Positions 1 through 53,208 of a stretch of DNA of 53,208 nt are shown piece after piece. Positions within the stretch are counted from its first letter, which is position 1. Each line of letters starts with the position of its first letter. The notes below the pieces were generated by a model. The model worked only from the letters and a program-made list of their open reading frames with translations. It was not told the DNA's origin and did not search any database. The position numbers and the translations under genes are program-made. The stretch lies in IMG/VR virus record IMGVR_UViG_3300011335_000433, positions 1 to 53,208 of that record; one strand, written 5' to 3'. Origin of the DNA: a virus (taxonomy: Duplodnaviria > Caudoviricetes).

Positions 1-10
1 TCTAGTCTGT

Positions 11-304
11 TCATAGTTGTTCCTTTGTGTAGAGGGGAATCCAATCATCTCCATACGCAGGTTTGTCTGATGTCCAATGAATCATTCTTGCTGGACTTGT
101 GGAAATCCACGCCACAGGCTCTTGCTCAATCTCTTGCCCAATCCTTTGTGTTTCTTGCATGGCGTGTTCTGCCAATGCTTCTTTGATGGCGGTGATAGTG
201 GCATACATTTCCGGCTCAAAGTCAGCCAAAATCCATCCGTCTTTATTTACACGCTCAATAAACTCAAGCGCCAGCTTCAATGCTTCAATTTGTTGTGGTG
301 TCAT
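11..304 (-). CDS. hypothetical phage protein (EPVAW-motif type)
   Basis: ATG at 304 overlaps the upstream stop (ATGA); product MTPQQIEALKLAL...EPVAW. Confidence 0.75.
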   Translation of the reverse strand: MTPQQIEALKLALEFIERVNKDGWILADFEPEMYATITAIKEALAEHAMQETQRIGQEIEQEPVAWISTSPARMIHWTSDKPAYGDDWIPLYTKEQL

Positions 305-567
305 GCTTGTCCCCTTGCTCGGATTGCTTCTGCCAACCCCTGCACATCGTAGTCGGGCCATCCATCAGCTACCTTTGCACATGCCTCACGCTCGGCCTCC
401 ACAGACATTTGCACCATGTTCTTGATTTGGGTTTCCAAAGACGCAAGCACAGCCTTTGCCGTTTCATCCACTGCCAAGCTGGGGTCAACCCAAATACCTT
501 CTTTTGAGATTGTCATCACGGTCTTTGTCAATGCACCATCCAAGATTTGCATTTGTTTTAAGCTCAT
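301..567 (-). CDS. hypothetical phage protein (EREACAK-motif type)
   Basis: 88-aa ORF with ATGA coupling on both sides. Confidence 0.75.
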   Translation of the reverse strand: MSLKQMQILDGALTKTVMTISKEGIWVDPSLAVDETAKAVLASLETQIKNMVQMSVEAEREACAKVADGWPDYDVQGLAEAIRARGQA

Positions 568-662
568 AGCGGTGCTTCCTCTGCGTCAGTTGGGTATGTG
601 GGTTTCGGGTTCTTTGGTTCCCTGTACGGTGGCAGGGGATGTTGTGGGAAGGGCCAAGTCAT
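564..662 (-). CDS. 32-aa Pro-rich microprotein (MTWPFPQHPLPP...)
   Basis: Translated by hand; fills the gap exactly with ATGA overlaps at both ends. Confidence 0.65.
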   Translation of the reverse strand: MTWPFPQHPLPPYREPKNPKPTYPTDAEEAPL

Positions 663-964
663 GCTTCTCTCGCTTTCAGCATGGCATCTGCAAGCAAGTA
701 TGCCCAGTCTGCCAGTTCGTCGTTGTTAATCGCACCGCCCCCATTTTCTGCAAGCATTCCCTGCATAGCCCTTGCCGCAAAGTAATCCCTCAAATCCATG
801 CCATCGTCTTCTCTCCAAAACACGTTTGGAAATGCCTTGGGTACTTTGGGGGGTAAATTCATTTCATACTCCTTAATTTGTTTTTTACGCCAGCCTGATT
901 CGTGATGCCATTGACCTTGCTTAAGGGCCAACTCTTCAAAAGCTTCGTCCTCTGGGTCTTTCAT
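659..964 (-). CDS. hypothetical phage protein (LRDYFAAxAMQ family)
   Basis: Motif MDLRDYFAARAMQG...AYLLADAML, commonly seen in phage hypotheticals; a shorter internal start is possible. Confidence 0.75.
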   Translation of the reverse strand: MKDPEDEAFEELALKQGQWHHESGWRKKQIKEYEMNLPPKVPKAFPNVFWREDDGMDLRDYFAARAMQGMLAENGGGAINNDELADWAYLLADAMLKAREA

Positions 965-1086
965 TTTTTGCTCCGATCTTGTTCATCCATCCAAAACCAA
1001 ATTTCAGCGAGTGCGTACAACACCATCCCAGCTACCGCCACGCACAAAACACCCAACAAAAAAATTGTCATCACCGTTTCAGTCAT
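961..1086 (-). CDS. 41-aa single-TM microprotein
   Basis: Hand translation MTETVMTIFLLGVLCVAVAGMVLYALAEIWFWMDEQDRSKK; ATGA overlaps. Confidence 0.65.
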   Translation of the reverse strand: MTETVMTIFLLGVLCVAVAGMVLYALAEIWFWMDEQDRSKK

Positions 1087-1178
1087 AACGCATTCCATCC
1101 ATACATGAAAAGTTCATAGATCACCCGGCACACAAGACCCCATACCGGCACGAAAAACAACATGGCAACGTATCGCAT
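1083..1178 (-). CDS. 31-aa hydrophobic microprotein
   Basis: MRYVAMLFFVPVWGLVCRVIYELFMYGWNAL; start overlaps the upstream stop. Confidence 0.55.
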   Translation of the reverse strand: MRYVAMLFFVPVWGLVCRVIYELFMYGWNAL

Positions 1179-1438
1179 CACTTTCCCCTCATTTGGAATT
1201 GATCGCACCGCTGAAGGATGAATCTGGCCTGCTGTGTGGGCTTGCCAAACCGATCCTTGATAAACATGCAGTCGCGTCCGATGTTTCCTTTGCACTCTAG
1301 GCAGATTCTGAGTTCGCAGTGATCTCGATCTCGCATCGTCATGGAAAAGGCCAAGTCGTTGGCTTCATCGTCGTTCAGGCCCTCTTGGAAAAACCGACTG
1401 CGCCGCCGCAAAAATGTTTTATCTTCTTGTTCGGTCAT
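1178..1438 (-). CDS. hypothetical protein with CxxC motif
   Basis: 86-aa ORF, RICLEC plus further Cys, coupled to neighbours. Confidence 0.75.
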   Translation of the reverse strand: MTEQEDKTFLRRRSRFFQEGLNDDEANDLAFSMTMRDRDHCELRICLECKGNIGRDCMFIKDRFGKPTQQARFILQRCDQFQMRGK

Positions 1439-1890
1439 TTGCCCACCTTCAGGTCGTGCGGTTTGCCCTTGCCCTGGATGATCTTGGTCACCCGGCTCTC
1501 AGTCTGGCGGTGGGCTTGGATCATCGTCCGTGCCGGTAGGTTGTCCAGTACCGTGCAGTAGTCCTGCAAGATCGCCCGGATTAGCTGTATGGCGCTTCCA
1601 TCAAGTCGGATAGGGTGACCCTTCAGGGATCGGTTTCCAGCCTTTGCAAGGGCCGTTGCGGCGTCCCCAATGAGGTTGTCGGGGTCTTCGACCTGCCCCA
1701 TGACAAAAAGGGTTTCCATCATGTTCAAGGCGTCCGACACCACTTTCCAATCGTCATAGGTCGGATTGGGGTCGCGCTCGAGTGCGCTCAAACCCTCGAA
1801 CATCCGGGTCAACTGGAACATCCGCTTTTCCACCGGCAAAGGCTCAGTTGGACTTGCCATCAATACATCCCAATGCGTATAGGTCTTCAA
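1435..1890 (-). CDS. hypothetical protein
   Basis: 151-aa ORF, TTG start preceded by AAGGAG RBS. Confidence 0.75.
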   Translation of the reverse strand: MKTYTHWDVLMASPTEPLPVEKRMFQLTRMFEGLSALERDPNPTYDDWKVVSDALNMMETLFVMGQVEDPDNLIGDAATALAKAGNRSLKGHPIRLDGSAIQLIRAILQDYCTVLDNLPARTMIQAHRQTESRVTKIIQGKGKPHDLKVGK

Positions 1891-1927
1891 TCACTTCTCC
1901 TTAATCCCACAACGGTGTGGTGCCATC

Positions 1928-1943
1928 ACTCTAACACGGAATT
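1928..1943 (-). promoter_or_regulatory. phage promoter motif AATTCCGTGTTAGAGT (extended -10-like)
   Basis: Matches the repeated intergenic motif at 6164-6180, 49748-49764 and 51499-51515. Confidence 0.55.
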
Positions 1944-1964
1944 ACAGTTTTGTGCAAAATTTTT

Positions 1965-2168
1965 TTAGACCCAGCCTTTGAATTCCTTAACGTGTTGGGG
2001 GATCTCTCTGTAGCCCTTACAGATCCTTAAAAAGTTCCCCACAAGCTCAGGGATTTCCTTACCGACATGATCGGTTCCCTGACACCACTTATTGAGCAAA
2101 TAAACTTGACCTTTGGTCAATCCCTGCTCATCACTGATCTCATTCAAGTATTCCTGTGTAACTATCAT
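1965..2168 (-). CDS. hypothetical protein
   Basis: ATG at 2168 preceded by GGAG; MIVTQEYLNEISDEQGLTKGQ... Confidence 0.7.
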   Translation of the reverse strand: MIVTQEYLNEISDEQGLTKGQVYLLNKWCQGTDHVGKEIPELVGNFLRICKGYREIPQHVKEFKGWV

Positions 2169-2214
2169 TTCATTCTCCAAATTTTCGTTCGCAGAGGGCA
2201 GTGACTGAGCAATG

Positions 2215-2560
2215 GACAAAAGCCACCCCAGGCCCGGAGATCCGGGGTTGGCTGAAGATCAAAGTTCGCGTCGGTTGCTCCTTCGCATCTTTGGTTACGG
2301 TCATCTCTCAATGTTCCGCCGCAACTGTCAGACATTTAGACCCATTGTGAGGCCCCACCTTGGCGCACTGACCGAGCTTGACCTGGATGTTGCCGTTGCC
2401 CCGGATAACCCCAATCTCTCGACCTGGATCCGTTCTGGCGGTTTACTCAACACCCAGCGCTATCTCCACCCGCGCCTGCCGCATCGGTTAGTTTTTACGG
2501 CTCTCGCCCCAAGCCAAAACGTTCGTGATCACCAAAAGTCTTGGGGCAAGCAAGGCGTGA
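2215..2560 (-). ncRNA. candidate structured non-coding RNA or origin-associated region
   Basis: No credible sense ORF; several stems (CTTGCCCCAAG/CTTGGGGCGAG, GCCGTA/TGCGGC, CGCCT/AGGCG); terminal GC hairpin followed by TTTT. Confidence 0.45.
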
Positions 2561-2690
2561 AAAACAAAAAAGCCGTTAAGACAAACCCCGGTGAGAAAAC
2601 ACCCCAGCTTTTTGGGCTGACGCGCTACCCCATTCGGGGTCGGGATTTGACTTAACGGCTTTCATGCTTCGGTTCTCACACCTTGCATTT
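2561..2690 (-). ncRNA. structured leader RNA with c4/CI-antisense-like architecture, ending in a U-tract
   Basis: About 22-bp basal stem (2569-2590 with 2641-2662), two internal hairpins, and 7-nt complementarity between an upstream loop GTGAGAA and an internal TTCTCAC. Confidence 0.55.
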
Positions 2691-2696
2691 GCTGAA

Positions 2697-2726
2697 ATTC
2701 TATCAACACGCCTCAAGACGTGTCAA
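2697..2726 (-). promoter_or_regulatory. sigma70-type promoter
   Basis: TTGACA-18 nt-TAGAAT directly upstream of the structured RNA. Confidence 0.7.
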
Positions 2727-3581
2727 TACCCCCTTTCGGCACTCCATCATCTTTTGCACAACCATCCACAGGCTTTTCTTTGTGTGCAGGTCGTTGGCGT
2801 CCATCCCCACCTCGTCGGCCATCGTCCAGGGCAATCCTGTTGCAACCGCACTGTTCTCGCCGGTTTTGGACTCGTCGTTGTCAGCAAATACGAAGCGGTT
2901 GCCCTTGATCTGCGGGGCCACCTGCACGAGGTTTGATGCTGAAAAGCACACCACCACGCTGGCCGCTGAACCCGTGCTCCTGAGGGCGTGATGCAACGAC
3001 AGCCCCGTGGCGTAGCCCTCCACCAGCCAGATCTCAGGGGCATCCTTGACGCCCATCCAAAGAACCGCATTCTTGGCCCTCATACCAGCCAACATCTTCT
3101 TGTGGTATTTTCGCAACTCAGCATCCCACCAGATTTCCTGATAGCCCTGAAGGATATTGGTCACCACGTTGCGCATGGGGATCAACAGCTTGCCGTCCAG
3201 CACCAAGCCCTTCATCTCAGGAAAGCCCTTCATGTGCAAATAGTTGTGGGTTTCCATCTTGGCCGACCGCAGGATCATGTCGGCCTTTTGGGCGGTCATC
3301 TGGTACCGGCGCTCCTGGGAATCCTCAGTAGAACGCTTTTTGGCCCCCCAGGCGCGTTTTTCTTCATCAGTCCAGGGCTTGGTATTCCCGTCCTGATACC
3401 AGATCACTGTGGAGCCATCTGCCCAGTTTTGAACCCAGCCCCGGCGACCGTCCCAAAAGTAGGCCCCGTTGTCCGAGCGGGGCTTGTCCACCGTCCCACA
3501 GCGCTTGATCCGCTCAGAGGCGATCAACCGGTTGGGGTCGATCTCCACCCCGTGGATGCGTGCAAAGTCAATGAAGCTCAT
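2703..3581 (-). CDS. Toprim-domain DNA primase (TraC/P4-like)
   Basis: Toprim motifs LVEGYATG and FADND; ATGA overlap with the helicase stop. Confidence 0.85.
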   Translation of the reverse strand: MSFIDFARIHGVEIDPNRLIASERIKRCGTVDKPRSDNGAYFWDGRRGWVQNWADGSTVIWYQDGNTKPWTDEEKRAWGAKKRSTEDSQERRYQMTAQKADMILRSAKMETHNYLHMKGFPEMKGLVLDGKLLIPMRNVVTNILQGYQEIWWDAELRKYHKKMLAGMRAKNAVLWMGVKDAPEIWLVEGYATGLSLHHALRSTGSAASVVVCFSASNLVQVAPQIKGNRFVFADNDESKTGENSAVATGLPWTMADEVGMDANDLHTKKSLWMVVQKMMECRKGVLTRLEAC

Positions 3582-5107
3582 TTGCTCATTCCCCGTTGAA
3601 ATGCCATGTTCAAGGATCTGATCTTGTTGTACACGTTCTTGCTGATCTCCACCGTGGGGGCCTTGCTGAACTGCCAGCGAGTCTCTTGGCCGGTGATCTT
3701 TTTGTACAGGTGCCACGCCCGACCGGACTGCTTGTCAGGCTGACTGTGGTGCCGTGCGTATGAGCACACCTGATTCCACAGGTGCTCCGCGTTGTCGGCC
3801 AGCTTCTTTTTGTTCTTGCCCTCACCGATGTAGATCTCTTTCATGTGGCCTGGAAGGGCCTCTTGGATCGCTGGGGATACCTTCTCATACCCGCAGGCCA
3901 TACAGCGCTTGCTGAAGGGTTTGTAGCCACAGCGTGGGCATCCCTTCAACTCGTGTTCCTCGTCCTTACGGATCGTCTTGTCGAGCTTTTCACCGTCATC
4001 GAGCTTGGCCAAACCGTTGAAGAAGATCTCAGTAAAGTCATCGGCAAAGCGCACGATGTTGCCGCTGAAGTCCAGCAAATAGCAGTCGGTCTTGCCGGTG
4101 CCGGGTGAGGAGCGCAACCCACGGCCCCACATCTGGATGGCGGTGGACAGCGATTTACGCAGGGGGCGTGCATCGCACACACAGCCCACGTCAGGCACGT
4201 CAAACCCCTTGGCCAGGGCCTCCACGCTGATCAAGATTTTGAGCATGCTGTTGGGCTTGCGGTACTCGTCCAGCAAGGTCTTGCGCTCTTTGTCCGTGGT
4301 TTCGGATGTGAACACAGCGGCCATGATGCCCTGGCTGATGAACTGCTGGGCCAATTCCTGGCAGTGCTTGATGGTGGCACCAAAGATGATGGTTTTGCGG
4401 TTTTCAGCAAATCGAATCCACTCAGTGACCACATCCCCCACGATGGCCATGCCGCGCTCCTCAGCGGCCTTGTCCGTCCACTCACCACCGGCAGTCTTGG
4501 CCCCGCTCATGTCGGGCTTGGTGCAGGAAAAGATCCGCATGGGCACCAGCACACCGGACTCGGTCAGTTCGTGCATGGTGGTGGCGTTGATCAGGTTGGT
4601 GAAGATCTTCCCCAAGCCTACGCTGAATGGCGTGGCCGACAACCCAATCACGGCGGCACCAGTGGTCTGGGCGAATTCCGTCCAAGCCTTGTAGGTGGTG
4701 TGGGCCTCATCGACCACGAGCACATCCAGCTTTGGCCAGAACTCCCGCTTGGCAATCGTCTGCACTGAGGCGATCTGGAGCAGGGCCTCTGGCCTGCGCC
4801 GCCAGTGTTCAGCCTGGATGACCCCGTGGGAGGTCAATCCGTAGGCATCAGCAACCTCTGAGGTCTGGTTGATCAGCGTGGTGCGGTCACACAGGAAAAC
4901 CGCACGCTTACCCCTTTGCATGGCCTCATTGCAGATCCGCAAACCAAGGTAGGTTTTACCGGCACCGGTGGGTGCCATGATGATCTGGTTTTTGTGGCCA
5001 TCACGGAACCCTTGGCGCAGGGAGTTGTGAGCGTTGGTTTGGAAGGGGCGGGGAGCGGGGAAGGTGGTTCCATCATCACACCGCTCAGGTGCTAGGAGTT
5101 CAGTCAT
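3578..5107 (-). CDS. superfamily II (DEAH) helicase with C-terminal Zn ribbon
   Basis: APTGAGKT, VVDEAH, GLSATP, GFDVPD, QMWGRGLR; CPRC...CMAC. Confidence 0.92.
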   Translation of the reverse strand: MTELLAPERCDDGTTFPAPRPFQTNAHNSLRQGFRDGHKNQIIMAPTGAGKTYLGLRICNEAMQRGKRAVFLCDRTTLINQTSEVADAYGLTSHGVIQAEHWRRRPEALLQIASVQTIAKREFWPKLDVLVVDEAHTTYKAWTEFAQTTGAAVIGLSATPFSVGLGKIFTNLINATTMHELTESGVLVPMRIFSCTKPDMSGAKTAGGEWTDKAAEERGMAIVGDVVTEWIRFAENRKTIIFGATIKHCQELAQQFISQGIMAAVFTSETTDKERKTLLDEYRKPNSMLKILISVEALAKGFDVPDVGCVCDARPLRKSLSTAIQMWGRGLRSSPGTGKTDCYLLDFSGNIVRFADDFTEIFFNGLAKLDDGEKLDKTIRKDEEHELKGCPRCGYKPFSKRCMACGYEKVSPAIQEALPGHMKEIYIGEGKNKKKLADNAEHLWNQVCSYARHHSQPDKQSGRAWHLYKKITGQETRWQFSKAPTVEISKNVYNKIRSLNMAFQRGMSK

Positions 5108-5886
5108 TTTTTGGCCTTGTCGAGTTGTTTTTGGAGCTTCTTGCATTCTTTGACCAACTCATTCTTTTCCCTCATGAGGGCGTCGATCCGAAGTTGCATC
5201 TGGGCGTTGAGGAAATTCAACCGCTCGATTTCTGCGTGCTGTTGGGCCATCTTGTCATCGGCCTCGAGGAAGCGATGCATAGCCTCAATGTCAGCGGCCA
5301 GGGCCATGTCGTTGGCCTTCAGTTCATCGGCATCGGGGGCAAAGTCGTCTTCAGGCTTTGTAAGTTCCGTGTCAGCCCTGGTTAAACCAGGGTCTTCGGC
5401 CTCGGTTTCAAGCTTCTTTTTGAAATGGCGCTCAATCTTTTCTACTTGTTTGGCTTTGGCCTCTGGGCTACGGACAGCGGCCACAAAGGTGCTGGACACG
5501 GCACAAAGCTTGGCAATTTTTTCGTTGCTCAGGTCTTTAGTGTCCTCATGGATCAAAGCCGCTTCGACCACCCGGCGCTTAGTGGCGTTGTTGCGTTGCA
5601 AACCATGTCTCCCATTGACGCCCATGGCGATCACCTGGGCCTCACGCTGAGTACCGGGCTTGTACTCCACATCAACCATCTTTGCGCCAAGTGCCATGTA
5701 GGCAAAGTAGCGGTGAAACCCATCAACCAGCCAATGGGTTGACCCATCAAACACGGTTTCCATAGAAGGAAACTCATCACCATCGCGCATTGCCTCAACA
5801 TATTCACGCACAACATCTTGGTTAATCTGATCGCGGTACTGTGTACCACCATCAATCCGGATGTATTCCAATTTTACTTTTTTCAT
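5104..5886 (-). CDS. ParB/Srx-like N-terminal domain protein with HTH and coiled coil
   Basis: LVDGFHRYFA ParB-like motif; LSNEKIAKLCAVSSTFVAAVR HTH; AAGGAG RBS. Confidence 0.8.
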   Translation of the reverse strand: MKKVKLEYIRIDGGTQYRDQINQDVVREYVEAMRDGDEFPSMETVFDGSTHWLVDGFHRYFAYMALGAKMVDVEYKPGTQREAQVIAMGVNGRHGLQRNNATKRRVVEAALIHEDTKDLSNEKIAKLCAVSSTFVAAVRSPEAKAKQVEKIERHFKKKLETEAEDPGLTRADTELTKPEDDFAPDADELKANDMALAADIEAMHRFLEADDKMAQQHAEIERLNFLNAQMQLRIDALMREKNELVKECKKLQKQLDKAKK

Positions 5887-5915
5887 TTTCACTCCTTAAA
5901 CACTCAACATTGAGT

Positions 5916-6116
5916 TCATGCGAAAAGATCCGGGCGCAGGTGCTTGCGCGTGACCTTGCCCTTCGTTGCCTTTTCAATCCGTTTGGCCAACTCAGCGGAG
6001 CAATTGCGTCTACCACTGATCAGCAGGCCCATCCAAGTCGGCGTGATGCCCAGTCGAGCGGCCAACTCTTGCTTGGCACCTCGCGGTTCATCATCAAAGT
6101 ATTTTTTTAGATTCAT
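5916..6116 (-). CDS. Cro/YdaS-like HTH regulator
   Basis: ELAARLGIT...ISGRR...IEKATKGKVTRKHLRPD pattern; first gene after the divergent promoter. Confidence 0.85.
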   Translation of the reverse strand: MNLKKYFDDEPRGAKQELAARLGITPTWMGLLISGRRNCSAELAKRIEKATKGKVTRKHLRPDLFA

Positions 6117-6144
6117 TTGTTGCTCTCTAACATGGGGTTTGAAA

Positions 6145-6181
6145 AAACTATAACACATTTTCAAATTCCGTGTTATAGTTT
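6145..6181. promoter_or_regulatory. back-to-back divergent promoters formed by a 12-bp inverted repeat
   Basis: AAACTATAACAC-13 nt-GTGTTATAGTTT; each arm reads TG-T-TATAGT (extended -10) on its own strand. Confidence 0.7.
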
Positions 6182-6236
6182 GCCTACGGTCACAAGACCG
6201 GGTTTGTCCGACATGGACGTTTTTTCAGGAGTTGAT

Positions 6237-6878
6237 ATGAGTTTTATTGTTGAAGACAAGGGCGGTGATTTTGAACGCTGTCCATCCGGTATGCATCTTG
6301 GTCGGTGTTACCGAATAATCGACTTGGGTACCCAGAAGTCAGAGTATATGGGGCAGGTCAAATACCTCCACAAAGTGATGCTCGGCTGGGAGCTTCACGG
6401 CACAAACGATGCCGGTGAGCCCCTCAAGATGAAAGACGGTCGCCCGTTTGGTATCTTCAAGAACTACACCTTGTCGTGGTCGGAAAAAGCCAACCTTCGG
6501 CTTGACCTTCAATCATGGCGTGGCAAGCAATTCTCGCAAGAGGAAATGCGCCGCTTTGACTTGAAGACAGTGCTGGGTGTGTGGTGCATGCTCAACATCA
6601 TCGACCGTGTGGGCAACGATGGCAAAACCTACACCAACGTCAATGGCCTCACGCCAGTGCCCTCGGTGATCAAGCAAGCTGGTTTGCCTGCGCCAGTGAA
6701 CAAAAACGAGTTGTTCAACATCGGTGACCCCGATATGGCCATGTTTGAAACTTTCAGCGAAAACCTGAAGAAGAAGATTTCATCGTCACCGGAATGGCAA
6801 AAGCGGAACGCACCACAAAACAGTGCGCCTGAGTCTGCCGCCCCATATGACGATATGGACGATTCAATTCCTTTCTGA
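6237..6878 (+). CDS. single-stranded DNA-binding protein (phage type)
   Basis: Acidic C-terminal tail DDMDDSIPF; CAGGAG RBS; adjacent to an exonuclease. Confidence 0.75.
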   Translation: MSFIVEDKGGDFERCPSGMHLGRCYRIIDLGTQKSEYMGQVKYLHKVMLGWELHGTNDAGEPLKMKDGRPFGIFKNYTLSWSEKANLRLDLQSWRGKQFSQEEMRRFDLKTVLGVWCMLNIIDRVGNDGKTYTNVNGLTPVPSVIKQAGLPAPVNKNELFNIGDPDMAMFETFSENLKKKISSSPEWQKRNAPQNSAPESAAPYDDMDDSIPF

Positions 6879-6888
6879 TGGAGGCAAC

Positions 6889-7245
6889 ATGGACGTAAAG
6901 CAACAAGCCCTCGAAAAAGTCATCAAGATGCTCGACAACATCGGTGTTGAATTCGCTGTGATCGACTTTGATGGAAAGAAACACGGGAACCTTGAGGTGA
7001 CCCCACCCAAGCCCGAACGCACCCGCACAAAGTATGACGAACCACACGGAGAGGTCACTAAATATGTCCGGGGTTACATCGGTGAAATGAAGCCCGGTGA
7101 TGTGGTTGAGGTACCCGCAAAGTACGGACGAAGACGAACCCAATCAGCCCTGTCTGGGTATGCGTGTCGGATCTTTGGAAACGGCAACACCGTCACCTCG
7201 TACAACACCACCAAAGACGCCCTTGAAATCATGCGCATTTTGTAA
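6889..7245 (+). CDS. hypothetical protein
   Basis: GGAGG RBS before ATG 6889. Confidence 0.75.
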   Translation: MDVKQQALEKVIKMLDNIGVEFAVIDFDGKKHGNLEVTPPKPERTRTKYDEPHGEVTKYVRGYIGEMKPGDVVEVPAKYGRRRTQSALSGYACRIFGNGNTVTSYNTTKDALEIMRIL

Positions 7246-7253
7246 GGAAACAC

Positions 7254-8048
7254 ATGACCACAATCATCGCAAGATCGGCTGAATCCGTTCACTGGTATCG
7301 CCAGGACGGTGGGCCGCAGTACACGGTCAAGGCCAAAGATGGCTCAGACCGCTCTACGACCCTCAGGGACGCACGAAAGATGAACTTGGTACCTTCGGTC
7401 ACCACGGTCATGAAAATCGCCGCAAAGCCCGGTTTGGAGGCTTGGAAGCTGGAGCAAATGCTCCTTGCCGCCCTGACCCTGCCCAGGCTTCCCCAGGAAC
7501 CCGAAAAGTCCTTCATCGCTCGAGTGGTGGCCGACTCCAAGGAATCCGCAAAGATGGCCGCTGAACGGGGGACTCGCATCCATGAGTCCATCGAAAAGCA
7601 CTATCGGGGGGAGCCCAACGAGCACAGCGCCATCTCCAAAGCCTTTGAGGAAAAGATCTTCGACCACTTCAAGACCCACCCCAACCAAAAGTGGGAAACC
7701 GAAGTGTCGTTTGCTCACCCCATGGGCTTTGGCGGCAAGGTGGACTTGTTTACCCGGCCAGATGAATCCGCACCCAACGGGATCATGCTGGACGCCAAAT
7801 CAAAGGAATTCGGGCCCGACGATGATGTGGTCGCTTATGACGAACACCTCATGCAACTTGCGGCATACCGCAATGGCGTGGATATGCCCCATGCACGGTG
7901 CGCAAACGTGTTTGTGTCCGTCACCCACCCCGGCTTGATCAGAGTCTACGAATGGTCAGAGGAGGAGCTTCAAAAGGGCTGGAATATGTTCCAGGCTTTG
8001 CTCACCTACTGGAAACTGAAAAACAATTTTGGAGAAATCGATGGATAG
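7254..8048 (+). CDS. PD-(D/E)xK exonuclease (lambda-exo/RecB-like)
   Basis: PSVTT, RGTRIH, GGKVDL, LDAKS and QLAAY motifs. Confidence 0.85.
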   Translation: MTTIIARSAESVHWYRQDGGPQYTVKAKDGSDRSTTLRDARKMNLVPSVTTVMKIAAKPGLEAWKLEQMLLAALTLPRLPQEPEKSFIARVVADSKESAKMAAERGTRIHESIEKHYRGEPNEHSAISKAFEEKIFDHFKTHPNQKWETEVSFAHPMGFGGKVDLFTRPDESAPNGIMLDAKSKEFGPDDDVVAYDEHLMQLAAYRNGVDMPHARCANVFVSVTHPGLIRVYEWSEEELQKGWNMFQALLTYWKLKNNFGEIDG

Positions 8049-8265
8049 TGATCAGAAATTTTGGCTTTGCACATGGGTGTTGGGGTTGATGTTTATGTTG
8101 GCCCTGATCGCCTCATGCACCATCAACGCCCTTGATCGCCGCGACAAGTGGGAAAAGACCGTCAGCAATGGTGCCGACCCCATGGTCACCACTTGCGCTC
8201 TTTATGGTTCGGACACCCATGGCGAAACCGCCATTTGCACAATCTTGGCTCAAAACCGTAAATAA
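8041..8265 (+). CDS. small membrane protein
   Basis: N-terminal hydrophobic helix; GGAG RBS; overlaps the exonuclease stop. Confidence 0.65.
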   Translation: MDSDQKFWLCTWVLGLMFMLALIASCTINALDRRDKWEKTVSNGADPMVTTCALYGSDTHGETAICTILAQNRK

Positions 8266-8274
8266 GGAAACAGC

Positions 8275-8496
8275 ATGTACCTCACCACCGAAGAGATCCG
8301 CGACACCTTCATCAACACCAAGCTGGAGGAGAACTACAACTTCCTTGAGGAAGACCTGGAAAAGCTTGCCAGTGCCTTTGTGATGGCCGCAATGCCCAAG
8401 ATCGTCCGCACTGAGCGCACCATGTGCATCAACTTCGTGCGCACCCTCAACGGGCCTGTGGCACAAGCCTTGGAAGACAAGCGAGGAGCGCTGTAA
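8275..8496 (+). CDS. hypothetical protein
   Basis: AAGGA RBS; 73 aa. Confidence 0.7.
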   Translation: MYLTTEEIRDTFINTKLEENYNFLEEDLEKLASAFVMAAMPKIVRTERTMCINFVRTLNGPVAQALEDKRGAL

Positions 8497-8525
8497 AAAA
8501 AACCCCCCTGCCGCGAAGCAGGGGG
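8495..8525 (-). terminator. intrinsic terminator at the convergence of the two gene blocks
   Basis: Stem CCCCCTGC/GCAGGGGG followed by a long T-run on the minus strand. Confidence 0.8.
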
Positions 8526-8557
8526 AAACGGGAGGCAACTGCTTTGCCCTTCAAATC

Positions 8558-8656
8558 ATGGAAATAATTATTCTTTTGCTTTTGTGGGTTGTGGTTCAAA
8601 TTTTGGTGTCAACATCTTTTTGGACTGCATTCTGGATTTGGATATTTCGTCGCTAA
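8558..8656 (+). CDS. putative 32-aa hydrophobic peptide
   Basis: MEIIILLLLWVVVQILVSTSFWTAFWIWIFRR; AT-rich; no well-spaced RBS. Confidence 0.4.
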   Translation: MEIIILLLLWVVVQILVSTSFWTAFWIWIFRR

Positions 8657-8663
8657 AAACCAA

Positions 8664-10019
8664 TTAAGGTTTGGCGGGTTCTGAATTTAAAAATTCTTCC
8701 GCCCCAATGTATGCAGACGGCAAATTGAGAAGCATACCCAAGCCTGACAGCGGTGGATTGCCAGTCATCATCAATGTGCTACCAAGGGCACCCGCGCCAT
8801 GAGCGGCCATTTTCCCGTACTCTTTTGCTTGGAGAGCTTTGTAAGCCTCACCTGCCTGCTCAGGCGCAACTGCTCCAGCCAGCACAGGTGAAAAGCGCGG
8901 GAGGATTTTTCGGCCCATATAGCCAAGCATCTGACCAGCTTTGCCTGAACCTCCATATCTTTCCGTTTCTTTTCTCAGGCGATCATTGTCAGCCGATGAA
9001 GTTGGTGGCATACCGGGCGCAGTATGGGCATCAATTGCCTTGTTTGCATCGCGCAAAGCCTTCATGTTGCTTTCATAGGCTTTTTGTGCGCTATCCAAAT
9101 TGAATTGCATTTGGGCCTTTTGTTCAGCCAATCGCCTTTTGGCATCTTCCTCAGCGGCTACACGAGCCTTTTGTTGATTGTCTTGCTGAGACTTTTGCTC
9201 TGCGGCATATTTTTGACCTTCGGGGCCAAGCAACAAAGGGCTTTCTGCAAATTTTTGAAATGCTGGGCCCACCTGTTGTGCCCGTTCAATTGAACTGGCC
9301 ATGCCGGGTATGCTCTTTTGGACTTTGCTCATGCTAGGGGCGTCCAAACTTTCCAAAGGTGTTAGACCAAATTTCTGTGCATATTTGCTGGTAGCTTCAC
9401 CACCAATAGGTTGCCTTGACAAAACAGATTCAGGAGCACTTGGAGTTGTGCGAAATTCTGGCGGCAAAAATTCATTGATTCCCAAGTTTTGAACAAGCGT
9501 GTTGTACTTAAAAGCTTCTGCCAGTTGTCGTTGACTTTGATTGAATCTTTCTTGTGCAAGATTTCTTTGCTCCATCAAATTCTTTGATGTGGTTTCATAT
9601 TCTTGGAATGGATTGTATTTCCCTGCTTTTTCCAGTTCTTTCAAATTCTGCTGGTATCGAAGTTCATTTGTAGGACTTGCTGTTGAACCCGGTGCAATTG
9701 CCTCAAGTGCTTTGGACGTGGCAAATCCAGCAACTGCGCCTGCCCCCATGGTTTTAAGATCTTCTTTTGTTACGTTACCAAGTTTGTCCAAAAGTTTTGT
9801 TTCAGGACTTTTATCATCATCATCGCCAATCAAATCCAAAAAAGCTTGCTTAGGATCTTTTTCGGTTTGTTTTGATGCCTGAGTATCAGATTTTGAATCT
9901 GCTTGCTGATCAGATGTTGAGCTTTTGCTTGCGACACCAGCCTCATTTTTAGGCTGTTTTTTCAGCACCTCTGCATCATCATCTTCCATCAGTGCAAGGA
10001 ATGGGTTGCGATCAGTCAT
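8664..10019 (-). CDS. putative ejection / internal virion protein
   Basis: Last gene of the late operon; helical with a Gly/Ala-rich hydrophobic C-terminus; position typical of podovirus DNA-transfer proteins. Confidence 0.55.
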   Translation of the reverse strand: MTDRNPFLALMEDDDAEVLKKQPKNEAGVASKSSTSDQQADSKSDTQASKQTEKDPKQAFLDLIGDDDDKSPETKLLDKLGNVTKEDLKTMGAGAVAGFATSKALEAIAPGSTASPTNELRYQQNLKELEKAGKYNPFQEYETTSKNLMEQRNLAQERFNQSQRQLAEAFKYNTLVQNLGINEFLPPEFRTTPSAPESVLSRQPIGGEATSKYAQKFGLTPLESLDAPSMSKVQKSIPGMASSIERAQQVGPAFQKFAESPLLLGPEGQKYAAEQKSQQDNQQKARVAAEEDAKRRLAEQKAQMQFNLDSAQKAYESNMKALRDANKAIDAHTAPGMPPTSSADNDRLRKETERYGGSGKAGQMLGYMGRKILPRFSPVLAGAVAPEQAGEAYKALQAKEYGKMAAHGAGALGSTLMMTGNPPLSGLGMLLNLPSAYIGAEEFLNSEPAKP

Positions 10020-11650
10020 GGTTTTTTACCCTTTGAATCTGATTTTCTTTTTTCTTTCATAGCTTGAATTGCTTCGGAATGCAATTTATCAAATTTTTCT
10101 TGATCTTCTTTTGCTTGTTTATTTATTTCTTTAAAATATGGAGACTGAGTAATGATGTCGGTGTATGGGGTTGGGCTCATTGTTTCCAGTTGTACTGGAT
10201 ACTCTTTTACTATCTGATCATGCAAAGCTTTATTTTGCTTGAATGTTATGTAGTCTTTGGTCAAATTAAGAAGAGCCGTAGGAGCGTTTTGACGCAACGA
10301 TGCTTTGGTGCCTTCCAAGATTTGTTTATAAGCATCCTGTCCTTTGTCGGGTGTAATTCCTTGCGATGCAAGCTTGGCGTTTCCAACTACCAACATGGCG
10401 CGAACTAAACGATCCGCAACCATTTGTTGCTCTTGGTTTAAACCGGCGGATAAAAAAGCATCGACAGGCAAGTTCAAATTGGCGGTCATACCGTTGAAAT
10501 TTATTCCTGCACCAGCTTGTGCCGCTGATCCAATTTGATCAAGAAGGGTGCCTTTGCTACGCAACAAGTTAAACACCTTTTTTGCCACGTCAGGATGATC
10601 GTTTAAAAGCCCAATGGCCGCTTTATATTCGCTGTCCACTGACGTAAAGTTTGGCTCCTCAGACAACAGCCTCCATTGATTGGCGGACGCCTCAGAACGT
10701 GCCTCTCTTATTTTTGCATTTTCCCTGTATTGCTCTCTTGCGGTTTCGCGCTCTGCATCAGATTTACCAGAAAGATCAGGGTATTTGAATAATGAGGGAT
10801 AGGGCTTTAGCTTTTCATCTTTGACTGCTGGCGCAGGTCGATTAGGATTAAGCTGAGACTCCAAAGCTTCCGTAGCACGAGCACGCTCAACGGGGTCGGT
10901 AATGTTTGCAATGCCTTTGCGCACGCTATCAAGCGCACCAGGGGCACTGAGGTCAAACATGCCAACCGGCGCATTGGATGTTGCTCCGGTGGCGGCAGGT
11001 GCGGCGGCAGGCCCCTCTGCACCCGTTGGTTTCCCACCCGGCAACAACGGTTGCGCCTCCTGGCGTATAGACAACTGCCCCGGCAGGTTTGCCAAGAAGT
11101 CTTGCTCTTGCTTGGACAACGACATACCCTTAGCCTGCTTCATCTGGATGGCATCCAGCATCAGGCGTTGCTGTTTGGATGTGAAATCCAGATCTTTGCG
11201 CTGACCCTCGTAGGCGGCTTTGATGGCCTCCGCAACCGGGGTCTGTGGGTTGAGCGAAAACAGCCTTGTGAAGGTGGCCTGATCCATGGGCTTGCCGCTG
11301 GCACGCCATTTCTCATACTCATCGGCCTGTGTTTTGTTTGCACCAGTCAGGATCTTTGACTGTGCAAGCTGTGTGCGCATCTGGGCAATGGGAAGCTCCG
11401 CTTCACGGCGTCTTTCTTCCGTTTCACCCAGGGCTTGTGATGCACTACCCAGGGATGCAAGGAAACCACCCAATTGGGGTTTGGCAAAGCCTGCGGCCAC
11501 ATTGAACCAGTTGGGCTGGGCATAGCGTTGCTCAAGCGCCTTGATCTGTGCATCAAGCGACTTCTGGTACTCCTCCAGATCCGTCTGGGAAGCACCAACT
11601 GGGTTGATCTTTGCAGGGTCTGTTACCAGACTCAGGGGTGGTGTTGCCAT
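10016..11650 (-). CDS. putative ejection / internal virion protein
   Basis: 544 aa, predicted helical; position after tail genes. Confidence 0.6.
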   Translation of the reverse strand: MATPPLSLVTDPAKINPVGASQTDLEEYQKSLDAQIKALEQRYAQPNWFNVAAGFAKPQLGGFLASLGSASQALGETEERRREAELPIAQMRTQLAQSKILTGANKTQADEYEKWRASGKPMDQATFTRLFSLNPQTPVAEAIKAAYEGQRKDLDFTSKQQRLMLDAIQMKQAKGMSLSKQEQDFLANLPGQLSIRQEAQPLLPGGKPTGAEGPAAAPAATGATSNAPVGMFDLSAPGALDSVRKGIANITDPVERARATEALESQLNPNRPAPAVKDEKLKPYPSLFKYPDLSGKSDAERETAREQYRENAKIREARSEASANQWRLLSEEPNFTSVDSEYKAAIGLLNDHPDVAKKVFNLLRSKGTLLDQIGSAAQAGAGINFNGMTANLNLPVDAFLSAGLNQEQQMVADRLVRAMLVVGNAKLASQGITPDKGQDAYKQILEGTKASLRQNAPTALLNLTKDYITFKQNKALHDQIVKEYPVQLETMSPTPYTDIITQSPYFKEINKQAKEDQEKFDKLHSEAIQAMKEKRKSDSKGKKP

Positions 11651-11675
11651 GATGTTTCCTTCAAAATGTCAGCAA

Positions 11676-12818
11676 TTAGTCAAACCCCATAGGGTTTCCG
11701 TCGGGATCTAAAATGGGATTGCCCGACTGATCCACGGGATTTTCAAACTCATTTGGAAGAATGGGATTTATCATTGGCGGCAATTCAGGTGGCTCCAATT
11801 CATTATCCAAAATTGGCCTTGTCGGTAATCCGGGGCTGGGTGGTGTTGGCGTATTGAATTGACCCTTGATCTGATCAAACAGCGATGTGCCTTTGATGGG
11901 ATTTCCAGAAGAATCCAATTTCTGCGTGAACAACCCAGCGGCACCGGCACCAATCGTACCAAGCGCAGACAACGGCGACATGTTGAGCTTGGTTTCCGTG
12001 GTGGTCGGAATCTGGTAGCCCTGCATGATGTTCGACAATTGAGCCAAACGGGTCAATGGGAACAACTCTTCTTGCTGTTGGATCTGGCGCTGTTGCTCAC
12101 CCATGGTGGACAAGGCATTCACAGCACCCAAACCAAGGTTTTGCTGAGTGCCAGCCAAGGCACCCATCTGCTGACCAATTGCACCCAGGTTTTGCTGGCC
12201 CTGAGCGGCCTGTTGGCCTGCGGTAGACCCCAACTGCCCAAGCATTTGATTTTGGGCTGTAGCGGCCTGCAAAGCTTGTCCATAGCCCTGATTCATCAAT
12301 TGGGCGATCTGGCTGTTCAAGTTCTGCCGCTCATTTGCTTGCAACTGACCCAAAACCTGGGCACCACGTTGAGAGCCGTATTGGCCAGAACCCACTGCGG
12401 CGGCAGTGGCGTTGGGTGACACGTTTTGCTGGATGTTGCGCTCGGCAATGTCCGACAAGCCCTGGGCGGCAGTCCGCGCATAGGGGTTCATGAATTGGCT
12501 TGCCATCTCAGCCGGGTTGTAGCCTGCCGCTTGGCTCAGGTACTGGGCACCAGCCTCCAAGGGCGAAACGGCCCCAGCGGCTTGTCCAAGGGTCTGGCTG
12601 GCCTGGGTAAGCTGTGGCACATACGAGCTACCGGCACCGGCCACCTGTTGGAAGGCTTGCTCCTGAAGGGGCTGGGCCCCGACATACTTGGCAGTTTGGA
12701 CTGGCTGGCCCAACCCTGCGGCCTGGGAACCAGTGGTGGCCAGATTGCTCAGGTACTGGTTGTAGAAGCTTGGTGCGGTAGTCGCTTGTGTTTGACTTGA
12801 CTCGAGCAAATTTGCCAT
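11676..12818 (-). CDS. putative DNA-transfer (ejection) protein, Gln/Ala/Gly-rich
   Basis: Composition and position typical of podovirus pilot proteins. Confidence 0.65.
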   Translation of the reverse strand: MANLLESSQTQATTAPSFYNQYLSNLATTGSQAAGLGQPVQTAKYVGAQPLQEQAFQQVAGAGSSYVPQLTQASQTLGQAAGAVSPLEAGAQYLSQAAGYNPAEMASQFMNPYARTAAQGLSDIAERNIQQNVSPNATAAAVGSGQYGSQRGAQVLGQLQANERQNLNSQIAQLMNQGYGQALQAATAQNQMLGQLGSTAGQQAAQGQQNLGAIGQQMGALAGTQQNLGLGAVNALSTMGEQQRQIQQQEELFPLTRLAQLSNIMQGYQIPTTTETKLNMSPLSALGTIGAGAAGLFTQKLDSSGNPIKGTSLFDQIKGQFNTPTPPSPGLPTRPILDNELEPPELPPMINPILPNEFENPVDQSGNPILDPDGNPMGFD

Positions 12819-12820
12819 TT

Positions 12821-15424
12821 TTAACCTTTCACCATCTTGAGGTAGTCAAGAGGAGATTTCGACTTTGGGGGGATTTTAGATGTAGGAGCCGATCTTTTGT
12901 GCGCTCGGATTTCCTCTCTCATTGCATCAAGCATTTGCGCACCTTTTTTGTTGTCGCCGCCACCCAGTGCAGTCACCATGGGTTCAGGGAAGACATATTC
13001 ACCGTCAGCGATCTTGGCGGGGACGGCGTTGCCACCCTCTTTGTACTCATGGGGCACTTGCTTTTGGAAGTCAGCCAAGGTCAAGGCACCGGCTTTGCTC
13101 GAGCCGTCCCCCAACGCCGCCACGGTGTCGGCGTCCATCACATAGTCCCCATCATGGAGCATTGCTGGGATGTCATCGGACTGCCCAGTACCCCTCCCAT
13201 TGGCGTAGAACCCGGTCAAACCGGTGATGAATTCAGGGTTGTGACCCTTGGGTGCCGCCTTGGCATATTTGTCTGGCAAACCGCCTTTGGCGTGTCCGGT
13301 TAAACCGGGCCTCAATTGGGGAAGCTTGGCAGGTTCGGTAGAAGTGGCTTTGCGTGAACCCATGGACAAAAACGGGTTTTTGCTTTCAGCAAACTTGGGC
13401 AAAGACTTGTCCAATTCAGATGAAAACTGGGATAAAACACTGCTCACAGAAGATCCCTGAGAGTATTCCTGAGGGGCAATACCTCGATCAGCCAGCACGT
13501 TCATCAGTGTGGGGTCTACGTTGTCGTAAAGCTGTTTCAACGGCTGGAATGGGTTCATGACAGATGGTGCTTTTTTGGTTTCCAGCATTTGGGGCTTGGT
13601 GTCCAACCATGGAATACCGGTTTGAGTGGTTTGTTGGGTCGCAGGCAAGCCACCAGTTTGTGTGGTTGTGGTGGTTGCAGGCGTCTTGGTCGGCGGTGTA
13701 ACTGGCAATGGTGAGGTCGGCGTTTTGGTGATTGGCGTAGTGGTTATATCTCCGCCATCATCATCAGCCGGTGGCTCTAACTCATTGTCCAGAATAGGCT
13801 CTGTTGGGAGCGTGCTTGGCGGCTCAAGCTCATCATCAAGAATTGGCTCTGTTGGAAGAGTGCTCGGTGGTTCAAGCTCATTGTCCAAAATTGGCTCTGT
13901 TGGCAGAGCGCCAATTGGCTCTTGTGCTTTTTCATCCAGTCTATTTTGCTCATCAATGGCCGCTTGCCTTGCGGCGGCTTCTGCATCTAGCCTGTTTTGC
14001 TCTGCAATTGCGGCCTGTCGCGCTGATGTTTCAGCATCCAATCTATTCTGCTCTGCAATCGCCGCTTGTCGTGCAGACGCCTCAGCATCAGCTTTGTTTT
14101 GCGCATCAATTTCAGCCTGCCGCGCAGAATCCTGAGCGGCTGTAGTTTTCATGTATTGATCAAAACTTTGATTCAGTTCATCTTGGTTTTGTACATACGC
14201 AAAGTTGTTCAACTCTTCTGGTGTTGCGTCCCGACCATAAGTTGATTGAAACTTGGTGTTTGCATCCATGCTATTTTTGATGGCCTGCAAACCAGAGGTG
14301 GTGGCCGCAAGCAAAGCGGCTTTGCTTGGATCTTTACCACTCAACTCAGCACGCAAAGTGGCGTTGAAAACCTTTTGGACGCTTGGGGGAAGCTGTGAAA
14401 AACCGTCAATCTTCCCCATGATCGTGCCGACAGCGCCACCAACCCCGCCATTGACAAATGCCGCAAGCGGATCACCTCCGGTTAAACCGGCGACAACAGC
14501 ATTTCCTGCCGCACTGCCAACGATGCTGTTGGCAACAGCACCCATGTCCACGGCACTGCCCAAAGCTCCACCCACATAGTCGGCAACATACGGCGCGGCC
14601 ATGATGGTGCCAATGGTGGTTGCGGCTTTGTTCCAGTCCCCAGTGTAGGTTGCCTCGCCAGCGGCCCTGGACATTGTGTATATCGCGCCCGTGCCTGGGC
14701 CAGCAAACACATCCAACAATATGGGAGTCAGTGGGCCAAGTTCTTTCAATGCGCCTCGGGCCATATCAGCAAATGGCCCTTGGTACTTGTAGTAGGCGTA
14801 TTGACCCAATCCACCCATACGGCCATCAGCCGCAGTTATCCAATCCTGCTGAACCCGCTCACCCCCTGGGGCTAGTTTTGGCTGGGTAATGTATGAAATT
14901 GGTGACCCGACCTGCATACTTGGATGAGGATTCCCAAGGCCAAGGATGGGTGGATTGTTGGCGTCAACTTTGTACCCGTTTGCGTTCTGAAGACCAAGCT
15001 TGTTGTAGTCATCAACTGACCACACATACCCGTTATTGTTGATGACGCTTTGCATACCCTGAGGAAGGGTGTACTGCACAGCATTTTTATAAGTGGCAGG
15101 GTCAAGGAACTGCTTGTTGTAAAGCTGAATATCACCGGAAACTGTGCCCTTTTTGACATAGTCATCAGGTACAAACATGTACTCTTTGCCATCAGCACCC
15201 TTGATGTTTGCATACCTTCCATCAGTGCTGTAATAGTTCCAAGTTGGTTGACCAATGTTGGAGGTTGGCAGTTCTGAGTTGAGGTACTTGGCGCTTTCAG
15301 CCGCCTTTTGCTCTGGTGTTCTTTTGTCTGTGGATGACGCAACTGCGGGAGTTTCTGGTTGCGGCAATGATTTGCTTTGCGCCAGAGGAGCTAATTGTCC
15401 AAAAATTGCTTGTAGATTACCCAT
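12821..15424 (-). CDS. large internal virion protein with repeats and C-terminal tandem G[DE]YV domains
   Basis: 867 aa; Gly/Ala-rich hydrophobic middle; C-terminus GTGQSDDIPAMLHDGDYV...IADGEYV. Confidence 0.65.
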   Translation of the reverse strand: MGNLQAIFGQLAPLAQSKSLPQPETPAVASSTDKRTPEQKAAESAKYLNSELPTSNIGQPTWNYYSTDGRYANIKGADGKEYMFVPDDYVKKGTVSGDIQLYNKQFLDPATYKNAVQYTLPQGMQSVINNNGYVWSVDDYNKLGLQNANGYKVDANNPPILGLGNPHPSMQVGSPISYITQPKLAPGGERVQQDWITAADGRMGGLGQYAYYKYQGPFADMARGALKELGPLTPILLDVFAGPGTGAIYTMSRAAGEATYTGDWNKAATTIGTIMAAPYVADYVGGALGSAVDMGAVANSIVGSAAGNAVVAGLTGGDPLAAFVNGGVGGAVGTIMGKIDGFSQLPPSVQKVFNATLRAELSGKDPSKAALLAATTSGLQAIKNSMDANTKFQSTYGRDATPEELNNFAYVQNQDELNQSFDQYMKTTAAQDSARQAEIDAQNKADAEASARQAAIAEQNRLDAETSARQAAIAEQNRLDAEAAARQAAIDEQNRLDEKAQEPIGALPTEPILDNELEPPSTLPTEPILDDELEPPSTLPTEPILDNELEPPADDDGGDITTTPITKTPTSPLPVTPPTKTPATTTTTQTGGLPATQQTTQTGIPWLDTKPQMLETKKAPSVMNPFQPLKQLYDNVDPTLMNVLADRGIAPQEYSQGSSVSSVLSQFSSELDKSLPKFAESKNPFLSMGSRKATSTEPAKLPQLRPGLTGHAKGGLPDKYAKAAPKGHNPEFITGLTGFYANGRGTGQSDDIPAMLHDGDYVMDADTVAALGDGSSKAGALTLADFQKQVPHEYKEGGNAVPAKIADGEYVFPEPMVTALGGGDNKKGAQMLDAMREEIRAHKRSAPTSKIPPKSKSPLDYLKMVKG
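13770..13906 (-). repeat. three tandem 48-bp coding repeats (LPTEPILD[ND]ELEPP)
   Basis: Directly visible in DNA and protein. Confidence 0.9.
13933..14130 (-). repeat. four tandem 51-bp coding repeats (ARQAAIAEQNRLDAExx)
   Basis: Directly visible in the translation. Confidence 0.85.
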
Positions 15425-15813
15425 TACAGAACCACCTCTGCTCTATAAGTGCGGTACTGTCCACCATCAATCTTTTCAATTGTGTGGGGCACGCCAAGCC
15501 ACTTGTAAATGTTCATGAGCTTCAAATTATCAAAGTATGTTTCAGCTTTTTTGAAGCCTTCCTTGGACATGCAGTCCAAGAACTCGCGCAGGTTCAGCGC
15601 AAACTTTGTCCAGTGATCTGCATTTGCAGGATGCCACTCAACCACATCGTCTTTGGGGATCACGGTAAACAGTGAGTTGCCGATCTTTTTGATCTGTCCC
15701 TTGGCGTCAAAAAGCATCGTGCCAGCGTAGTAGGCATCCAGCTTGTCGTCTTCGCCCTGGTAGTTCTTTGCCAAGTCAATGGCAAGGATTTCTTTGATGG
15801 TCATCTTTTCCAT
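15424..15813 (-). CDS. hypothetical protein, possibly GNAT-like fold
   Basis: GAGG RBS before ATG 15813; lies before the ejection genes, where podoviruses often carry a GNAT-like gene. Confidence 0.6.
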   Translation of the reverse strand: MEKMTIKEILAIDLAKNYQGEDDKLDAYYAGTMLFDAKGQIKKIGNSLFTVIPKDDVVEWHPANADHWTKFALNLREFLDCMSKEGFKKAETYFDNLKLMNIYKWLGVPHTIEKIDGGQYRTYRAEVVL

Positions 15814-15814
15814 G

Positions 15815-16048
15815 TTATCCCTCAAGCACCATGATTCCACACATGGCCATGGCCCAGTCCTGCCAATCGGTGAACATGTGGTGATCGGGTATTGCTGATT
15901 GAACGAAGAATCCAATCCCGTTGATGCCATCGACCCAATCGCGCCATAGCTCCTCGGGCACACTTCCAATCTGCTGGGGTGAAAATAGCTCCTCCATCAG
16001 CTTGGAATACTGAGTCCAGGTCATTCCCCTGGGATCGTAGGTGATCAT
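15815..16048 (-). CDS. conserved hypothetical virion-module protein
   Basis: 77 aa, Trp-rich, ATGA coupling. Confidence 0.7.
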   Translation of the reverse strand: MITYDPRGMTWTQYSKLMEELFSPQQIGSVPEELWRDWVDGINGIGFFVQSAIPDHHMFTDWQDWAMAMCGIMVLEG

Positions 16049-18063
16049 GGGTTGCCCGTCCCGCGCACATCGCCGGTTTCCAATGACAACAAGATGCGAC
16101 CGGCAAAATAGTTGCCGTTTTGGGTGTTGCTTCCAAAGCGCAAACGCATCTCACGGCGCTGTTCGCGCATGTCCACCTTCAGCGTGGTGTCGTCAAAGTA
16201 GTATGGATCGGATGGCTGGTCTGTGTCGTCAGCATAGCCCTTGCCAGTGACTATGAGGTACATCTGCTGGGCCTGCACAAAGTCAGGCTCAACCCGCTCA
16301 CAGCGTGTCCACAGGTTATCCCCAGCGCCCTGGTTGGAGCCGACCAACCCGGTCATGGCACCCAGCGTGGGGGTTTCAAAGAACGAGTCAATGGCGTTCA
16401 CCGTGTTGAGGTAGATCTGGTTGGTGCCGGTTTCATGTTGCCACATGGTGTATCCACCAGTGCTGTTGGCCTCGGTACTGCCCCACACGGGGAAGCGGAA
16501 GACCTCGGAAAAGGTGCCTGCTGAACGACGAGCGCCCAAAGCCTCACCGGCGTCATACCAGCACTTCTCGCGCACGTTGTAGATGATCGCATCCGTGCAT
16601 TCAGTGGCATCCCCACGGGGGTAGAACCACCAGACCTCACCCCAGCGCGGAACCTTGGTACACCATACTTTTTGCCGCTGGTTGTAATTGACGTTTTCAA
16701 AGAACCAGTTCATGTTCTGCGTGTTTGGAACTTCCTGAACCACACCGTTGTACATCAGGAATCGATCCACACCAGCCCAATAGAAGATGCCGTCATACTC
16801 AATCACGCACTGGCTGGACATGATTGAAGACTGGCTGGTTATCAGGTCATACCGCCAGTAGAAGGTGGCCCCGCCCACGGTCGTGGGGCTGTAGGACACC
16901 CTAACCACTGAATCGGTCGTCCAAAACAACCCGGCAGGGGAGGTGGTGCCACCACGCAGTGGCAGGCCCTTGATCACCTTGCCGGTGGACACTGAGGTTT
17001 CGTTGGCGTCCGCCGCTGTCCAGTTGTTGAAGTCGCCTGCGGAACTGTTTTTGATCAGCCCGTAGTTACCATACACAAACAGGTACGGGTGCAACATCAC
17101 CACCCCACCAGATATGGACACGTTGTTGTCAAAGGTCAGGGTCACGGTCGCAGATGCGGTAGCCGCTTGGCTCAAAACCGCCGTCCAAACGCTTGAAACA
17201 AGGGACGCCGACACCACAGTAGTGCCTGCCGGTATACCCGACCCAGTCACCGCCACCCCAGGCCCAATGGCCAGAATGGTCGTTGCAAAGGTCACACTGG
17301 TCGAGGTATTGGTGGTGGTGCCCGATGCCGTAAAGATGCCCACAGGGGTCACTGAGGCACCACCAAACGTGCCAAACAGGGGTCTGGTGTTGATGGTGCT
17401 GGTGATGTCGGTCAGGTTCTGGCCGGGATGGGCGATCAATTGGTTTACACCGCCGCCAGTGGAGTCATATCCGATGTCAAACTGCCACAAGTTTTCAGAG
17501 TTTGGGCTGAAGGTTGTCAGGGCGCTCACGGTTCCGACAAACCCCGATCCGGTGCCGCCAACACTTGCGGCCAACACGGTCAAAGTGTCGGTCAGGGCAT
17601 AGTTGGCTCCAGGGCTGGTGACGACCACACTGGCGATCTTGTTCACAGCCACTGTGACGGTTGCCACGGCACCAGATCCAGTCCCGCCTTGCAGGGCCAC
17701 GCTGGTGTAGGTTCCGTTGGTATACGAAGATCCCGCATTGGTGATTGCGACCGTCAGAATGGGGCCTGCCGGGAGGATGGGGGTCGGGCCAAAACCTACT
17801 CCATCATCGTTGTCGGTTGTCCACTGCTCCAACCCAGCGCTGTAGCCTGAAACCACATAGTTCAAGCCATTTTGGGATGACATGGTCATGCCACGGGATA
17901 TGCCGGTACCGTTCAGGAACATCCCACGGTACCCGCCCATCTTCCTGGGAAGCTTGTTTTGGAAACGCACCCATGAACCGTTTACATAGGACGGAGCATT
18001 GAACTGAGTTCCATCCCTTTGGATGCCGGGAAGAACGGTTAACTGGACAACCTTTGCGGTCAT
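16045..18063 (-). CDS. tail tube / packaged-DNA stabilisation protein (P22 gp10-like)
   Basis: 672 aa, beta-rich; EVWWFYP...IIYNVREKCWY motif; position. Confidence 0.7.
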   Translation of the reverse strand: MTAKVVQLTVLPGIQRDGTQFNAPSYVNGSWVRFQNKLPRKMGGYRGMFLNGTGISRGMTMSSQNGLNYVVSGYSAGLEQWTTDNDDGVGFGPTPILPAGPILTVAITNAGSSYTNGTYTSVALQGGTGSGAVATVTVAVNKIASVVVTSPGANYALTDTLTVLAASVGGTGSGFVGTVSALTTFSPNSENLWQFDIGYDSTGGGVNQLIAHPGQNLTDITSTINTRPLFGTFGGASVTPVGIFTASGTTTNTSTSVTFATTILAIGPGVAVTGSGIPAGTTVVSASLVSSVWTAVLSQAATASATVTLTFDNNVSISGGVVMLHPYLFVYGNYGLIKNSSAGDFNNWTAADANETSVSTGKVIKGLPLRGGTTSPAGLFWTTDSVVRVSYSPTTVGGATFYWRYDLITSQSSIMSSQCVIEYDGIFYWAGVDRFLMYNGVVQEVPNTQNMNWFFENVNYNQRQKVWCTKVPRWGEVWWFYPRGDATECTDAIIYNVREKCWYDAGEALGARRSAGTFSEVFRFPVWGSTEANSTGGYTMWQHETGTNQIYLNTVNAIDSFFETPTLGAMTGLVGSNQGAGDNLWTRCERVEPDFVQAQQMYLIVTGKGYADDTDQPSDPYYFDDTTLKVDMREQRREMRLRFGSNTQNGNYFAGRILLSLETGDVRGTGNP

Positions 18064-18065
18064 TT

Positions 18066-19286
18066 TTAAAACGCCCCGCCAAGGACGCCAGCAGGCACCA
18101 AAAGCCCGGTGGTTGTAAAGGTGGCCGCGTTGACCCCGGCGACAGCAATTGCAAATTGACTGCTTGCCGGTAGGTATAAGCCGGTGGAAGCGTCACCCAC
18201 AAAAGACAGTGACGGGTTTGGTGCAGAACCGTTGCCGATGGTCAATGCATTGATGAAGCTCGATGTTGAACTTTGGGCGTTGTAGACGTTGGTGCCATCG
18301 CAAATCGCAATGATCGTTTGACCCTGGGGCAGAATGATGCTCGAGGCCCCCATGGAGCCCGTTTTAAAGGTCAGCGTGAACGCCCCTGTGGTGTTGTTTT
18401 GCAAGCTGTAAAGCTGAACCGTAGGTGGCAGGATCACGTCACAGTTGGAGGTCAGGACGCCTTGATACTCCTGTATGATGCTTGACGCCTCAGCAGAGGT
18501 CAATGTCACCGTCCCGCCAGTGACGTTTTTGGTCAACTGGGTGAAGAAAAACGTGGCCGACCTGCCGTAGGCATAGCTGAAGTAATTGGTGCCGTTGGAG
18601 GCCACCACAAACGACTCGTCAATTTGGAGTTGTGCGCTGGCATTTCCGTCAATGGTGTTGGCCCCATTTGTGGCAATGTTCAGGATGCCGGTGCCATCGT
18701 TTTTGACGATCACATACCAGCTTGCACCGACAGCCGAAGCGGCTGGCAGTGTCAAAGTTCCTGCGCCACTTGACCACACATACATCGAAGCTCGGTCATC
18801 GGGCAAAAATGTGTAATTGGAATAAGACAGCGTCACGGGCACACTGCTGTTCAACGTGGTGTTGATTGCGGTTAAACCGAACCCGGCCAAGGTGGCGGCA
18901 TTTGCCTGCGACACACCGGCACCAAAGGTCACCGATGCCCACACCCCGTTTTGTGTGGAATTGTTGGTCAGGTAAATGTATTGAGCAATTCCCGATGCAA
19001 CGCTGACCACAGTGGCCAATGCAGGATTGGTCACCGTGAATGCGAAGGTTCCGGTGTTCCTGATCAACACCGATTGTCCGGTGGATACTTCTGTTGCCGA
19101 TGGAAGAATAAGCTTCAAACTGCCAACGGTGGCCGACACATCAATGATGTTGGCCACAACACTTGAGGTGTTGCCGTTGACTGGCCACTGCAAGGTGGTA
19201 TTGGCGGATATGGTCAGGCTCTCATAGCCCACCTGGGATGGGCTGATGGTCTGGCCCGTGTATGGATTCGTGTAGCTTATGGTCAT
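18066..19286 (-). CDS. tail protein
   Basis: Thr/Ser-rich beta protein ending GGAF. Confidence 0.65.
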   Translation of the reverse strand: MTISYTNPYTGQTISPSQVGYESLTISANTTLQWPVNGNTSSVVANIIDVSATVGSLKLILPSATEVSTGQSVLIRNTGTFAFTVTNPALATVVSVASGIAQYIYLTNNSTQNGVWASVTFGAGVSQANAATLAGFGLTAINTTLNSSVPVTLSYSNYTFLPDDRASMYVWSSGAGTLTLPAASAVGASWYVIVKNDGTGILNIATNGANTIDGNASAQLQIDESFVVASNGTNYFSYAYGRSATFFFTQLTKNVTGGTVTLTSAEASSIIQEYQGVLTSNCDVILPPTVQLYSLQNNTTGAFTLTFKTGSMGASSIILPQGQTIIAICDGTNVYNAQSSTSSFINALTIGNGSAPNPSLSFVGDASTGLYLPASSQFAIAVAGVNAATFTTTGLLVPAGVLGGAF

Positions 19287-19288
19287 GA

Positions 19289-19921
19289 TTAGGAGTCCAC
19301 GGCGATGGCCTGACGATCACCGACTCGCGCCACATCTTCGACCTTCAAAGAGGTGATGGCTTCGGTGTACTTTTGCTGAAAAACCTGCCGTGCATCATTC
19401 TTGAGGAATGGCATGGCCTGGAGCAACGTCCCATAAAGCATGGCATTGGGGGCGTTTTGAGTCAGCCAGTTGGTCTGGTTTGTTGAACTCAGGGGGGCGA
19501 TGCGCTCGTAGTACAGCACTTCAAAGTTGTATGCCTGACTGGGGGTGGGGGCCACATACCAGTGCTCATAGTCCGTGTCGGCATAGTATTGAGGCAGACC
19601 GGTTTGCGATTCATTGGGCCAGAAGTTGCGCAGGTACTCATACTTGCGCAAATAAACAGGCTGGGTGGAAGTGCCGGTATCTATGGTCATGGACACCGTT
19701 TTGCGCCAGCGTGCAGGCTTCACAATCACCGGGTTGTTGGGGTTCATGGCCGCATTTGCGACCTGCAACTGACCCAATGTCTTGATCTCCTGCGCGATCT
19801 CAAATTCGCACAGGGTGATAAAGGTCGGAATGGCGTTTACAACGGCGGCATCTTGGCGCTCCAAATACTGAAGGACAGTGGAGGTCAGGCTGTCATATGT
19901 CATCACCCAGGACGGCGTCAT
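19289..19921 (-). CDS. head-tail adaptor / tail tubular protein
   Basis: APTP...NWLTQNAPNAMLYGTL pattern of podovirus adaptor proteins. Confidence 0.7.
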   Translation of the reverse strand: MTPSWVMTYDSLTSTVLQYLERQDAAVVNAIPTFITLCEFEIAQEIKTLGQLQVANAAMNPNNPVIVKPARWRKTVSMTIDTGTSTQPVYLRKYEYLRNFWPNESQTGLPQYYADTDYEHWYVAPTPSQAYNFEVLYYERIAPLSSTNQTNWLTQNAPNAMLYGTLLQAMPFLKNDARQVFQQKYTEAITSLKVEDVARVGDRQAIAVDS

Positions 19922-19979
19922 TTCATTCCTTTCGGTTCGGTGCAATTGTCACACCAGATGGTAAGTACATCAAGTGCGC

Positions 19980-20456
19980 TCAACTTAGGAACAAAGCACG
20001 TTCATCGATGCGGCGATTCTGCAAGCCTTTGAGGATTTTGCCCCCGCCCATGCAGTATTTCAGGAATTCCTCACCAGCGCCCGTTTTATCGCCCCGAAGA
20101 AGCTTTTGACGAAGCGTCGAACGCTGGAGTGTTCCAAGACCGACATTGAAACTAAAGCTAACAAGGCTATCATACATACCTTGTGTAAGGGGAACGGGGC
20201 AGAACTGAGCCACTCCACGCTCAAACCTTGCAAGATCAAACTTGAGAAGTCCATCTACCTCGTCCTTTGTCCATACACGATTGTCTTCCGGGCGTAAAAG
20301 AAACTCGTCACGATTTTCGACCTTGAGTTTTCCTTGCTCGGGGTACATCACATGGCCCACACCAATTGTCCAAAGCTTTGCAGGGCATTTGTAGGGTTTA
20401 TACCTAATACCCTCGTGGTGCTGGATCATGGCTATTGCCTTAGGGCTGACATTCAT
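19980..20456 (-). CDS. endolysin, GH24 phage lysozyme
   Basis: HEG...WTIGVGH, SFSFNVG, GLQNRRIDE. Confidence 0.92.
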   Translation of the reverse strand: MNVSPKAIAMIQHHEGIRYKPYKCPAKLWTIGVGHVMYPEQGKLKVENRDEFLLRPEDNRVWTKDEVDGLLKFDLARFERGVAQFCPVPLTQGMYDSLVSFSFNVGLGTLQRSTLRQKLLRGDKTGAGEEFLKYCMGGGKILKGLQNRRIDERALFLS

Positions 20457-20971
20457 TTGCCAAACGCCCTGCCACCGAAGTGAAACGCAATAATCGAAGC
20501 GAACAGAGCCTGGGTTTCATCATCCCACAGTTGGTTTGCCATTTCCGCAAAGCTCACACTGCTGTTGAAGCCGTGCCAGATCAGGGCGCAGTCAATGCCC
20601 ACCAGAAGCAGGAAGAAGCCGTAGGTGATGACTGGCCGTACCGATGCCCTCAGATTCTTCATCCAGACGCTTGTACCCTCGTTTAAAGCCGTGTCGTGGG
20701 CGTATATGGCCTGCATCTCAGCCTGTTGAGCGCCAATCAGGGCTTGCTTCTCACTGGACTTGGTTTCCATCTCCAACTGCTCTGACTTGATGTGTTCGAC
20801 CCGCTCCTGGGCCTCAAAGCCCAGTTTTCGCATCTCCAACTCCCGCTGAATCTGAAGCTGGGCCAGGGCCATCTCGTGCTTCTTGTCGGCTCGGTCTTGG
20901 AAGAACTCCAGCAACTTGGGCAAGCCGCCCATCAGGAAAGAAATCAGGGTTGAAAACAGGGTCAGCATCAA
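20453..20971 (-). CDS. holin (3-TM, gene-transfer-agent-release type)
   Basis: LRASVRPVITY and FHFGGR motifs; TM segments; adjacent to the lysozyme. Confidence 0.75.
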   Translation of the reverse strand: MMLTLFSTLISFLMGGLPKLLEFFQDRADKKHEMALAQLQIQRELEMRKLGFEAQERVEHIKSEQLEMETKSSEKQALIGAQQAEMQAIYAHDTALNEGTSVWMKNLRASVRPVITYGFFLLLVGIDCALIWHGFNSSVSFAEMANQLWDDETQALFASIIAFHFGGRAFGK

Positions 20972-21585
20972 GGGCTCCTTTTGGTAAGCATGGTGGCGGC
21001 GATCTCCATCATGGAGACTGTTCCGCTCAGGTCTTCAGGTTCACTCTTGAACCCAACGGTAATTTGTCCAACGAACCGGGATAGCTCTGGTGGGACTGAT
21101 GTTCGGCAAGTGAAGGCAACGCCTTGTGCCGTGTACCACAGGCCAACTTCGGATTGTGGTTTGAGGTATTCACCACACGGGGTTTCGTTTGCCATGAGCT
21201 TGATGACATCGTGGTTGTTTGCCGCATTGGAAGTAAATAAGCCAACATCAATCCCTTCAACAGATTTATCCCGCCCCTCCCTGGTGTACGCCCGGTGAAG
21301 CACCCGACTGCCAAACAAGGGGTTGACCTTGAACACCGCCACCACAGTCGCTGGTGTCTGCTTGAACAGCATCCCAGCCGCATCCTCGACCCGCTCCTCA
21401 TTGATGGATGGGAGCTTCTGATTCTCCCTGTATGCCCCGATCAAAAACTCTTGGTTGCTGTAGACGAAGTACCCAGCAAAAGCCACCACACCCATCACCA
21501 GGATGGCGATCAGCTTGAATGGGCTGTCCACATAGGCCAGCACCTTGCTCAAGGCGTCATCTGGGTTCGGCTTCTCGTTTGGCAT
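20968..21585 (-). CDS. membrane-anchored protein in the lysis region
   Basis: N-terminal TM helix followed by a soluble domain. Confidence 0.7.
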   Translation of the reverse strand: MPNEKPNPDDALSKVLAYVDSPFKLIAILVMGVVAFAGYFVYSNQEFLIGAYRENQKLPSINEERVEDAAGMLFKQTPATVVAVFKVNPLFGSRVLHRAYTREGRDKSVEGIDVGLFTSNAANNHDVIKLMANETPCGEYLKPQSEVGLWYTAQGVAFTCRTSVPPELSRFVGQITVGFKSEPEDLSGTVSMMEIAATMLTKRSP

Positions 21586-21862
21586 CTTCTTCAACCTGCT
21601 TCCTGAGCTTTTCCACCTTCTCCATTTGGGCCTTGGCTTCTCGCTTCACTACCATCGTGTCCACATACAGCATACCGACTAAAGGGAGAACCAACACAAA
21701 GACCAGCGCAAACAGGACTAAGACAAAAAGGTATCCAAACGACCCCGATGATGAAGACTGATTATCCACAGTAGGCATATCAGGTAACCGATTACGAAAG
21801 CCACCACCGCCGTTTCCAAAGCCCTGTCCACTATCTGATTTTTTAACCTTTGTCGCTGCCAT
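21557..21862 (-). CDS. single-TM protein with coiled coil, overlapping the upstream gene
   Basis: YLFVLVLFALVFVLVLPLVGMLY TM segment; start uncertain. Confidence 0.55.
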   Translation of the reverse strand: MAATKVKKSDSGQGFGNGGGGFRNRLPDMPTVDNQSSSSGSFGYLFVLVLFALVFVLVLPLVGMLYVDTMVVKREAKAQMEKVEKLRKQVEEDAKREAEPR

Positions 21863-22287
21863 GCTTTCACCCGCTTTTCGTGCAATTCACGAGCCGCTTG
21901 CTCCGATTTTTGATCCAACAGCCGTTGATACTCTTCAACGATTTCCCGCCAGAGATCGGGCATCCCCATCTCCCAGCGCACCATTCTCTCAAGATCGGCA
22001 TAGAACTGCTTGGTCTGCCGCAGATACATCACATTGTCTATGGCTTGTGTGGCAAGGTCGTCTTTGATCCCCTTTTTCCTGTTGTCTTCCCGTTGAACTT
22101 CAGCTTTTTCATGGCTGGTTTCCAGTTCCGCTTGGCCCTTGAAGAAGTTTGACAGCGCACCGCCCACTTCCGTGGTGATCTTTGTCAGATCATTGCCAGT
22201 CTTCTTCAAATCTTGATAAACGGCAACGCACCCCTTGATGCCTTCATAGGCTGATTTGCAGAGCGCGAATGCCGTGATGGGGTCAAT
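21718..22287 (-). CDS. coiled-coil membrane protein (xDPIT N-terminus), probable ATT start
   Basis: Long ORF with C-terminal TM; the only start-like in-frame codon right after the upstream stop is ATT. Confidence 0.65.
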   Translation of the reverse strand: MDPITAFALCKSAYEGIKGCVAVYQDLKKTGNDLTKITTEVGGALSNFFKGQAELETSHEKAEVQREDNRKKGIKDDLATQAIDNVMYLRQTKQFYADLERMVRWEMGMPDLWREIVEEYQRLLDQKSEQAARELHEKRVKAWQRQRLKNQIVDRALETAVVAFVIGYLICLLWIISLHHRGRLDTFLS

Positions 22288-22288
22288 G

Positions 22289-22486
22289 TCATATCCCCAG
22301 GATCTTTTTGACGAACTCGCCAGCCACCCCTGGGCCAAACAGCACGGCCACGATCAAGATGTAGAGCAATGTCTCAATCTTGGTCATGCGCTCAGACCCC
22401 TTGCTCAAAGAGTCAGAAATGAATTTCATCCTCTCTGTGCAAATGGCCTCATGCACCGCCAGCTTGGTTTCGGTGCTGTCAGACAT
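22289..22486 (-). CDS. small coiled-coil plus TM protein (lysis region)
   Basis: LAVHEAICTER motif plus C-terminal TM. Confidence 0.7.
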   Translation of the reverse strand: MSDSTETKLAVHEAICTERMKFISDSLSKGSERMTKIETLLYILIVAVLFGPGVAGEFVKKILGI

Positions 22487-22746
22487 TAAGCACCAATGCT
22501 TTCAGCTTGTGCCGCCACTTGTGCTTGATACGCTGCAATGACTTCAGCAGTCCAGGCCACATTGCAGATTGCAACGACATTGGCAGGGATGCCCGTCAGG
22601 TCTTGGCCGGGGGTGAGGCTTGAGCGGTGGAAGGTCTTGCTCAGTTCGTTGCCGTCTTCCATGATGCGAGTGGCTTCACGGTACAGAACGATACCGCTCT
22701 CGGTAACGGTGATGGAATCGATAACAGTTGATTTGGTTAATGCCAT
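22486..22746 (-). CDS. tail-fibre-associated small protein
   Basis: AAGGAG RBS; FHR...VVAICNVAWT pattern; follows the fibre genes. Confidence 0.7.
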   Translation of the reverse strand: MALTKSTVIDSITVTESGIVLYREATRIMEDGNELSKTFHRSSLTPGQDLTGIPANVVAICNVAWTAEVIAAYQAQVAAQAESIGA

Positions 22747-22756
22747 GATTTACTCC

Positions 22757-23218
22757 TTATGCGTGTTGAGCCGTGTAGCCTTTGTGGGCGTACTTTCCGT
22801 TGATTGTTTGATGCAGGGTTGATTTTGTCAGCCCGTGTTGTCGGCAAAACTCTGCCATGTTGAACACCTCAAGCAAATTTCCCTCTGGCGTTGTAATGAT
22901 GAAGCGTTTTGCAACTTCATTACGCACACGAAAATTTCTGGTGTAATTCCTGCGATTGCTCATTTGCTGACTTGGCGTTGCCCAACGCAGATTGCCAGCT
23001 TCATAATGACCATCATTGTCAATACGATCTAGCGTCATTCCCTCTGGTCTTGGCCCAACAAACTCAAAAAACTCGTTAAAGTTGTTAAACATAAATTTAA
23101 TGCCACGACCGCCATGCGTATACCAACGCACTGAATTAGGGTTTGTGCAACGCTGTTTTGCGTCTTGATAAGCCCGATACTCAGGTGTTTTGCTTACGGT
23201 GGTTTTGGTGAGTGACAT
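22757..23218 (-). CDS. HNH (homing) endonuclease
   Basis: RCTNPN...GGRGI...RPEGMTLDRIDNDGHYEAGNLRWAT; AT-richer than the flanks. Confidence 0.85.
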   Translation of the reverse strand: MSLTKTTVSKTPEYRAYQDAKQRCTNPNSVRWYTHGGRGIKFMFNNFNEFFEFVGPRPEGMTLDRIDNDGHYEAGNLRWATPSQQMSNRRNYTRNFRVRNEVAKRFIITTPEGNLLEVFNMAEFCRQHGLTKSTLHQTINGKYAHKGYTAQHA

Positions 23219-23263
23219 GGTGTGTTCCTTTGTTTGATTAAACTATTTTCATCTGCTAGTAGG

Positions 23264-24208
23264 TTAAATTTTGTAGCAAAGCGAACCAGTAAAATATTTG
23301 ACAGTTGCGCTTGTGGTTACATTTGTTCCAATAGTGAGGCCGTTCCATGTTGTGCTAGACCCGACTTGATTTGGAGAAATAACTGAAGCCGATATTGTTC
23401 CAACAAGGTATGTTTTTCCTGCGGTAAGAGATACATTTTCAATTTTCATTGGGCCATCTCCATTACCGCTCCCCGTAAAGGGTAATCCTCTGATATAAAA
23501 AGCATTTGAGCCGCCAGTAAATGTCGTAAAGCTCAAAAAGAACTCTACAAAAACACGATTTCCAATCTTTGTATATGTACCTTCTTGTGTGCTATAAGAA
23601 ACACTAGTTGGGTCTGAGCCAGAACCCCCAATAGTTGGTGTCCAAGTCCCCTCCTCATAATCATCTAGCGTGTTTGCGTCAGTTGATGCTGATTGAGTTG
23701 CGGGGAAGGTGATGCCTACGCCGTTTGCTGATGTTGATGCCCCGTAAAGTGCAAGAGCGCCAGTTGAACTAAGGGTCATTAAATCTACCGAATCCGCAGG
23801 GTCTGTAAATTTCAATCCAGACGATGTTGACCCCATCTTGATGTAGCTGTAAGGCGCACCAGCACTGTATCTACCAATTTGGAATTTTGAGGATGAGTCG
23901 GGCGTAATGCTAATGCCGCCAGCAACAGTGAGTTTGCCATAAGTGGCAGAAACAGTGCCCGTATTGACGGTTAAATTTGTACCATCGTAGGTCAACGCAC
24001 TACCCGTAGTCAGCACCTTTGAGCCATTGAGATAGGCAACGCCGTTGGCTGTGCCACCTGTGACTGTGGGTGAGTTTGTGAACGATACCGCTTGGCTTGC
24101 GTCAATAGAGATCGCCGTAGTCCCAGCAGTTTGGATGTTTAACACGCCCGAAGTGTCGGCAGTTGTGACTACCCCGGCGGTCAGTGACGCATTTATAGAT
24201 GAGGCCAT
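23264..24208 (-). CDS. tail fibre protein
   Basis: ANTLDDYEEGTWTP...YTKIGNRV...GLPF fibre-tip motif. Confidence 0.75.
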   Translation of the reverse strand: MASSINASLTAGVVTTADTSGVLNIQTAGTTAISIDASQAVSFTNSPTVTGGTANGVAYLNGSKVLTTGSALTYDGTNLTVNTGTVSATYGKLTVAGGISITPDSSSKFQIGRYSAGAPYSYIKMGSTSSGLKFTDPADSVDLMTLSSTGALALYGASTSANGVGITFPATQSASTDANTLDDYEEGTWTPTIGGSGSDPTSVSYSTQEGTYTKIGNRVFVEFFLSFTTFTGGSNAFYIRGLPFTGSGNGDGPMKIENVSLTAGKTYLVGTISASVISPNQVGSSTTWNGLTIGTNVTTSATVKYFTGSLCYKI

Positions 24209-24378
24209 TATGCGGCTCCTTGTTCGTCTGCTGGTTCAGGCGTGTTGCCCTCTTCCAGCCATTTCAGATATGCTTGGTAGTCTGTGTTGTCGGGGGCAAA
24301 TGGGATATAAGCGTTGTCGGCAAGACGCTTAACGCTTAACGCAGTCTCAGACAAATGGTTTTTAATTAACTTGTACAT
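24208..24378 (-). CDS. 56-aa tail-fibre-associated protein
   Basis: Hand translation ...IPFAPDNTDYQAYLKWLEEGNTPEPAD; TAATG coupling. Confidence 0.75.
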   Translation of the reverse strand: MYKLIKNHLSETALSVKRLADNAYIPFAPDNTDYQAYLKWLEEGNTPEPADEQGAA

Positions 24379-24380
24379 TT

Positions 24381-25604
24381 TTACAACTCCGCGCTAAATA
24401 AAATTCTGGTGGCAATGCTGTTGCTACTTTGAACTTTTCCAAATGTTCCGGCAGTAAGCCCAGTACCTACAAAATAATATGCACCAACTGTTGTTGTGCC
24501 TTCCGGATTTCCACCCGCCATGTTTGCGCTTGCGGTACTAATATTTCCCGTGCCCCTATAAAACATAAAGTCTCCAGAACCCGGAAAACTCACTGTTGGT
24601 ATTGCTCTCATTGTGACGGGCAAATCTACAGTTGCGCTAACATTGGTTGTAGCGTAAGCCGCTCCATAGCCATAGTTTGAATAATAATCCCCCGAATTAC
24701 CAAACATTACTGCATACCGCTGGCACATAATCAACTCACGCCCATAGTCACGGTAGTCAAACGATGTTGCTGTTGCGCCTTTTTCCAACTGGACACCTGT
24801 GATGTAAAAGGTGGCTCCGTTTGTGCCGACAACGCTGGTTGCGCCTGTGACAGAAGTATAGACAGGGGAAGTCCATGCGCCAGCCGTGCCTTGATAGCTA
24901 GACCCACAGCCAAGGTCAATGTACAACCGAATACCCGCACCATTTGTCTTCACCCATGTTCCTGATGTATCGCCAGGAATAGTGATGGATTTTTGTTCCC
25001 ATGTATTAGCAGAATTGATGGTGTAAGAAAATGGGTAAGCCCTGTTATAAGCCTCATTTACCAAAGAACCACCAAACAATCCCGTCAAAGAACTTCTAAC
25101 CCAAAACGACAAAGTAACTGTGGAAGCACCAGCCGCACCAAAGCCCAAGTCTGCGGTGTTGTAACCTTCTATATTTTGAAGAATAACAAATACATTAGTT
25201 GAACCAGACGAATATGCTGACAATGAAGTGATGCCAAGGTAATTCGCAAACCCTGATGGCGGTGTTACAGAACCTGCATTTTGTTGTGCTGTATATTTTG
25301 ATGCAACATCAGCATAAACTTGCATCCTATCAACCCCAAAAGTCGTAGCTGTTGGAGACACACTCGCCCCAGCATTCCTCTGGTCAATCACCATCGCACC
25401 ATTAATGATGCGGTTCTTGAAGCCGTAGTAGCCCGTTGTAGTGCCAGTGCCACCAGCAGATTCAGCAAGCACCCCAGTGGCAGTGGGCAACACAGCCATC
25501 GTCCCCGATGCTGACGGCAAAGTCACAGTCACAGTACCAGCCACTGCTGGTGCGCTCAGGGTCACAGAACCGCTAGTGTCCCCTTGTATTACAACACTTG
25601 ACAT
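24381..25604 (-). CDS. tail fibre/spike with carbohydrate-binding-like domain
   Basis: FKNRIINGAMVIDQR...TGVQLEKG...ELIMCQRY pattern. Confidence 0.75.
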   Translation of the reverse strand: MSSVVIQGDTSGSVTLSAPAVAGTVTVTLPSASGTMAVLPTATGVLAESAGGTGTTTGYYGFKNRIINGAMVIDQRNAGASVSPTATTFGVDRMQVYADVASKYTAQQNAGSVTPPSGFANYLGITSLSAYSSGSTNVFVILQNIEGYNTADLGFGAAGASTVTLSFWVRSSLTGLFGGSLVNEAYNRAYPFSYTINSANTWEQKSITIPGDTSGTWVKTNGAGIRLYIDLGCGSSYQGTAGAWTSPVYTSVTGATSVVGTNGATFYITGVQLEKGATATSFDYRDYGRELIMCQRYAVMFGNSGDYYSNYGYGAAYATTNVSATVDLPVTMRAIPTVSFPGSGDFMFYRGTGNISTASANMAGGNPEGTTTVGAYYFVGTGLTAGTFGKVQSSNSIATRILFSAEL

Positions 25605-25619
25605 ATTAAATCCTTTGTA

Positions 25620-26486
25620 TCACAAAACGACCCAGCGTGAGCCGCTGGAAACAGTAACCGCCTGACCGCTTGCCACGGTGATCGGCCCTGCCGATGAGCC
25701 TGAGAACCCTGCCGCAATGGTGTAGCTGGTAGCCACTGTTTGGCTGTTTACCACAATCCCGTTGGATGCAACAGGAACCCTTGATTTAAGTTCACCCGTG
25801 TTTGGTTTGTACAAAAGAAACGCATTGCCCGTAAACAGCGTTGATGCCGTTCCAGTTGTAGCGTTTGCAAACAACGGATAGACATCGGTTGCCGTGCTTG
25901 TGTCGTTGCTTAAAGCCGCACCACCCACAGAAGCCCATGCAGTTCCGTTGTAGCCTTCAAATTCAGTTGTGGTGGTGTTGAAGCGAAGCATTCCACTTGC
26001 CGCAGTTGGCCGCTGACCCGTGGTTCCTTTGCTGATTGTCAATGCACCAGTTGAACTGAAGGTGGAGTCCGTGGTGGCCGTCAAAGCGCCAGTGATCGCC
26101 AGAGTCGATCCGTTCCAAGCCAAGTTGGCACTGTCACTGAGCAAGCCAGATGCGCCAGCAAAGGTCACTCGACCAGATGTCAGGGCGGTGTTTTTGATGC
26201 TGTTGGCGGTAAGGAATGTCCCATCCCAGGTCAGGCCAGATGCTCCGCCCAAAACGCCGTTGTTGTTGAATTGAACCTGAGTGTTTGATCCGCCGATGGT
26301 GCCGGTTCCCTTGGTGGCCAGCACTTGCACGGTTCCGCCACTGTCCTTGTAGAACATCTTGCCATCTGCGGCATTGATGGCTACCTCAACGCCGCTTGCG
26401 CTGGTCGTCAGGTTTCCAGCCAACGGTACGTTGGTAGCTGTGGTGCTACCGTAGAGCAGTATGGGCGTGTAGCCGGTTTGTGCCAT
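25620..26486 (-). CDS. tail fibre protein
   Basis: N-terminal EVAINAADGKMFYKD; internal GMLRFNTT...FEGYNG module. Confidence 0.75.
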   Translation of the reverse strand: MAQTGYTPILLYGSTTATNVPLAGNLTTSASGVEVAINAADGKMFYKDSGGTVQVLATKGTGTIGGSNTQVQFNNNGVLGGASGLTWDGTFLTANSIKNTALTSGRVTFAGASGLLSDSANLAWNGSTLAITGALTATTDSTFSSTGALTISKGTTGQRPTAASGMLRFNTTTTEFEGYNGTAWASVGGAALSNDTSTATDVYPLFANATTGTASTLFTGNAFLLYKPNTGELKSRVPVASNGIVVNSQTVATSYTIAAGFSGSSAGPITVASGQAVTVSSGSRWVVL

Positions 26487-26495
26487 GTTTCTTCC

Positions 26496-28826
26496 TCAGA
26501 ATGCGCCGCCCGACACACCACCAGTAATCTGGCCTGTTGACGGGTTGCAGGTTATCGACGAGTTTACCAATTGCCCAAGATTTCCGGTAGTGGCTGACAC
26601 GAATGTCAGATAGTTGGTGGCATTGGTTGAATTGGCGGTGATCGCCGTGTTTGTTGCATTGGTTGCGTTTGTGGCCGTCCCAGTCAAAGATGCAGTGATC
26701 GTCCCGGCAGTGAAGTCGCCCAATGCGTCCCTGGCAACAATTGCACTGGCCGTGTTGGCGCTGGTCGCTGTGGTGGCGCTGTTGGAAACCTTCCCCGCAG
26801 TGGCTATGGTCGCCAAGTAAGTGTCGGTGATCGCCGTGGCATTCCAAGTTCCCGCCGTCAACGTCCCAACCCCAGTGATCCCGGTGTATGAGCCTGTGAT
26901 GTAGGCAGAGCCCACAGTCCCAGAGGTGATCTGGTTGCCATTGATTGCAATCGCTGTGGTCGCCGCCAAAGTCAATTGGCCCTGGGCGTTGACAGTGAAT
27001 GTTCCCACCGATGACGCCGAGCCATAAGCACCAGCAGTCACCGCTGTGTTGGTGATGCTGAACTGCGTTCCCGTCAGGGTCAGGCCAGTGCCAGCGGTGT
27101 ATGCGCCAGATCCTGAGAACTGAACCCATGTCACCGGGCTTGTGCCGACAACAGTCACCGGGTCGGTCTGAACCCAGCCAGTGCTTGCGTACAAAGTGCC
27201 GTTGGAGACAAAGGTGAAGTCCCCGCTTGCCATCTCGACAGCGGTGTCAAAGTCGGTTGCTCGGGTGAGAACCGTGCCGCCAGTCGCCCAGGTGTAGATG
27301 CCGTTGTTGGCCTGTGTGGCTTCGTTCTTCACGAGCACACGGTCACCATTGAGTAGCGTATACCCATCCAAAACGGTCAGGGCCACCGACAAGGTCAAGG
27401 TCGCCCCAACGCCAGCCGTGCCGTTGTTGTAGGTCACCGTGCCGCCAGTGATTGATGCAAGCGTTCCGGGGGTTGCCGCCGCACAAGCCGCATGGACATG
27501 AAGGCCCTCGGCCACCGCATCCACATACTGCTTGGTCGCCAAATCCAGGGCGGCGGTCGGGTCTTGGGTGACTGTGACGGTGGTCAGCCCACCCAGGGTC
27601 AAGCTTGAGCTTCCCAAGCTGATGGCGGTGGTTCCAACGGTCAGCGACGAGTTGGTCAAAGAGGCGTTGCCAATGTTGGTCAGGGTGTTGGTTGACCCGC
27701 TGATCGACTTGTTGGTCAGGGTCTGTGACCCGGTCAACGTGGCAACAGTCGAGTCAATTGCAATGGTGACGGGGGCAGAGCCGTTATAGCTCGTGCCCGT
27801 CAGGCCGGTGCCTATGGTCAAGGCATTTGTGGCCGTGGCTGTGACAGTTACAGAGCCACCCAAGCTCACCGATGAGCCGTTTATCGTGATGGCACTGTTG
27901 GCCAACTGAGCGTTTGTAACCGTCCCAGACAAGGCGGTTGTGGGGATTGTGGTCGAGGCCGTCATAGCCCCCGCGCCGTTGCCATACACATATCCGGTTA
28001 AACCGGATGTTCCCGTGCCGCCACTTGATGTGTTTAAAGTGCCAGCCAGCGTCACCACGCCCGTGGTATTGGTGCTGGGAGTGAACCCGGTGCTTCCCGC
28101 GCTAAATGAGGTCACGCCACCGGTCAGGCTGAATTGATTCCACCCGGTGCTTGTGTACCCCTCAAACTGCTGAAGTGTGGTGTTGTAGCGCACGGTGCCA
28201 AGGTAGGTGACGCGCTGACCGGTGGTGCCGTTGGGCAGGGTAATGCCACCGTTGCCGGGGATGATGGGGTTGCTGGCCAAGCCAACCGTCACGTTTCCTG
28301 ATCCATCGCCATTGGTCACGCTGGTTTGGTCGGTCGTGCCCAGAATGTTGATCTTTGCCGGTAATCCCGACTGGAGAGCCAAGATCCCGGTGCCGGTCTG
28401 CGACACCAAGTTGCTCAGGAACGTGCCAAGGCTGATTGTGGGGTCGCCAGCAACTCCATCGCCATTGGCAATGGTGAGGCCTGCATTAACCGCCAAAGTG
28501 CGCCCTGTGAGCGTATTTGAGCCCGTCTTGACCTGTATGCCGGTGGGACTGCTGTTTAAAGACAGCGCCGCGCCGGTCAAATTGATTTGAAGGGTTGATC
28601 CTGCGCCGTTATCAGTGAGTGACAAACCGCTACCTGCGGCAATTTGCCTTGCATTGGTCAGCCCAACGGTCGATCCAACCGTTAAAAACGGGTAGTTCAA
28701 CGCACCAGCACCAGCCATGGCCGCAGTGGTGGTTTGAACGGTCACCCCGTTTTGAACAATAGGTACCGCCTCAGTCCCGGTCAATGCTTGGGCCTGGGGT
28801 AGCTGGGTGATGGTTATCTGTGCCAT
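26496..28826 (-). CDS. long tail fibre protein
   Basis: 776 aa, Thr/Gly-rich; ATKQYVD, DRVLVKNE...NGIY...LTRATD and QTLTNK modules. Confidence 0.8.
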   Translation of the reverse strand: MAQITITQLPQAQALTGTEAVPIVQNGVTVQTTTAAMAGAGALNYPFLTVGSTVGLTNARQIAAGSGLSLTDNGAGSTLQINLTGAALSLNSSPTGIQVKTGSNTLTGRTLAVNAGLTIANGDGVAGDPTISLGTFLSNLVSQTGTGILALQSGLPAKINILGTTDQTSVTNGDGSGNVTVGLASNPIIPGNGGITLPNGTTGQRVTYLGTVRYNTTLQQFEGYTSTGWNQFSLTGGVTSFSAGSTGFTPSTNTTGVVTLAGTLNTSSGGTGTSGLTGYVYGNGAGAMTASTTIPTTALSGTVTNAQLANSAITINGSSVSLGGSVTVTATATNALTIGTGLTGTSYNGSAPVTIAIDSTVATLTGSQTLTNKSISGSTNTLTNIGNASLTNSSLTVGTTAISLGSSSLTLGGLTTVTVTQDPTAALDLATKQYVDAVAEGLHVHAACAAATPGTLASITGGTVTYNNGTAGVGATLTLSVALTVLDGYTLLNGDRVLVKNEATQANNGIYTWATGGTVLTRATDFDTAVEMASGDFTFVSNGTLYASTGWVQTDPVTVVGTSPVTWVQFSGSGAYTAGTGLTLTGTQFSITNTAVTAGAYGSASSVGTFTVNAQGQLTLAATTAIAINGNQITSGTVGSAYITGSYTGITGVGTLTAGTWNATAITDTYLATIATAGKVSNSATTATSANTASAIVARDALGDFTAGTITASLTGTATNATNATNTAITANSTNATNYLTFVSATTGNLGQLVNSSITCNPSTGQITGGVSGGAF

Positions 28827-28827
28827 G

Positions 28828-29169
28828 TCAGGGTTGCAATCCGATTACATCGTTGTTGCCATCATTCTCGGGCGTTTGCGTGTTCTGCTGTGTGCTCACA
28901 ATGTATTCTTGATACCCGCCGGTAGAGATGTCGTTGGGGTCAACCGCAACACTAACATCAGGCCGAGGAAATTGCAAAGTGATGCGCTCAGTCTTCCTCG
29001 CCGGTAACCGGTATGGATCTTTTTGATCCGCACAACCCTGCTGGCACACCTTCAGCCCAGGAAAATTGGGGTCTGGCATGGCCTCAATGATGGGCCGCTT
29101 AAAGCGACATCTGTCGCAAATGAAAACTGCAATTACTGCGTTGCCCGTTGTATCAAGAAATCTAGGCAT
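28828..29169 (-). CDS. conserved virion-module protein with CxxC motifs
   Basis: CDRC...VCQQGC...PRPD. Confidence 0.75.
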   Translation of the reverse strand: MPRFLDTTGNAVIAVFICDRCRFKRPIIEAMPDPNFPGLKVCQQGCADQKDPYRLPARKTERITLQFPRPDVSVAVDPNDISTGGYQEYIVSTQQNTQTPENDGNNDVIGLQP

Positions 29170-29791
29170 TGTTCACCACCTTAGATACAAATCCTATTGA
29201 GCAACCAACCTCTTGCATGATGTCGTTGTATTTTTTGCCATCGGCTCTCATAGCAAGTATTTTTTCGGCTTTTTTTGATGATTTCAATTTAATTGATTCA
29301 ACGCTTGCTTGCTGTGCCTTGGCGCGGTTTTTTGATATTTTTTTTGAATATTCGTAATCTGTTGCAAACCGCTCTTTAAACCTTTTGCCAGCTTCGGACT
29401 GGTATCCTTCTGTTCTATTTTTTGTGGCATCAGAACGAACTTTGTGCATGTAAGCATCAAAAGATGGATCAGCAATACGCTTTTGCTTAATAAATTTTTC
29501 TCTTTCAACAAAAGCATAACGACGTGCAATTTCAAATAATCTGCTATTGCAATATCTGTTCTTCCCACCGCTCATGACGATGACCGCTTGCCACATAATT
29601 CCGCCATGAATTTTGGCCAACAATACATGCGCCAAAAAATGTTCTCTGGCCGTCAATGCAACAAGGTTTGAGCTATCGTCTGATCCACCCAAAGCTTTGG
29701 GCAAGATGTGGTGGCGTTCAACGTATCCTTCCGGGCACACCCTGGCCTTTGCTTTCGCAACCAAGCGTTGATATGCCAAAAAGTAGTTCAT
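29162..29791 (-). CDS. HNH (homing) endonuclease
   Basis: ERHHILPK..GG.D...NLVALTAREHFLAH; C-terminal HTH-like segment; AT-rich. Confidence 0.88.
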   Translation of the reverse strand: MNYFLAYQRLVAKAKARVCPEGYVERHHILPKALGGSDDSSNLVALTAREHFLAHVLLAKIHGGIMWQAVIVMSGGKNRYCNSRLFEIARRYAFVEREKFIKQKRIADPSFDAYMHKVRSDATKNRTEGYQSEAGKRFKERFATDYEYSKKISKNRAKAQQASVESIKLKSSKKAEKILAMRADGKKYNDIMQEVGCSIGFVSKVVNNA

Positions 29792-30858
29792 CGTGTATAC
29801 ACCGAAATGTTTGGGGCGTAGTAGATCGGCGATCTGTCGCGGTTTTCGGCCTCAGCCATTTGGAAATACTTTTCGGCTTGGCCTTCCAGATACTGAATTC
29901 TGGCCAATTCAACCTTGGGCAGGAGCAATCCCATCTGATGGGCCAGCATCATCTGGATGGCCTGATAGAAGTATTGGGGCAGTTCCAGTTCGCCATTGAG
30001 GTCGCCAATGTCCATCACTTGCCGGGAATACCAAATGGTCATCTGGTAAAACGGATCTGATGGTGTTGGCCACAAAGTGATTTTGGCCTGAGGCAAAGTT
30101 CGGTTGAACCAGTACTGATATGGCTGGTTGGCCGTAAAATTTTTGTTGGGCAAATTGGTGTAGTCGTCGCGGTTTAACCGCGCCATGGTGACTTCGGTGG
30201 AGTTGTTGCCCACATAAAACTCAGCCACGTTCAGGGTGCCGCCGCCAGTTTCGCGCATGCGGTAGTACTGGACGGTCACACCTGGATCGATGTCGTACCA
30301 CAACCAAGTGCCAGACACCCAAGTGGTCACACCGGTATCTTCCAGCAAATTCCAGGTGATCCCATCCCGCGACCATTCCAAAAGAATGTGGAACGATCCA
30401 GAGGTGGCAGGCAGGATACCAATGGAGCCTGCATAGATCGAGTTGTTGGCACCGTAGTTGATGCCAATGTTTCCGTTGGGTGCGGTTTGAGCATCCGAGG
30501 TCAGCACATCACTGTCAAAGGCCAGACCGGCATTGCCAGATGACGCAAAGTATGAGCCACCAGTGGCAGGAGTTGGCCGCTCCATGCGGCGATACAGGGC
30601 GTTGAGCACGTCATTGCCACCCACGGGTAGCAAATACTCGTACTGATCCATGTTCAAGCCATAGACCTTCTTTTCAATTGCCCAGTAATTGATGCCCTGA
30701 TTGATCAGGTTGCTGAGGATGAAGAAGAGGGCTTGCTTTGAAGCTTGAACCTGTTCAACGGTCAGTTCTTCGGCCAGTTTTCCCGCTTGACGAGCACCCT
30801 GGTCGATGAATTGCTGTACCGAAACGACAGTTTGGCCAACGGTTCCGCTGTATGCCAT
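29788..30858 (-). CDS. head closure / head-tail connector protein
   Basis: N-terminal helical part and LWPTP motif typical of adaptors, with a central beta insert. Confidence 0.65.
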   Translation of the reverse strand: MAYSGTVGQTVVSVQQFIDQGARQAGKLAEELTVEQVQASKQALFFILSNLINQGINYWAIEKKVYGLNMDQYEYLLPVGGNDVLNALYRRMERPTPATGGSYFASSGNAGLAFDSDVLTSDAQTAPNGNIGINYGANNSIYAGSIGILPATSGSFHILLEWSRDGITWNLLEDTGVTTWVSGTWLWYDIDPGVTVQYYRMRETGGGTLNVAEFYVGNNSTEVTMARLNRDDYTNLPNKNFTANQPYQYWFNRTLPQAKITLWPTPSDPFYQMTIWYSRQVMDIGDLNGELELPQYFYQAIQMMLAHQMGLLLPKVELARIQYLEGQAEKYFQMAEAENRDRSPIYYAPNISVYTR

Positions 30859-30866
30859 GGGTTACC

Positions 30867-31106
30867 TCACCAGTTTTGGTGTTTCTTTTTTGCAGATCCG
30901 CCACGCTTCATGCCGTCCGACTCTCCGCGCTCATTGGCACTGTGAAATTCTTTGAGCTTGCCCATCATGTCTTTGCCATGTTTTTTTTCTACGGCCTGAT
31001 ACGCCTTGCTTATAGCATCTTTTGATTGACCAATTGTTTTGCCATGCTTTGCATAGGTCTTGGTGTACAGGCTACGAACCGAAATTGGCAGTGATTCTTT
31101 GGTCAT
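30867..31106 (-). CDS. small basic protein with MKRGG tag
   Basis: AAGGAG RBS; ends MKRGGSAKKKHQNW. Confidence 0.7.
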   Translation of the reverse strand: MTKESLPISVRSLYTKTYAKHGKTIGQSKDAISKAYQAVEKKHGKDMMGKLKEFHSANERGESDGMKRGGSAKKKHQNW

Positions 31107-31116
31107 GTTTTCTCCT

Positions 31117-31368
31117 TTACCAGCCGGGACAATTCCAGCGCTTCAACGATGCTTTGGCCCTTGGCGCATCACCCTTGGAGTGCTCCACCACACCGCTCAT
31201 TCGGGCGCAGAAAGAGTCCTTGCGTGACCCGCCTTGGGGTTGCGGAGCCTTCAAATTTGATCCAGTCTCACGGTTGTATTTTGCCCGACCTTTGGCGGTT
31301 AATCCAGCGCCTTTGGACACTGGAAGCTTCTCACCACGGCCAACTGCCAAGGATGGATTTTTTGCCAT
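31117..31368 (-). CDS. small basic protein (DUF6321-like)
   Basis: GLTAKGRAKYN...NLKAP...SFCARM...RWNC pattern. Confidence 0.75.
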   Translation of the reverse strand: MAKNPSLAVGRGEKLPVSKGAGLTAKGRAKYNRETGSNLKAPQPQGGSRKDSFCARMSGVVEHSKGDAPRAKASLKRWNCPGW

Positions 31369-31371
31369 GGC

Positions 31372-31548
31372 TTACCAGCAAGAATTTTTAGCCGATCCAC
31401 CAGTTTTCATTTTGGCGGTTTTTGCTGACTGCTTGAAGGCGTCAGCCGTTGGCGCACCCTTTGTCCCAGGCTTGCGCATTTTTTCGCCAGATCCTTTAAG
31501 AATTCTTTGCTTTTTTGCAAAAATGTTTGCATACAAACCCTTTTTCAT
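31372..31548 (-). CDS. 58-aa basic protein with MKTGG tag
   Basis: Hand translation MKKGLYANIFAKKQRI...MRKPGTKGAPT...MKTGGSAKNSCW; fills the gap. Confidence 0.8.
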   Translation of the reverse strand: MKKGLYANIFAKKQRILKGSGEKMRKPGTKGAPTADAFKQSAKTAKMKTGGSAKNSCW

Positions 31549-31551
31549 AAA

Positions 31552-32052
31552 TTACCAGCAAGATTTAACCTTGCCGCCTTTTTGGTAAGAAGATGGATTG
31601 GATTTTTTCACAGCTTGGATTCTGCTCGACAGTTTGCCCATTTTGCTTTCCATGCCACGAGCCTCACGCTCTGCCGGGGAAAGATTCTGCTCACGGTCAG
31701 CCATCTGGTACCTGCTACCGCCCAAGCTTTCGTACTTGGCCTTCATGGCTTGGTGTTGCTTCTCCAGCCCAGACAACCCGGCAGTGTCTTCCTCCAAGCG
31801 CTTTTGACTTGCGGCTTTGTCCTTGGCCATCAATACCGCACGGCCAGGGCCTGGACGGCTAATCTTGGCGGCAAATGCCTGCAAATTCTTGATCAAATCG
31901 GGTTGTTTCACGCCACCACCATCAGCTTTCCCAGCCTTGCGTTTGACCGCATAGGCAATGGCCACGGCCTGCTTTTGCGGTTTTCCAGAAGCAATTTCAG
32001 CCTTGATGTTGGACTTGAATGCTTTGGGTGATTTGGACTTGATGAGTGGCAT
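31552..32052 (-). CDS. basic protein (KQAVAIA N-terminal module) with two GG tags
   Basis: MPLIK...GKPQKQAVAIAY; KADGGGV; ends YQKGGKVKSCW. Confidence 0.75.
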   Translation of the reverse strand: MPLIKSKSPKAFKSNIKAEIASGKPQKQAVAIAYAVKRKAGKADGGGVKQPDLIKNLQAFAAKISRPGPGRAVLMAKDKAASQKRLEEDTAGLSGLEKQHQAMKAKYESLGGSRYQMADREQNLSPAEREARGMESKMGKLSSRIQAVKKSNPSSYQKGGKVKSCW

Positions 32053-32055
32053 AAA

Positions 32056-32340
32056 TCACCCGCAGAAAATTGTGAGCGCCGCGCTTGTGGGCAACGTCAC
32101 ATGAATATCGGTTAAAAAGCGGATGCCGTTACCCGGCAACAAAGTTGAAAACGGGTTTGTTGGCGTAGCAGAAATGTTCACACGCAAAAGCACAGTGCCA
32201 GATGCACCGCCATCACGAAAGACAATTTCACCAGCAGTACCGCCCGTCAATAATTGATAGCCAGCAAGATTTGTTGCGCCAGAATAAATTGTGCCCGTCG
32301 AATCACGGTGCGCAGAAAACACATTGGTCAATGTTGACAT
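32056..32340 (-). CDS. small virion-module protein
   Basis: 94-aa beta protein, LPGNGIRF motif, GGAG RBS. Confidence 0.75.
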   Translation of the reverse strand: MSTLTNVFSAHRDSTGTIYSGATNLAGYQLLTGGTAGEIVFRDGGASGTVLLRVNISATPTNPFSTLLPGNGIRFLTDIHVTLPTSAALTIFCG

Positions 32341-32360
32341 ATCTCTCTCCGATTAAAAGC

Positions 32361-32376
32361 GGGGGCCGAAGCCCCC
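32361..32376 (-). terminator. C(UUCG)G hairpin, terminator-like
   Basis: GGGGGC-TTCG-GCCCCC followed by GCTTTT. Confidence 0.6.
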
Positions 32377-32383
32377 ACTCAGT

Positions 32384-33580
32384 TCAGCACATTGCTCGAC
32401 CGCCGCGCCTTTTGGGGGCAACCGTCACTGATTTCTCAGTTTTGGTCACTGACCCAGCAGGCAGTTCCGGTTTGCTGGCAAACAGGCCTTTAACGCCTTC
32501 ATACATGCGTTTTGGAGCACCCAGGATGCTTTCGCGCATCGCTTGGTTTTCCTTTTTTTGAACGTCTTTTTCAGTTTGCATGCGACGGGTTTCACTGTCA
32601 ATGACAGCGTCCCCATCAGCAAACTTTTTTACGTTGCCGCCCTTCTTAAAGGTGCCAGACTGCATGGTGTTAGCTATTGGCTTTGAAGCTGGCTTGCGTG
32701 GCATTGCGACGGGTTTGCCTGTGTCAACAGTTCCCCCCGTCGCGTAGGCTTTTTTTGCGGCAAGCCCTCCCATGCTGTAGCCACCGCCATTTCCGTTTTT
32801 TACGCCGCCAGTGGTGGTGTTGGTCACGCCGGGTTTGGCAGTGTTGGCAGGCCGATTTTCCCAATCGACGTTGCCACCTTTTGCAAAACCACCAGCGTTG
32901 CCCATCTTCACGCCGCCGCCAGACCTGTAGCCACCAGGAGCGCCTTTTTTGACTTCACCCGTGGTGCCATTAGTCATGCCTTTACCGGCGGTAACCATTT
33001 TGGTCTTGCCGGTTTTGCTCATGATAATGCCGCCACTAGCCTTCTTCATAATGCCACCAGAAGTCATGCCATGCGCCTTGCTGGCCGACATGGATTCATG
33101 ATGCTTCAGTTCTTTTTCCAGCGAAGCGCAGTCAGCACTGGTTGAGCCACCCTTCTTCATGCCGGTGAGGGCACGACGAACTTTGGCGGCACGAGCCATA
33201 CGGGCGGCGGCAGGCATTGAGGCCATGGCGGTGGGGCTCATGGCGCTCATGGGAGAGCGCATGCCACCAGCCATAGGAGCCGCAGGAGCCGCAGGCATTG
33301 CGGCCCCAGGCATCATCCCACCCATTTGCTTGTGAGCGACTTTGCCGCCCTTGGCATACTGGTTGGGGTTCATTGCCTTGCGACGATCGGCCATTGAAGG
33401 CTTTTTCGGCGCTTTGCCATGTTCAGCGGCCTCAAAGTCAGCCGGTTCGCAATGCATGGCTTTATGCCCTGCCATGCCACCGGATGCCATCTTGGAGTGA
33501 ACATTGCCACCCTTTTTGAGCTTCAGAATGACTGATGGCTCAGTGGTCATCATTTTGACCATCGGTTTAAATTGGCCCAT
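32384..33580 (-). CDS. basic low-complexity protein with about 14 xxxGG tags
   Basis: AAGGAGG RBS; repeated LKKGG, YAKGG, MKKGG, FAKGG, YATGG, FKKGG and others. Confidence 0.8.
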   Translation of the reverse strand: MGQFKPMVKMMTTEPSVILKLKKGGNVHSKMASGGMAGHKAMHCEPADFEAAEHGKAPKKPSMADRRKAMNPNQYAKGGKVAHKQMGGMMPGAAMPAAPAAPMAGGMRSPMSAMSPTAMASMPAAARMARAAKVRRALTGMKKGGSTSADCASLEKELKHHESMSASKAHGMTSGGIMKKASGGIIMSKTGKTKMVTAGKGMTNGTTGEVKKGAPGGYRSGGGVKMGNAGGFAKGGNVDWENRPANTAKPGVTNTTTGGVKNGNGGGYSMGGLAAKKAYATGGTVDTGKPVAMPRKPASKPIANTMQSGTFKKGGNVKKFADGDAVIDSETRRMQTEKDVQKKENQAMRESILGAPKRMYEGVKGLFASKPELPAGSVTKTEKSVTVAPKRRGGRAMC

Positions 33581-33591
33581 GGTGTGCCTCC

Positions 33592-34041
33592 TTAAACTTT
33601 CTGAGCGTACACAACGGTCAGGCGGATCACGCCCTGGGTTGTGACAATCGTGCCGTTGGGGTCGAGCGTAACGACGACAGAGGTATTGGTACCAATGTCG
33701 CTCATTGCAAGCAACTGTGCGGCGGTGAAGGTGAGGGCAATGCGACCGCCAGCGAACACGTTAGTCGAAGACACATATTGTGTGCCTGCGGCGGCGGTGC
33801 CGATGGTCATCGGAATTGTCGTAGCGGTTCCGCCACCAACCACTTCGTCCACAACCATATCGGCAACTAAGTCGATAATCTGTGAGTAAGCGGGGAGAGT
33901 GATGGTTGCGCTGGTAGCAGTGCCTGCGGCGGCAGTGGTAACAGTGGTGGTCTGCGACATGACGACAAAGCCGCCATCTACAGTATCCGTCAAAGTGCCA
34001 GAGCCAGCCCGAAGGGTAGAACCAAAGTAGGTTTGTGCCAT
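33592..34041 (-). CDS. capsid-associated (decoration-type) protein
   Basis: Directly downstream of the capsid gene; TLPAYSQIID motif; beta-rich. Confidence 0.65.
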   Translation of the reverse strand: MAQTYFGSTLRAGSGTLTDTVDGGFVVMSQTTTVTTAAAGTATSATITLPAYSQIIDLVADMVVDEVVGGGTATTIPMTIGTAAAGTQYVSSTNVFAGGRIALTFTAAQLLAMSDIGTNTSVVVTLDPNGTIVTTQGVIRLTVVYAQKV

Positions 34042-34064
34042 TGTCTTTTCTCCTTAATGGAGCA

Positions 34065-34078
34065 GGGGCCGAAGCCCC
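34065..34078 (-). other. C(UUCG)G hairpin after the major capsid gene
   Basis: GGGGC-TTCG-GCCCC. Confidence 0.6.
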
Positions 34079-34086
34079 CGCAAGGT

Positions 34087-35001
34087 TTAGACGCCGGGGG
34101 TACCGTACACCGCACGAGGATCGGTAAATCCAACCGTGTAGCGTTCGGTGGCCTTGTAGCGCATGGAGTCGGTTTCGAAGTCACCTTCCATGGTCTTTTC
34201 AAGGCGGCGGCGCATCAACAACTTCATGCCTTCAGGCGCATCGGTCTGCACCCAGAAAGCGGTAGATGAGGTCAAGCGCGAGATGACAGCGGCACCTTCG
34301 TCCAGCAAGCCAATAGACTTGACGGGGTTGATGTCGTTGTTGGCATTGCCAGCGCGTAGAACGCTCTTCAACAGCACTTCGGCCTGGAAGATGTTGCCAG
34401 GAGCCACAATCAATTGACGGGGCACCAAACGAATCTTCTTGCCGTTGTTGTCCACTGCTTGGCGAATCTGAATCAACATCTGCTCAAGCGATGTCTGGCT
34501 CAGGTTGGCGGCGGTGGTCAACTGGTTGCTGAAGGTGCCATTCACGATGGGGTGAGCGGTGTTGGTCAAAGACACACCGTCGCCGCCAGGGAAGGCGCTG
34601 TTGAAGGCTACGTTCAACACGTTGGCTGACAACAGTTCTTTGGTTTCCACCAAAGATTGTGCCAAGTGGCGTGCATAAACTTGACCGATGCGGATATGGT
34701 CGCCGTCTTCCACCAACACTTTGGTCAAAGCGAAGGCCAAGCCATACACTCGATACACATAGCGTTGCAGGAAGAGTACGCCACCTTGCTGATAGGTCAC
34801 CGGGGTGCCATCGGGCAATTGGGGCGCGGCTCCAAATCCATAAAGGACGGGCTCTTCATGATAGTTACGGGGAATGCCGTCTTCCTCGCGGAACACACGG
34901 CTCCACTCGTCGGCACGTTGGTCATAGACTCCGTCGAAACACTCATTGAGGATTGGCTCAACGATTGAACGGAAGTCCGTACTGCGCATTGGTGCGGCCA
35001 T
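34087..35001 (-). CDS. major capsid protein (HK97 fold, Mu gpT-like)
   Basis: 304 aa; GGDGVSL...HP, LSQTSLEQ, PRQLIVAP and YKATERY motifs; position after the scaffold. Confidence 0.88.
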   Translation of the reverse strand: MAAPMRSTDFRSIVEPILNECFDGVYDQRADEWSRVFREEDGIPRNYHEEPVLYGFGAAPQLPDGTPVTYQQGGVLFLQRYVYRVYGLAFALTKVLVEDGDHIRIGQVYARHLAQSLVETKELLSANVLNVAFNSAFPGGDGVSLTNTAHPIVNGTFSNQLTTAANLSQTSLEQMLIQIRQAVDNNGKKIRLVPRQLIVAPGNIFQAEVLLKSVLRAGNANNDINPVKSIGLLDEGAAVISRLTSSTAFWVQTDAPEGMKLLMRRRLEKTMEGDFETDSMRYKATERYTVGFTDPRAVYGTPGV

Positions 35002-35017
35002 TTTCTAGCTCCTTGTA

Positions 35018-35614
35018 TTAAGCAATTGCGGTGACAGCACCGAAGAATTGCGAGTTGGCACAAACAACGCGCACGATGGTGTACGTGTCACCCCATTCAT
35101 TGTCCACATAGGGAGCAAGATCAACAACACGCATCTGGCCCTGGACACCGCTACCAACGGCTGAAGCGGCATCTAAAGTTGCCTGCGACAAACCTGTGGT
35201 GGTGGAACCAGCAGTCACGTTGCTGAAGTTGAACTCGTTACCAATGGTGGTCTGAGCCATCGAAGCACTTGCCTGAATTTCATAAACGATGTTTTGGTCG
35301 TTGTAGAAATAAGCAATGCACGAGCCAGCGATGTACGCTGTGTTGGCAGGCCAGTTGTTGGACACGCGACGACGACCAGTAGTATCAGTAAACTCGACAC
35401 CTGCAAAAGCTCCAACCCATGCACCTGAAGTGGTGGCAGGGGTGATGGTGCCCAAGGTACCGCCGATGGCAGTCGTTTGGTAGCGGACGGGCTGGCCTTT
35501 GAGGATGGCCGTAGCGAACGCAGAGGGAATACCGTTAGCAAGCGCTTGAGCGCGATCCAGACCGGAGGGATGGAACGCAGGGCGCAAGCCAAACGGAGCA
35601 GAGGTTGAACTCAT
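35018..35614 (-). CDS. capsid cement / decoration protein
   Basis: APFGLRP N-terminus; immediately upstream of the capsid gene. Confidence 0.7.
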   Translation of the reverse strand: MSSTSAPFGLRPAFHPSGLDRAQALANGIPSAFATAILKGQPVRYQTTAIGGTLGTITPATTSGAWVGAFAGVEFTDTTGRRRVSNNWPANTAYIAGSCIAYFYNDQNIVYEIQASASMAQTTIGNEFNFSNVTAGSTTTGLSQATLDAASAVGSGVQGQMRVVDLAPYVDNEWGDTYTIVRVVCANSQFFGAVTAIA

Positions 35615-35623
35615 AGAGACTCC

Positions 35624-36172
35624 TTAACCGGAAAAAACCGGAGTGTTGGTGGGTTGCTGTTCAATAGAGCCAAAGCCTTCACCTTCCACACTGACCAATC
35701 GCCGTCCGTTGCTGTCACGCTGATTCTGAAGATTTTCCTGTTGAACAATGATCTTCTCAGCCTCTTCACGAGGTTTCTCGTGGTGCTGATAAGTCATGAT
35801 CTCTTGGTAAATGTCCATGGGCAGTTTAAACAACAACATCTCGTTGCAACTGACAAAGCCAACATGCTCACCAGACTTCACGCGATATTCGTCATAGCCG
35901 GGTATCTCATCCGCTTTCACGGGAACGTACCCAAGGCGCATTCGTTTATCGATGCTGTCGTAGCTGTTGGTTGTGGAGAGCCAGCAAAGGTGCCAACCAT
36001 CGACCGATGGAAGTTTTGGCAATGCTGATTGCGTCCATTCCTCGCTCCACATCTTTCGACGTTCCTGCGCAGAAATGAACTTATCTTCGGGTGCTTGGCG
36101 GCTTGCGTCCTCGCTGGAGCGATCATGGCGAGCACCAGCACCTAGAGATTTTTTTAAACGAGTTTCAGTCAT
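35624..36172 (-). CDS. conserved head-module protein
   Basis: GWHLCWL...RLGYVPV pattern; 182 aa. Confidence 0.75.
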   Translation of the reverse strand: MTETRLKKSLGAGARHDRSSEDASRQAPEDKFISAQERRKMWSEEWTQSALPKLPSVDGWHLCWLSTTNSYDSIDKRMRLGYVPVKADEIPGYDEYRVKSGEHVGFVSCNEMLLFKLPMDIYQEIMTYQHHEKPREEAEKIIVQQENLQNQRDSNGRRLVSVEGEGFGSIEQQPTNTPVFSG

Positions 36173-36186
36173 GTCAGTTCTCCGAT

Positions 36187-37167
36187 TCAGCGACCGCCTT
36201 GGCGGTCAAATTTAATGAATTGCTCTATCATTCGACGCTTGCGCTCGGGGTTGTCCCATGCACCGGCTTCCTTCATTGCTTTAACCCTTTCAGGTGAAAG
36301 AACAAATTGGTTCCGGTTGGTTCCCCCGTATGCGGCAGACGCTTCACGACCTGAACTACCCACTACATTCCTCGGTTTTCTGACGACTGGATTATCGTCG
36401 TTGGGGCCATTGTAACGATGGGGAAGTTCTTTTTGCAAACGGCTGTCAAGCTCGTCCCAATAATCGGCATCTGCGGGATCCCAGCCCTGGGTCACCATCA
36501 ACTCATCAATCTTTTTTGCGACCTTTGAATCGGTGTCAGAGGCGTCGGGCCGGTACCAAGAATTGCGGCGCATCCAGTCTGCCGCACCACGCTGTACAGC
36601 AGGGTCTGGCAAGAAATCTTGGGTTGGTGCCTTGATCTCACGCTCGGCTTGCGACCGGTGGGTTTGGAGCTTGCGCACATCCTCCTGGGCTGACTGCCAC
36701 AGGGTCTGCGCTTCGACCATTGACTCGCCATCATTGTTGGAGGTGGCTTCCATCATCTTCATCTTGGCGTATTCCAGGCGTACCTGGGCGTCCTCAATGT
36801 TCTTGTCGATGCGCACCAGGGATTGCTCCTTGGTGTTGCGCTCCAAATGGGACAGTCGGCGCTTGAACTCCTCGTTTTCACGGGCCAACGATTGAAGTCG
36901 GACGTCCTTTTCCTGGTTCGTTTTGCGAATCAGGTCTTTTTTGGCACGTCTACGGCTCCTTTTGGCGTCCCTGAGGCTGTCAGAGTCGTCGGGATGATCA
37001 TCATCCTCGTCAGAGAGCTGTCCGCCCTCCGCTTTTTGAGTGATTTGAACCTGACCATTGTCAGAATCCCCACCAATCAACAAATTTTCCGGTAATTCGA
37101 CCACCGCAGAGCCATCTTGTGACTCCTGAATGTCCAAATCATCGGCCTTTTGTTCAGTAGTTGCCAT
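36187..37167 (-). CDS. putative scaffolding protein
   Basis: Acidic N-terminus, long coiled coil, W..RNSW motif; lies between portal and capsid. Confidence 0.7.
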   Translation of the reverse strand: MATTEQKADDLDIQESQDGSAVVELPENLLIGGDSDNGQVQITQKAEGGQLSDEDDDHPDDSDSLRDAKRSRRRAKKDLIRKTNQEKDVRLQSLARENEEFKRRLSHLERNTKEQSLVRIDKNIEDAQVRLEYAKMKMMEATSNNDGESMVEAQTLWQSAQEDVRKLQTHRSQAEREIKAPTQDFLPDPAVQRGAADWMRRNSWYRPDASDTDSKVAKKIDELMVTQGWDPADADYWDELDSRLQKELPHRYNGPNDDNPVVRKPRNVVGSSGREASAAYGGTNRNQFVLSPERVKAMKEAGAWDNPERKRRMIEQFIKFDRQGGR

Positions 37168-37177
37168 GTTTTACCCC

Positions 37178-37633
37178 TTAAACGTAAGCTTTGAAGCTCA
37201 AAGGATCATCCGTCACCTTGGCGATCAGTTCGTGATCGTTCAAAGTCATGAATAACACCGGATCTTCACCCTCTTCACCCGTAACCTCGCGCTCCCAGCG
37301 GTCGCCACCCCATTTGGGGACGCGCACGTAGTCGCCGATCTGCGCCCATGAGCCCTCGGGCCATGATTGCATGGTGTCACGGTTTTTGAATGCCAAGGGG
37401 CCTATGGCTACCACTCTGCCGATCATGTTGTTCCACTTTTCGTTCTCCTTGGTTTCCTCCACCAAGATGATCCGACCAGAGGTCTTACGTTTGATGCGGC
37501 GCAATTGAACAATCACACGTCCACCGTATGGTTCTTGCCCTGGTTTAACCAGGGGGAAGGCCCATTCAAGCTCGACTGGATCGCTCACACCCTCATTCCC
37601 ACTGATAGTGGGGATCTTTTCCTTTTCACTCAC
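37178..37633 (-). CDS. GroES-like co-chaperonin
   Basis: RVIV...KTSGRIIL...GRVVAIGP...IGDYV...LNDHELIAKV; GTG start after CAGGAG. Confidence 0.8.
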   Translation of the reverse strand: MSEKEKIPTISGNEGVSDPVELEWAFPLVKPGQEPYGGRVIVQLRRIKRKTSGRIILVEETKENEKWNNMIGRVVAIGPLAFKNRDTMQSWPEGSWAQIGDYVRVPKWGGDRWEREVTGEEGEDPVLFMTLNDHELIAKVTDDPLSFKAYV

Positions 37634-37711
37634 ACTTTTCTCCTGACACCATATTTCAGGTGCATTCACATTTAAGCGCCTTGCGGCGCGGCCTCGGCCC
37701 CGGAGTGGGGC

Positions 37712-37891
37712 TTAATCTTGATTTTTTTCTTCGTCTAGCATGTTGTCGATCATGTCCATGGCCGCTTGTAGGCCCTGGTACTCGCCGACAATCCTTTGAT
37801 ACGCTTCCCAGGTTACAGCGTTACCCTGAGCCAGGGAAACGTGCATCTCTGCTTGGCGGATCTTGATCAAATGAATCAACCGTTCAATCAT
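37712..37891 (-). CDS. 59-aa helical protein
   Basis: Hand translation MIERLIHLIKIRQ...YQRIVGEYQGL...; ATGA coupling. Confidence 0.8.
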   Translation of the reverse strand: MIERLIHLIKIRQAEMHVSLAQGNAVTWEAYQRIVGEYQGLQAAMDMIDNMLDEEKNQD

Positions 37892-38046
37892 TTTTTCTTG
37901 GCTTGAGCCAGTCCACCAACGGGTTTCTTGGAGCTTTTGCTTCCGCCCTTAGGTTGCATTGCGGTGCCGTCAAGCTTCTCACCCATGGCGATGCGCTTGT
38001 GCTGGGGCACGAGGATCGTGCGTTGCTCGTATTCACTGGTTGACAT
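37888..38046 (-). CDS. small basic protein
   Basis: AAGGAG RBS before ATG 38046. Confidence 0.7.
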   Translation of the reverse strand: MSTSEYEQRTILVPQHKRIAMGEKLDGTAMQPKGGSKSSKKPVGGLAQAKKK

Positions 38047-40510
38047 TTGGTACTCCTTGCGGTGGTTGCATTTCAGGTGCGGCGGGTGCCACGGGTTGTT
38101 CAGGCAGGGCCTGAGGTTGAGCCTGAGCCTGAATAGTCTCATGCGTCAATTTTGCATTTTCAATTGCAATCTTGGTCTGATTATCCAGCGCTGACTTCTG
38201 CACGTCAGCCTGCAATTTTGCCTGATCGTATTGGTTATCGGCCTGATCCTTTTGGGTCTTGCGCTGGGTTTCAGCCATGCTGGTTTCCTTGACCACTTGG
38301 GCATCAGGCGGCAGGGCCTGTTTGGCCGCTTGCTGGCGCTGTTGGGCCACTTGGATCAACTGCTGGAAGGCTTGGCCAAACTGCGAGAACACCTCTTGAG
38401 TGTCGAGCATGACGTGGGCACCAACGGTGGTGTACAGCTTGTCGATAGTTGGGGTCAGGGCCGGGTCGTCATAGTCCGTGATGGGCTTGCCACGGGCCTT
38501 GGTGACATACCCGTTGGAGCGGTTCAAGTACCACAAGGTCATGTGTTGCTTGATGTGCTCGATCAGGTTGTTCAGGAAGGCTGGATCTGCAAATGGGCTT
38601 TGGCCAAAGAACGGGTTCAAACCGAATTGCAAGTGGTCTTGGATGTGGGCAATGTGATCTTGCTGGAGGTAGGCGTATGAAGCCTGACCAATCAGCATGG
38701 CCGCATTCTCGTCTGCTGAGGTGCGCTGTTCGGGTGCTGGCACGTTCTTCATCAGTTCATTGATGTTGGGCACCTTCATCTGCTTGAGCACCCGGCTCAA
38801 CACGCTTGGCATGTTGAATTGATCGGGGTGCTTTTCAGCCAAGGACAACACAGCTTGGTTTTGGGCCATGCGCTGGGTTTCGCTGAAGATGTGCGGATCG
38901 GACACCGGCACCACGTCAGTGACTTTGGAAAAGTCATCGCGGGTGATCTGCAAATCAACGACCTCATCGGCCATCTTCATTTCATCGAAGTGCCACCGGT
39001 TTAACCGACACAGGATCTTCAAAACCCTGGCTTGGCTGGCATGCATCCGGGCATGGATGGCTGAGAACACCGCCGCCCCTTGCTCAATCAGGGCCTGGGT
39101 GGTGCCCACAGGGGCCTGTGCGCTTACGTCAGCGATCTTTTCCTCGCTGGTGGTCACTACCCCCTTAGCCGCCTTGTCCAAGAAGCCCAGAAGCTCCAAA
39201 AGCACCTGTGAGGGTGGGTTGAACGGCATGGGCATGGCAATCTGGCGGATGTCGTTCACGCCGGGTGCGCCCTCGATCTCCACAATCTGGGTGACTTCCA
39301 CCTGTTGGCTTTGGCCGCTGATCTTTGCGCCCTTGAGTTTCAACATGGTGGCGGCGTTGTTGATGTGCGCCGAGTCCAACAATGCACGCAGGGAGCCGGT
39401 CAGGGCCGCTGACAAGCCGCCGATCAGGTGGGGCAGGCCAATGGCATAGGCACCACGCCACGGGATGAATTTGAACTCCACCACCCAATCCAGCTTGGTC
39501 ATGGTTTCATCTTGCTCTTCCCAATTTCGATACAGGCCGACAACTTCGTTGTCCAACTCATCAATCATCAGGATGTACGGAGCCATCGTGCCCTTGGAGT
39601 ACTTGTCGTCATCAAGCTCCAGGTAGGTGTAGATGTGATAGACCTTGCGCAGGCCATCCTGGTTGTCCTCCATCTTTTTGCCTTCGATCTTGTCGTTGGC
39701 TTTTTGGGTCTTGGAGGGTTCAAATTCCATCGTCGCTTTGACGACGTTGATGTCACGGTACATCCCCATGCGGATGCGGCGCTGGAACTGCTGGGCGGTG
39801 ATCTCGTGAACTTCAGCCGCACGCTGGGCGGTGTAGAAGTTGGTGGCCGCAAAGGGCAGGATCACCCGGTCGATGGGCAGGAACTCCACGCATGGGCGCT
39901 TCTTCTCCTCGTCAAACCACAGCTTGAAGTATTGCGACCCGCCCAATGGCAGTTGGGTCAGCATTTGCTCTTGCTCGTCGCGGAACTCCTCGATCTGCTC
40001 AGTGATCTGCCAATTCAAGTAGTCGCGCTTGCGCTCGGCAGTGGCCGTCTTCATGTCGTCCATCTTGCCCAGGATCTTGGTCTTCACCGGGCCATCGGGC
40101 GGAAACAACTCTTTGATTGCACGGGCGGCAAAGTCCACACAGCCCTCGGCCATGACGGGGTGAACCACTTTTGACGCACCCATGAAGGTTGCGCCACCGG
40201 GAGCGTCATTGCCCATGCCGGTGCGGCGGATGCCCTCTTCATACTGCTTGTCACGCAGTTCACGGGCCTGCTTGTCGGTTTCCAGCAGGTCGATGTACTC
40301 CATGGCCAACGAGCTTAGGGTGCCGTTGTTGATTGAGTCAGCGAGGTTGGAATAGAAGTCCGGGTTCATCTCCGGGCCGTCATCGGGCATTGTGATGATT
40401 GCTGAACCGTCAGGCTGTTCCTCTGACTGGATCTCAGGCAAATCAATCAGCGCACTGCCGTCAGCTTGTTCGCTGATGCCCATTTCGTCGATGTTTTCTT
40501 CGTCCATCAT
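38033..40510 (-). CDS. portal protein (P22-like)
   Basis: 825 aa; HPVMAE, ELFPPDGPVK, LPLGGSQYFK and APVGTTQAL motifs; Gln-rich C-terminal barrel. Confidence 0.88.
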   Translation of the reverse strand: MMDEENIDEMGISEQADGSALIDLPEIQSEEQPDGSAIITMPDDGPEMNPDFYSNLADSINNGTLSSLAMEYIDLLETDKQARELRDKQYEEGIRRTGMGNDAPGGATFMGASKVVHPVMAEGCVDFAARAIKELFPPDGPVKTKILGKMDDMKTATAERKRDYLNWQITEQIEEFRDEQEQMLTQLPLGGSQYFKLWFDEEKKRPCVEFLPIDRVILPFAATNFYTAQRAAEVHEITAQQFQRRIRMGMYRDINVVKATMEFEPSKTQKANDKIEGKKMEDNQDGLRKVYHIYTYLELDDDKYSKGTMAPYILMIDELDNEVVGLYRNWEEQDETMTKLDWVVEFKFIPWRGAYAIGLPHLIGGLSAALTGSLRALLDSAHINNAATMLKLKGAKISGQSQQVEVTQIVEIEGAPGVNDIRQIAMPMPFNPPSQVLLELLGFLDKAAKGVVTTSEEKIADVSAQAPVGTTQALIEQGAAVFSAIHARMHASQARVLKILCRLNRWHFDEMKMADEVVDLQITRDDFSKVTDVVPVSDPHIFSETQRMAQNQAVLSLAEKHPDQFNMPSVLSRVLKQMKVPNINELMKNVPAPEQRTSADENAAMLIGQASYAYLQQDHIAHIQDHLQFGLNPFFGQSPFADPAFLNNLIEHIKQHMTLWYLNRSNGYVTKARGKPITDYDDPALTPTIDKLYTTVGAHVMLDTQEVFSQFGQAFQQLIQVAQQRQQAAKQALPPDAQVVKETSMAETQRKTQKDQADNQYDQAKLQADVQKSALDNQTKIAIENAKLTHETIQAQAQPQALPEQPVAPAAPEMQPPQGVPNVNQ

Positions 40511-40511
40511 T

Positions 40512-42785
40512 TCACTTTCGTTTGGTCAACTCAAGTCGCATTGTGTCCAGATCTTTGTGGATGGACACTTTTCTTGATTTTGCCTTGTATGGTTGCTCTT
40601 CGTCTTCGCCTCTGCGCATAGCCAAGTGACGCTGGGCCATGATGTTGCTTTCAGGGAAGGCGTGGAAGTCGTCATCGGACAAGCCTGGGTGACGGCCACC
40701 AATTGATCCGCCGCCTGCTTTGCGCACGATTTTGATGGGCTGGGGTGCCACGTATTCCTTGCCACGGGCCTTTTCCTGCTCGTGCGGGGGATCGATCTCA
40801 TACTCACCTTTGTTGGCCATGGCGTGCTTGATGTGAGCTTCGCCAACATGGTGGGTGAAAGAGGTTTCATGGCCGACGTTGCTGGTGGACTCGGTGGGCG
40901 TAGTCATCAGGATGTGACCGGCCTCTTTGCCGTTTTTGGACTTGAAGCGATTCTTTGGCAGGTAATCCTCATCCTTGAACCGCGAGTCTGTGGGGATCAT
41001 GTGGGGAGTGCCATCGTCATTCTTCCCAACCTGAACCAAGCGAGGGTGAAGGACGTTTTGCTTCTGGTAGTCGTAGCGTCGTGCCTCTCCATCTTTGCCG
41101 GTCAAGGTGGTGTGGCCATAGTGTGCTTTTTCAGGCGTGGTAGCCTTGCCGCTGGGGCCAAAGTGACCCTCGGGGCCTTCTTTTCTTTCCTCTTCGCTCA
41201 AGCGGGATTGCTCACGACCAGCAGACCAGTACTTGGCGTGGGTGATGTGCTGTTCCATCTTCTTTGACATGGGTGAGCCGCGCTTGACGTCGGTGACCAA
41301 GTACGAACCTTTGGGCGGGGTTTTGTTGCCCTGCTCATTGACAAAGTCACCCTTGTTGTTTTCTGCCAACACGGTGTTGCTTATCCGACCCTTGTCACGG
41401 GCCACGTTTTCAGCAATCTCTTTGCCGTGCTTAACCTTGGGGCCAGTGTTGGAGTGGGTGACGTGGTATCCGTTTTCAGGGTCATGCAACTCATTGGTTT
41501 TGCCGTATGAGTTGGCAATGATGGGCGGCTTGCCATTGGCCTTGCGTTGCTCATTTAGGTGACGGATCACATGACGGGATGTGGTGTCGGTTTCATCCAC
41601 CACGTTGGGGCGGAACAACATGCGCTTGTTTTTCTTGTCAGCTTTTTCTGCCGCACTGCGCATTGAACCGGTGTGGGCCAAGATCCAGTCCTTGGTCATT
41701 GCCGGGTCGTGCTTGGCGATGGCGTGTCCCAATCGACGGCTTGCCGCCGCCGCATACTGTGACTCGGCATTGGGTGCAAAGCAGGTGCCTTTGCTGGTGT
41801 CCACGATACCGTGCTCATCAGATCCACCGCCACAGCCAGCGGTCTGGCCAGGGCAGGTGTTGAGCACATGGTACTTGGTGTCCTTGCCATGGCCCGATGG
41901 GTACAGGGCGTGGCCAGCGATGCCCTTGGAGGCGTAGCCAACGTGTGATCGGCCCTCTTTGTCGTATTCGTGGTTGACTGTATCGAGCTTTTCAGACTCA
42001 TCCAGCGTGTCGCGGTTGCCCTTAATGAATTTGGCTTGACGCAAGCGATTGAGTGCGGCCTCCTCCTCGGCGTGCTGTTCTTCCAGTGGACGCTTGAAGT
42101 GATCTTCCAATGCGTTTTTGTGGGTCTTGCTGATCTGGCCAAGGGTCAATGGTGCGCGGTGCTCGGAGCCATAGACGTTGGAGCGGGCCTCAGCCATGTT
42201 CTTGATGCCCTCAGCGCTGGCCTTGGGGTTGCCCTCCAGCATGTGCCGGGGAACCACGATGCCCTTGACCCCTCCTGGGCCTTCAGCCTTGACGGTCACG
42301 CGCTTGCTGGTGTCGCCCTTGTTGGCCAACTCAGACTTCATTGCATCGACCGACTTGGCCGACCCACCCTTGGCCATCCCCGGGGGCCCAGGGGGCTTCA
42401 TGGCGCTCATTGCCTGACCCTGTGGGGTCATCTGCAAGATGTTGCTTGGAGGCTGTCCAAGGGGGTTTGACTGGCCTTGCAACTGGGGTGCGGTGGCTTG
42501 GGGCTGAGGCTGACCGGGTTGGCCACCCATCGGTTGCTGTGACTGTGCGGTCATCATCTGGTGACCGGGCTGGTCGGTGCTCATGTCCACACCACCAACG
42601 GGCAAGCCAGACTGTGTGGCCAATCCACCAGGGGGCACGCCGTCATTGTCTTCCCAGTCGTTTGAGGGCGGCAGGTAGGGCTTGGGATCTACATTGGGAG
42701 CTTCATTCACGCCGATCTGCTGAATGTCGTAGGTGTTGGGCCGCTGGTTCAATGCCAAGCGCATTTGGGCAAGGGTTGGTTGCAC
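40512..42785 (-). CDS. large protein with Gp88-like (Cys-cluster) domain flanked by GG tags
   Basis: TCPGQTAGC...TCFA, FRPNVVDETD, NSYGKT and YHVTHS motifs; GTG start after AAGGAG. Confidence 0.65.
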   Translation of the reverse strand: MQPTLAQMRLALNQRPNTYDIQQIGVNEAPNVDPKPYLPPSNDWEDNDGVPPGGLATQSGLPVGGVDMSTDQPGHQMMTAQSQQPMGGQPGQPQPQATAPQLQGQSNPLGQPPSNILQMTPQGQAMSAMKPPGPPGMAKGGSAKSVDAMKSELANKGDTSKRVTVKAEGPGGVKGIVVPRHMLEGNPKASAEGIKNMAEARSNVYGSEHRAPLTLGQISKTHKNALEDHFKRPLEEQHAEEEAALNRLRQAKFIKGNRDTLDESEKLDTVNHEYDKEGRSHVGYASKGIAGHALYPSGHGKDTKYHVLNTCPGQTAGCGGGSDEHGIVDTSKGTCFAPNAESQYAAAASRRLGHAIAKHDPAMTKDWILAHTGSMRSAAEKADKKNKRMLFRPNVVDETDTTSRHVIRHLNEQRKANGKPPIIANSYGKTNELHDPENGYHVTHSNTGPKVKHGKEIAENVARDKGRISNTVLAENNKGDFVNEQGNKTPPKGSYLVTDVKRGSPMSKKMEQHITHAKYWSAGREQSRLSEEERKEGPEGHFGPSGKATTPEKAHYGHTTLTGKDGEARRYDYQKQNVLHPRLVQVGKNDDGTPHMIPTDSRFKDEDYLPKNRFKSKNGKEAGHILMTTPTESTSNVGHETSFTHHVGEAHIKHAMANKGEYEIDPPHEQEKARGKEYVAPQPIKIVRKAGGGSIGGRHPGLSDDDFHAFPESNIMAQRHLAMRRGEDEEQPYKAKSRKVSIHKDLDTMRLELTKRK

Positions 42786-42794
42786 GATTACTCC

Positions 42795-44597
42795 TTATTG
42801 GGTGGACACTGAGCCACCGGATTCATAAAGTGGGATGCCGTTCTTCTTGACATCTTGGCGCATTTCTTCGGTGATGGGGAAGTAATGCAAGTTGCGGTAT
42901 TCTGGCGGAAACTCTATTTGCTTGCCCTCAGAATTATGTCGCAGTGAACCGTTGTCTAATTTTTCTGCATGCCCATTCAATTCGGTCTTTACACCGTATT
43001 TCTTGCCGATGCTGTTGAGGATGTTGGGCACCTTCTTGTCGTAGAAGCCTTTCATTCCTTCACCGCCAGTCACAATGTTTGCACCACTGACCATTCTTTC
43101 GCCCATTGGGTTTGGTTCAGTTGAAAGCAATTGTTTGGCGGGGTCTTTACCAATGTACTCTTGCAACTTATCTTCATCGACAGTGTCGTCAGCAACTCGA
43201 TGGCCATTTTTGTCAAAAGCCTTGAAGTAATACGGGTGCGTTTCTTTGTTTGGATGTGGGTTGGGCACCAGCATGATTGAATCAATGTGCTGTGCCAAGC
43301 TGTACCGGTCGGCCTGCTCCGCACCCGGTGTTACCACCACACCATGGTAGCCCTTCTCAGCCGCATGATGGATCAAGCGTTTCAATGCCATCTCTTCCCA
43401 GTTCTTTTTGAATGGGGCGTTGGGGACGGCATTGCCAAACTTATTATTAATATCAGCAAATGAGCGCTCTACTCTGTTGGCTTCTTCTAACAATGGCTCA
43501 ATCTCAGCCTGAAGATCTGGCCTGCCTGAATTTCTGTTGAACTCGTTGCCCAATTCCATGGCCCGTTTTCTTGCGGCAACATATTCAGGATCGTTCCAAT
43601 CTATGCTTTTGTGGTCACCACGGTACCCTTTTTCACGCCCCTGCTGGTGCCAGTCGGACTGCAACTCCTCAAGGTGCAATAGCTTCTTTTCAGGGCCACG
43701 ACTGGGCTTGATGTCCAGTGATGGGCGCATTGATTCAGGCATACCCTGCAATGCGGCTTGGGCCTCTTCAATGGTGTTGTAGTGCTGGGATTTGTTGCCA
43801 GACTTTTTGTTGACCAGGGTGTATCCCATGTCTCCAGGTGCGGTGCGGTCTTTGAGGCGCAGGCTGGCCAGGATGCCGGGTTCGCCACCAAAGTGGGCTC
43901 CAACGCCTTGAAATTGTTCTGGCAGTTCTTTTGTTTTTGCTTCAATTTCGCGTATTAACCTTGCAAGTTGGCCAACACGCTTTTCTTGTTCTGGTGTTCT
44001 GCCATGGTAGGGCATGTTGCGAAGTTCATTATGAGCAGTCTCAATCTGCTTCATGTAATCTGGTTGTTTTGGAGCCTTGATCAGCATCTCGCGATAATTG
44101 TCGCCACCGGGTAGGGTGTATCCACCGTGATATGTTGAGCTTGGGTTTTCGGTTGCACGTTCTTCCGCAAGGCGCAAAGCCTGATCCATGTGGTTGGTGC
44201 GCAACCTTTGCATTTCTTCTGCCGCAAGTCTGCGGTATTCCTCCGATGTGTCAGCCCCTTCGCTGGCATATTCTCTGGCGCGTACCCTGATCAGATCATT
44301 TGCATTTCTGCGAAGTATTTCTTTGCTTGGCAGGGCTGGCTTTTCGCCTAACACCTTTTCACCAATGGCTGGCGCAGGCTTGGAGCCCAATGCCGCCATG
44401 AACTGCTCATGGGTCATCTTGGGGGCGTTGAGCAACTCACCCAGGCCACGCTCGGCGATCTCTGCTTGCTTAACCCCAGGGATGGACATCAGTTCCTTGA
44501 GGAACTCAGATCCAGTGCCGACCTTGCGGCGCAATAGCCCTGCGGCCTTGTCCAGGGATGAATAGAAGGGCTTGCCTTGGCCGACCAGTTCTCTCAC
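42795..44597 (-). CDS. polyvalent-protein-type domain (EELQSDWHQ family)
   Basis: FYSSL, LPGG.NYRE, LEELQSDWHQ, APFKK.W and GMKGFYD motifs; ends YESGGSV. Confidence 0.7.
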   Translation of the reverse strand: MRELVGQGKPFYSSLDKAAGLLRRKVGTGSEFLKELMSIPGVKQAEIAERGLGELLNAPKMTHEQFMAALGSKPAPAIGEKVLGEKPALPSKEILRRNANDLIRVRAREYASEGADTSEEYRRLAAEEMQRLRTNHMDQALRLAEERATENPSSTYHGGYTLPGGDNYREMLIKAPKQPDYMKQIETAHNELRNMPYHGRTPEQEKRVGQLARLIREIEAKTKELPEQFQGVGAHFGGEPGILASLRLKDRTAPGDMGYTLVNKKSGNKSQHYNTIEEAQAALQGMPESMRPSLDIKPSRGPEKKLLHLEELQSDWHQQGREKGYRGDHKSIDWNDPEYVAARKRAMELGNEFNRNSGRPDLQAEIEPLLEEANRVERSFADINNKFGNAVPNAPFKKNWEEMALKRLIHHAAEKGYHGVVVTPGAEQADRYSLAQHIDSIMLVPNPHPNKETHPYYFKAFDKNGHRVADDTVDEDKLQEYIGKDPAKQLLSTEPNPMGERMVSGANIVTGGEGMKGFYDKKVPNILNSIGKKYGVKTELNGHAEKLDNGSLRHNSEGKQIEFPPEYRNLHYFPITEEMRQDVKKNGIPLYESGGSVSTQ

Positions 44598-46087
44598 AGT
44601 GGGCGCTCCTCAATCTCAAGGTGGTGGGCGTGGGTCACTCGACCGCCACGGGCTTTGTGGTTCACATGCTCTTCGGCCATCCACTCTTGGGGGCCAACAC
44701 AGCCACCACCGGCAAAGCCAAATGTCTTCTTCTTGAACGGTTGAGCGCGGGGCAGATCGGACATGCCAGCGGCCTTGTTGATTGACTTCACCTCGGCATC
44801 AGTCAGCACCTTATTGACCTTCATCGATCCACCAATCAGCCAGTTGCCCGTCATGTTGGGGTTGGTCTTGTATCTATAGTGCCCACCCTTGGGGATCTGG
44901 TCGGTGATGTGCGACTTGACGGGGATCACCTTGCCCTGAGCGTTGGTGCCACGTCTGGTGGCCTCTGATTGCCAATCCACATCGTCTGGCATCTCCACCT
45001 CAGCCCATGCATGGTTGGCCGGTCGGCGGTCGGGCGCTGTCAGCTTGGGGTCAGACTTCTCACCGATGTGTGTGGCGATGGGCAGGTCACCGGCATGCCA
45101 GCCGGGACGGTAAGCCAAGGCACCGATCTTTGATTTGACCTTTCCGTTGGCCATCTCACCCTCTTTGGCGTCCGTCCATTTGTTCATCTCCACCGGGGTG
45201 TTGGCGTCCACAAACAGGGGAAACAGCTTGCCTGGATGGTCGGGGTGGACGCGGAACAACTTGTAGGCCTTGACGGTCTTCTTGGGCTCCACAGAGCCAC
45301 CCTTGGCCATGTTGAGGTCGTCTTTAGTGGTGTCGTAGGTGCCACGGTTGCCGATAGCCGACTTGATCATCTTGGGGTCGTAATGAACCACTTCGCTCAG
45401 GTCGCCATTGCGGTACTGCATCAAGGCGTCATGGCCCTTTGCCATGGCTCGGGTCATCACCTCTTTGCCGATGTAGCCCTTCTTTTCATATGCCTTTTCG
45501 ACCATCTTCTCGGCCTTCATGCGGTCAACGCCCAGCCTGATCAAAGCCTCGACCATTGGGTCTTTGGAGATCTCGCCGGTGATTTTGAGCGGGTTCTTCA
45601 CCTTGGCTTTTAGGGGCATCATGTACCCACCGATCTGACCGGGCTTGAGGTTGCCGGTGCGACGGATGTTCTCGAACTCTCGAGCGATTGGCTCAGATGA
45701 TGGGTGGCTCTTGAGCAAGTCAAGCGCCTCTTGGTTGGGTGATCCGCTGTAGCCGCTGGAATGGGCCGCAGAGGGCGTCATGTACACACCGGCACCCAGT
45801 GACCCCTCCTTGCTCATCTTGAGCTTGCTGAGGGCTTCCTGGCCCTTGCCGCCTTCGCTCTGCGTGGTGCTGTGGTACAGGCGCATTGGGGTGTGACTGC
45901 CCTCGAGGAACTGATCAAGGTTGGTTGATCCACCACCGGCTTTGGGCTGTGGCTTCACCGGGGGCAGACCATGCATCTTTTCCAGGTTGCCCTGAGCCTG
46001 TTGCTTCCTGCGCTGGGCCTCCACCACGGGCGCATAGGATTGCCTCAGGCGCTGAAAATCAGCCAGTTGCTGTGGGGTTAGTGGCAC
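44594..46087 (-). CDS. ADP-ribosyltransferase-like (ART-PolyVal-type) two-domain protein
   Basis: RLYHST, GAGVYMTP, KNPL, GHDAL, EVVHYDPKMIKSAIGN; second domain KAYKLF...RPGWHAG...WAEVE. Confidence 0.7.
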   Translation of the reverse strand: MPLTPQQLADFQRLRQSYAPVVEAQRRKQQAQGNLEKMHGLPPVKPQPKAGGGSTNLDQFLEGSHTPMRLYHSTTQSEGGKGQEALSKLKMSKEGSLGAGVYMTPSAAHSSGYSGSPNQEALDLLKSHPSSEPIAREFENIRRTGNLKPGQIGGYMMPLKAKVKNPLKITGEISKDPMVEALIRLGVDRMKAEKMVEKAYEKKGYIGKEVMTRAMAKGHDALMQYRNGDLSEVVHYDPKMIKSAIGNRGTYDTTKDDLNMAKGGSVEPKKTVKAYKLFRVHPDHPGKLFPLFVDANTPVEMNKWTDAKEGEMANGKVKSKIGALAYRPGWHAGDLPIATHIGEKSDPKLTAPDRRPANHAWAEVEMPDDVDWQSEATRRGTNAQGKVIPVKSHITDQIPKGGHYRYKTNPNMTGNWLIGGSMKVNKVLTDAEVKSINKAAGMSDLPRAQPFKKKTFGFAGGGCVGPQEWMAEEHVNHKARGGRVTHAHHLEIEERPL

Positions 46088-46113
46088 CGCTCGTCCTCTT
46101 GGTGGTTTGCGGA

Positions 46114-46142
46114 ATTATGCCTTCTGTTGGGGCGCAGGTCTA
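46114..46142 (-). promoter_or_regulatory. putative sigma70 promoter upstream of the ART-like gene
   Basis: TAGACC-17 nt-CATAAT. Confidence 0.45.
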
Positions 46143-46190
46143 CCAGGGCACCCTTTGCACCGTGGCTTGACCTGACACACCCCAAGGCGC

Positions 46191-46364
46191 TCACACCGGC
46201 TCATTCTTGCGCCGCCATACAACCCACTCTTTGAACATCTGCCACACCTGTTGCTCACTGATCTCAGCGTTGGGCTGACACAGCACCTCGAACCGGTTGG
46301 CGCACATCGTGGTCACCACGCCCTCACGGTGGATGACCTTCTCATAGTCTTTGACTTCTTCCAT
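46191..46364 (-). CDS. 57-aa hypothetical protein
   Basis: AAGGAG RBS; hand translation MEEVKDYEKVIHREG... Confidence 0.65.
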   Translation of the reverse strand: MEEVKDYEKVIHREGVVTTMCANRFEVLCQPNAEISEQQVWQMFKEWVVWRRKNEPV

Positions 46365-46397
46365 GATGCTCCTTTTGCGGTTTAACCGCGACTGTAT

Positions 46398-47825
46398 TTA
46401 CACGGCATAGGGGTTCACACGTTGGCGACGGTTGTACTCCTCGGCATCGAGGATGTCGTCGCCATCGAATGGATCTCGAGGGGGTGCGTCGATGCTGATC
46501 CAGCCACCATCACGCAGGTACCGCAGGCCCTGGCTGATGCAGTCCACGAACTCATCATGCACCGTTTCAGGGAAGGAGCATATCTGGCTGACCATGCCCT
46601 CGGCCCAGTCCTTGACGTAACCCTTGCGCACGGACGACTCAGGCACCCACACGCGGCCTGCTTTGATGATGTTGGACACAATGCTCAACCGTTGGATCTT
46701 GTCGGCCTTGCCGGGGTTGTAGGCGTGGACGGGCAGGTGGGCACGCTGTAAGTCTTGGATCAGGCTGATACCGGCGCTCTTGTCCTCCACCAGGATCAAG
46801 TCCACCAGCTTGCGCTCACGGCCCTCACCATAGACCGTTTCAAACTCTTCAATGACCTTGGGGCGAAGGTCGGGGTACTGAAGGTGCTCCTGCCAGCAGT
46901 CAAGCACCATGACGCTCATGCCGCCGTCCATGGGCTTGAACACGCCCAGGGTGATTGAGCCGGTGGGGTCGTTGTGGGTCTTGTCGCTCGTGGCGCAGTC
47001 ATATGACTGGATGATGAACTCCAGCGGGGGGAAGGGCTTGCCGTTGGGCCACAGGCGGAACCAGTCACGGCGCACGATGCCACCCTCCTCGGGATCGATG
47101 ATCTCGGCGTGGATCTCCTGACGGCCCAGGTTGGTGCCCTCGTATTGGAGGATCTGCTTTTGGAAGGACGGCGCAAGGTTCTTGATGTTGCTGTAGGTGC
47201 TGGCGCGGGTCACCACCACGTCATCACCCTCCCGGCTGATCAAGTCCATCACCACCTCTTTGGGCTTGGGTGTGGTCGAGCAAATCAGCTTGGTGCGCTG
47301 GCCAAGCCGGATGCCGAACTGGATCATGTCCCAGGATTCCTGAAGGTACTCCCATGCGGCCAACTCATCCAGCCAGCCACCATGGAACTGCGGCCCCCTG
47401 AAACGCTCGGGCTCCGACGCCGGTATGCCCTTGATAAAGCTACCATTGATAAGCTTCAGCTCATGTAAACTTTTGTTGTAGTCAGCAATTAGAACTTTTG
47501 GTATAACTGAGAGCAGGCCAGAGTCGCCTTCAAAGCATGTGCCCTTCAAGTCACCGCTGGTGGGGGCGGACACCAGCCACCGGGTGCCGGGTTGCTCCCA
47601 GGCCCACTCGGCCAGGGTTTCAGCCGCGGCTCGGGTCTTACCGGCTCCACGGCCAGCCAGCATGAGCCAGATGTTCCACCACTCCCCTGGGGGCTCAATC
47701 TGATGCTTGTGGGCCTTTTGGTACCACTCCATGCGCCAGTTGACCACCGCCTGCTGTACCGGATGGAGCTTTGCGAACTCCTCGACCAGCGCCGGGTCTT
47801 CCAGAAGTTCAGCTACTGCGCTCAT
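46398..47825 (-). CDS. terL: terminase large subunit
   Basis: LAGRGAGKT, RGPQF..GWLDE, QSYDCA, VEDKSAG, HDEFVD. Confidence 0.95.
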   Translation of the reverse strand: MSAVAELLEDPALVEEFAKLHPVQQAVVNWRMEWYQKAHKHQIEPPGEWWNIWLMLAGRGAGKTRAAAETLAEWAWEQPGTRWLVSAPTSGDLKGTCFEGDSGLLSVIPKVLIADYNKSLHELKLINGSFIKGIPASEPERFRGPQFHGGWLDELAAWEYLQESWDMIQFGIRLGQRTKLICSTTPKPKEVVMDLISREGDDVVVTRASTYSNIKNLAPSFQKQILQYEGTNLGRQEIHAEIIDPEEGGIVRRDWFRLWPNGKPFPPLEFIIQSYDCATSDKTHNDPTGSITLGVFKPMDGGMSVMVLDCWQEHLQYPDLRPKVIEEFETVYGEGRERKLVDLILVEDKSAGISLIQDLQRAHLPVHAYNPGKADKIQRLSIVSNIIKAGRVWVPESSVRKGYVKDWAEGMVSQICSFPETVHDEFVDCISQGLRYLRDGGWISIDAPPRDPFDGDDILDAEEYNRRQRVNPYAV

Positions 47826-48196
47826 TCCACCTGCCGGGTCATCTTCATGTTCTTGAGCAGTTCACCGAACACATTGACGTTGTGCTCAATCACGATGGGC
47901 TTGTTGTCGTCCCCAGCCACTTCCATCCTGGCCAGCTTGGGGATGTGGTACTCCACCACGCTTTGGAACAGATCAAATGCCTTTGCCGGGTTAGGGGGCA
48001 CCACATACCGCTCGATTGGCTCCCCACTGTTGGCATCCACCTCAATGACCTTCACCCCATCGGCAACCTTGTCGAGCCACTCAGTGAGCCTGTGAGCGTT
48101 TCCATCAACAAATGAGGCTATGGCCTGTCTGGCGTCTGTTGTGGCCTTGTTGGGCGTTCCTGGTGCCCTGCCGCCTGTCTTTACACCTATTGCCAT
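47822..48196 (-). CDS. terS: terminase small subunit (putative)
   Basis: GGRAPGTPNK motif and PKL; GGAGG RBS; immediately upstream of terL. Confidence 0.7.
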   Translation of the reverse strand: MAIGVKTGGRAPGTPNKATTDARQAIASFVDGNAHRLTEWLDKVADGVKVIEVDANSGEPIERYVVPPNPAKAFDLFQSVVEYHIPKLARMEVAGDDNKPIVIEHNVNVFGELLKNMKMTRQVE

Positions 48197-48313
48197 GTCA
48201 TGCTCCTCCAAATAAATCTATTTTAGATTCTTTGTGAGCATCAACTAACTTAGTTCTGTAGGTCATATTCCAGTCCTTTGTCGCGCAGTCATTTCAGCGC
48301 ATAGGGTGGAAGT

Positions 48314-48574
48314 TTACATCGGTTCAGTTGTTGCCTGCTTTGCTTGGCGTGCATCCACGCATGGTTTGCAAACATACTTCAGGAGCCCAGTCTTCATGTT
48401 CATGATGCACCCTTTTTCAGGAACGGATTGCTTTTGGCAAGTCCAGCACATTTTTCCACGGGTGTGCATCCAGGTTTTTTGTTGGTTGATTGTGTTCAAA
48501 ACAGTGTTGCCCTGCGCAAGCATGTTGAACTGACCACCACTAGCTTTACCCTTATGGGTTTCCCATTTGCTCAT
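48314..48574 (-). CDS. Zn-ribbon hypothetical protein
   Basis: CWTC...CKPC. Confidence 0.7.
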   Translation of the reverse strand: MSKWETHKGKASGGQFNMLAQGNTVLNTINQQKTWMHTRGKMCWTCQKQSVPEKGCIMNMKTGLLKYVCKPCVDARQAKQATTEPM

Positions 48575-48593
48575 TTCATGTCCCCTTCGTTTG

Positions 48594-48896
48594 TCATTCT
48601 GCTTCGCTCCTCAGGATGCGGTGCTCGGCGAACTTCCTGTACACCTTGAGTTCTGCGTTTTCCTTCTTCAGGCGCTCGATCTCCGACTGCATGTGGCTCA
48701 TGCGGCTCATGGCTTGGTCAATCCAGTTGCTGACCTCCACCGGCATGCTGAACTTCTGTGTGGGCATGGTGACCTTGATTGGGCGTGCCATGACCTTCAT
48801 TTCTGGTTTAACCAGGGTTTTGGGTTTGGCCACCCCTGGTTTAACCAGGGTTTTCTTTGCCGGAGTTTTTTTGGCCGGGGCCTTTTTTGTTGCCAT
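48594..48896 (-). CDS. protein with histone-like KKAPAKK N-terminus and coiled coil
   Basis: MATKKAPAKKTPAKK; AGGA RBS. Confidence 0.7.
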   Translation of the reverse strand: MATKKAPAKKTPAKKTLVKPGVAKPKTLVKPEMKVMARPIKVTMPTQKFSMPVEVSNWIDQAMSRMSHMQSEIERLKKENAELKVYRKFAEHRILRSEAE

Positions 48897-48903
48897 GATG
48901 ATC

Positions 48904-49122
48904 CTAGTGTTGGTGATGGGTTCGGGCGACTTCTTCGGCACGTTTGAACTGACCGGGGCTCACCTCATAGGTCAGGTTGTCCTTGCCGTTAAAGATGTAC
49001 ACATCGTAGTACTCGCCCTGGCCATGCTCAGGGTCGGGCTCGATGCGATCGTATGCCACCGTCACAGGGCCGAAGCCCAGGTCGGTTGGCACACGGTGTT
49101 GGAATTGTTCTTGTGTGACCAT
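48904..49122 (-). CDS. hypothetical protein
   Basis: GAGGAG RBS before ATG 49122. Confidence 0.7.
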   Translation of the reverse strand: MVTQEQFQHRVPTDLGFGPVTVAYDRIEPDPEHGQGEYYDVYIFNGKDNLTYEVSPGQFKRAEEVARTHHQH

Positions 49123-49132
49123 GGTTGTCTCC

Positions 49133-49291
49133 TCAAAGAATGATGATCTCTTCATCGGTGTGGATCTCGCGCACGTCATAGCTGATCTTGTCCAGCATCT
49201 TGTCGATGGCGGCATCCAGGGTAGCGGCGTACACCACGAAGTCGTGGGTGTGGCCGGTTTTGCTGATGACGGTGAGGGTGTAGTCTTGCAT
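49133..49291 (-). CDS. 52-aa hypothetical protein
   Basis: GGAG RBS after a UUCG hairpin. Confidence 0.65.
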   Translation of the reverse strand: MQDYTLTVISKTGHTHDFVVYAATLDAAIDKMLDKISYDVREIHTDEEIIIL

Positions 49292-49308
49292 GATGATCTC
49301 CAAAGTGA

Positions 49309-49322
49309 GGGGCCGAAGCCCC
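49309..49322 (-). repeat. C(UUCG)G hairpin, cassette A end
   Basis: ATCAAC-GGGGCTTCGGCCCC-TCA; near-identical to 51096-51109. Confidence 0.75.
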
Positions 49323-49328
49323 GTTGAT

Positions 49329-49709
49329 TTAACCTGCTTGCTGTTCAGCAAAAAAACGCTGGGCTTCGGTGCCTTGGCTGACATACTCATCAGAACCATA
49401 AGCAGGATCGACCTCATACCAGTAAGAAGAATCTATGGCCCGACCGGCTTGAAGGGCGGCGTTGACACGAGCGGCCAAACGATCTGCTTTGCCAGATGCC
49501 TCTTCGCGCAAATCAGAAAAGTTCACTTCACCGGTTTCTTCGCAAATCAAGCTCATAACACCTCTAAAAGTAGCGTTGTGGCGGAAACGACGACCAGCTT
49601 CGTTCTCCATCAAAACGTAATAGCATTCAGCGATGAATGGGTGGCCGTCACAGGCATAACCTGCGGTGTAAAGATCTGAGGCCACATATGCGTTGTAGGT
49701 TGCTTTCAT
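49329..49709 (-). CDS. early hypothetical protein (PAYGSxxY motif)
   Basis: 126 aa; first gene after promoter cassette A. Confidence 0.75.
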   Translation of the reverse strand: MKATYNAYVASDLYTAGYACDGHPFIAECYYVLMENEAGRRFRHNATFRGVMSLICEETGEVNFSDLREEASGKADRLAARVNAALQAGRAIDSSYWYEVDPAYGSDEYVSQGTEAQRFFAEQQAG

Positions 49710-49803
49710 TTGGAATCTCCGGTTAAACCTGCTTGTTGCAGTGATTGAACTGTAACACGGAGTTAGAGCTTCCCAAACTATTTTGATAGGTGCTTTCCCT
49801 AAT
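49707..49803 (-). promoter_or_regulatory. early promoter/leader cassette A
   Basis: TAGGGAAAGCACCTA box, CGTGTTACAGTT, CACTGCAA..AAGCAGGTTTAAC, GGAG..TCCAAATG; repeated at 51455-51563. Confidence 0.7.
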
Positions 49804-49817
49804 GTTGTATTTATGCA

Positions 49818-49919
49818 TCACGGCCTCCAGATCAGCACGTCCAGGGCCACCACGATGACTGCCAGCAGGAACACAACCCGCTGGAGCCTCTGGAATCGAT
49901 TGTGGGTGAAGGGTGGCAT
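49818..49919 (-). CDS. 33-aa single-TM microprotein (…LDVLIWRP)
   Basis: Hand translation; fills the gap after the 49922 gene. Confidence 0.6.
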   Translation of the reverse strand: MPPFTHNRFQRLQRVVFLLAVIVVALDVLIWRP

Positions 49920-49921
49920 GG

Positions 49922-50209
49922 TCACATCCTTTGCATCGATATGCGGTTCAGGATGGCCTCTGCGGCGTCCCTGAGGGCCGCGGCCACGGCTCCCTCGTCT
50001 TCCATGTCCGCGAGATTGTTCACCACGTCTGCACAGGCTTGGCGCTCGATGAACACGGCCCTCTTGGACGTTTCGATGGCCACCGTCATGATCTCAGCCT
50101 TGCCGATGGCCAAAGCCTCATCGAACTCCTGCTGGGTGTAGAGGGTGACGTGGCCACCACCGCTCAGGATCTGTCGGGCCAGTTGGCTGACTTCTGGTTT
50201 TTTGGTCAT
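49922..50209 (-). CDS. hypothetical protein (ERQACA motif)
   Basis: AAGGAG RBS; ATGA coupling. Confidence 0.7.
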   Translation of the reverse strand: MTKKPEVSQLARQILSGGGHVTLYTQQEFDEALAIGKAEIMTVAIETSKRAVFIERQACADVVNNLADMEDEGAVAAALRDAAEAILNRISMQRM

Positions 50210-50394
50210 TTGTATCTCCTTAATGGGGTTGGCTCAACATGCCGCTCGGGCGGTGGTGGCTCCATCTTTTCACTGGGCGGCGTCCACCCATGTTTGCGCC
50301 AGATGGCTTGCACATCCGACCCAGACGACCACTTGAAGTCCTTATTGGGCACGCTGGGGTAGCTGATCTTTGAATGTGGGGGCATTTGGTTCAT
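50206..50394 (-). CDS. hypothetical protein
   Basis: GAGGAG RBS; DVQAIWRKHGWTPPS. Confidence 0.7.
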   Translation of the reverse strand: MNQMPPHSKISYPSVPNKDFKWSSGSDVQAIWRKHGWTPPSEKMEPPPPERHVEPTPLRRYK

Positions 50395-50404
50395 GGTGGA
50401 CTCC

Positions 50405-50632
50405 TCAAGGGTTTTTGTCAGTGATCACGCCAAGGTTTGCTCGACGCCACAATGGAAAGCCACTGCGCTTGGCACCGGCGTAAACCAATTGTTCCTCTGA
50501 ATACCGGTTCTTGTTAAACACCGGATACCCTGGCCCCACGTAAACGTGCGGGTTGCGGTAGTTGGGGACGTACATGACCTCGCCCAAGATGTATACGGAT
50601 TGCATAAAGGTTTCTTCTGCGTGCTCTTTCAT
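50405..50632 (-). CDS. hypothetical protein
   Basis: CAGGAG RBS before ATG 50632. Confidence 0.7.
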   Translation of the reverse strand: MKEHAEETFMQSVYILGEVMYVPNYRNPHVYVGPGYPVFNKNRYSEEQLVYAGAKRSGFPLWRRANLGVITDKNP

Positions 50633-50645
50633 GGTTTTCTCCTGG

Positions 50646-50900
50646 TTAAATTTGATAGACGGACAAGCGGCCTGGGTTGACCCACTCGGCATACAAGTTG
50701 TGCTGGGACAGCATGTTGTGCAACACCGGGTTCATGCTCTCACCACGCCACAAGGGGAACTCAGCGTAGTAATCAACCCACTTGAAGCTTTCGTCTTCCT
50801 CAGAACTGATGCTGAAGTTGCCGTTGTCTTCAACGTGCTCGTACACGGGCACCCCCGCTTTTTTGAGGGCATTAAATGCTTTGATGAATGGCCGTTTCAT
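50646..50900 (-). CDS. hypothetical protein
   Basis: AAGGAG RBS; LYAEWVNPG motif. Confidence 0.75.
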   Translation of the reverse strand: MKRPFIKAFNALKKAGVPVYEHVEDNGNFSISSEEDESFKWVDYYAEFPLWRGESMNPVLHNMLSQHNLYAEWVNPGRLSVYQI

Positions 50901-51079
50901 GCTGGCTCCTTTTCTTTGGCTGGCTTTTTGAAATGGGCGTAACGCTCAGGCCACCACAAGTACATGCCAACTTCTGCCACATCTTTAAACTGTGCGCCAG
51001 CAGTACTGTTGATGACATCAAGTGCCAACTTCAAACCTGCATCCAAGCCTCGTGCGTAATCTGATTTAGTGTCTTCCAT
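50897..51079 (-). CDS. hypothetical protein
   Basis: CAGGAG RBS after a UUCG hairpin. Confidence 0.7.
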   Translation of the reverse strand: MEDTKSDYARGLDAGLKLALDVINSTAGAQFKDVAEVGMYLWWPERYAHFKKPAKEKEPA

Positions 51080-51095
51080 AGTGTTCTCCTGATGA

Positions 51096-51109
51096 GGGGC
51101 CGAAGCCCC
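51096..51109 (-). repeat. C(UUCG)G hairpin, cassette B end
   Basis: ATCAACC-GGGGCTTCGGCCCC-TCA. Confidence 0.75.
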
Positions 51110-51115
51110 GGTTGA

Positions 51116-51457
51116 TTAAGCGGTGGTGGTGACTTTGATCACGGCGCTGGACTCGCCACGGAACTTCTTATTGAAGTCCTCGTCTGTGAGGTCTTTGAAT
51201 TGCTCTGTTGAGCGCAATGCGGCAATGATTGCATCTGCGTCCAAAGAACCAATGCGGTTTTCGATGGTCACACGCACACCGTATTTCTCACCACGGTGCT
51301 TGCCTTCGCCCAAGGTGTTGGCGATGCCGTCCTTGAGAACCTTGGTTTGAGCGGTCAGATTTTTGATCTGACGGTCGAGCACCGCGAGGGTGTCGATGTT
51401 GTTGGTCAGGGACTCGACAGTTGCGAGGGCTTGGATGGTTGCTTGAACTTCAGTCAT
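51116..51457 (-). CDS. early hypothetical protein
   Basis: 113 aa; first gene after promoter cassette B. Confidence 0.75.
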   Translation of the reverse strand: MTEVQATIQALATVESLTNNIDTLAVLDRQIKNLTAQTKVLKDGIANTLGEGKHRGEKYGVRVTIENRIGSLDADAIIAALRSTEQFKDLTDEDFNKKFRGESSAVIKVTTTA

Positions 51458-51563
51458 TTGGAACTCCTTAGTTAAACCTGCTTCGTTTGCAGTGAATGAA
51501 CTGTAACACGAAGTTTGAGGAAAAACCGGGCTGATCCAATTATTTACTAGGGACTTACCCTAA
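51455..51563 (-). promoter_or_regulatory. early promoter/leader cassette B
   Basis: TAGGGTAAGTCCCTA box, CGTGTTACAGTT, CACTGCAA...AAGCAGGTTTAAC, GGAGTTCCAAATG. Confidence 0.7.
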
Positions 51564-51579
51564 TATGATTTCAGCGAAG

Positions 51580-51849
51580 TTAATACTTGGGTTTCTCGTT
51601 TAAGCGTTTTATGGTCACATTGAGGGCGTCATGCTCATCCATCTTTGCGATGGCCCAGGCCCTTTTTTGGCCGTGCCAGCCCATCATGCTTCCCTGGTGA
51701 CATGACTTGCACAGGGCCACGCATGTGTACTGGCAGGACTGTTTGATGTGGTGTGCGTCAGAGGGGCCGGGGGCATCACACACCGAACAGGGCAATTCCT
51801 TGACCCGTCCGATGTATTCGCGCTCATCCGCGGTGAGCTTGTTGTTCAT
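51580..51849 (-). CDS. Ref/DUF968-like HNH Zn-binding protein
   Basis: LPCSVC...AHHI...LCKSCHQG. Confidence 0.7.
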   Translation of the reverse strand: MNNKLTADEREYIGRVKELPCSVCDAPGPSDAHHIKQSCQYTCVALCKSCHQGSMMGWHGQKRAWAIAKMDEHDALNVTIKRLNEKPKY

Positions 51850-52184
51850 GCCACCGCCTTGTCCATCACCCGGTTGGATGCCTCTGTGGAGCGCCAGCAG
51901 TCGATCCTGGCCTGGGCTGAGATCAACCCCCACCGATACCCTTCTTCGCGCTCTACAGCGGCTTTAAGGCCCTTCAGAAGCTCGATGTACTCAGGGTCAG
52001 CATACGCCTCTACCTCAGCCGCCGCCGCTGTCTTGGTGCCAGCCATCATGGCCGTGCGCATGAGCAAAGCCTTTTTGCTTTTGCGGAACTCCTCAATGTG
52101 TACCCGCTCGGCCTTTGCCTCGGCGTATTTCTGCCCGTGGGTGTACAGGTAGTCCACCGCGGCGTTGATGTCCTTCTGGTTCAT
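51846..52184 (-). CDS. helical hypothetical protein (recombination region)
   Basis: AEVEAYADPEY...WRSTEASNR pattern; ATGA coupling. Confidence 0.7.
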   Translation of the reverse strand: MNQKDINAAVDYLYTHGQKYAEAKAERVHIEEFRKSKKALLMRTAMMAGTKTAAAAEVEAYADPEYIELLKGLKAAVEREEGYRWGLISAQARIDCWRSTEASNRVMDKAVA

Positions 52185-52639
52185 TTGTCTGTCTTTCCAT
52201 ATTTTGCAATGAGTGCGGCATCGGCCAGTGCTTGGCCCTTGCCTTTTTTGTCCAGGTCGCGCCAGTGCGGCCAGATCTGAATGGCTTTGGATCGAGCTTC
52301 GTCCTTGTCCTTGAGGGTCAATCCAGCCCTTTTTTTCCATGACTGAGGGGTCACCATGGTCACGGGTATTTCAAGGGCTCCCAGGACGCCTGAAACGCTC
52401 CCGCAGGCATGGCCAAAGGTGTACATGCTGGTCACCCCCTGCCCAGGTCTTGCGCCGGTCAATTCCATGAATGCCTCGGTTAAACCGCACTGCTTGATCC
52501 AACTGGCCAGAGCGGCACAGTTGACCCGGTTGTGGGAGCCCACGGCGTAGGTGGGCATTTCCATCCATTCGATGGGCTGGTCGTCTTCCAGCATTACCAA
52601 TGCCCCGGTTAAACCGGGATCGATGCCAAGTATTCTCAT
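52181..52639 (-). CDS. RuvC-like Holliday junction resolvase
   Basis: ILGIDPG, FME, VTPQSWKK, ADAALIA. Confidence 0.85.
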   Translation of the reverse strand: MRILGIDPGLTGALVMLEDDQPIEWMEMPTYAVGSHNRVNCAALASWIKQCGLTEAFMELTGARPGQGVTSMYTFGHACGSVSGVLGALEIPVTMVTPQSWKKRAGLTLKDKDEARSKAIQIWPHWRDLDKKGKGQALADAALIAKYGKTDK

Positions 52640-52788
52640 GCGGCACCTCGCATTTCCCAGCCAGCCAAGAAATAGTTCCACCGGGTTTGCATGTTGGGGT
52701 TGACGTACCTGCCCTTCTCCATTTTGAAGTCGTCGTCTGTGAACCCCTTGGAGCGCATCAGTGCGTGGAAAACTTGTCGTGCTTTCAT
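52636..52788 (-). CDS. 50-aa hypothetical protein
   Basis: AAGGAG RBS; MKARQVFHALM...RWNYFLAGWEMRGAA; ATGA coupling. Confidence 0.7.
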   Translation of the reverse strand: MKARQVFHALMRSKGFTDDDFKMEKGRYVNPNMQTRWNYFLAGWEMRGAA

Positions 52789-52802
52789 GTGTTCTCCTTT
52801 TG

Positions 52803-52931
52803 TTATTGCGGTTTTTTATCTTCATCAAACGACATATCTGGTGGGTGCGGTATGTCATCGTGAACAATTACCCCAAACTCATCTGCAAGAAGTAGTTTTT
52901 TGCAAATTAAACAGTAATATCCTTTATTCAT
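52803..52931 (-). CDS. 42-aa CxxC microprotein
   Basis: MNKGYYCLICKK...; AAGGA RBS. Confidence 0.55.
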   Translation of the reverse strand: MNKGYYCLICKKLLLADEFGVIVHDDIPHPPDMSFDEDKKPQ

Positions 52932-53085
52932 TTTTATCCTTTTTAATTGGTTCACTCACAATGCGTCCACAAATCTTGCAATCTCTATGAAAGTAGCCGT
53001 CATAAATCCAACCACTACGCGCCCCAAGATGGCCTGTCTTTTCGCAAAGCCACATTCCAAATCTGTATAACCAAGGTTGACTCAT
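52924..53085 (-). CDS. 53-aa protein with C-x3-GH...CxxC motif
   Basis: WLCEKTGH...DCKICGR; AAGGAG RBS. Confidence 0.6.
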   Translation of the reverse strand: MSQPWLYRFGMWLCEKTGHLGARSGWIYDGYFHRDCKICGRIVSEPIKKDKNE

Positions 53086-53208
53086 GTGTTCTCCTTCAAT
53101 TGATAATCTTTAAAAACATTTCCTTTGCTTGCATCGCCTTTCCAGCACTCTCTGACCCACCCCTTTGCGCCCGACTTGTAGGTGCGCCAATGACCTCTGA
53201 CTTGATGC
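53082..53208 (-). CDS. 3' part of a 46-aa ORF that starts at position 14 and spans the circular junction
   Basis: Joined reading MNRLEHQVRGHWRTYKSGAKGWVRECWKGDASKGNVFKDYQLKENT; ATGA overlaps at both ends. Confidence 0.65.
   Translation of the reverse strand, partial: HQVRGHWRTYKSGAKGWVRECWKGDASKGNVFKDYQLKENT

Follow-up and report, generated by a model that had tools for sequence, protein, structure and literature searches.

The dispersed palindrome GGTTWAACC of this tailed phage is, with a probability of roughly 0.7, the cognate site of an orphan ParB-fold protein that the phage itself encodes (5104 to 5892, minus strand). We infer binding from the palindrome in the linker DNA of the gene, the matching palindrome dispersed over the genome, covariation of residues and bases among relatives, and a ParB/Noc/KorB fold with a predicted dimer. 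These support the original prediction, which drew on KorB operators as its model, that the copies are sites for the phage ParB-like protein; motif and protein would together form an orphan ParB-like site system. Judged from the sequences, the dispersed palindrome belongs to a family-wide system.

Enrichment and codon choice

The window is the whole stretch of viral DNA that we analyzed (53,208 bases). A pattern search returned 14 exact copies of GGTTWAACC, an identical list to that of the original prediction. Dinucleotide-preserving shuffles (n = 100) gave a mean of 0.29 copies and a maximum of 2, and none of the 100 reached 14. By orientation, 8 and 6 copies were observed versus 0.13 to 0.48 expected (Markov order 1 to 4), and GGTTAAACC is the most frequent 9-mer of the window. 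For the codon-aware nulls (500 shuffles each), 47,754 of the 53,208 bases were shuffled, with 10 sites within called genes; four sites outside the shuffled area were held fixed, among them 52478 and 52607, which are coding (a RuvC-like gene absent from the called set). Synonymous shuffling within genes regenerated a mean of 0.76 of the 10 genic sites (maximum, 4), and codon-position shuffling regenerated 0.23 on average. The excess therefore persists under a codon-aware null. Beyond the core, the bases at ±5 are complementary in 13 of the 14 copies; the counts are 11 at ±6, 7 at ±7, and 7 at ±8.

Twelve of the 14 copies are coding, and our gene and register assignments agree with the GLT, RLN, and VKP readings first given. 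Seven are read as GLT (starts 5380, 13298, 14480, 18870, 27996, 52478, and 52607), two as RLN (30171 and 38998), and three as VKP (37542, 48805, and 48838), and those at 46379 and 49721 are intergenic. Along the plus strand, the central letter is A in five copies, then T in six, then A in three. This run was considered as a polarity signal and rejected; the opposite letter would give a stop codon in register 0 (GGT TAA) or register 2 (GTT TAA), which fixes the central A or T. TTA makes up 4.8% of leucine codons, and 9 of the 58 TTA codons fall within motif copies. The 9-mer GGTTTAACC encodes 7 of the 23 GLT tripeptides, where about 0.15 was predicted from codon usage.

The ParB-like gene and protein

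The gene encodes a 262-amino-acid ORF matching PHROG 1033, “ParB-like partition protein” (E 5e-16). It lies directly upstream of a helicase gene, which it overlaps, and a primase gene follows. From its N terminus, the protein comprises a ParB/Srx-fold domain, a helix-turn-helix, and a disordered linker, and it ends in a C-terminal coiled coil; the mean pLDDT of the AF2 model is 80. The predicted helix-turn-helix spans residues 123 to 141 (codons at 5470 to 5526, minus strand; modelled helices 123 to 130 and 134 to 141), and its predicted recognition helix starts at S134 and T135. The linker, residues 164 to 184 (codons at 5341 to 5403, minus strand; pLDDT below 50), contains the gene-internal palindrome. 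Foldseek matched the model to Noc and ParB (the top matches) and to KorB (8qa8 and 8qa9), with E values down to 2e-7. A PDB profile search returned only Srx and one ParB (E 7e-4 and 8e-3), and the protein fell below the Pfam PF02195 and TIGR00180 thresholds. Its Box II reads G-F-H-R-Y-F-A, not GERRxRA. A homodimer model scored 0.50 versus 0.00 for the best control, a mark that 20 of 30 solved homodimers attained but only one of 23 monomers did; contact agreement between runs was at least 59% and partner pLDDT at least 66. The protein is thus predicted to be a coiled-coil dimer. No ParA, integrase, or signs of plasmid maintenance were found in five genomes, and the absence of ParA ruled out a classical partition system. 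A promoter search placed no promoter with confidence.

Placement and conservation of the sites

We compared the window with G001, a relative about 90% identical to it. Of the 12 sites that could be aligned, 10 are the same in both genomes, versus 52.6% of all aligned 9-mers. Site 1 (5380 to 5388; CCCTGGTTAAACCAGGG, 17 bp), in the ParB-like linker DNA, is kept in G001 and tandem-duplicated there as a 15-bp copy. Site 2 (13298 to 13306; tape-measure-like gene) is missing at the orthologous place in G001; site 3 (14480 to 14488; tape-measure-like gene) is kept, as is site 4 (18870 to 18878) in a tail-fibre-like gene. At the place of site 4, other genomes retain the peptide GLT or GL(L/K/V) with different codons. 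Site 5 (27996 to 28004; ATCCGGTTAAACCGGAT, 17 bp) lies in a 776-amino-acid structural gene, and its peptide SGLTG is written GGTTTGACA in G007. Site 6 (30171 to 30179; CGCGGTTTAACCGCG), in gene 29788-30858, encodes the RLN of the invariant peptide MARLNRDD. Here, G001, G003, and G011 have their own cognate palindromes and 13 other genomes have none; in all, four genomes write three cognate palindromes into this peptide by synonymous codons alone. Site 7 (37542 to 37550; CCCTGGTTTAACCAGGG) is in a GroES-like gene and reads CCCCGGTTTAACCGG in G001, with both sides altered. Site 8 (38998 to 39006), in the portal gene, encodes the RLN of the invariant peptide CRLNRW, the leucine codon being TTA in the window and G001 only.

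Site 9 (46379 to 46387) is intergenic, about 10 bp past the terminase stop codon, and the ribosome-binding site of the following gene comes immediately after it. Twelve of 17 genomes examined have a palindrome copy of their own at this place, and G006, G008, G014, and G016 have two, those of G016 differing in sequence. Sites 10 (48805 to 48813; GCGGTTTAACCGC in G001) and 11 (48838 to 48846; again CCCTGGTTTAACCAGGG) fall in the Lys/Pro-rich gene 48594-48941, the latter in the repeated peptide KTLVKP; its core is mutated to GGTTTAACT in G001. Site 12 (49721 to 49729), intergenic and limited to the 9-bp core, overlaps the ribosome-binding-site region of gene 49329-49709. It lies within an upstream region of about 60 nt, a paralogue of which precedes gene 51116-51457. 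There, just before the ribosome-binding site, the counterpart of site 12 is a copy with one mismatch (51470 to 51478; minus-strand sequence GGTTTAACT), and palindromes particular to six other lineages occur near 51550 to 51592. The RuvC-like resolvase gene (52181-52639) holds site 13 (52478 to 52486) and site 14 (52607 to 52615; CCCGGTTAAACCGGG), the latter at codons 9 to 11 in the peptide IDPGLTG. A copy with a central G, GGTTGAACC (30102 to 30110), is kept in G001, and its membership in the site system is uncertain.

Lineage-specific palindromes in relatives

Relatives whose ParB-like genes have diverged are without GGTTWAACC and have a motif of their own, in keeping with the proposed link between motif and gene. 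Among homologues of the gene, the linker DNA encodes one to three perfect odd palindromes that are lineage specific, with seven core types (GGTTNAACC, AGTCNGACT, AATCNGATT, AATTNAATT, GATTNAATC, AGTTNAACT, and GATCNGATC). They are 11 to 23 bp long and present in 47 of the 54 loci examined (arms of at least 5). Several lineages have two or three tandem linker copies, and perfect palindromes of 17 to 23 bp occur. We applied a blind rule in which the odd palindrome of greatest length was taken from each gene and its core was ranked, in the rest of the genome, among 256 cores. For 15 genomes, this gave the ranks 1, 31, 1, 129, 46, 1, 12, 3, 3, 1, 1, 3, 4, 2, and 22; the linker core came first to fourth outside the gene in about 10 to 11 of the 15 (Fisher p 1.7e-10). 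The rule was weak or failed for G001 (another palindrome was picked), G004, G005, G007, and G019. In G016 and G020, the gene lacks an odd palindrome, and even palindromes occur elsewhere instead. AGTCNGACT occurs 4 to 8 times in six cognate records versus 0 to 2 times in 18 others. Sites of lineage-specific sequence occupy orthologous places in the ParB linker, behind the terminase gene, and near 51590, 48800, 30175, and 34061.

Linker palindromes of this kind, one to three in tandem in most lineages, could also mark an origin. The ParB-like protein would then be a replication initiator that binds its own linker palindromes and loads the adjoining helicase/primase, the dispersed copies being secondary loading sites or serving another task. 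The overlapping helicase gene with the primase gene next to it fits this idea, as does the fast diversification of initiator-origin specificity in lambdoid phages. In lambda, the dyad sites of ori-lambda lie in the DNA encoding the flexible linker of the O protein, beside replication genes, and specificity types vary among related phages. The phage palindromes are likewise lineage specific and lie in their own gene's linker DNA near replication genes. However, the protein fold differs from that of O and is no known initiator fold, no AT-rich unwinding region was found beside the linker site, and most copies lie outside the gene, with 4 to 14 more at conserved places distant from the replication module (after the terminase, before capsid-region genes). 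We therefore regard an initiator and origin as unlikely.

Spread of functionless mobile or copied elements, through insertion or through gene conversion with the ParB linker copy as the master, strikes us as scarcely credible. Linker duplications (the 15-bp tandem in G001 and the tandem copies in several lineages) would suit it, as would the long identical palindromes that in several lineages are common to all copies of one genome. Against this, coding copies are without indels and result from codon changes, synonymous or conservative, within conserved peptides, the places are common across lineages though the sequences differ, and retention of sites between the window and G001 is high (10 of 12).

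Covariation of residues and bases

Among 63 distinct homologues, with the palindrome taken from each gene's own linker, residue 135 tracked the bases at ±3/±4 in 40 of 41 proteins. It is P in 19 of 20 AA-core proteins and S or T in 21 of 21 AG-core proteins, H in two with GATC, K in two with GATT, and T in seven with GGTT. A close pair of lineages, with GTGGAATC and GTGGAGTC, differs in this residue (P versus T). Residue 153 tracked ±1 in 51 of 52 proteins, with K/R accompanying C and V/I/M/L accompanying T. Both residues belong to the modelled helix-turn-helix or lie next to it. On a tree from which the columns of the tested residues had been left out, residue 135 and its bases each changed 11 times; six supported independent pairs gave about 5.9 concordant and 0 opposite, and for residue 153 five of six pairs were concordant and none opposite, both sign tests being small (p 0.031 and 0.0625, respectively). 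Since palindrome and residues share a gene, recombination of a helix-turn-helix-plus-linker cassette could inflate the number of “independent” switches, but it would not account for the rest of the genome following.

Because the palindromes of relatives change together with two DNA-reading residues, the ParB-like protein is the likely reader. A host nucleoid factor, the other reader first suggested, is not needed, and extra roles are conceivable. The same covariation makes it very improbable that the motif is a methyltransferase or restriction-modification target, of phage or host, or a host word that the phage has copied, such as a site for uptake or for a nucleoid factor. A short palindrome with an ambiguous center does resemble many restriction sites, but phages usually avoid rather than enrich such sites, and the motif varies with the ParB-like reading residues within one phage family. 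Moreover, five genomes held no member of the DNA methylase families PF01555, PF00145, and PF02086, and the matches listed in a full-text literature search for the motif were only primers and similar.

Flank symmetry

Within the window, flank likeness within sites exceeds that between sites, above a shared half-site preference (33 versus 13.96; p 5e-5), and G001 showed flank symmetry at ±6 (p 0.015). Between the two genomes, flanks are altered on both sides at 30171, 37542, 48805, and 5380. A simple independent reading of half-sites predicts neither observation; they hint at self-pairing or copying between sites. The sites might then act as self-paired structures (single-stranded DNA hairpins, cruciforms, or RNA stem-loops, e.g., priming or processing signals) read by shape and a conserved tip, not as operators in duplex form, and the perfect 17- to 23-bp palindromes of other lineages point the same way. 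We consider this quite improbable. A one-base center is unable to form a loop, the copy at 49721 is self-complementary over 9 bases only, and some lineages use even palindromes. The covariation of helix-turn-helix residues and bases suits duplex readout, and no U-runs follow the sites on the sense strand. GC-rich UUCG hairpins (GGGGCTTCGGCCCC, four copies) follow genes of this phage and form a class of their own. At the first unpaired position, G:T pairs outnumbered A:C pairs by 10 to 5, a count from two genomes only.

Comparison with known systems

The phage system resembles KorB and its operator OB of the IncP plasmid RK2 in that the protein has a ParB fold and a helix-turn-helix, the palindromes are of odd length and ambiguous at the center, and many copies are spread over a replicon of about 55 to 60 kb, some distant from promoters. 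RK2 carries 12 OB sites. KorB differs in that it works with IncC, a homologue of ParA, and with KorA and TrbA as clamp-locking partners, and also serves as the partition protein. In the phage system, no ParA was found, the replicon is a tailed phage, apparently lytic, the sites are mostly inside genes, and specificity varies by lineage. In the consulted portion of PMC11790492, the OB core is TTTAGCGGCTAAA in an oligonucleotide, and KorB at OB is a CTP-dependent sliding clamp that silences at a distance.

Phage N15 likewise has a ParB-family protein, SopB, that binds several inverted repeats, as the protein here presumably does. These repeats are reportedly scattered over the N15 genome. Unlike our phage, with no ParA, integrase, or plasmid-maintenance signs in five genomes, N15 encodes SopA and, being a linear plasmid prophage, depends on partition. 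The centromere sites of SopB are named IR1-4 in the part of PMC7205306 available to us. Noc is also an orphan ParB paralogue in which altered helix-turn-helix residues read an altered palindrome (NBS) at dispersed sites. In Bacillus subtilis, a parS site lies within the parB (spo0J) gene itself. Specificity switching by a few residues has reportedly been shown experimentally in ParB/Noc. The phage protein, however, has marginal sequence similarity to these proteins and a different Box II, and its sites are 9 to 17 bp with a one-base center.

A survey (sections of PMC12704722) reports orphan ParB-like proteins to be widespread among phages and mobile elements and able to bind CTP, ATP, or GTP. 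Those associated with 5mYOX in phages are described as lacking a DNA-binding domain in excerpts of bioRxiv 10.1101/2025.08.14.668559, whereas the protein here has a predicted one. The sections of these two sources that we consulted name no dispersed cognate sites of a phage orphan ParB.

Proposed mechanism

In the reading that we prefer, a ParB-like dimer would read double-stranded DNA with its two helix-turn-helix units, one per half-site. Residue 135, where the recognition helix starts, would read the bases at ±3/±4, and residue 153, possibly with 157, in the next helix would read ±1. One site would lie in the protein's own linker-coding DNA and the others genome-wide, some in short intergenic gaps beside ribosome-binding sites and many apparently written into coding DNA through codon choice. 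More tentatively, dimers may load at the sites as KorB, Noc, or ParB do, with the conserved N-terminal GxxRxxA nucleotide pocket as a possible switch. As to function, KorB-like control of transcription units is our leading guess, origin or replisome loading the second, and self-marking or a protective coat the third. From the sites, the loaded protein might regulate or mark the phage chromosome as a whole. The phage family would repeatedly have changed the reading residues and the sites jointly, and each lineage would therefore have a private palindrome.

Codon choice points to selection on the palindrome

The original prediction had counted and placed 14 exact copies of GGTTWAACC in the window, and every one of them was recovered in its place. 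Dinucleotide shuffles contained a mean of 0.29 copies and a maximum of 2, and Markov models of order 1 to 4 gave an expectation of 0.13 to 0.48 copies per orientation. The most frequent 9-mer of the window is GGTTAAACC. The enrichment also persisted under a codon-aware null, on which the prediction had been staked: synonymous-codon shuffles restored 0.76 of 10 shuffled coding sites and codon-position shuffles restored 0.23. As had been proposed, 12 of the 14 copies are coding and are read as GLT (7 copies), RLN (2), or VKP (3). TTA makes up 4.8% of the leucine codons, and 9 of the 58 TTA codons fall within motif copies. The tripeptide GLT is written GGTTTAACC in 7 of its 23 occurrences, compared to about 0.15 predicted from codon usage. 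Codon usage thus points to selection on the DNA itself.

The central letter of the sites runs A (five copies), T (six), and A (three). We rejected this run as a polarity signal of replication or transcription. In registers 0 and 2, the central letter is set by the reading register because the other letter gives TAA; stop-codon avoidance accounts for the run, and the A/T/A domain pattern is therefore no polarity signal.

Gene content of the window and comparison with the relative G001

This tailed phage record (IMG/VR; 53,208 bp) carries nearly all of its genes on the minus strand. These include genes for a primase (2703-3716), a helicase (3578-5146), the ParB-like protein (5104-5892), a tape-measure-like protein (12821-15424), a capsid-like protein (34087-35001), the portal (38033-40510), and the terminase (46398-47825), while a small island (6117-8496) lies on the plus strand. 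A RuvC-like Holliday-junction resolvase gene (52181-52639, minus strand; PHROG 1770, E = 1e-34) was absent from the codon-score gene calls. Both sites near 52.5 kb fall inside it, in the conserved N-terminal IDPGLTG and in QCGLTE. Between the terminase and portal genes, 44594-46087 (minus strand) encodes a 497-amino-acid protein with an ART-PolyVal domain (Pfam, E = 7e-9), the ADP-ribosyltransferase domain of polyvalent phage proteins. A GroES-like co-chaperonin gene (37178-37669, minus strand; Pfam Cpn10, E = 7e-6; PHROG 3188) in the head-gene block holds the seventh motif copy. Small genes of unknown function are numerous in the phage.

A relative, G001 (55,025 bp, with a terminal overlap of 432 bp), is colinear with the window at approximately 85 to 98% nucleotide identity, with a circular permutation between the two. 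Given this colinearity with a permuted genome, the window is near a whole genome and its 66% completeness estimate looks too low. The two ends of the window correspond to about 2 kb of G001 (32578-34673) without alignment.

Twelve of the 14 window sites could be aligned to G001 and 10 were identical, against a background of 52.6% of all aligned 9-mers. At several sites the flanks had changed on both sides and were still complementary: CGCGG..CCGCG in the window versus CTCGG..CCGAG in G001 at 30171, CTGG..CCAG versus CCGG..CCGG at 37542, and CTGG..CCAG versus GCGG..CCGC at 48805. At 5380, another such site, the pair at ±5 (positions counted from the center) is T:A in the window and C:G in G001, where the site is tandemly duplicated. 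Within the window, flanks are more alike within a site than between sites (33 versus 13.96 matched positions, P = 5e-5); in G001, the symmetry is found at ±6 only. Independent reading of half-sites does not predict this symmetry. Selection for self-pairing, copying between sites, and an ongoing shift of preference at ±5 are possible causes. We considered the last because residue 134 of the ParB-like protein is S in the window and D in G001 and a related locus (L094), and each of the window's four T:A pairs at ±5 corresponds to C:G in G001.

The phage protein has a ParB/sulfiredoxin fold and a predicted dimer

The AlphaFold2 (AF2) model of the ParB-like protein (mean pLDDT of 80) comprises an N-terminal ParB/Srx-type domain, a helix-turn-helix (helices 123-130 and 134-141), an additional helix (143-165), a disordered linker encoded by the palindrome-bearing DNA (164-184), and a long C-terminal helix (188-261). 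Foldseek matched the model to ParB, Noc, PadC, KorB, and sulfiredoxin (Srx) at E values of 2e-7 to 1e-3, and the protein matched PHROG 1033 (E = 5e-16). A profile search of PDB sequences returned Srx (E = 7e-4) and Myxococcus xanthus ParB (E = 8e-3). The Box II nucleotide-pocket motif of this fold is GxxRxxA; it is present as G58-F-H-R61-Y-F-A64, which aligns with G-A-R-R-W-R-A in the M. xanthus protein, and residues G58, F59, H60, R61, and Y62 are invariant across 37 homologues. The N-terminal domain thus belongs to the ParB/sulfiredoxin fold. PF02195 did not match the window protein at E ≤ 1 and matched 3 of the 37 homologues (best E = 0.005). TIGR00180 was not matched, and NCBIfam gave only weak SerK and PSTK matches (E = 0.02), far under their cutoffs. 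Because the protein falls below the PF02195 and TIGR00180 thresholds, we file it under the ParB/Srx fold and not as a canonical ParB.

The best control scored 0.00 and the homodimer model 0.50; among 30 solved homodimers, 20 attained the latter mark, as did 1 of 23 monomers. Runs shared at least 59% of contacts, with a partner pLDDT of at least 66. The modeled interface is a parallel coiled coil of residues 211-261.

The linker core predicts the palindrome enriched in the same genome

Among 76 loci gathered via portal-protein similarity, 74 had 0 to 2 copies each of GGTTWAACC, and enrichment was limited to the closest two (L005 with 5 copies and L052 with 3). In whole records, there were 13 copies in G001 and 1 or 2 in three further relatives (G003, G004, and G005; 88 to 100% complete). 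Such scarcity could be taken to argue against a family-wide system. We rejected this argument, as other lineages carry other cores, the core being the central palindrome of 4+N+4 bases.

We found approximately 590 homologues of the ParB-like protein; an alignment-based scan placed 80 loci in viral contigs and a single-protein scan placed 2. Their alignment has a variable linker with short repeated peptides, which is GLT in the lineage of the window and VESDST, TSQTS, NTNQIS, TPVKLD, ESSSTG, and others elsewhere. In 47 of the 54 loci examined, the DNA encoding these peptides forms perfect odd palindromes of 11 to 23 bp, with 1 to 3 per gene and seven core types, around a common center of T-(T/C)-N-(A/G)-A. 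We call a palindrome cognate when it is the lineage's own and matches that in its ParB-like linker. The AGTCNGACT palindrome, which like AATCNGATT is noncognate to the window's protein, occurred in 4 to 8 copies in six cognate records versus 0 to 2 copies in eighteen others.

When all 256 odd 4+N+4 cores were ranked, the cognate one came first or close to first in most of 17 genomes that were complete or nearly so. We also applied a blind rule, in which the longest odd palindrome within the gene was taken and its core was ranked against all 256 as counted outside the gene. Across 15 genomes this gave ranks of 1, 31, 1, 129, 46, 1, 12, 3, 3, 1, 1, 3, 4, 2, and 22 (Fisher P = 1.7e-10). The misses were G001, where another palindrome was picked, G004 and G005, whose ParB-like proteins are only about 30% identical, and G007 and G019, which were weak. 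In G016 and G020, the gene has no odd palindrome and even palindromes are found elsewhere in the genome. The linker core predicts the palindrome enriched in the remainder of the same genome. Copies within one genome mostly share a long identical palindrome, such as GTGGAGTCSGACTCCAC (8 copies in G008) or CGCGATTSAATCGCG (8 copies in G011).

Several palindromes of other kinds were also seen. In G020, the even palindrome TACTAATTAATTAGTA occurs three times in tandem, followed by GTATTAATTAATTAATAC (30003-30097, outside the ParB-like gene); some lineages may therefore use half-sites without a central base. The linkers of eight loci with distant homologues (L150, L157, L158, L162, L167, L169, L171, and L172) have longer palindromes of a second class centered on AAC(N)GTT, e.g., TCACTGTCAACGGTTGACAGTGA and CTATCTGGCAACGGTTGCCAGATAG. 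In G005, G016, G017, and G019, CAACNGTTG is frequent as well. ACCANTGGT is among the top odd palindromes (5 to 10 copies) of G004, G006, G007, G015, G016, G019, and others, independently of the ParB-linker core of the genome; its abundance could stem from a bias in coding or from a second site common to these genomes.

Two residues in or beside the predicted helix-turn-helix track bases of the site

In a set of 63 distinct homologues, the second residue of the recognition helix (residue 135) tracks the outer bases of the core. It is P in 19 of 20 proteins with AA-cores (AATC and AATT) and S or T in 21 of 21 with AG-cores (AGTC and AGTT). It is H in the two with a GATC core, K in the two with a GATT core, and T in the seven with a GGTT core. 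The single AA-core exception has a linker that holds both kinds of palindrome. On a maximum-likelihood tree built leaving out the trait columns and the linker, P versus S/T at residue 135 and A versus G at ±3 change 11 times each. Six well-supported independent pairs were available, of which about 5.9 agreed in direction and none disagreed (sign test, P = 0.031).

Residue 153 is K or R with C at ±1 and V, I, M, or L with T at ±1 (51 of 52 proteins). Here, five of six independent pairs agreed in direction and none disagreed (P = 0.0625), and residue 157 behaved like residue 153. Contacts of Lys or Arg with guanine and of aliphatic side chains with thymine methyl groups would be a plausible chemistry for this. 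Close natural lineage pairs are GTGGAATC versus GTGGAGTC and TACTAATT versus TACTAGTT.

Recombination of a cassette spanning helix-turn-helix and linker could mimic independent switches because the linker palindrome tested is linked to the residue codons. It would not explain the matching change in the dispersed copies. The covariation supports read-out of the site, putatively by the helix-turn-helix of the modeled dimer. The original prediction had put forward the ParB-like protein, or else a host nucleoid factor, as the reader of the motif, and strong comparative evidence supports the ParB link, with the palindromes as candidate sites of that protein.

Cognate sites recur at conserved places and ahead of genes

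We placed cognate copies on window coordinates by translated search. Places that recur are the ParB linker, ~48800, ~34061, and ~30175. In 12 of 17 genomes, a palindrome directly follows the stop codon of the terminase gene; G006, G008, G014, and G016 have two there. At ~51590, six lineages have cognate copies, and a copy with one mismatch lies at 51470 in the window. The place at ~30175 lies inside the invariant peptide MARLNRDD, which contains CGCGGTTAAACCGCG in the window, CTCGGTTAAACCGAG in G001, GTCGGTTGAACCGAC in G003, and GCGCGATTGAATCGCG in G011. Each is cognate to its own genome and is built from synonymous codons only; the remaining 13 genomes have no palindrome there. Coding copies therefore arise via codon choice and not by insertion.

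In 13 genomes, 30 of 89 cognate copies were intergenic versus 7.3 expected from the coding fraction, a count based on crude gene calls in which 4 of the 30 (window and G001) really lie within the RuvC-like gene. Intergenic copies sit 10 to 140 bp ahead of the next start codon. In the window, the copies at 46379 and 49721 and the near-copy at 51470 are intergenic and directly ahead of ribosome-binding sites, which fits an operator role. The small genes that follow the 49721 and 51470 copies end in UUCG hairpins, and their upstream regions, which hold these copies, are paralogous. These regions (49710-49830 and 51458-51580, minus strand; ~60 to 100 nucleotides) precede the genes at 49329-49709 and 51116-51457, share the sequence CGTGTTACAGTTCA(T/A)TCACTGCAA..AGCAGGTTTAAC(C/T)-RBS-TTCCAAATGA, and look like duplicated promoter-operator-leader units.

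No promoter could be placed, and a sigma-70 scan gave fewer matches than the shuffles did. Downstream of the terminase gene at ~46114-46142 (minus strand), and at the orthologous place in nine relatives, GTGGAC or GTAGAC is followed after ~18 nucleotides by GGCATAAT. Though promoter-like, GGCATAAT was rejected as a general promoter word because most genomes contain it only about once (0 to 4 copies).

Comparison with known site systems

An intrinsic terminator or RNA hairpin, which we defined by a stable stem, a loop of at least 3 bases, and, on the transcribed strand, a run of U, was rejected. On the sense (minus) strand, the sites are not followed by a T-run (U-run in the RNA), terminator-like calls occurred only on the T-rich antisense strand, and the 49721 copy consists of the 9-bp core only. 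A separate element, GGGGCTTCGGCCCC, occurs four times on the minus (sense) strand (32362-32375, 34065-34078, 49309-49322, and 51096-51109) with a GC stem and a UUCG loop, each time directly after a gene, the capsid-like gene among them. These hairpins are likely RNA stabilizing or terminating and form a class apart from the palindromes. We also rejected a methylase target, as the DNA methyltransferase models PF01555, PF00145, and PF02086 all had no match in five genomes.

The lambda ori sits inside gene O. The phage system resembles the lambda O type in having repeats in the gene's own linker-coding DNA and in the adjoining helicase and primase genes. It differs in that 13 of 14 copies lie outside the gene and in having no AT-rich unwinding region; no AT-rich block was found beside the linker site (GC of 0.42 to 0.58 around 5340-5460). 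It also resembles KorB-type regulators in having many palindromic sites dispersed over the replicon, with 14 in the window and 4 to 11 cognate copies in relatives.

A ParABS partition system was rejected, as neither ParA (PF13614) nor a tyrosine integrase (PF00589) was detected in five genomes; PF13614, the sole ParA model used, matched 0 of 5 (4 of them at least 90% complete), with the control positive in 14 of 14 genomes. The phage protein differs from canonical ParB in the lack of a ParA partner, a TIGR00180 match, and a ParA-binding motif. That motif, N-terminal [LFI]G[KR]G[LFI] as defined in a survey of orphan ParB-CTPase folds (PMC12704722), is absent from the window protein sequence. 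Other sources describe 5mYOX-associated phage ParBs without a DNA-binding domain (bioRxiv 10.1101/2025.08.14.668559), the KorB clamp with its OB sites (PMC11790492), and N15 SopB with IR1-4 (PMC7205306). A phage site system of this kind is undescribed in the full-text literature searched, which covered main texts outside subscription journals. Among the matches listed for the motif, as far as listings and abstracts show, there were only primers and unrelated uses.

Implications

The comparative sequence data support a ParB-like site system that is orphan and phage-borne, with palindromes private to each lineage and putatively bound by that lineage's own protein. We give a chance of roughly one in five to the further reading that this is a fast-evolving genome-identity system, in which a lineage's own word in the chromosome is read by the matching protein for kin-only loading or licensing. 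Under this reading, the word would be written into the chromosome even via synonymous codons, and the protein would load onto, coat, or license kin DNA alone for replication, expression, or protection. This would shut out co-infecting relatives, much as happens among plasmid incompatibility groups. If this reading is true, the repeated and parallel switches (P with A but S/T with G, and K/R with C but hydrophobic residues with T) would amount to a natural and readable code of protein-DNA recognition that could be transplanted to retarget ParB-type clamps.

If a nucleotide-switched clamp is loaded at the sites, KorB-like long-range control would reach from plasmids to lytic phages; if the protein is an initiator, its fold would be new among origin-binding proteins. 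Phage orphan ParB-fold proteins are common, and a DNA target or role is known for almost none of them, according to the survey (PMC12704722). One such protein now gains a candidate target together with a natural experiment, in which dozens of uncultured relatives have switched the site and two residues jointly, and these joint switches yield testable rules on how a ParB-type helix-turn-helix may read bases. A phage that apparently selects DNA words within its genes by codon choice would also carry a clear second code over its coding sequence.

Follow-up and report, generated by a model that had tools for sequence, protein, structure and literature searches.

The window, meaning the whole 53,208-nt stretch of DNA that was analysed, spans positions 1-53,208 of IMG/VR record IMGVR_UViG_3300011335_000433 and derives from a phage (Caudoviricetes); CheckV rates the window as only ~66% complete. 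The lineage is one of uncultured freshwater phages, and its type is podophage. The region of interest (30867-46087) encodes, on the minus strand, three large ORFs between terL and the portal gene (called cargo here), the portal, a putative scaffolding protein identified by gene position and composition, the major capsid protein, a 398-aa basic protein (called the hub here) and a series of small basic proteins, which are likely to be DNA-binding (Table 1). With the exceptions marked in the table, the products of these genes carry a short glycine-containing heptad.

Table 1. Genes and heptad copies (tags) between positions 30867 and 46087 of the window.
Feature	Position	Strand	Remarks
Small basic protein, 79 aa	30867..31106	-	
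Tag MKRGGSA, residues 66-72 of the 79-aa protein	30891-30911	-	then KKKHQNW at end
DUF6321 small basic protein, 83 aa	31117..31368	-	heptad absent; ends in W
Small basic protein, 58 aa	31372..31548	-	residues 1-48 match phrog_16028
Tag MKTGGSA, residues 47-53 of the 58-aa protein	31390-31410	-	within added tail MKTGGSAKNSCW
Small basic protein, 166 aa	31552..32052	-	N-terminal 42 residues match phrog_2423
Tag YQKGGKV, residues 156-162 of the 166-aa protein	31567-31587	-	then KSCW at end
Hub, 398 aa	32384..33580	-	basic, mostly disordered; ends in Cys
Hub, example tags	33500-33520, 33338-33358, 32867-32887, 32726-32746, 32630-32650	-	
Major capsid protein, 304 aa	34087..35001	-	Phage_capsid_4; context, tag-free
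Putative scaffolding protein, 326 aa	36187..37167	-	identity from gene position and composition
Tag KAEGGQL, residues 45-51 of the scaffold	37015-37035	-	acidic N-terminal region; acidic flavour
Portal, 825 aa	38033..40510	-	context, tag-free
Cargo ORF 3, 757 aa	40512..42785	-	GP88-like domain after N-terminal module
Tag KAGGGSI, residues 689-695 of cargo ORF 3	40701-40721	-	after GP88-like domain
N-terminal low-complexity module of cargo ORF 3	~42357-42785	-	in 43/43 relatives
Tag MAKGGSA, residues 137-143 of cargo ORF 3	42357-42377	-	closes N-terminal module
Cargo ORF 2, 600 aa	42795..44597	-	single module, in 30/43 relatives
Tag YESGGSV, residues 591-597 of cargo ORF 2	42807-42827	-	then 3 residues to end
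Cargo ORF 1, 497 aa	44594..46087	-	profile matches, alignment, AlphaFold2 model; order: N-terminal helix, tag, ART-PolyVal, tag, phrog_30118 domain, two tags, tail THAHHLEIEERPL
Tag KARGGRV, residues 478-484 of cargo ORF 1	44636-44656	-	
Tag FAGGGCV, residues 458-464 of cargo ORF 1	44696-44716	-	
Tag MAKGGSV, residues 260-266 of cargo ORF 1	45290-45310	-	
Tag KAGGGST, residues 49-55 of cargo ORF 1	45923-45943	-	

A preliminary description of this DNA had drawn attention to a [FYMLKH]-x-x-G-G-x-[VAIM]-like heptad, and all of the copies that it quoted are present, on the minus strand, in the genes that it named. Its expectation that the heptad would be commoner than in shuffled proteins holds for the hub, the small basic proteins and the cargo. 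Against 2000 per-protein, composition-preserving shuffles, this pattern occurs 12 times in the hub (rather than the roughly 14 first counted; shuffle mean 0.74), four times in the small basic proteins (0.25) and six times in the cargo (0.95; attained in 1/2000 shuffles), as against one occurrence in the other head proteins (0.59) and seven in the remaining window (4.29; attained in 296/2000). A strict form, [YFLMK]-[AK]-x-G-G-x-[VAI], stands 35-50 fold above the shuffles in the same three groups, with 7 copies in the hub, 3 in the small basic proteins and 5 in the three terL-portal proteins where 0.13, 0.07 and 0.14 are expected, and in each case 0/2000 shuffles are as high; there are none in the other head proteins and 2 in the remaining window (0.68 expected). 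Six-frame translation yields 13 matches to a tighter pattern, built post hoc from instances of the window itself, every one of which falls within minus-strand positions 30891-45310; the three plus frames of the window yield none. A copy in an 867-aa protein that had also been listed (YKEGGNA, residue 794) does not rise above background, and the homologue in MW202545 shows no conservation of it.

It might be asked if such a motif is simply a product of chance and composition in Gly- and Lys-rich proteins. The hub is indeed 15% Gly, and GG itself occurs in it 20 times against 9.0 expected, but the strict-pattern counts are unmatched by the shuffles, other Gly-rich proteins of the window lack the motif, and its distribution over related loci contradicts this explanation, to which we give next to no credence. 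The heptad observation is genuine and far above chance.

Among distinct proteins from 67 related IMG/VR loci, the motif is found in 65/68 terL-portal cargo proteins (207 motifs, against 4.7 after shuffling) and in 28/28 hub homologues (241 against 3.0), and it is conserved position by position. None occurs in the relatives' portals (0/45), terL (0/34) or capsid proteins (0/27), and only 5/289 proteins encoded upstream of terL possess one. The major capsid protein is 92-98% identical in 29 close relatives. Across 2572 GG contexts, the third residue before GG is enriched for Y (3.3-fold) and L (1.5-fold) and the second for A (2.6-fold) and K (2.1-fold), with L at only 1.2-fold, while the middle and +1 positions are variable.

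The cargo ORFs best illustrate where the tags lie. In the 497-aa protein, an ART-PolyVal match (residues 153-250) and a phrog_30118 match covering the full profile (residues 270-459) are flanked by tags, as the preliminary description had proposed for domain borders in the terL-portal proteins. An alignment of 20 differing cargo architectures (A1) leaves G263 and G264 as its sole invariant columns, the C-terminal tail of cargo ORF 1 is kept despite many synonymous changes, and the AlphaFold2 model of this protein places the tags in, or bordering, segments with pLDDT <50. Cargo ORF 3, which abuts the portal gene, has a basic C-terminal tail terminating in DTMRLELTKRK. The relatives' cargo bears ASCH, PcfJ-like, PBECR5 and GP88-like domains, no enzyme module being universal and only a low-complexity 136-aa module being present in 43/43 loci. 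Tags occur at every cargo module junction, often as doublets 8 residues apart, and fused and split forms of the genes interchange exactly at the tag. Similarly, 668 of 1766 internal BLAST alignment ends fall within 10 residues of a motif, compared with 127 +/- 21 under random placement.

Judged from the sequences, the tag is an addition to protein families and not a part of them. The phrog_30118 domain is present in Roseobacter phage CRP-212 with the flanking tags absent, and the phrog_16028 profile stops at residue 48 of the 58-aa protein, whose core ends without a tag in the versions examined from a T7-like cyanophage, a pelagiphage and a roseophage. In the 58-aa family, whose tail-bearing form has at least 7987 matches, G50, G51, C57 and W58 are invariant across 48 sequences, and in some relatives the DUF6321 protein is fused to the 58-aa core through the GG tag. 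Caulobacter phage RW has its scaffold, portal, capsid protein and GroES-like protein in common with the window, but it encodes neither hub nor cargo ORFs nor small basic proteins, and its scaffold is untagged. The claim of a modular label is borne out to this extent: tags sit at junctions and just before C-termini, as in the three small basic proteins, homology breaks at them, and they have been added to tag-free families. The scaffold copy is a more delicate case, its last position falling outside the very pattern under which it had been reported, yet conservation supports it: somewhere within residues 38-60, either KA[DE]GGxV or KKEGGTV is retained by 12 distinct homologues of the scaffold.

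One way to account for such a distribution is as a passive joint, that is, a fusion-tolerant flexible linker or domain cap that has spread with its modules and has no specific reader. Its predicted position in low-confidence coil, its coincidence with homology break-points and its variable middle and +1 positions would all suit such a role. The codons of the motif vary, though, indicating that selection acts at the amino-acid level and ruling out a DNA-level recombination joint, and the aromatic/K, A/K, GG and V positions are kept against the fast-diverging background of the hub. Moreover, some copies lie at free C-termini and are followed by an invariant C and W, one conserved copy is in the scaffold, and other multidomain proteins of the same genomes (tail proteins and portal) lack the motif, such that we regard a passive joint as decidedly improbable.

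The hub is the most heavily tagged protein of the locus. Its N-terminal 25 residues are invariant, with a tag at their end (residues 21-27), and its AlphaFold2 model has no strands and a mean pLDDT of 49.1. Homologues are 46-83% identical, with invariant GG pairs (alignment A4), and tblastn matches in more distant loci are 29-44% identical; across a 50,697-record collection, no hub was found in cultured phages. The hub bears 5-11 strict copies, between which lie low-complexity spacers that vary. No Pfam family matches the 398-aa protein at E <= 0.01, the KGG stress repeat (PF10685) included. Among 44 loci, a hub-like protein is encoded upstream in 8/10 of those with a tagged 58-aa core and in 0/34 of those without the tag (Fisher 2.5e-7, uncorrected for relatedness).

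In our preferred reading, the heptad is specific to this lineage and labels head-interior proteins, namely the scaffold, the small basic proteins, the hub and the cargo. Tentatively, and at somewhat less than an even chance, we favour a role in docking or addressing proteins to the capsid interior, in which the disordered protein would act as a multivalent hub. Every module would hold its own copy of the tag in a flexible linker, and a common partner within the assembling procapsid would read it; this partner could be a surface on some conserved head protein or else the multivalent protein's own tags. A domain gaining a tag would then be co-assembled into the head and later ejected, while the multi-copy protein would serve as a polyvalent hub whose basic charge links the network to DNA. 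Presence of the tagged proteins in virions is an inference, as are binding (not cutting) of the motif and the nature of its partner. The idea of a hub, raised in the preliminary description, fits a mostly disordered protein with this many copies. Conservation of the peptides that follow the tag, as in the THAHHLEIEERPL tail and in G50, G51, C57 and W58, argues against their being discarded.

There are points against docking. For an address, a single tag per protein would suffice, yet here tags occur at every junction and often as doublets, a pattern that cleavage sites fit at least equally well. The scaffold is itself tagged, as protease substrates are in other viruses, and by analogy the tagged set (scaffold, cargo, small basic proteins and a protein with many sites) resembles the substrates of the T4 and adenovirus maturation proteases. 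Tags also follow conserved leaders in the hub (21-27), cargo ORF 1 (49-55) and scaffold (45-51), in a propeptide-like manner.

The main rival is accordingly one in which the heptads are maturation-protease cleavage sites, cut polyprotein-style at or beside GG, and while we consider it unlikely, it deserves serious weight. Processing would separate the cargo domains, trim leaders and tails and remove the scaffold, and the 398-aa protein would be cut up to leave short, basic, DNA-associated peptides (compare T4 gp21 and the adenovirus protease). Adenain sites have the form (M/I/L)-X-G-G↓X, with a hydrophobic residue at P4. Such processing would agree with the interchange of fused and split forms at tagged junctions, with a scaffold copy that is conserved and absent from RW, with tags placed after invariant leaders and with their predicted location in accessible low-pLDDT linkers. 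Iyer et al. hold that polyvalent proteins need processing into units (PMC5512222), and AVP is described as cutting a Met-Arg-Gly-Gly substrate, DNA-bound precursors and the L1 52/55k scaffold with the aid of its cofactor pVIc (PMC4246237). The likeness to AVP thus lies in GG-containing sites within DNA-bound precursors and a packaging scaffold (PMC4246237). Since pVIc is a short basic C-terminal peptide and the small proteins here end basic, with Cys plus Trp after GG, there is a resemblance as well, which by analogy is a lead only.

Several results weigh against cleavage. No peptidase was found in 50 proteins of the window by Pfam at E <= 0.01, Peptidase_C5 and any prohead protease included, nor by PHROGs at E <= 0.001, nor in the annotation of the complete relative MW202545, nor, as peptidase or MPTase, in the 3 window cargo proteins and 13 cargo proteins of relatives. 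The universal part of the cargo is the low-complexity module and not an enzyme, and no conserved head protein without assigned function pairs an invariant His with Ser or Cys, as compared in the 182-aa, 198-aa, scaffold and GroES-like families. The site is also unlike the adenovirus type, the hydrophobic preference lying at P5, one residue farther from GG, and P4 favouring A or K across the GG contexts. Finally, the post-tag peptides are strongly conserved, and the capsid protein and portal have no site.

A further possibility, strictly a sub-case of docking whose partner is the tags themselves, is that the heptads are "stickers" on disordered "spacers", and that tag-tag contacts condense the hub with DNA inside the procapsid. 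The hub and small proteins would bear basic flavours, the scaffold and cargo the acidic KA[DE]GGxV, and any tagged client, be it scaffold, small basic protein or polyvalent effector, would enter the condensate by partitioning. The heptad may resemble kinked aromatic-glycine segments. The many strict copies on variable, predictedly disordered spacers, the two charge flavours, the doublets and the co-occurrence of tag and hub are all compatible with stickers, but a distant lineage (L104) manages with merely a 3-tag "mini-hub", and we think condensation very unlikely to be the explanation.

To our knowledge, few rules have been described for entry into phage heads, among them the T4 CTS, fusions to MuF or to portal-bound proteins, and P1 Dar. 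The T4 CTS is removed by a prohead protease. The internal proteins of T4 are varied, fast-evolving and injected anti-defence proteins with one short conserved head-entry signal in common (PMC3012670). The preliminary description had invoked T4, and the logic of that analogy stands, in that varied proteins encoded in the head module share a single short conserved signal. The details depart from it: the T4 signal is an N-terminal leader of ~10 residues targeting the scaffolding core, whereas the tags here are internal or, in small proteins and at cargo ends, 2-34 residues from the C-terminus (the invariant N-terminus of the hub coming nearest to a leader), are repeated at every module, mark the scaffold too and are accompanied by no prohead protease that was found in the window.

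Family 1 encapsulin peptides (GSLxIGSLK type) are short, glycine-containing, mostly C-terminal, modular and transferable, and by means of spaced hydrophobic anchors plus a basic residue they load unrelated cargo into an HK97-fold shell (PMC10960027). A short glycine-containing tag on unrelated proteins is the shared feature. Encapsulin cargo has one peptide, of 7-12 residues, and a known luminal pocket, whereas the tags here are multiple, often internal with only some copies C-terminal, and of another consensus, and a genuine DNA-containing phage capsid forms the shell. In phiX174, the inner face of the capsid holds the aromatic C-terminus of protein J, which is small, basic and DNA-binding; the small basic proteins here also end in W, although the virus and its capsid fold are unrelated.

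The polyvalent proteins of Iyer et al. (2017) offer a match in architecture, since the terL-portal proteins too are multidomain arrays (ART-PolyVal, ASCH, PcfJ-like, PBECR5, GP88-like) beside virion genes, and cargo ORF 1 unites ART-PolyVal and phrog_30118 in one ORF. The processing metallopeptidase (MPTase) that those authors proposed was not detected in the 3 window or 13 relatives' cargo proteins, and their main text, in which "linker" and "glycine" have 0 occurrences, does not describe a conserved junction motif (PMC5512222).

Some rule must decide which proteins enter the head of a phage that injects anti-defence enzymes, and this lineage appears to use one seven-residue label across its scaffold, small basic proteins, hub and shuffled polyvalent effectors. 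If the address reading is true, the heptad would be portable, a tag by which foreign proteins could be loaded into an HK97-fold capsid, and in function it would parallel the loading of encapsulin cargo. If cleavage is true, a podophage that seems to lack proteases would be served by an unrecognised maturation protease of its own or of the host, and the missing processing step would be supplied for polyvalent proteins without a peptidase. Should stickers prove true, an exchangeable arsenal would be loaded, and later injected, by phase partitioning and not by a fixed binding site or protease. In any case, the motif allows candidate head-interior and injected proteins to be listed from sequence only, across thousands of contigs from uncultured phages of fresh and marine waters.

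A short peptide built around two glycines recurs in a defined group of late proteins of this uncultured phage. The heptad [YFLMK]-[AK]-x-G-G-x-[VAI], hereafter the tag, had been proposed in a looser form in a preliminary description, and every heptad quoted there is found in the window. By the looser pattern, the 398-aa basic protein (the hub) carries 12 copies, bearing out its multi-copy nature while falling short of the claimed figure of about 14. Another 4 occur in the small basic proteins and 6 in the three large proteins encoded between terL and portal (the cargo proteins). Composition-preserving shuffles averaged 0.74, 0.25 and 0.95 copies for these groups, and 0, 0 and 1 of 2000 shuffles, respectively, attained the observed count. 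The suggested excess over shuffled sequence is therefore real for these three groups, with the rest of the window at background level (1 copy in eight other head proteins, 7 in the other 10,855 residues). With the stricter pattern [FYMLKIW][AK].GG.[VAI], the counts were 7, 3 and 5, whereas shuffles averaged 0.13, 0.07 and 0.14. Article searches on polyvalent-protein cleavage sites and linkers, on phage capsid-cargo motifs, and on DUF6321, DUF3008 and DUF6496 turned up no account of the motif among the papers listed.

Both patterns were shaped after the data had been seen, and so relatives serve as the independent test. An IMG/VR portal search returned 76 loci, 67 with a portal 75-98% identical to that of the window and 9 with a portal only 30-32% identical. 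Among distinct proteins of the 67 close loci, whose genes are simple ORF picks, the motif occurs in 65 of 68 terL-portal proteins of at least 150 aa (207 motifs vs a shuffled mean of 4.7) and in all 28 hub homologues (241 vs 3.0); it is found in 0/45 portals, 0/34 terL proteins and 0/27 capsid proteins. The motif is also in 5 of 289 proteins upstream of terL (5 motifs vs 1.0) and in 47 of the 377 remaining proteins encoded downstream of the portal (65 vs 4.7). Among these 47 are 12 homologues of the scaffold, each with a single copy within residues 38-60, so the scaffold tag described earlier is conserved; 29 of the 47 end in W. A pattern-free check of every GG dipeptide in relatives (2572 contexts) showed Y enriched 3.3-fold at position -3, A 2.6-fold and K 2.1-fold at -2, and V 3.0-fold at +2. 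The codons differ from one tag copy to the next, which places selection at the level of the peptide. On the same variation, and on the mixed codon use of the GG pair, signals in the DNA itself (recombination or boundary sequences, for example) were rejected.

The record is linear, 53,208 bases long and about 66% complete (CheckV), with nearly all genes on the minus strand. Its closest public record is the uncultured circular MW202545 (57.5 kb), and the Caulobacter phages RW, KcrB, RLK and GB2A lie farther off. The Cpn10/GroES-like gene is also kept in RW and in the distant lineage. In three relative loci (L019, L021 and L026), a pair of short ORFs (87 and 59 aa) takes the place of the 182-aa gene, which may reflect a split or a frameshift. 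PDB profile searches with the 182-aa and 198-aa families gave no useful match, nor did a PDB sequence search with the three cargo proteins, which returned just two ribosomal L1 matches (E ~0.5) for the 497-aa protein; in the ESM Atlas, the 182-aa protein and the hub hit nothing beyond unnamed viral clusters. Matches to the SU10 adaptor family come from two genes, one strong (1.2e-27) and the other weak (6.6e-04), and an HNH homing-endonuclease-like gene lies among the tail genes, directly downstream of the adaptor-like gene.

Late genes in their order from terL to the adaptor-like protein, followed by other features named in the text
Feature	Position	Strand	Match or remark
terL	46398-47825		Terminase_6N
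Cargo ORF 1, 497 aa	44594-46087	minus
Tail of cargo ORF 1	44594-44636	minus	13 residues
Cargo ORF 2, 600 aa	42795-44597	minus
Cargo ORF 3, 757 aa	40512-42785	minus
136-aa module	42357-42785	minus	N-terminus of cargo ORF 3
Portal	38033-40510	minus	phrog_1216
Cpn10/GroES-like	37178-37669	minus	Pfam 6.6e-06; phrog_3188; inside head module
Putative scaffold, 326 aa			acidic, coiled-coil; taken to be the scaffold
182-aa head-module protein	35624-36172	minus	no function assigned
198-aa head-module protein			no function assigned
Capsid protein	34087-35001	minus	Phage_capsid_4
149-aa protein
Hub, 398 aa	32384-33580	minus
94-aa protein
166-aa protein
58-aa protein
83-aa protein	31117-31368	minus	DUF6321
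79-aa protein
Adaptor-like protein			
SU10 adaptor-family match	29788-30858	minus
HNH homing-endonuclease-like	29162-29791	minus	phrog_655, 4.8e-41
SU10 adaptor-family match	19289-19945	minus
867-aa protein	12821-15424	minus

The placement of tags at domain borders holds in the cargo proteins. For example, the 497-aa protein has tags at residues 49-55, 260-266, 458-464 and 478-484, which bracket an ART-PolyVal domain (153-250) and a match to the whole phrog_30118 profile (270-459). In relatives, the same modules are reordered, fused or split, with the splits located at the tag, and when the window proteins are aligned to relatives by BLAST, the matches stop at residues 266, 482-484, 597 and about 145. 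In a set of 62 large proteins, a tag is no more than 10 residues away from 668 of the 1766 internal alignment ends, compared with 127 +/- 21 under random placement. The two glycines are the only invariant columns in an alignment of 20 sequences of differing architectures, and doublets are frequent at junctions, where two tags stand 8 residues apart, the first neutral or basic and the second KA[ED]GGxV. Structure models, made for the hub and the 497-aa protein and of modest confidence in both cases, place the tags of the latter (mean pLDDT 57.5) in or bordering segments with pLDDT <50 (40-54, 259-268 and 464-497) between better-predicted domains. That the tag is a passive joint between domains is conceivable but unlikely.

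Wherever the terL-portal interval is complete (43 loci), it contains cargo, 906-2415 residues in total and bearing 2-10 tags. A single module is shared by every locus, the low-complexity N-terminus of the 757-aa protein (43/43), and the others come and go (18 loci have ART, 15 have phrog_30118, 30 have the 600-aa module and 21 have the GP88-like domain). Further conserved motifs of the universal module are PT[LI]xQMR[LM]AL, IGxNEAP, one or two copies of [LM]P[VI]GG[VI]D, and SNILxMTPQGQ. The tail of cargo ORF 1, THAHHLEIEERPL, recurs in 14 distinct sequences regardless of the preceding domain; it is conserved at the protein level despite many synonymous changes and stands behind a GG tag in 12 of the 14. 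It runs into an overlapping stop/start (ATGA type) with the next ORF. A [DE]xM[RK]LxL element also recurs behind many tags and at the extreme C-terminus of the last cargo ORF.

The 26 distinct homologues of the hub (325-586 aa; 12-15% Gly, 16-20% K plus R) carry 5-11 strict copies, and nearly all have a ...KKRGG...C end. The N-terminal 25 residues are almost invariant and several GG pairs fully so, and identity to the window protein is 46-83% in the alignment of homologues; the capsid protein, by contrast, is 92-98% identical in 29 close relatives. An AlphaFold2 model built from that alignment has a mean pLDDT of 49.1 and a pTM of 0.17, with 243 of 398 residues below 50, a few helices and zero strands. 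About half of the homologues have an insert of some 60 residues, absent from the window protein, that looks folded (e.g., L003:8023-9732, THTGPKGHVAKVYKD...). Condensation of the proteins through tag-to-tag contacts is a quite improbable explanation.

Several families carry the tag as an addition. Residues 1-48 of the 58-aa protein match phrog_16028 (a 50-position profile), and the remaining tail is MKTGGSAKNSCW. Versions of this core that have no tag and terminate in a few lysines are found in cyanophage KBS-P-1A (T7-like), pelagiphage HTVC168P and roseophage CRP-5; in the first two of these, its gene is located between those for scaffold and capsid protein. By a word-based search, the 58-aa protein has at least 7987 relatives, and G50, G51, C57 and W58 are invariant in 48 aligned family members. 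Similarly, gp38 of CRP-212 has a phrog_30118 domain without flanking tags. The possibility that the tag belongs to the flanking domains themselves was thus rejected, since the profiles stop short of it and CRP-212 and the T7-like phages have the domains without it. In some relatives, the 58-aa core is joined via MKKGG to a DUF6321 module, the two being separate adjacent genes in the window. Eight PHROG families, with profiles of 99 to 928 positions, match this module at their C-terminal ends, so that elsewhere it recurs as the C-terminal module of larger phage proteins. T7-like versions of DUF6321 end in ...KWKC, and the hub likewise ends in Cys.

The reported tag of the 867-aa protein fared less well, as the copy is not kept in the MW202545 homologue. 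That protein weakly matches a tape-measure PHROG, its C-terminus is conserved, and it has no conserved GG tag; at about residues 755-830 it carries two copies of a G[DE]YV..D/P..V.ALG.G element, and CRP-212 gp38 ends with a similar element, GEYVLPADVV. It is probably an ejection or internal protein.

How the tag works can be read in two ways that are close, and either would call for a factor that recognizes the tag. Tentatively, we favor a docking tag, which would account for the conserved residues after the tag and the invariant terminal C and W, for the doublets (via avidity) and the hub, and for the absence of any detected peptidase. Protease sites are a somewhat doubtful possibility; they would account for tags at every junction and in the scaffold, for tags behind conserved N-terminal leaders, and for the equivalence of fused and split genes. 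T4 provides a further parallel for cleavage. Another comes from adenovirus, according to excerpts of PMC4246237. However, Pfam identified zero peptidases in 50 window proteins and zero in the cargo proteins of 13 relatives, none is annotated in the complete relative MW202545, and the conserved head proteins without assigned function have no invariant His combined with Ser or Cys, all of which argues against a phage-encoded protease. A host protease, or an unusual one, is a possible cutter. The cargo proteins are polyvalent proteins as defined by Iyer et al., who propose a metallopeptidase for their processing (excerpts of PMC5512222); the words "linker" and "glycine" are nowhere present in the main text of that paper.

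Other mechanisms were considered in addition to the docking tag and protease sites. Self-cleavage by an N-O/N-S acyl shift at G|S/T/C is unlikely because K is the commonest residue after GG (83 of 185 contexts, with S in 41), and DNA binding alone is an unlikely general explanation, given that D or E precedes GG in the scaffold and many cargo tags. Since the phage encodes a Cpn10-like protein, a mimic of the GroES mobile loop or of a GroEL-binding segment, which the tag may resemble, was also weighed; its likelihood is rated low because GG is followed in most tags by a polar residue and a single hydrophobic one, and because RW keeps the Cpn10 gene although it has no tags.

The docking reading has counterparts in known systems. 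In T4, varied injected defence proteins have only a capsid-targeting signal (CTS) in common (excerpts of PMC3012670), and encapsulin targeting peptides are short, C-terminal and bound at the luminal face of an HK97-fold shell (excerpts of PMC10960027). Both share the logic of the tag, in T4 that of one signal on varied cargo, but sequence, position and multiplicity are all different.

The distribution of the tag among relatives speaks to its history. RW has the portal, Cpn10-like protein, scaffold, 182-aa and 198-aa proteins and capsid protein in common with the window, and is without the cargo ORFs, hub, small basic proteins and scaffold tag (2 loose matches in 8936 late-region residues). In the nine distant loci, terL adjoins the portal and tags are absent from the available fragments. 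Among 44 loci retrieved via the 58-aa core that have 3 kb or more of upstream sequence (31 short flanks and 5 parsing failures set aside), an upstream protein with at least four tags is present in 8 of 10 loci where a tag follows the core and in 0 of 34 where the core is tagless (Fisher 2.5e-7, with relatedness of the loci uncorrected). Finally, one locus (L104), from a lineage with a capsid identity of only 38%, encodes a 170-aa "mini-hub" with three tags plus further small tagged proteins, and the tag therefore predates the cargo arrangement.
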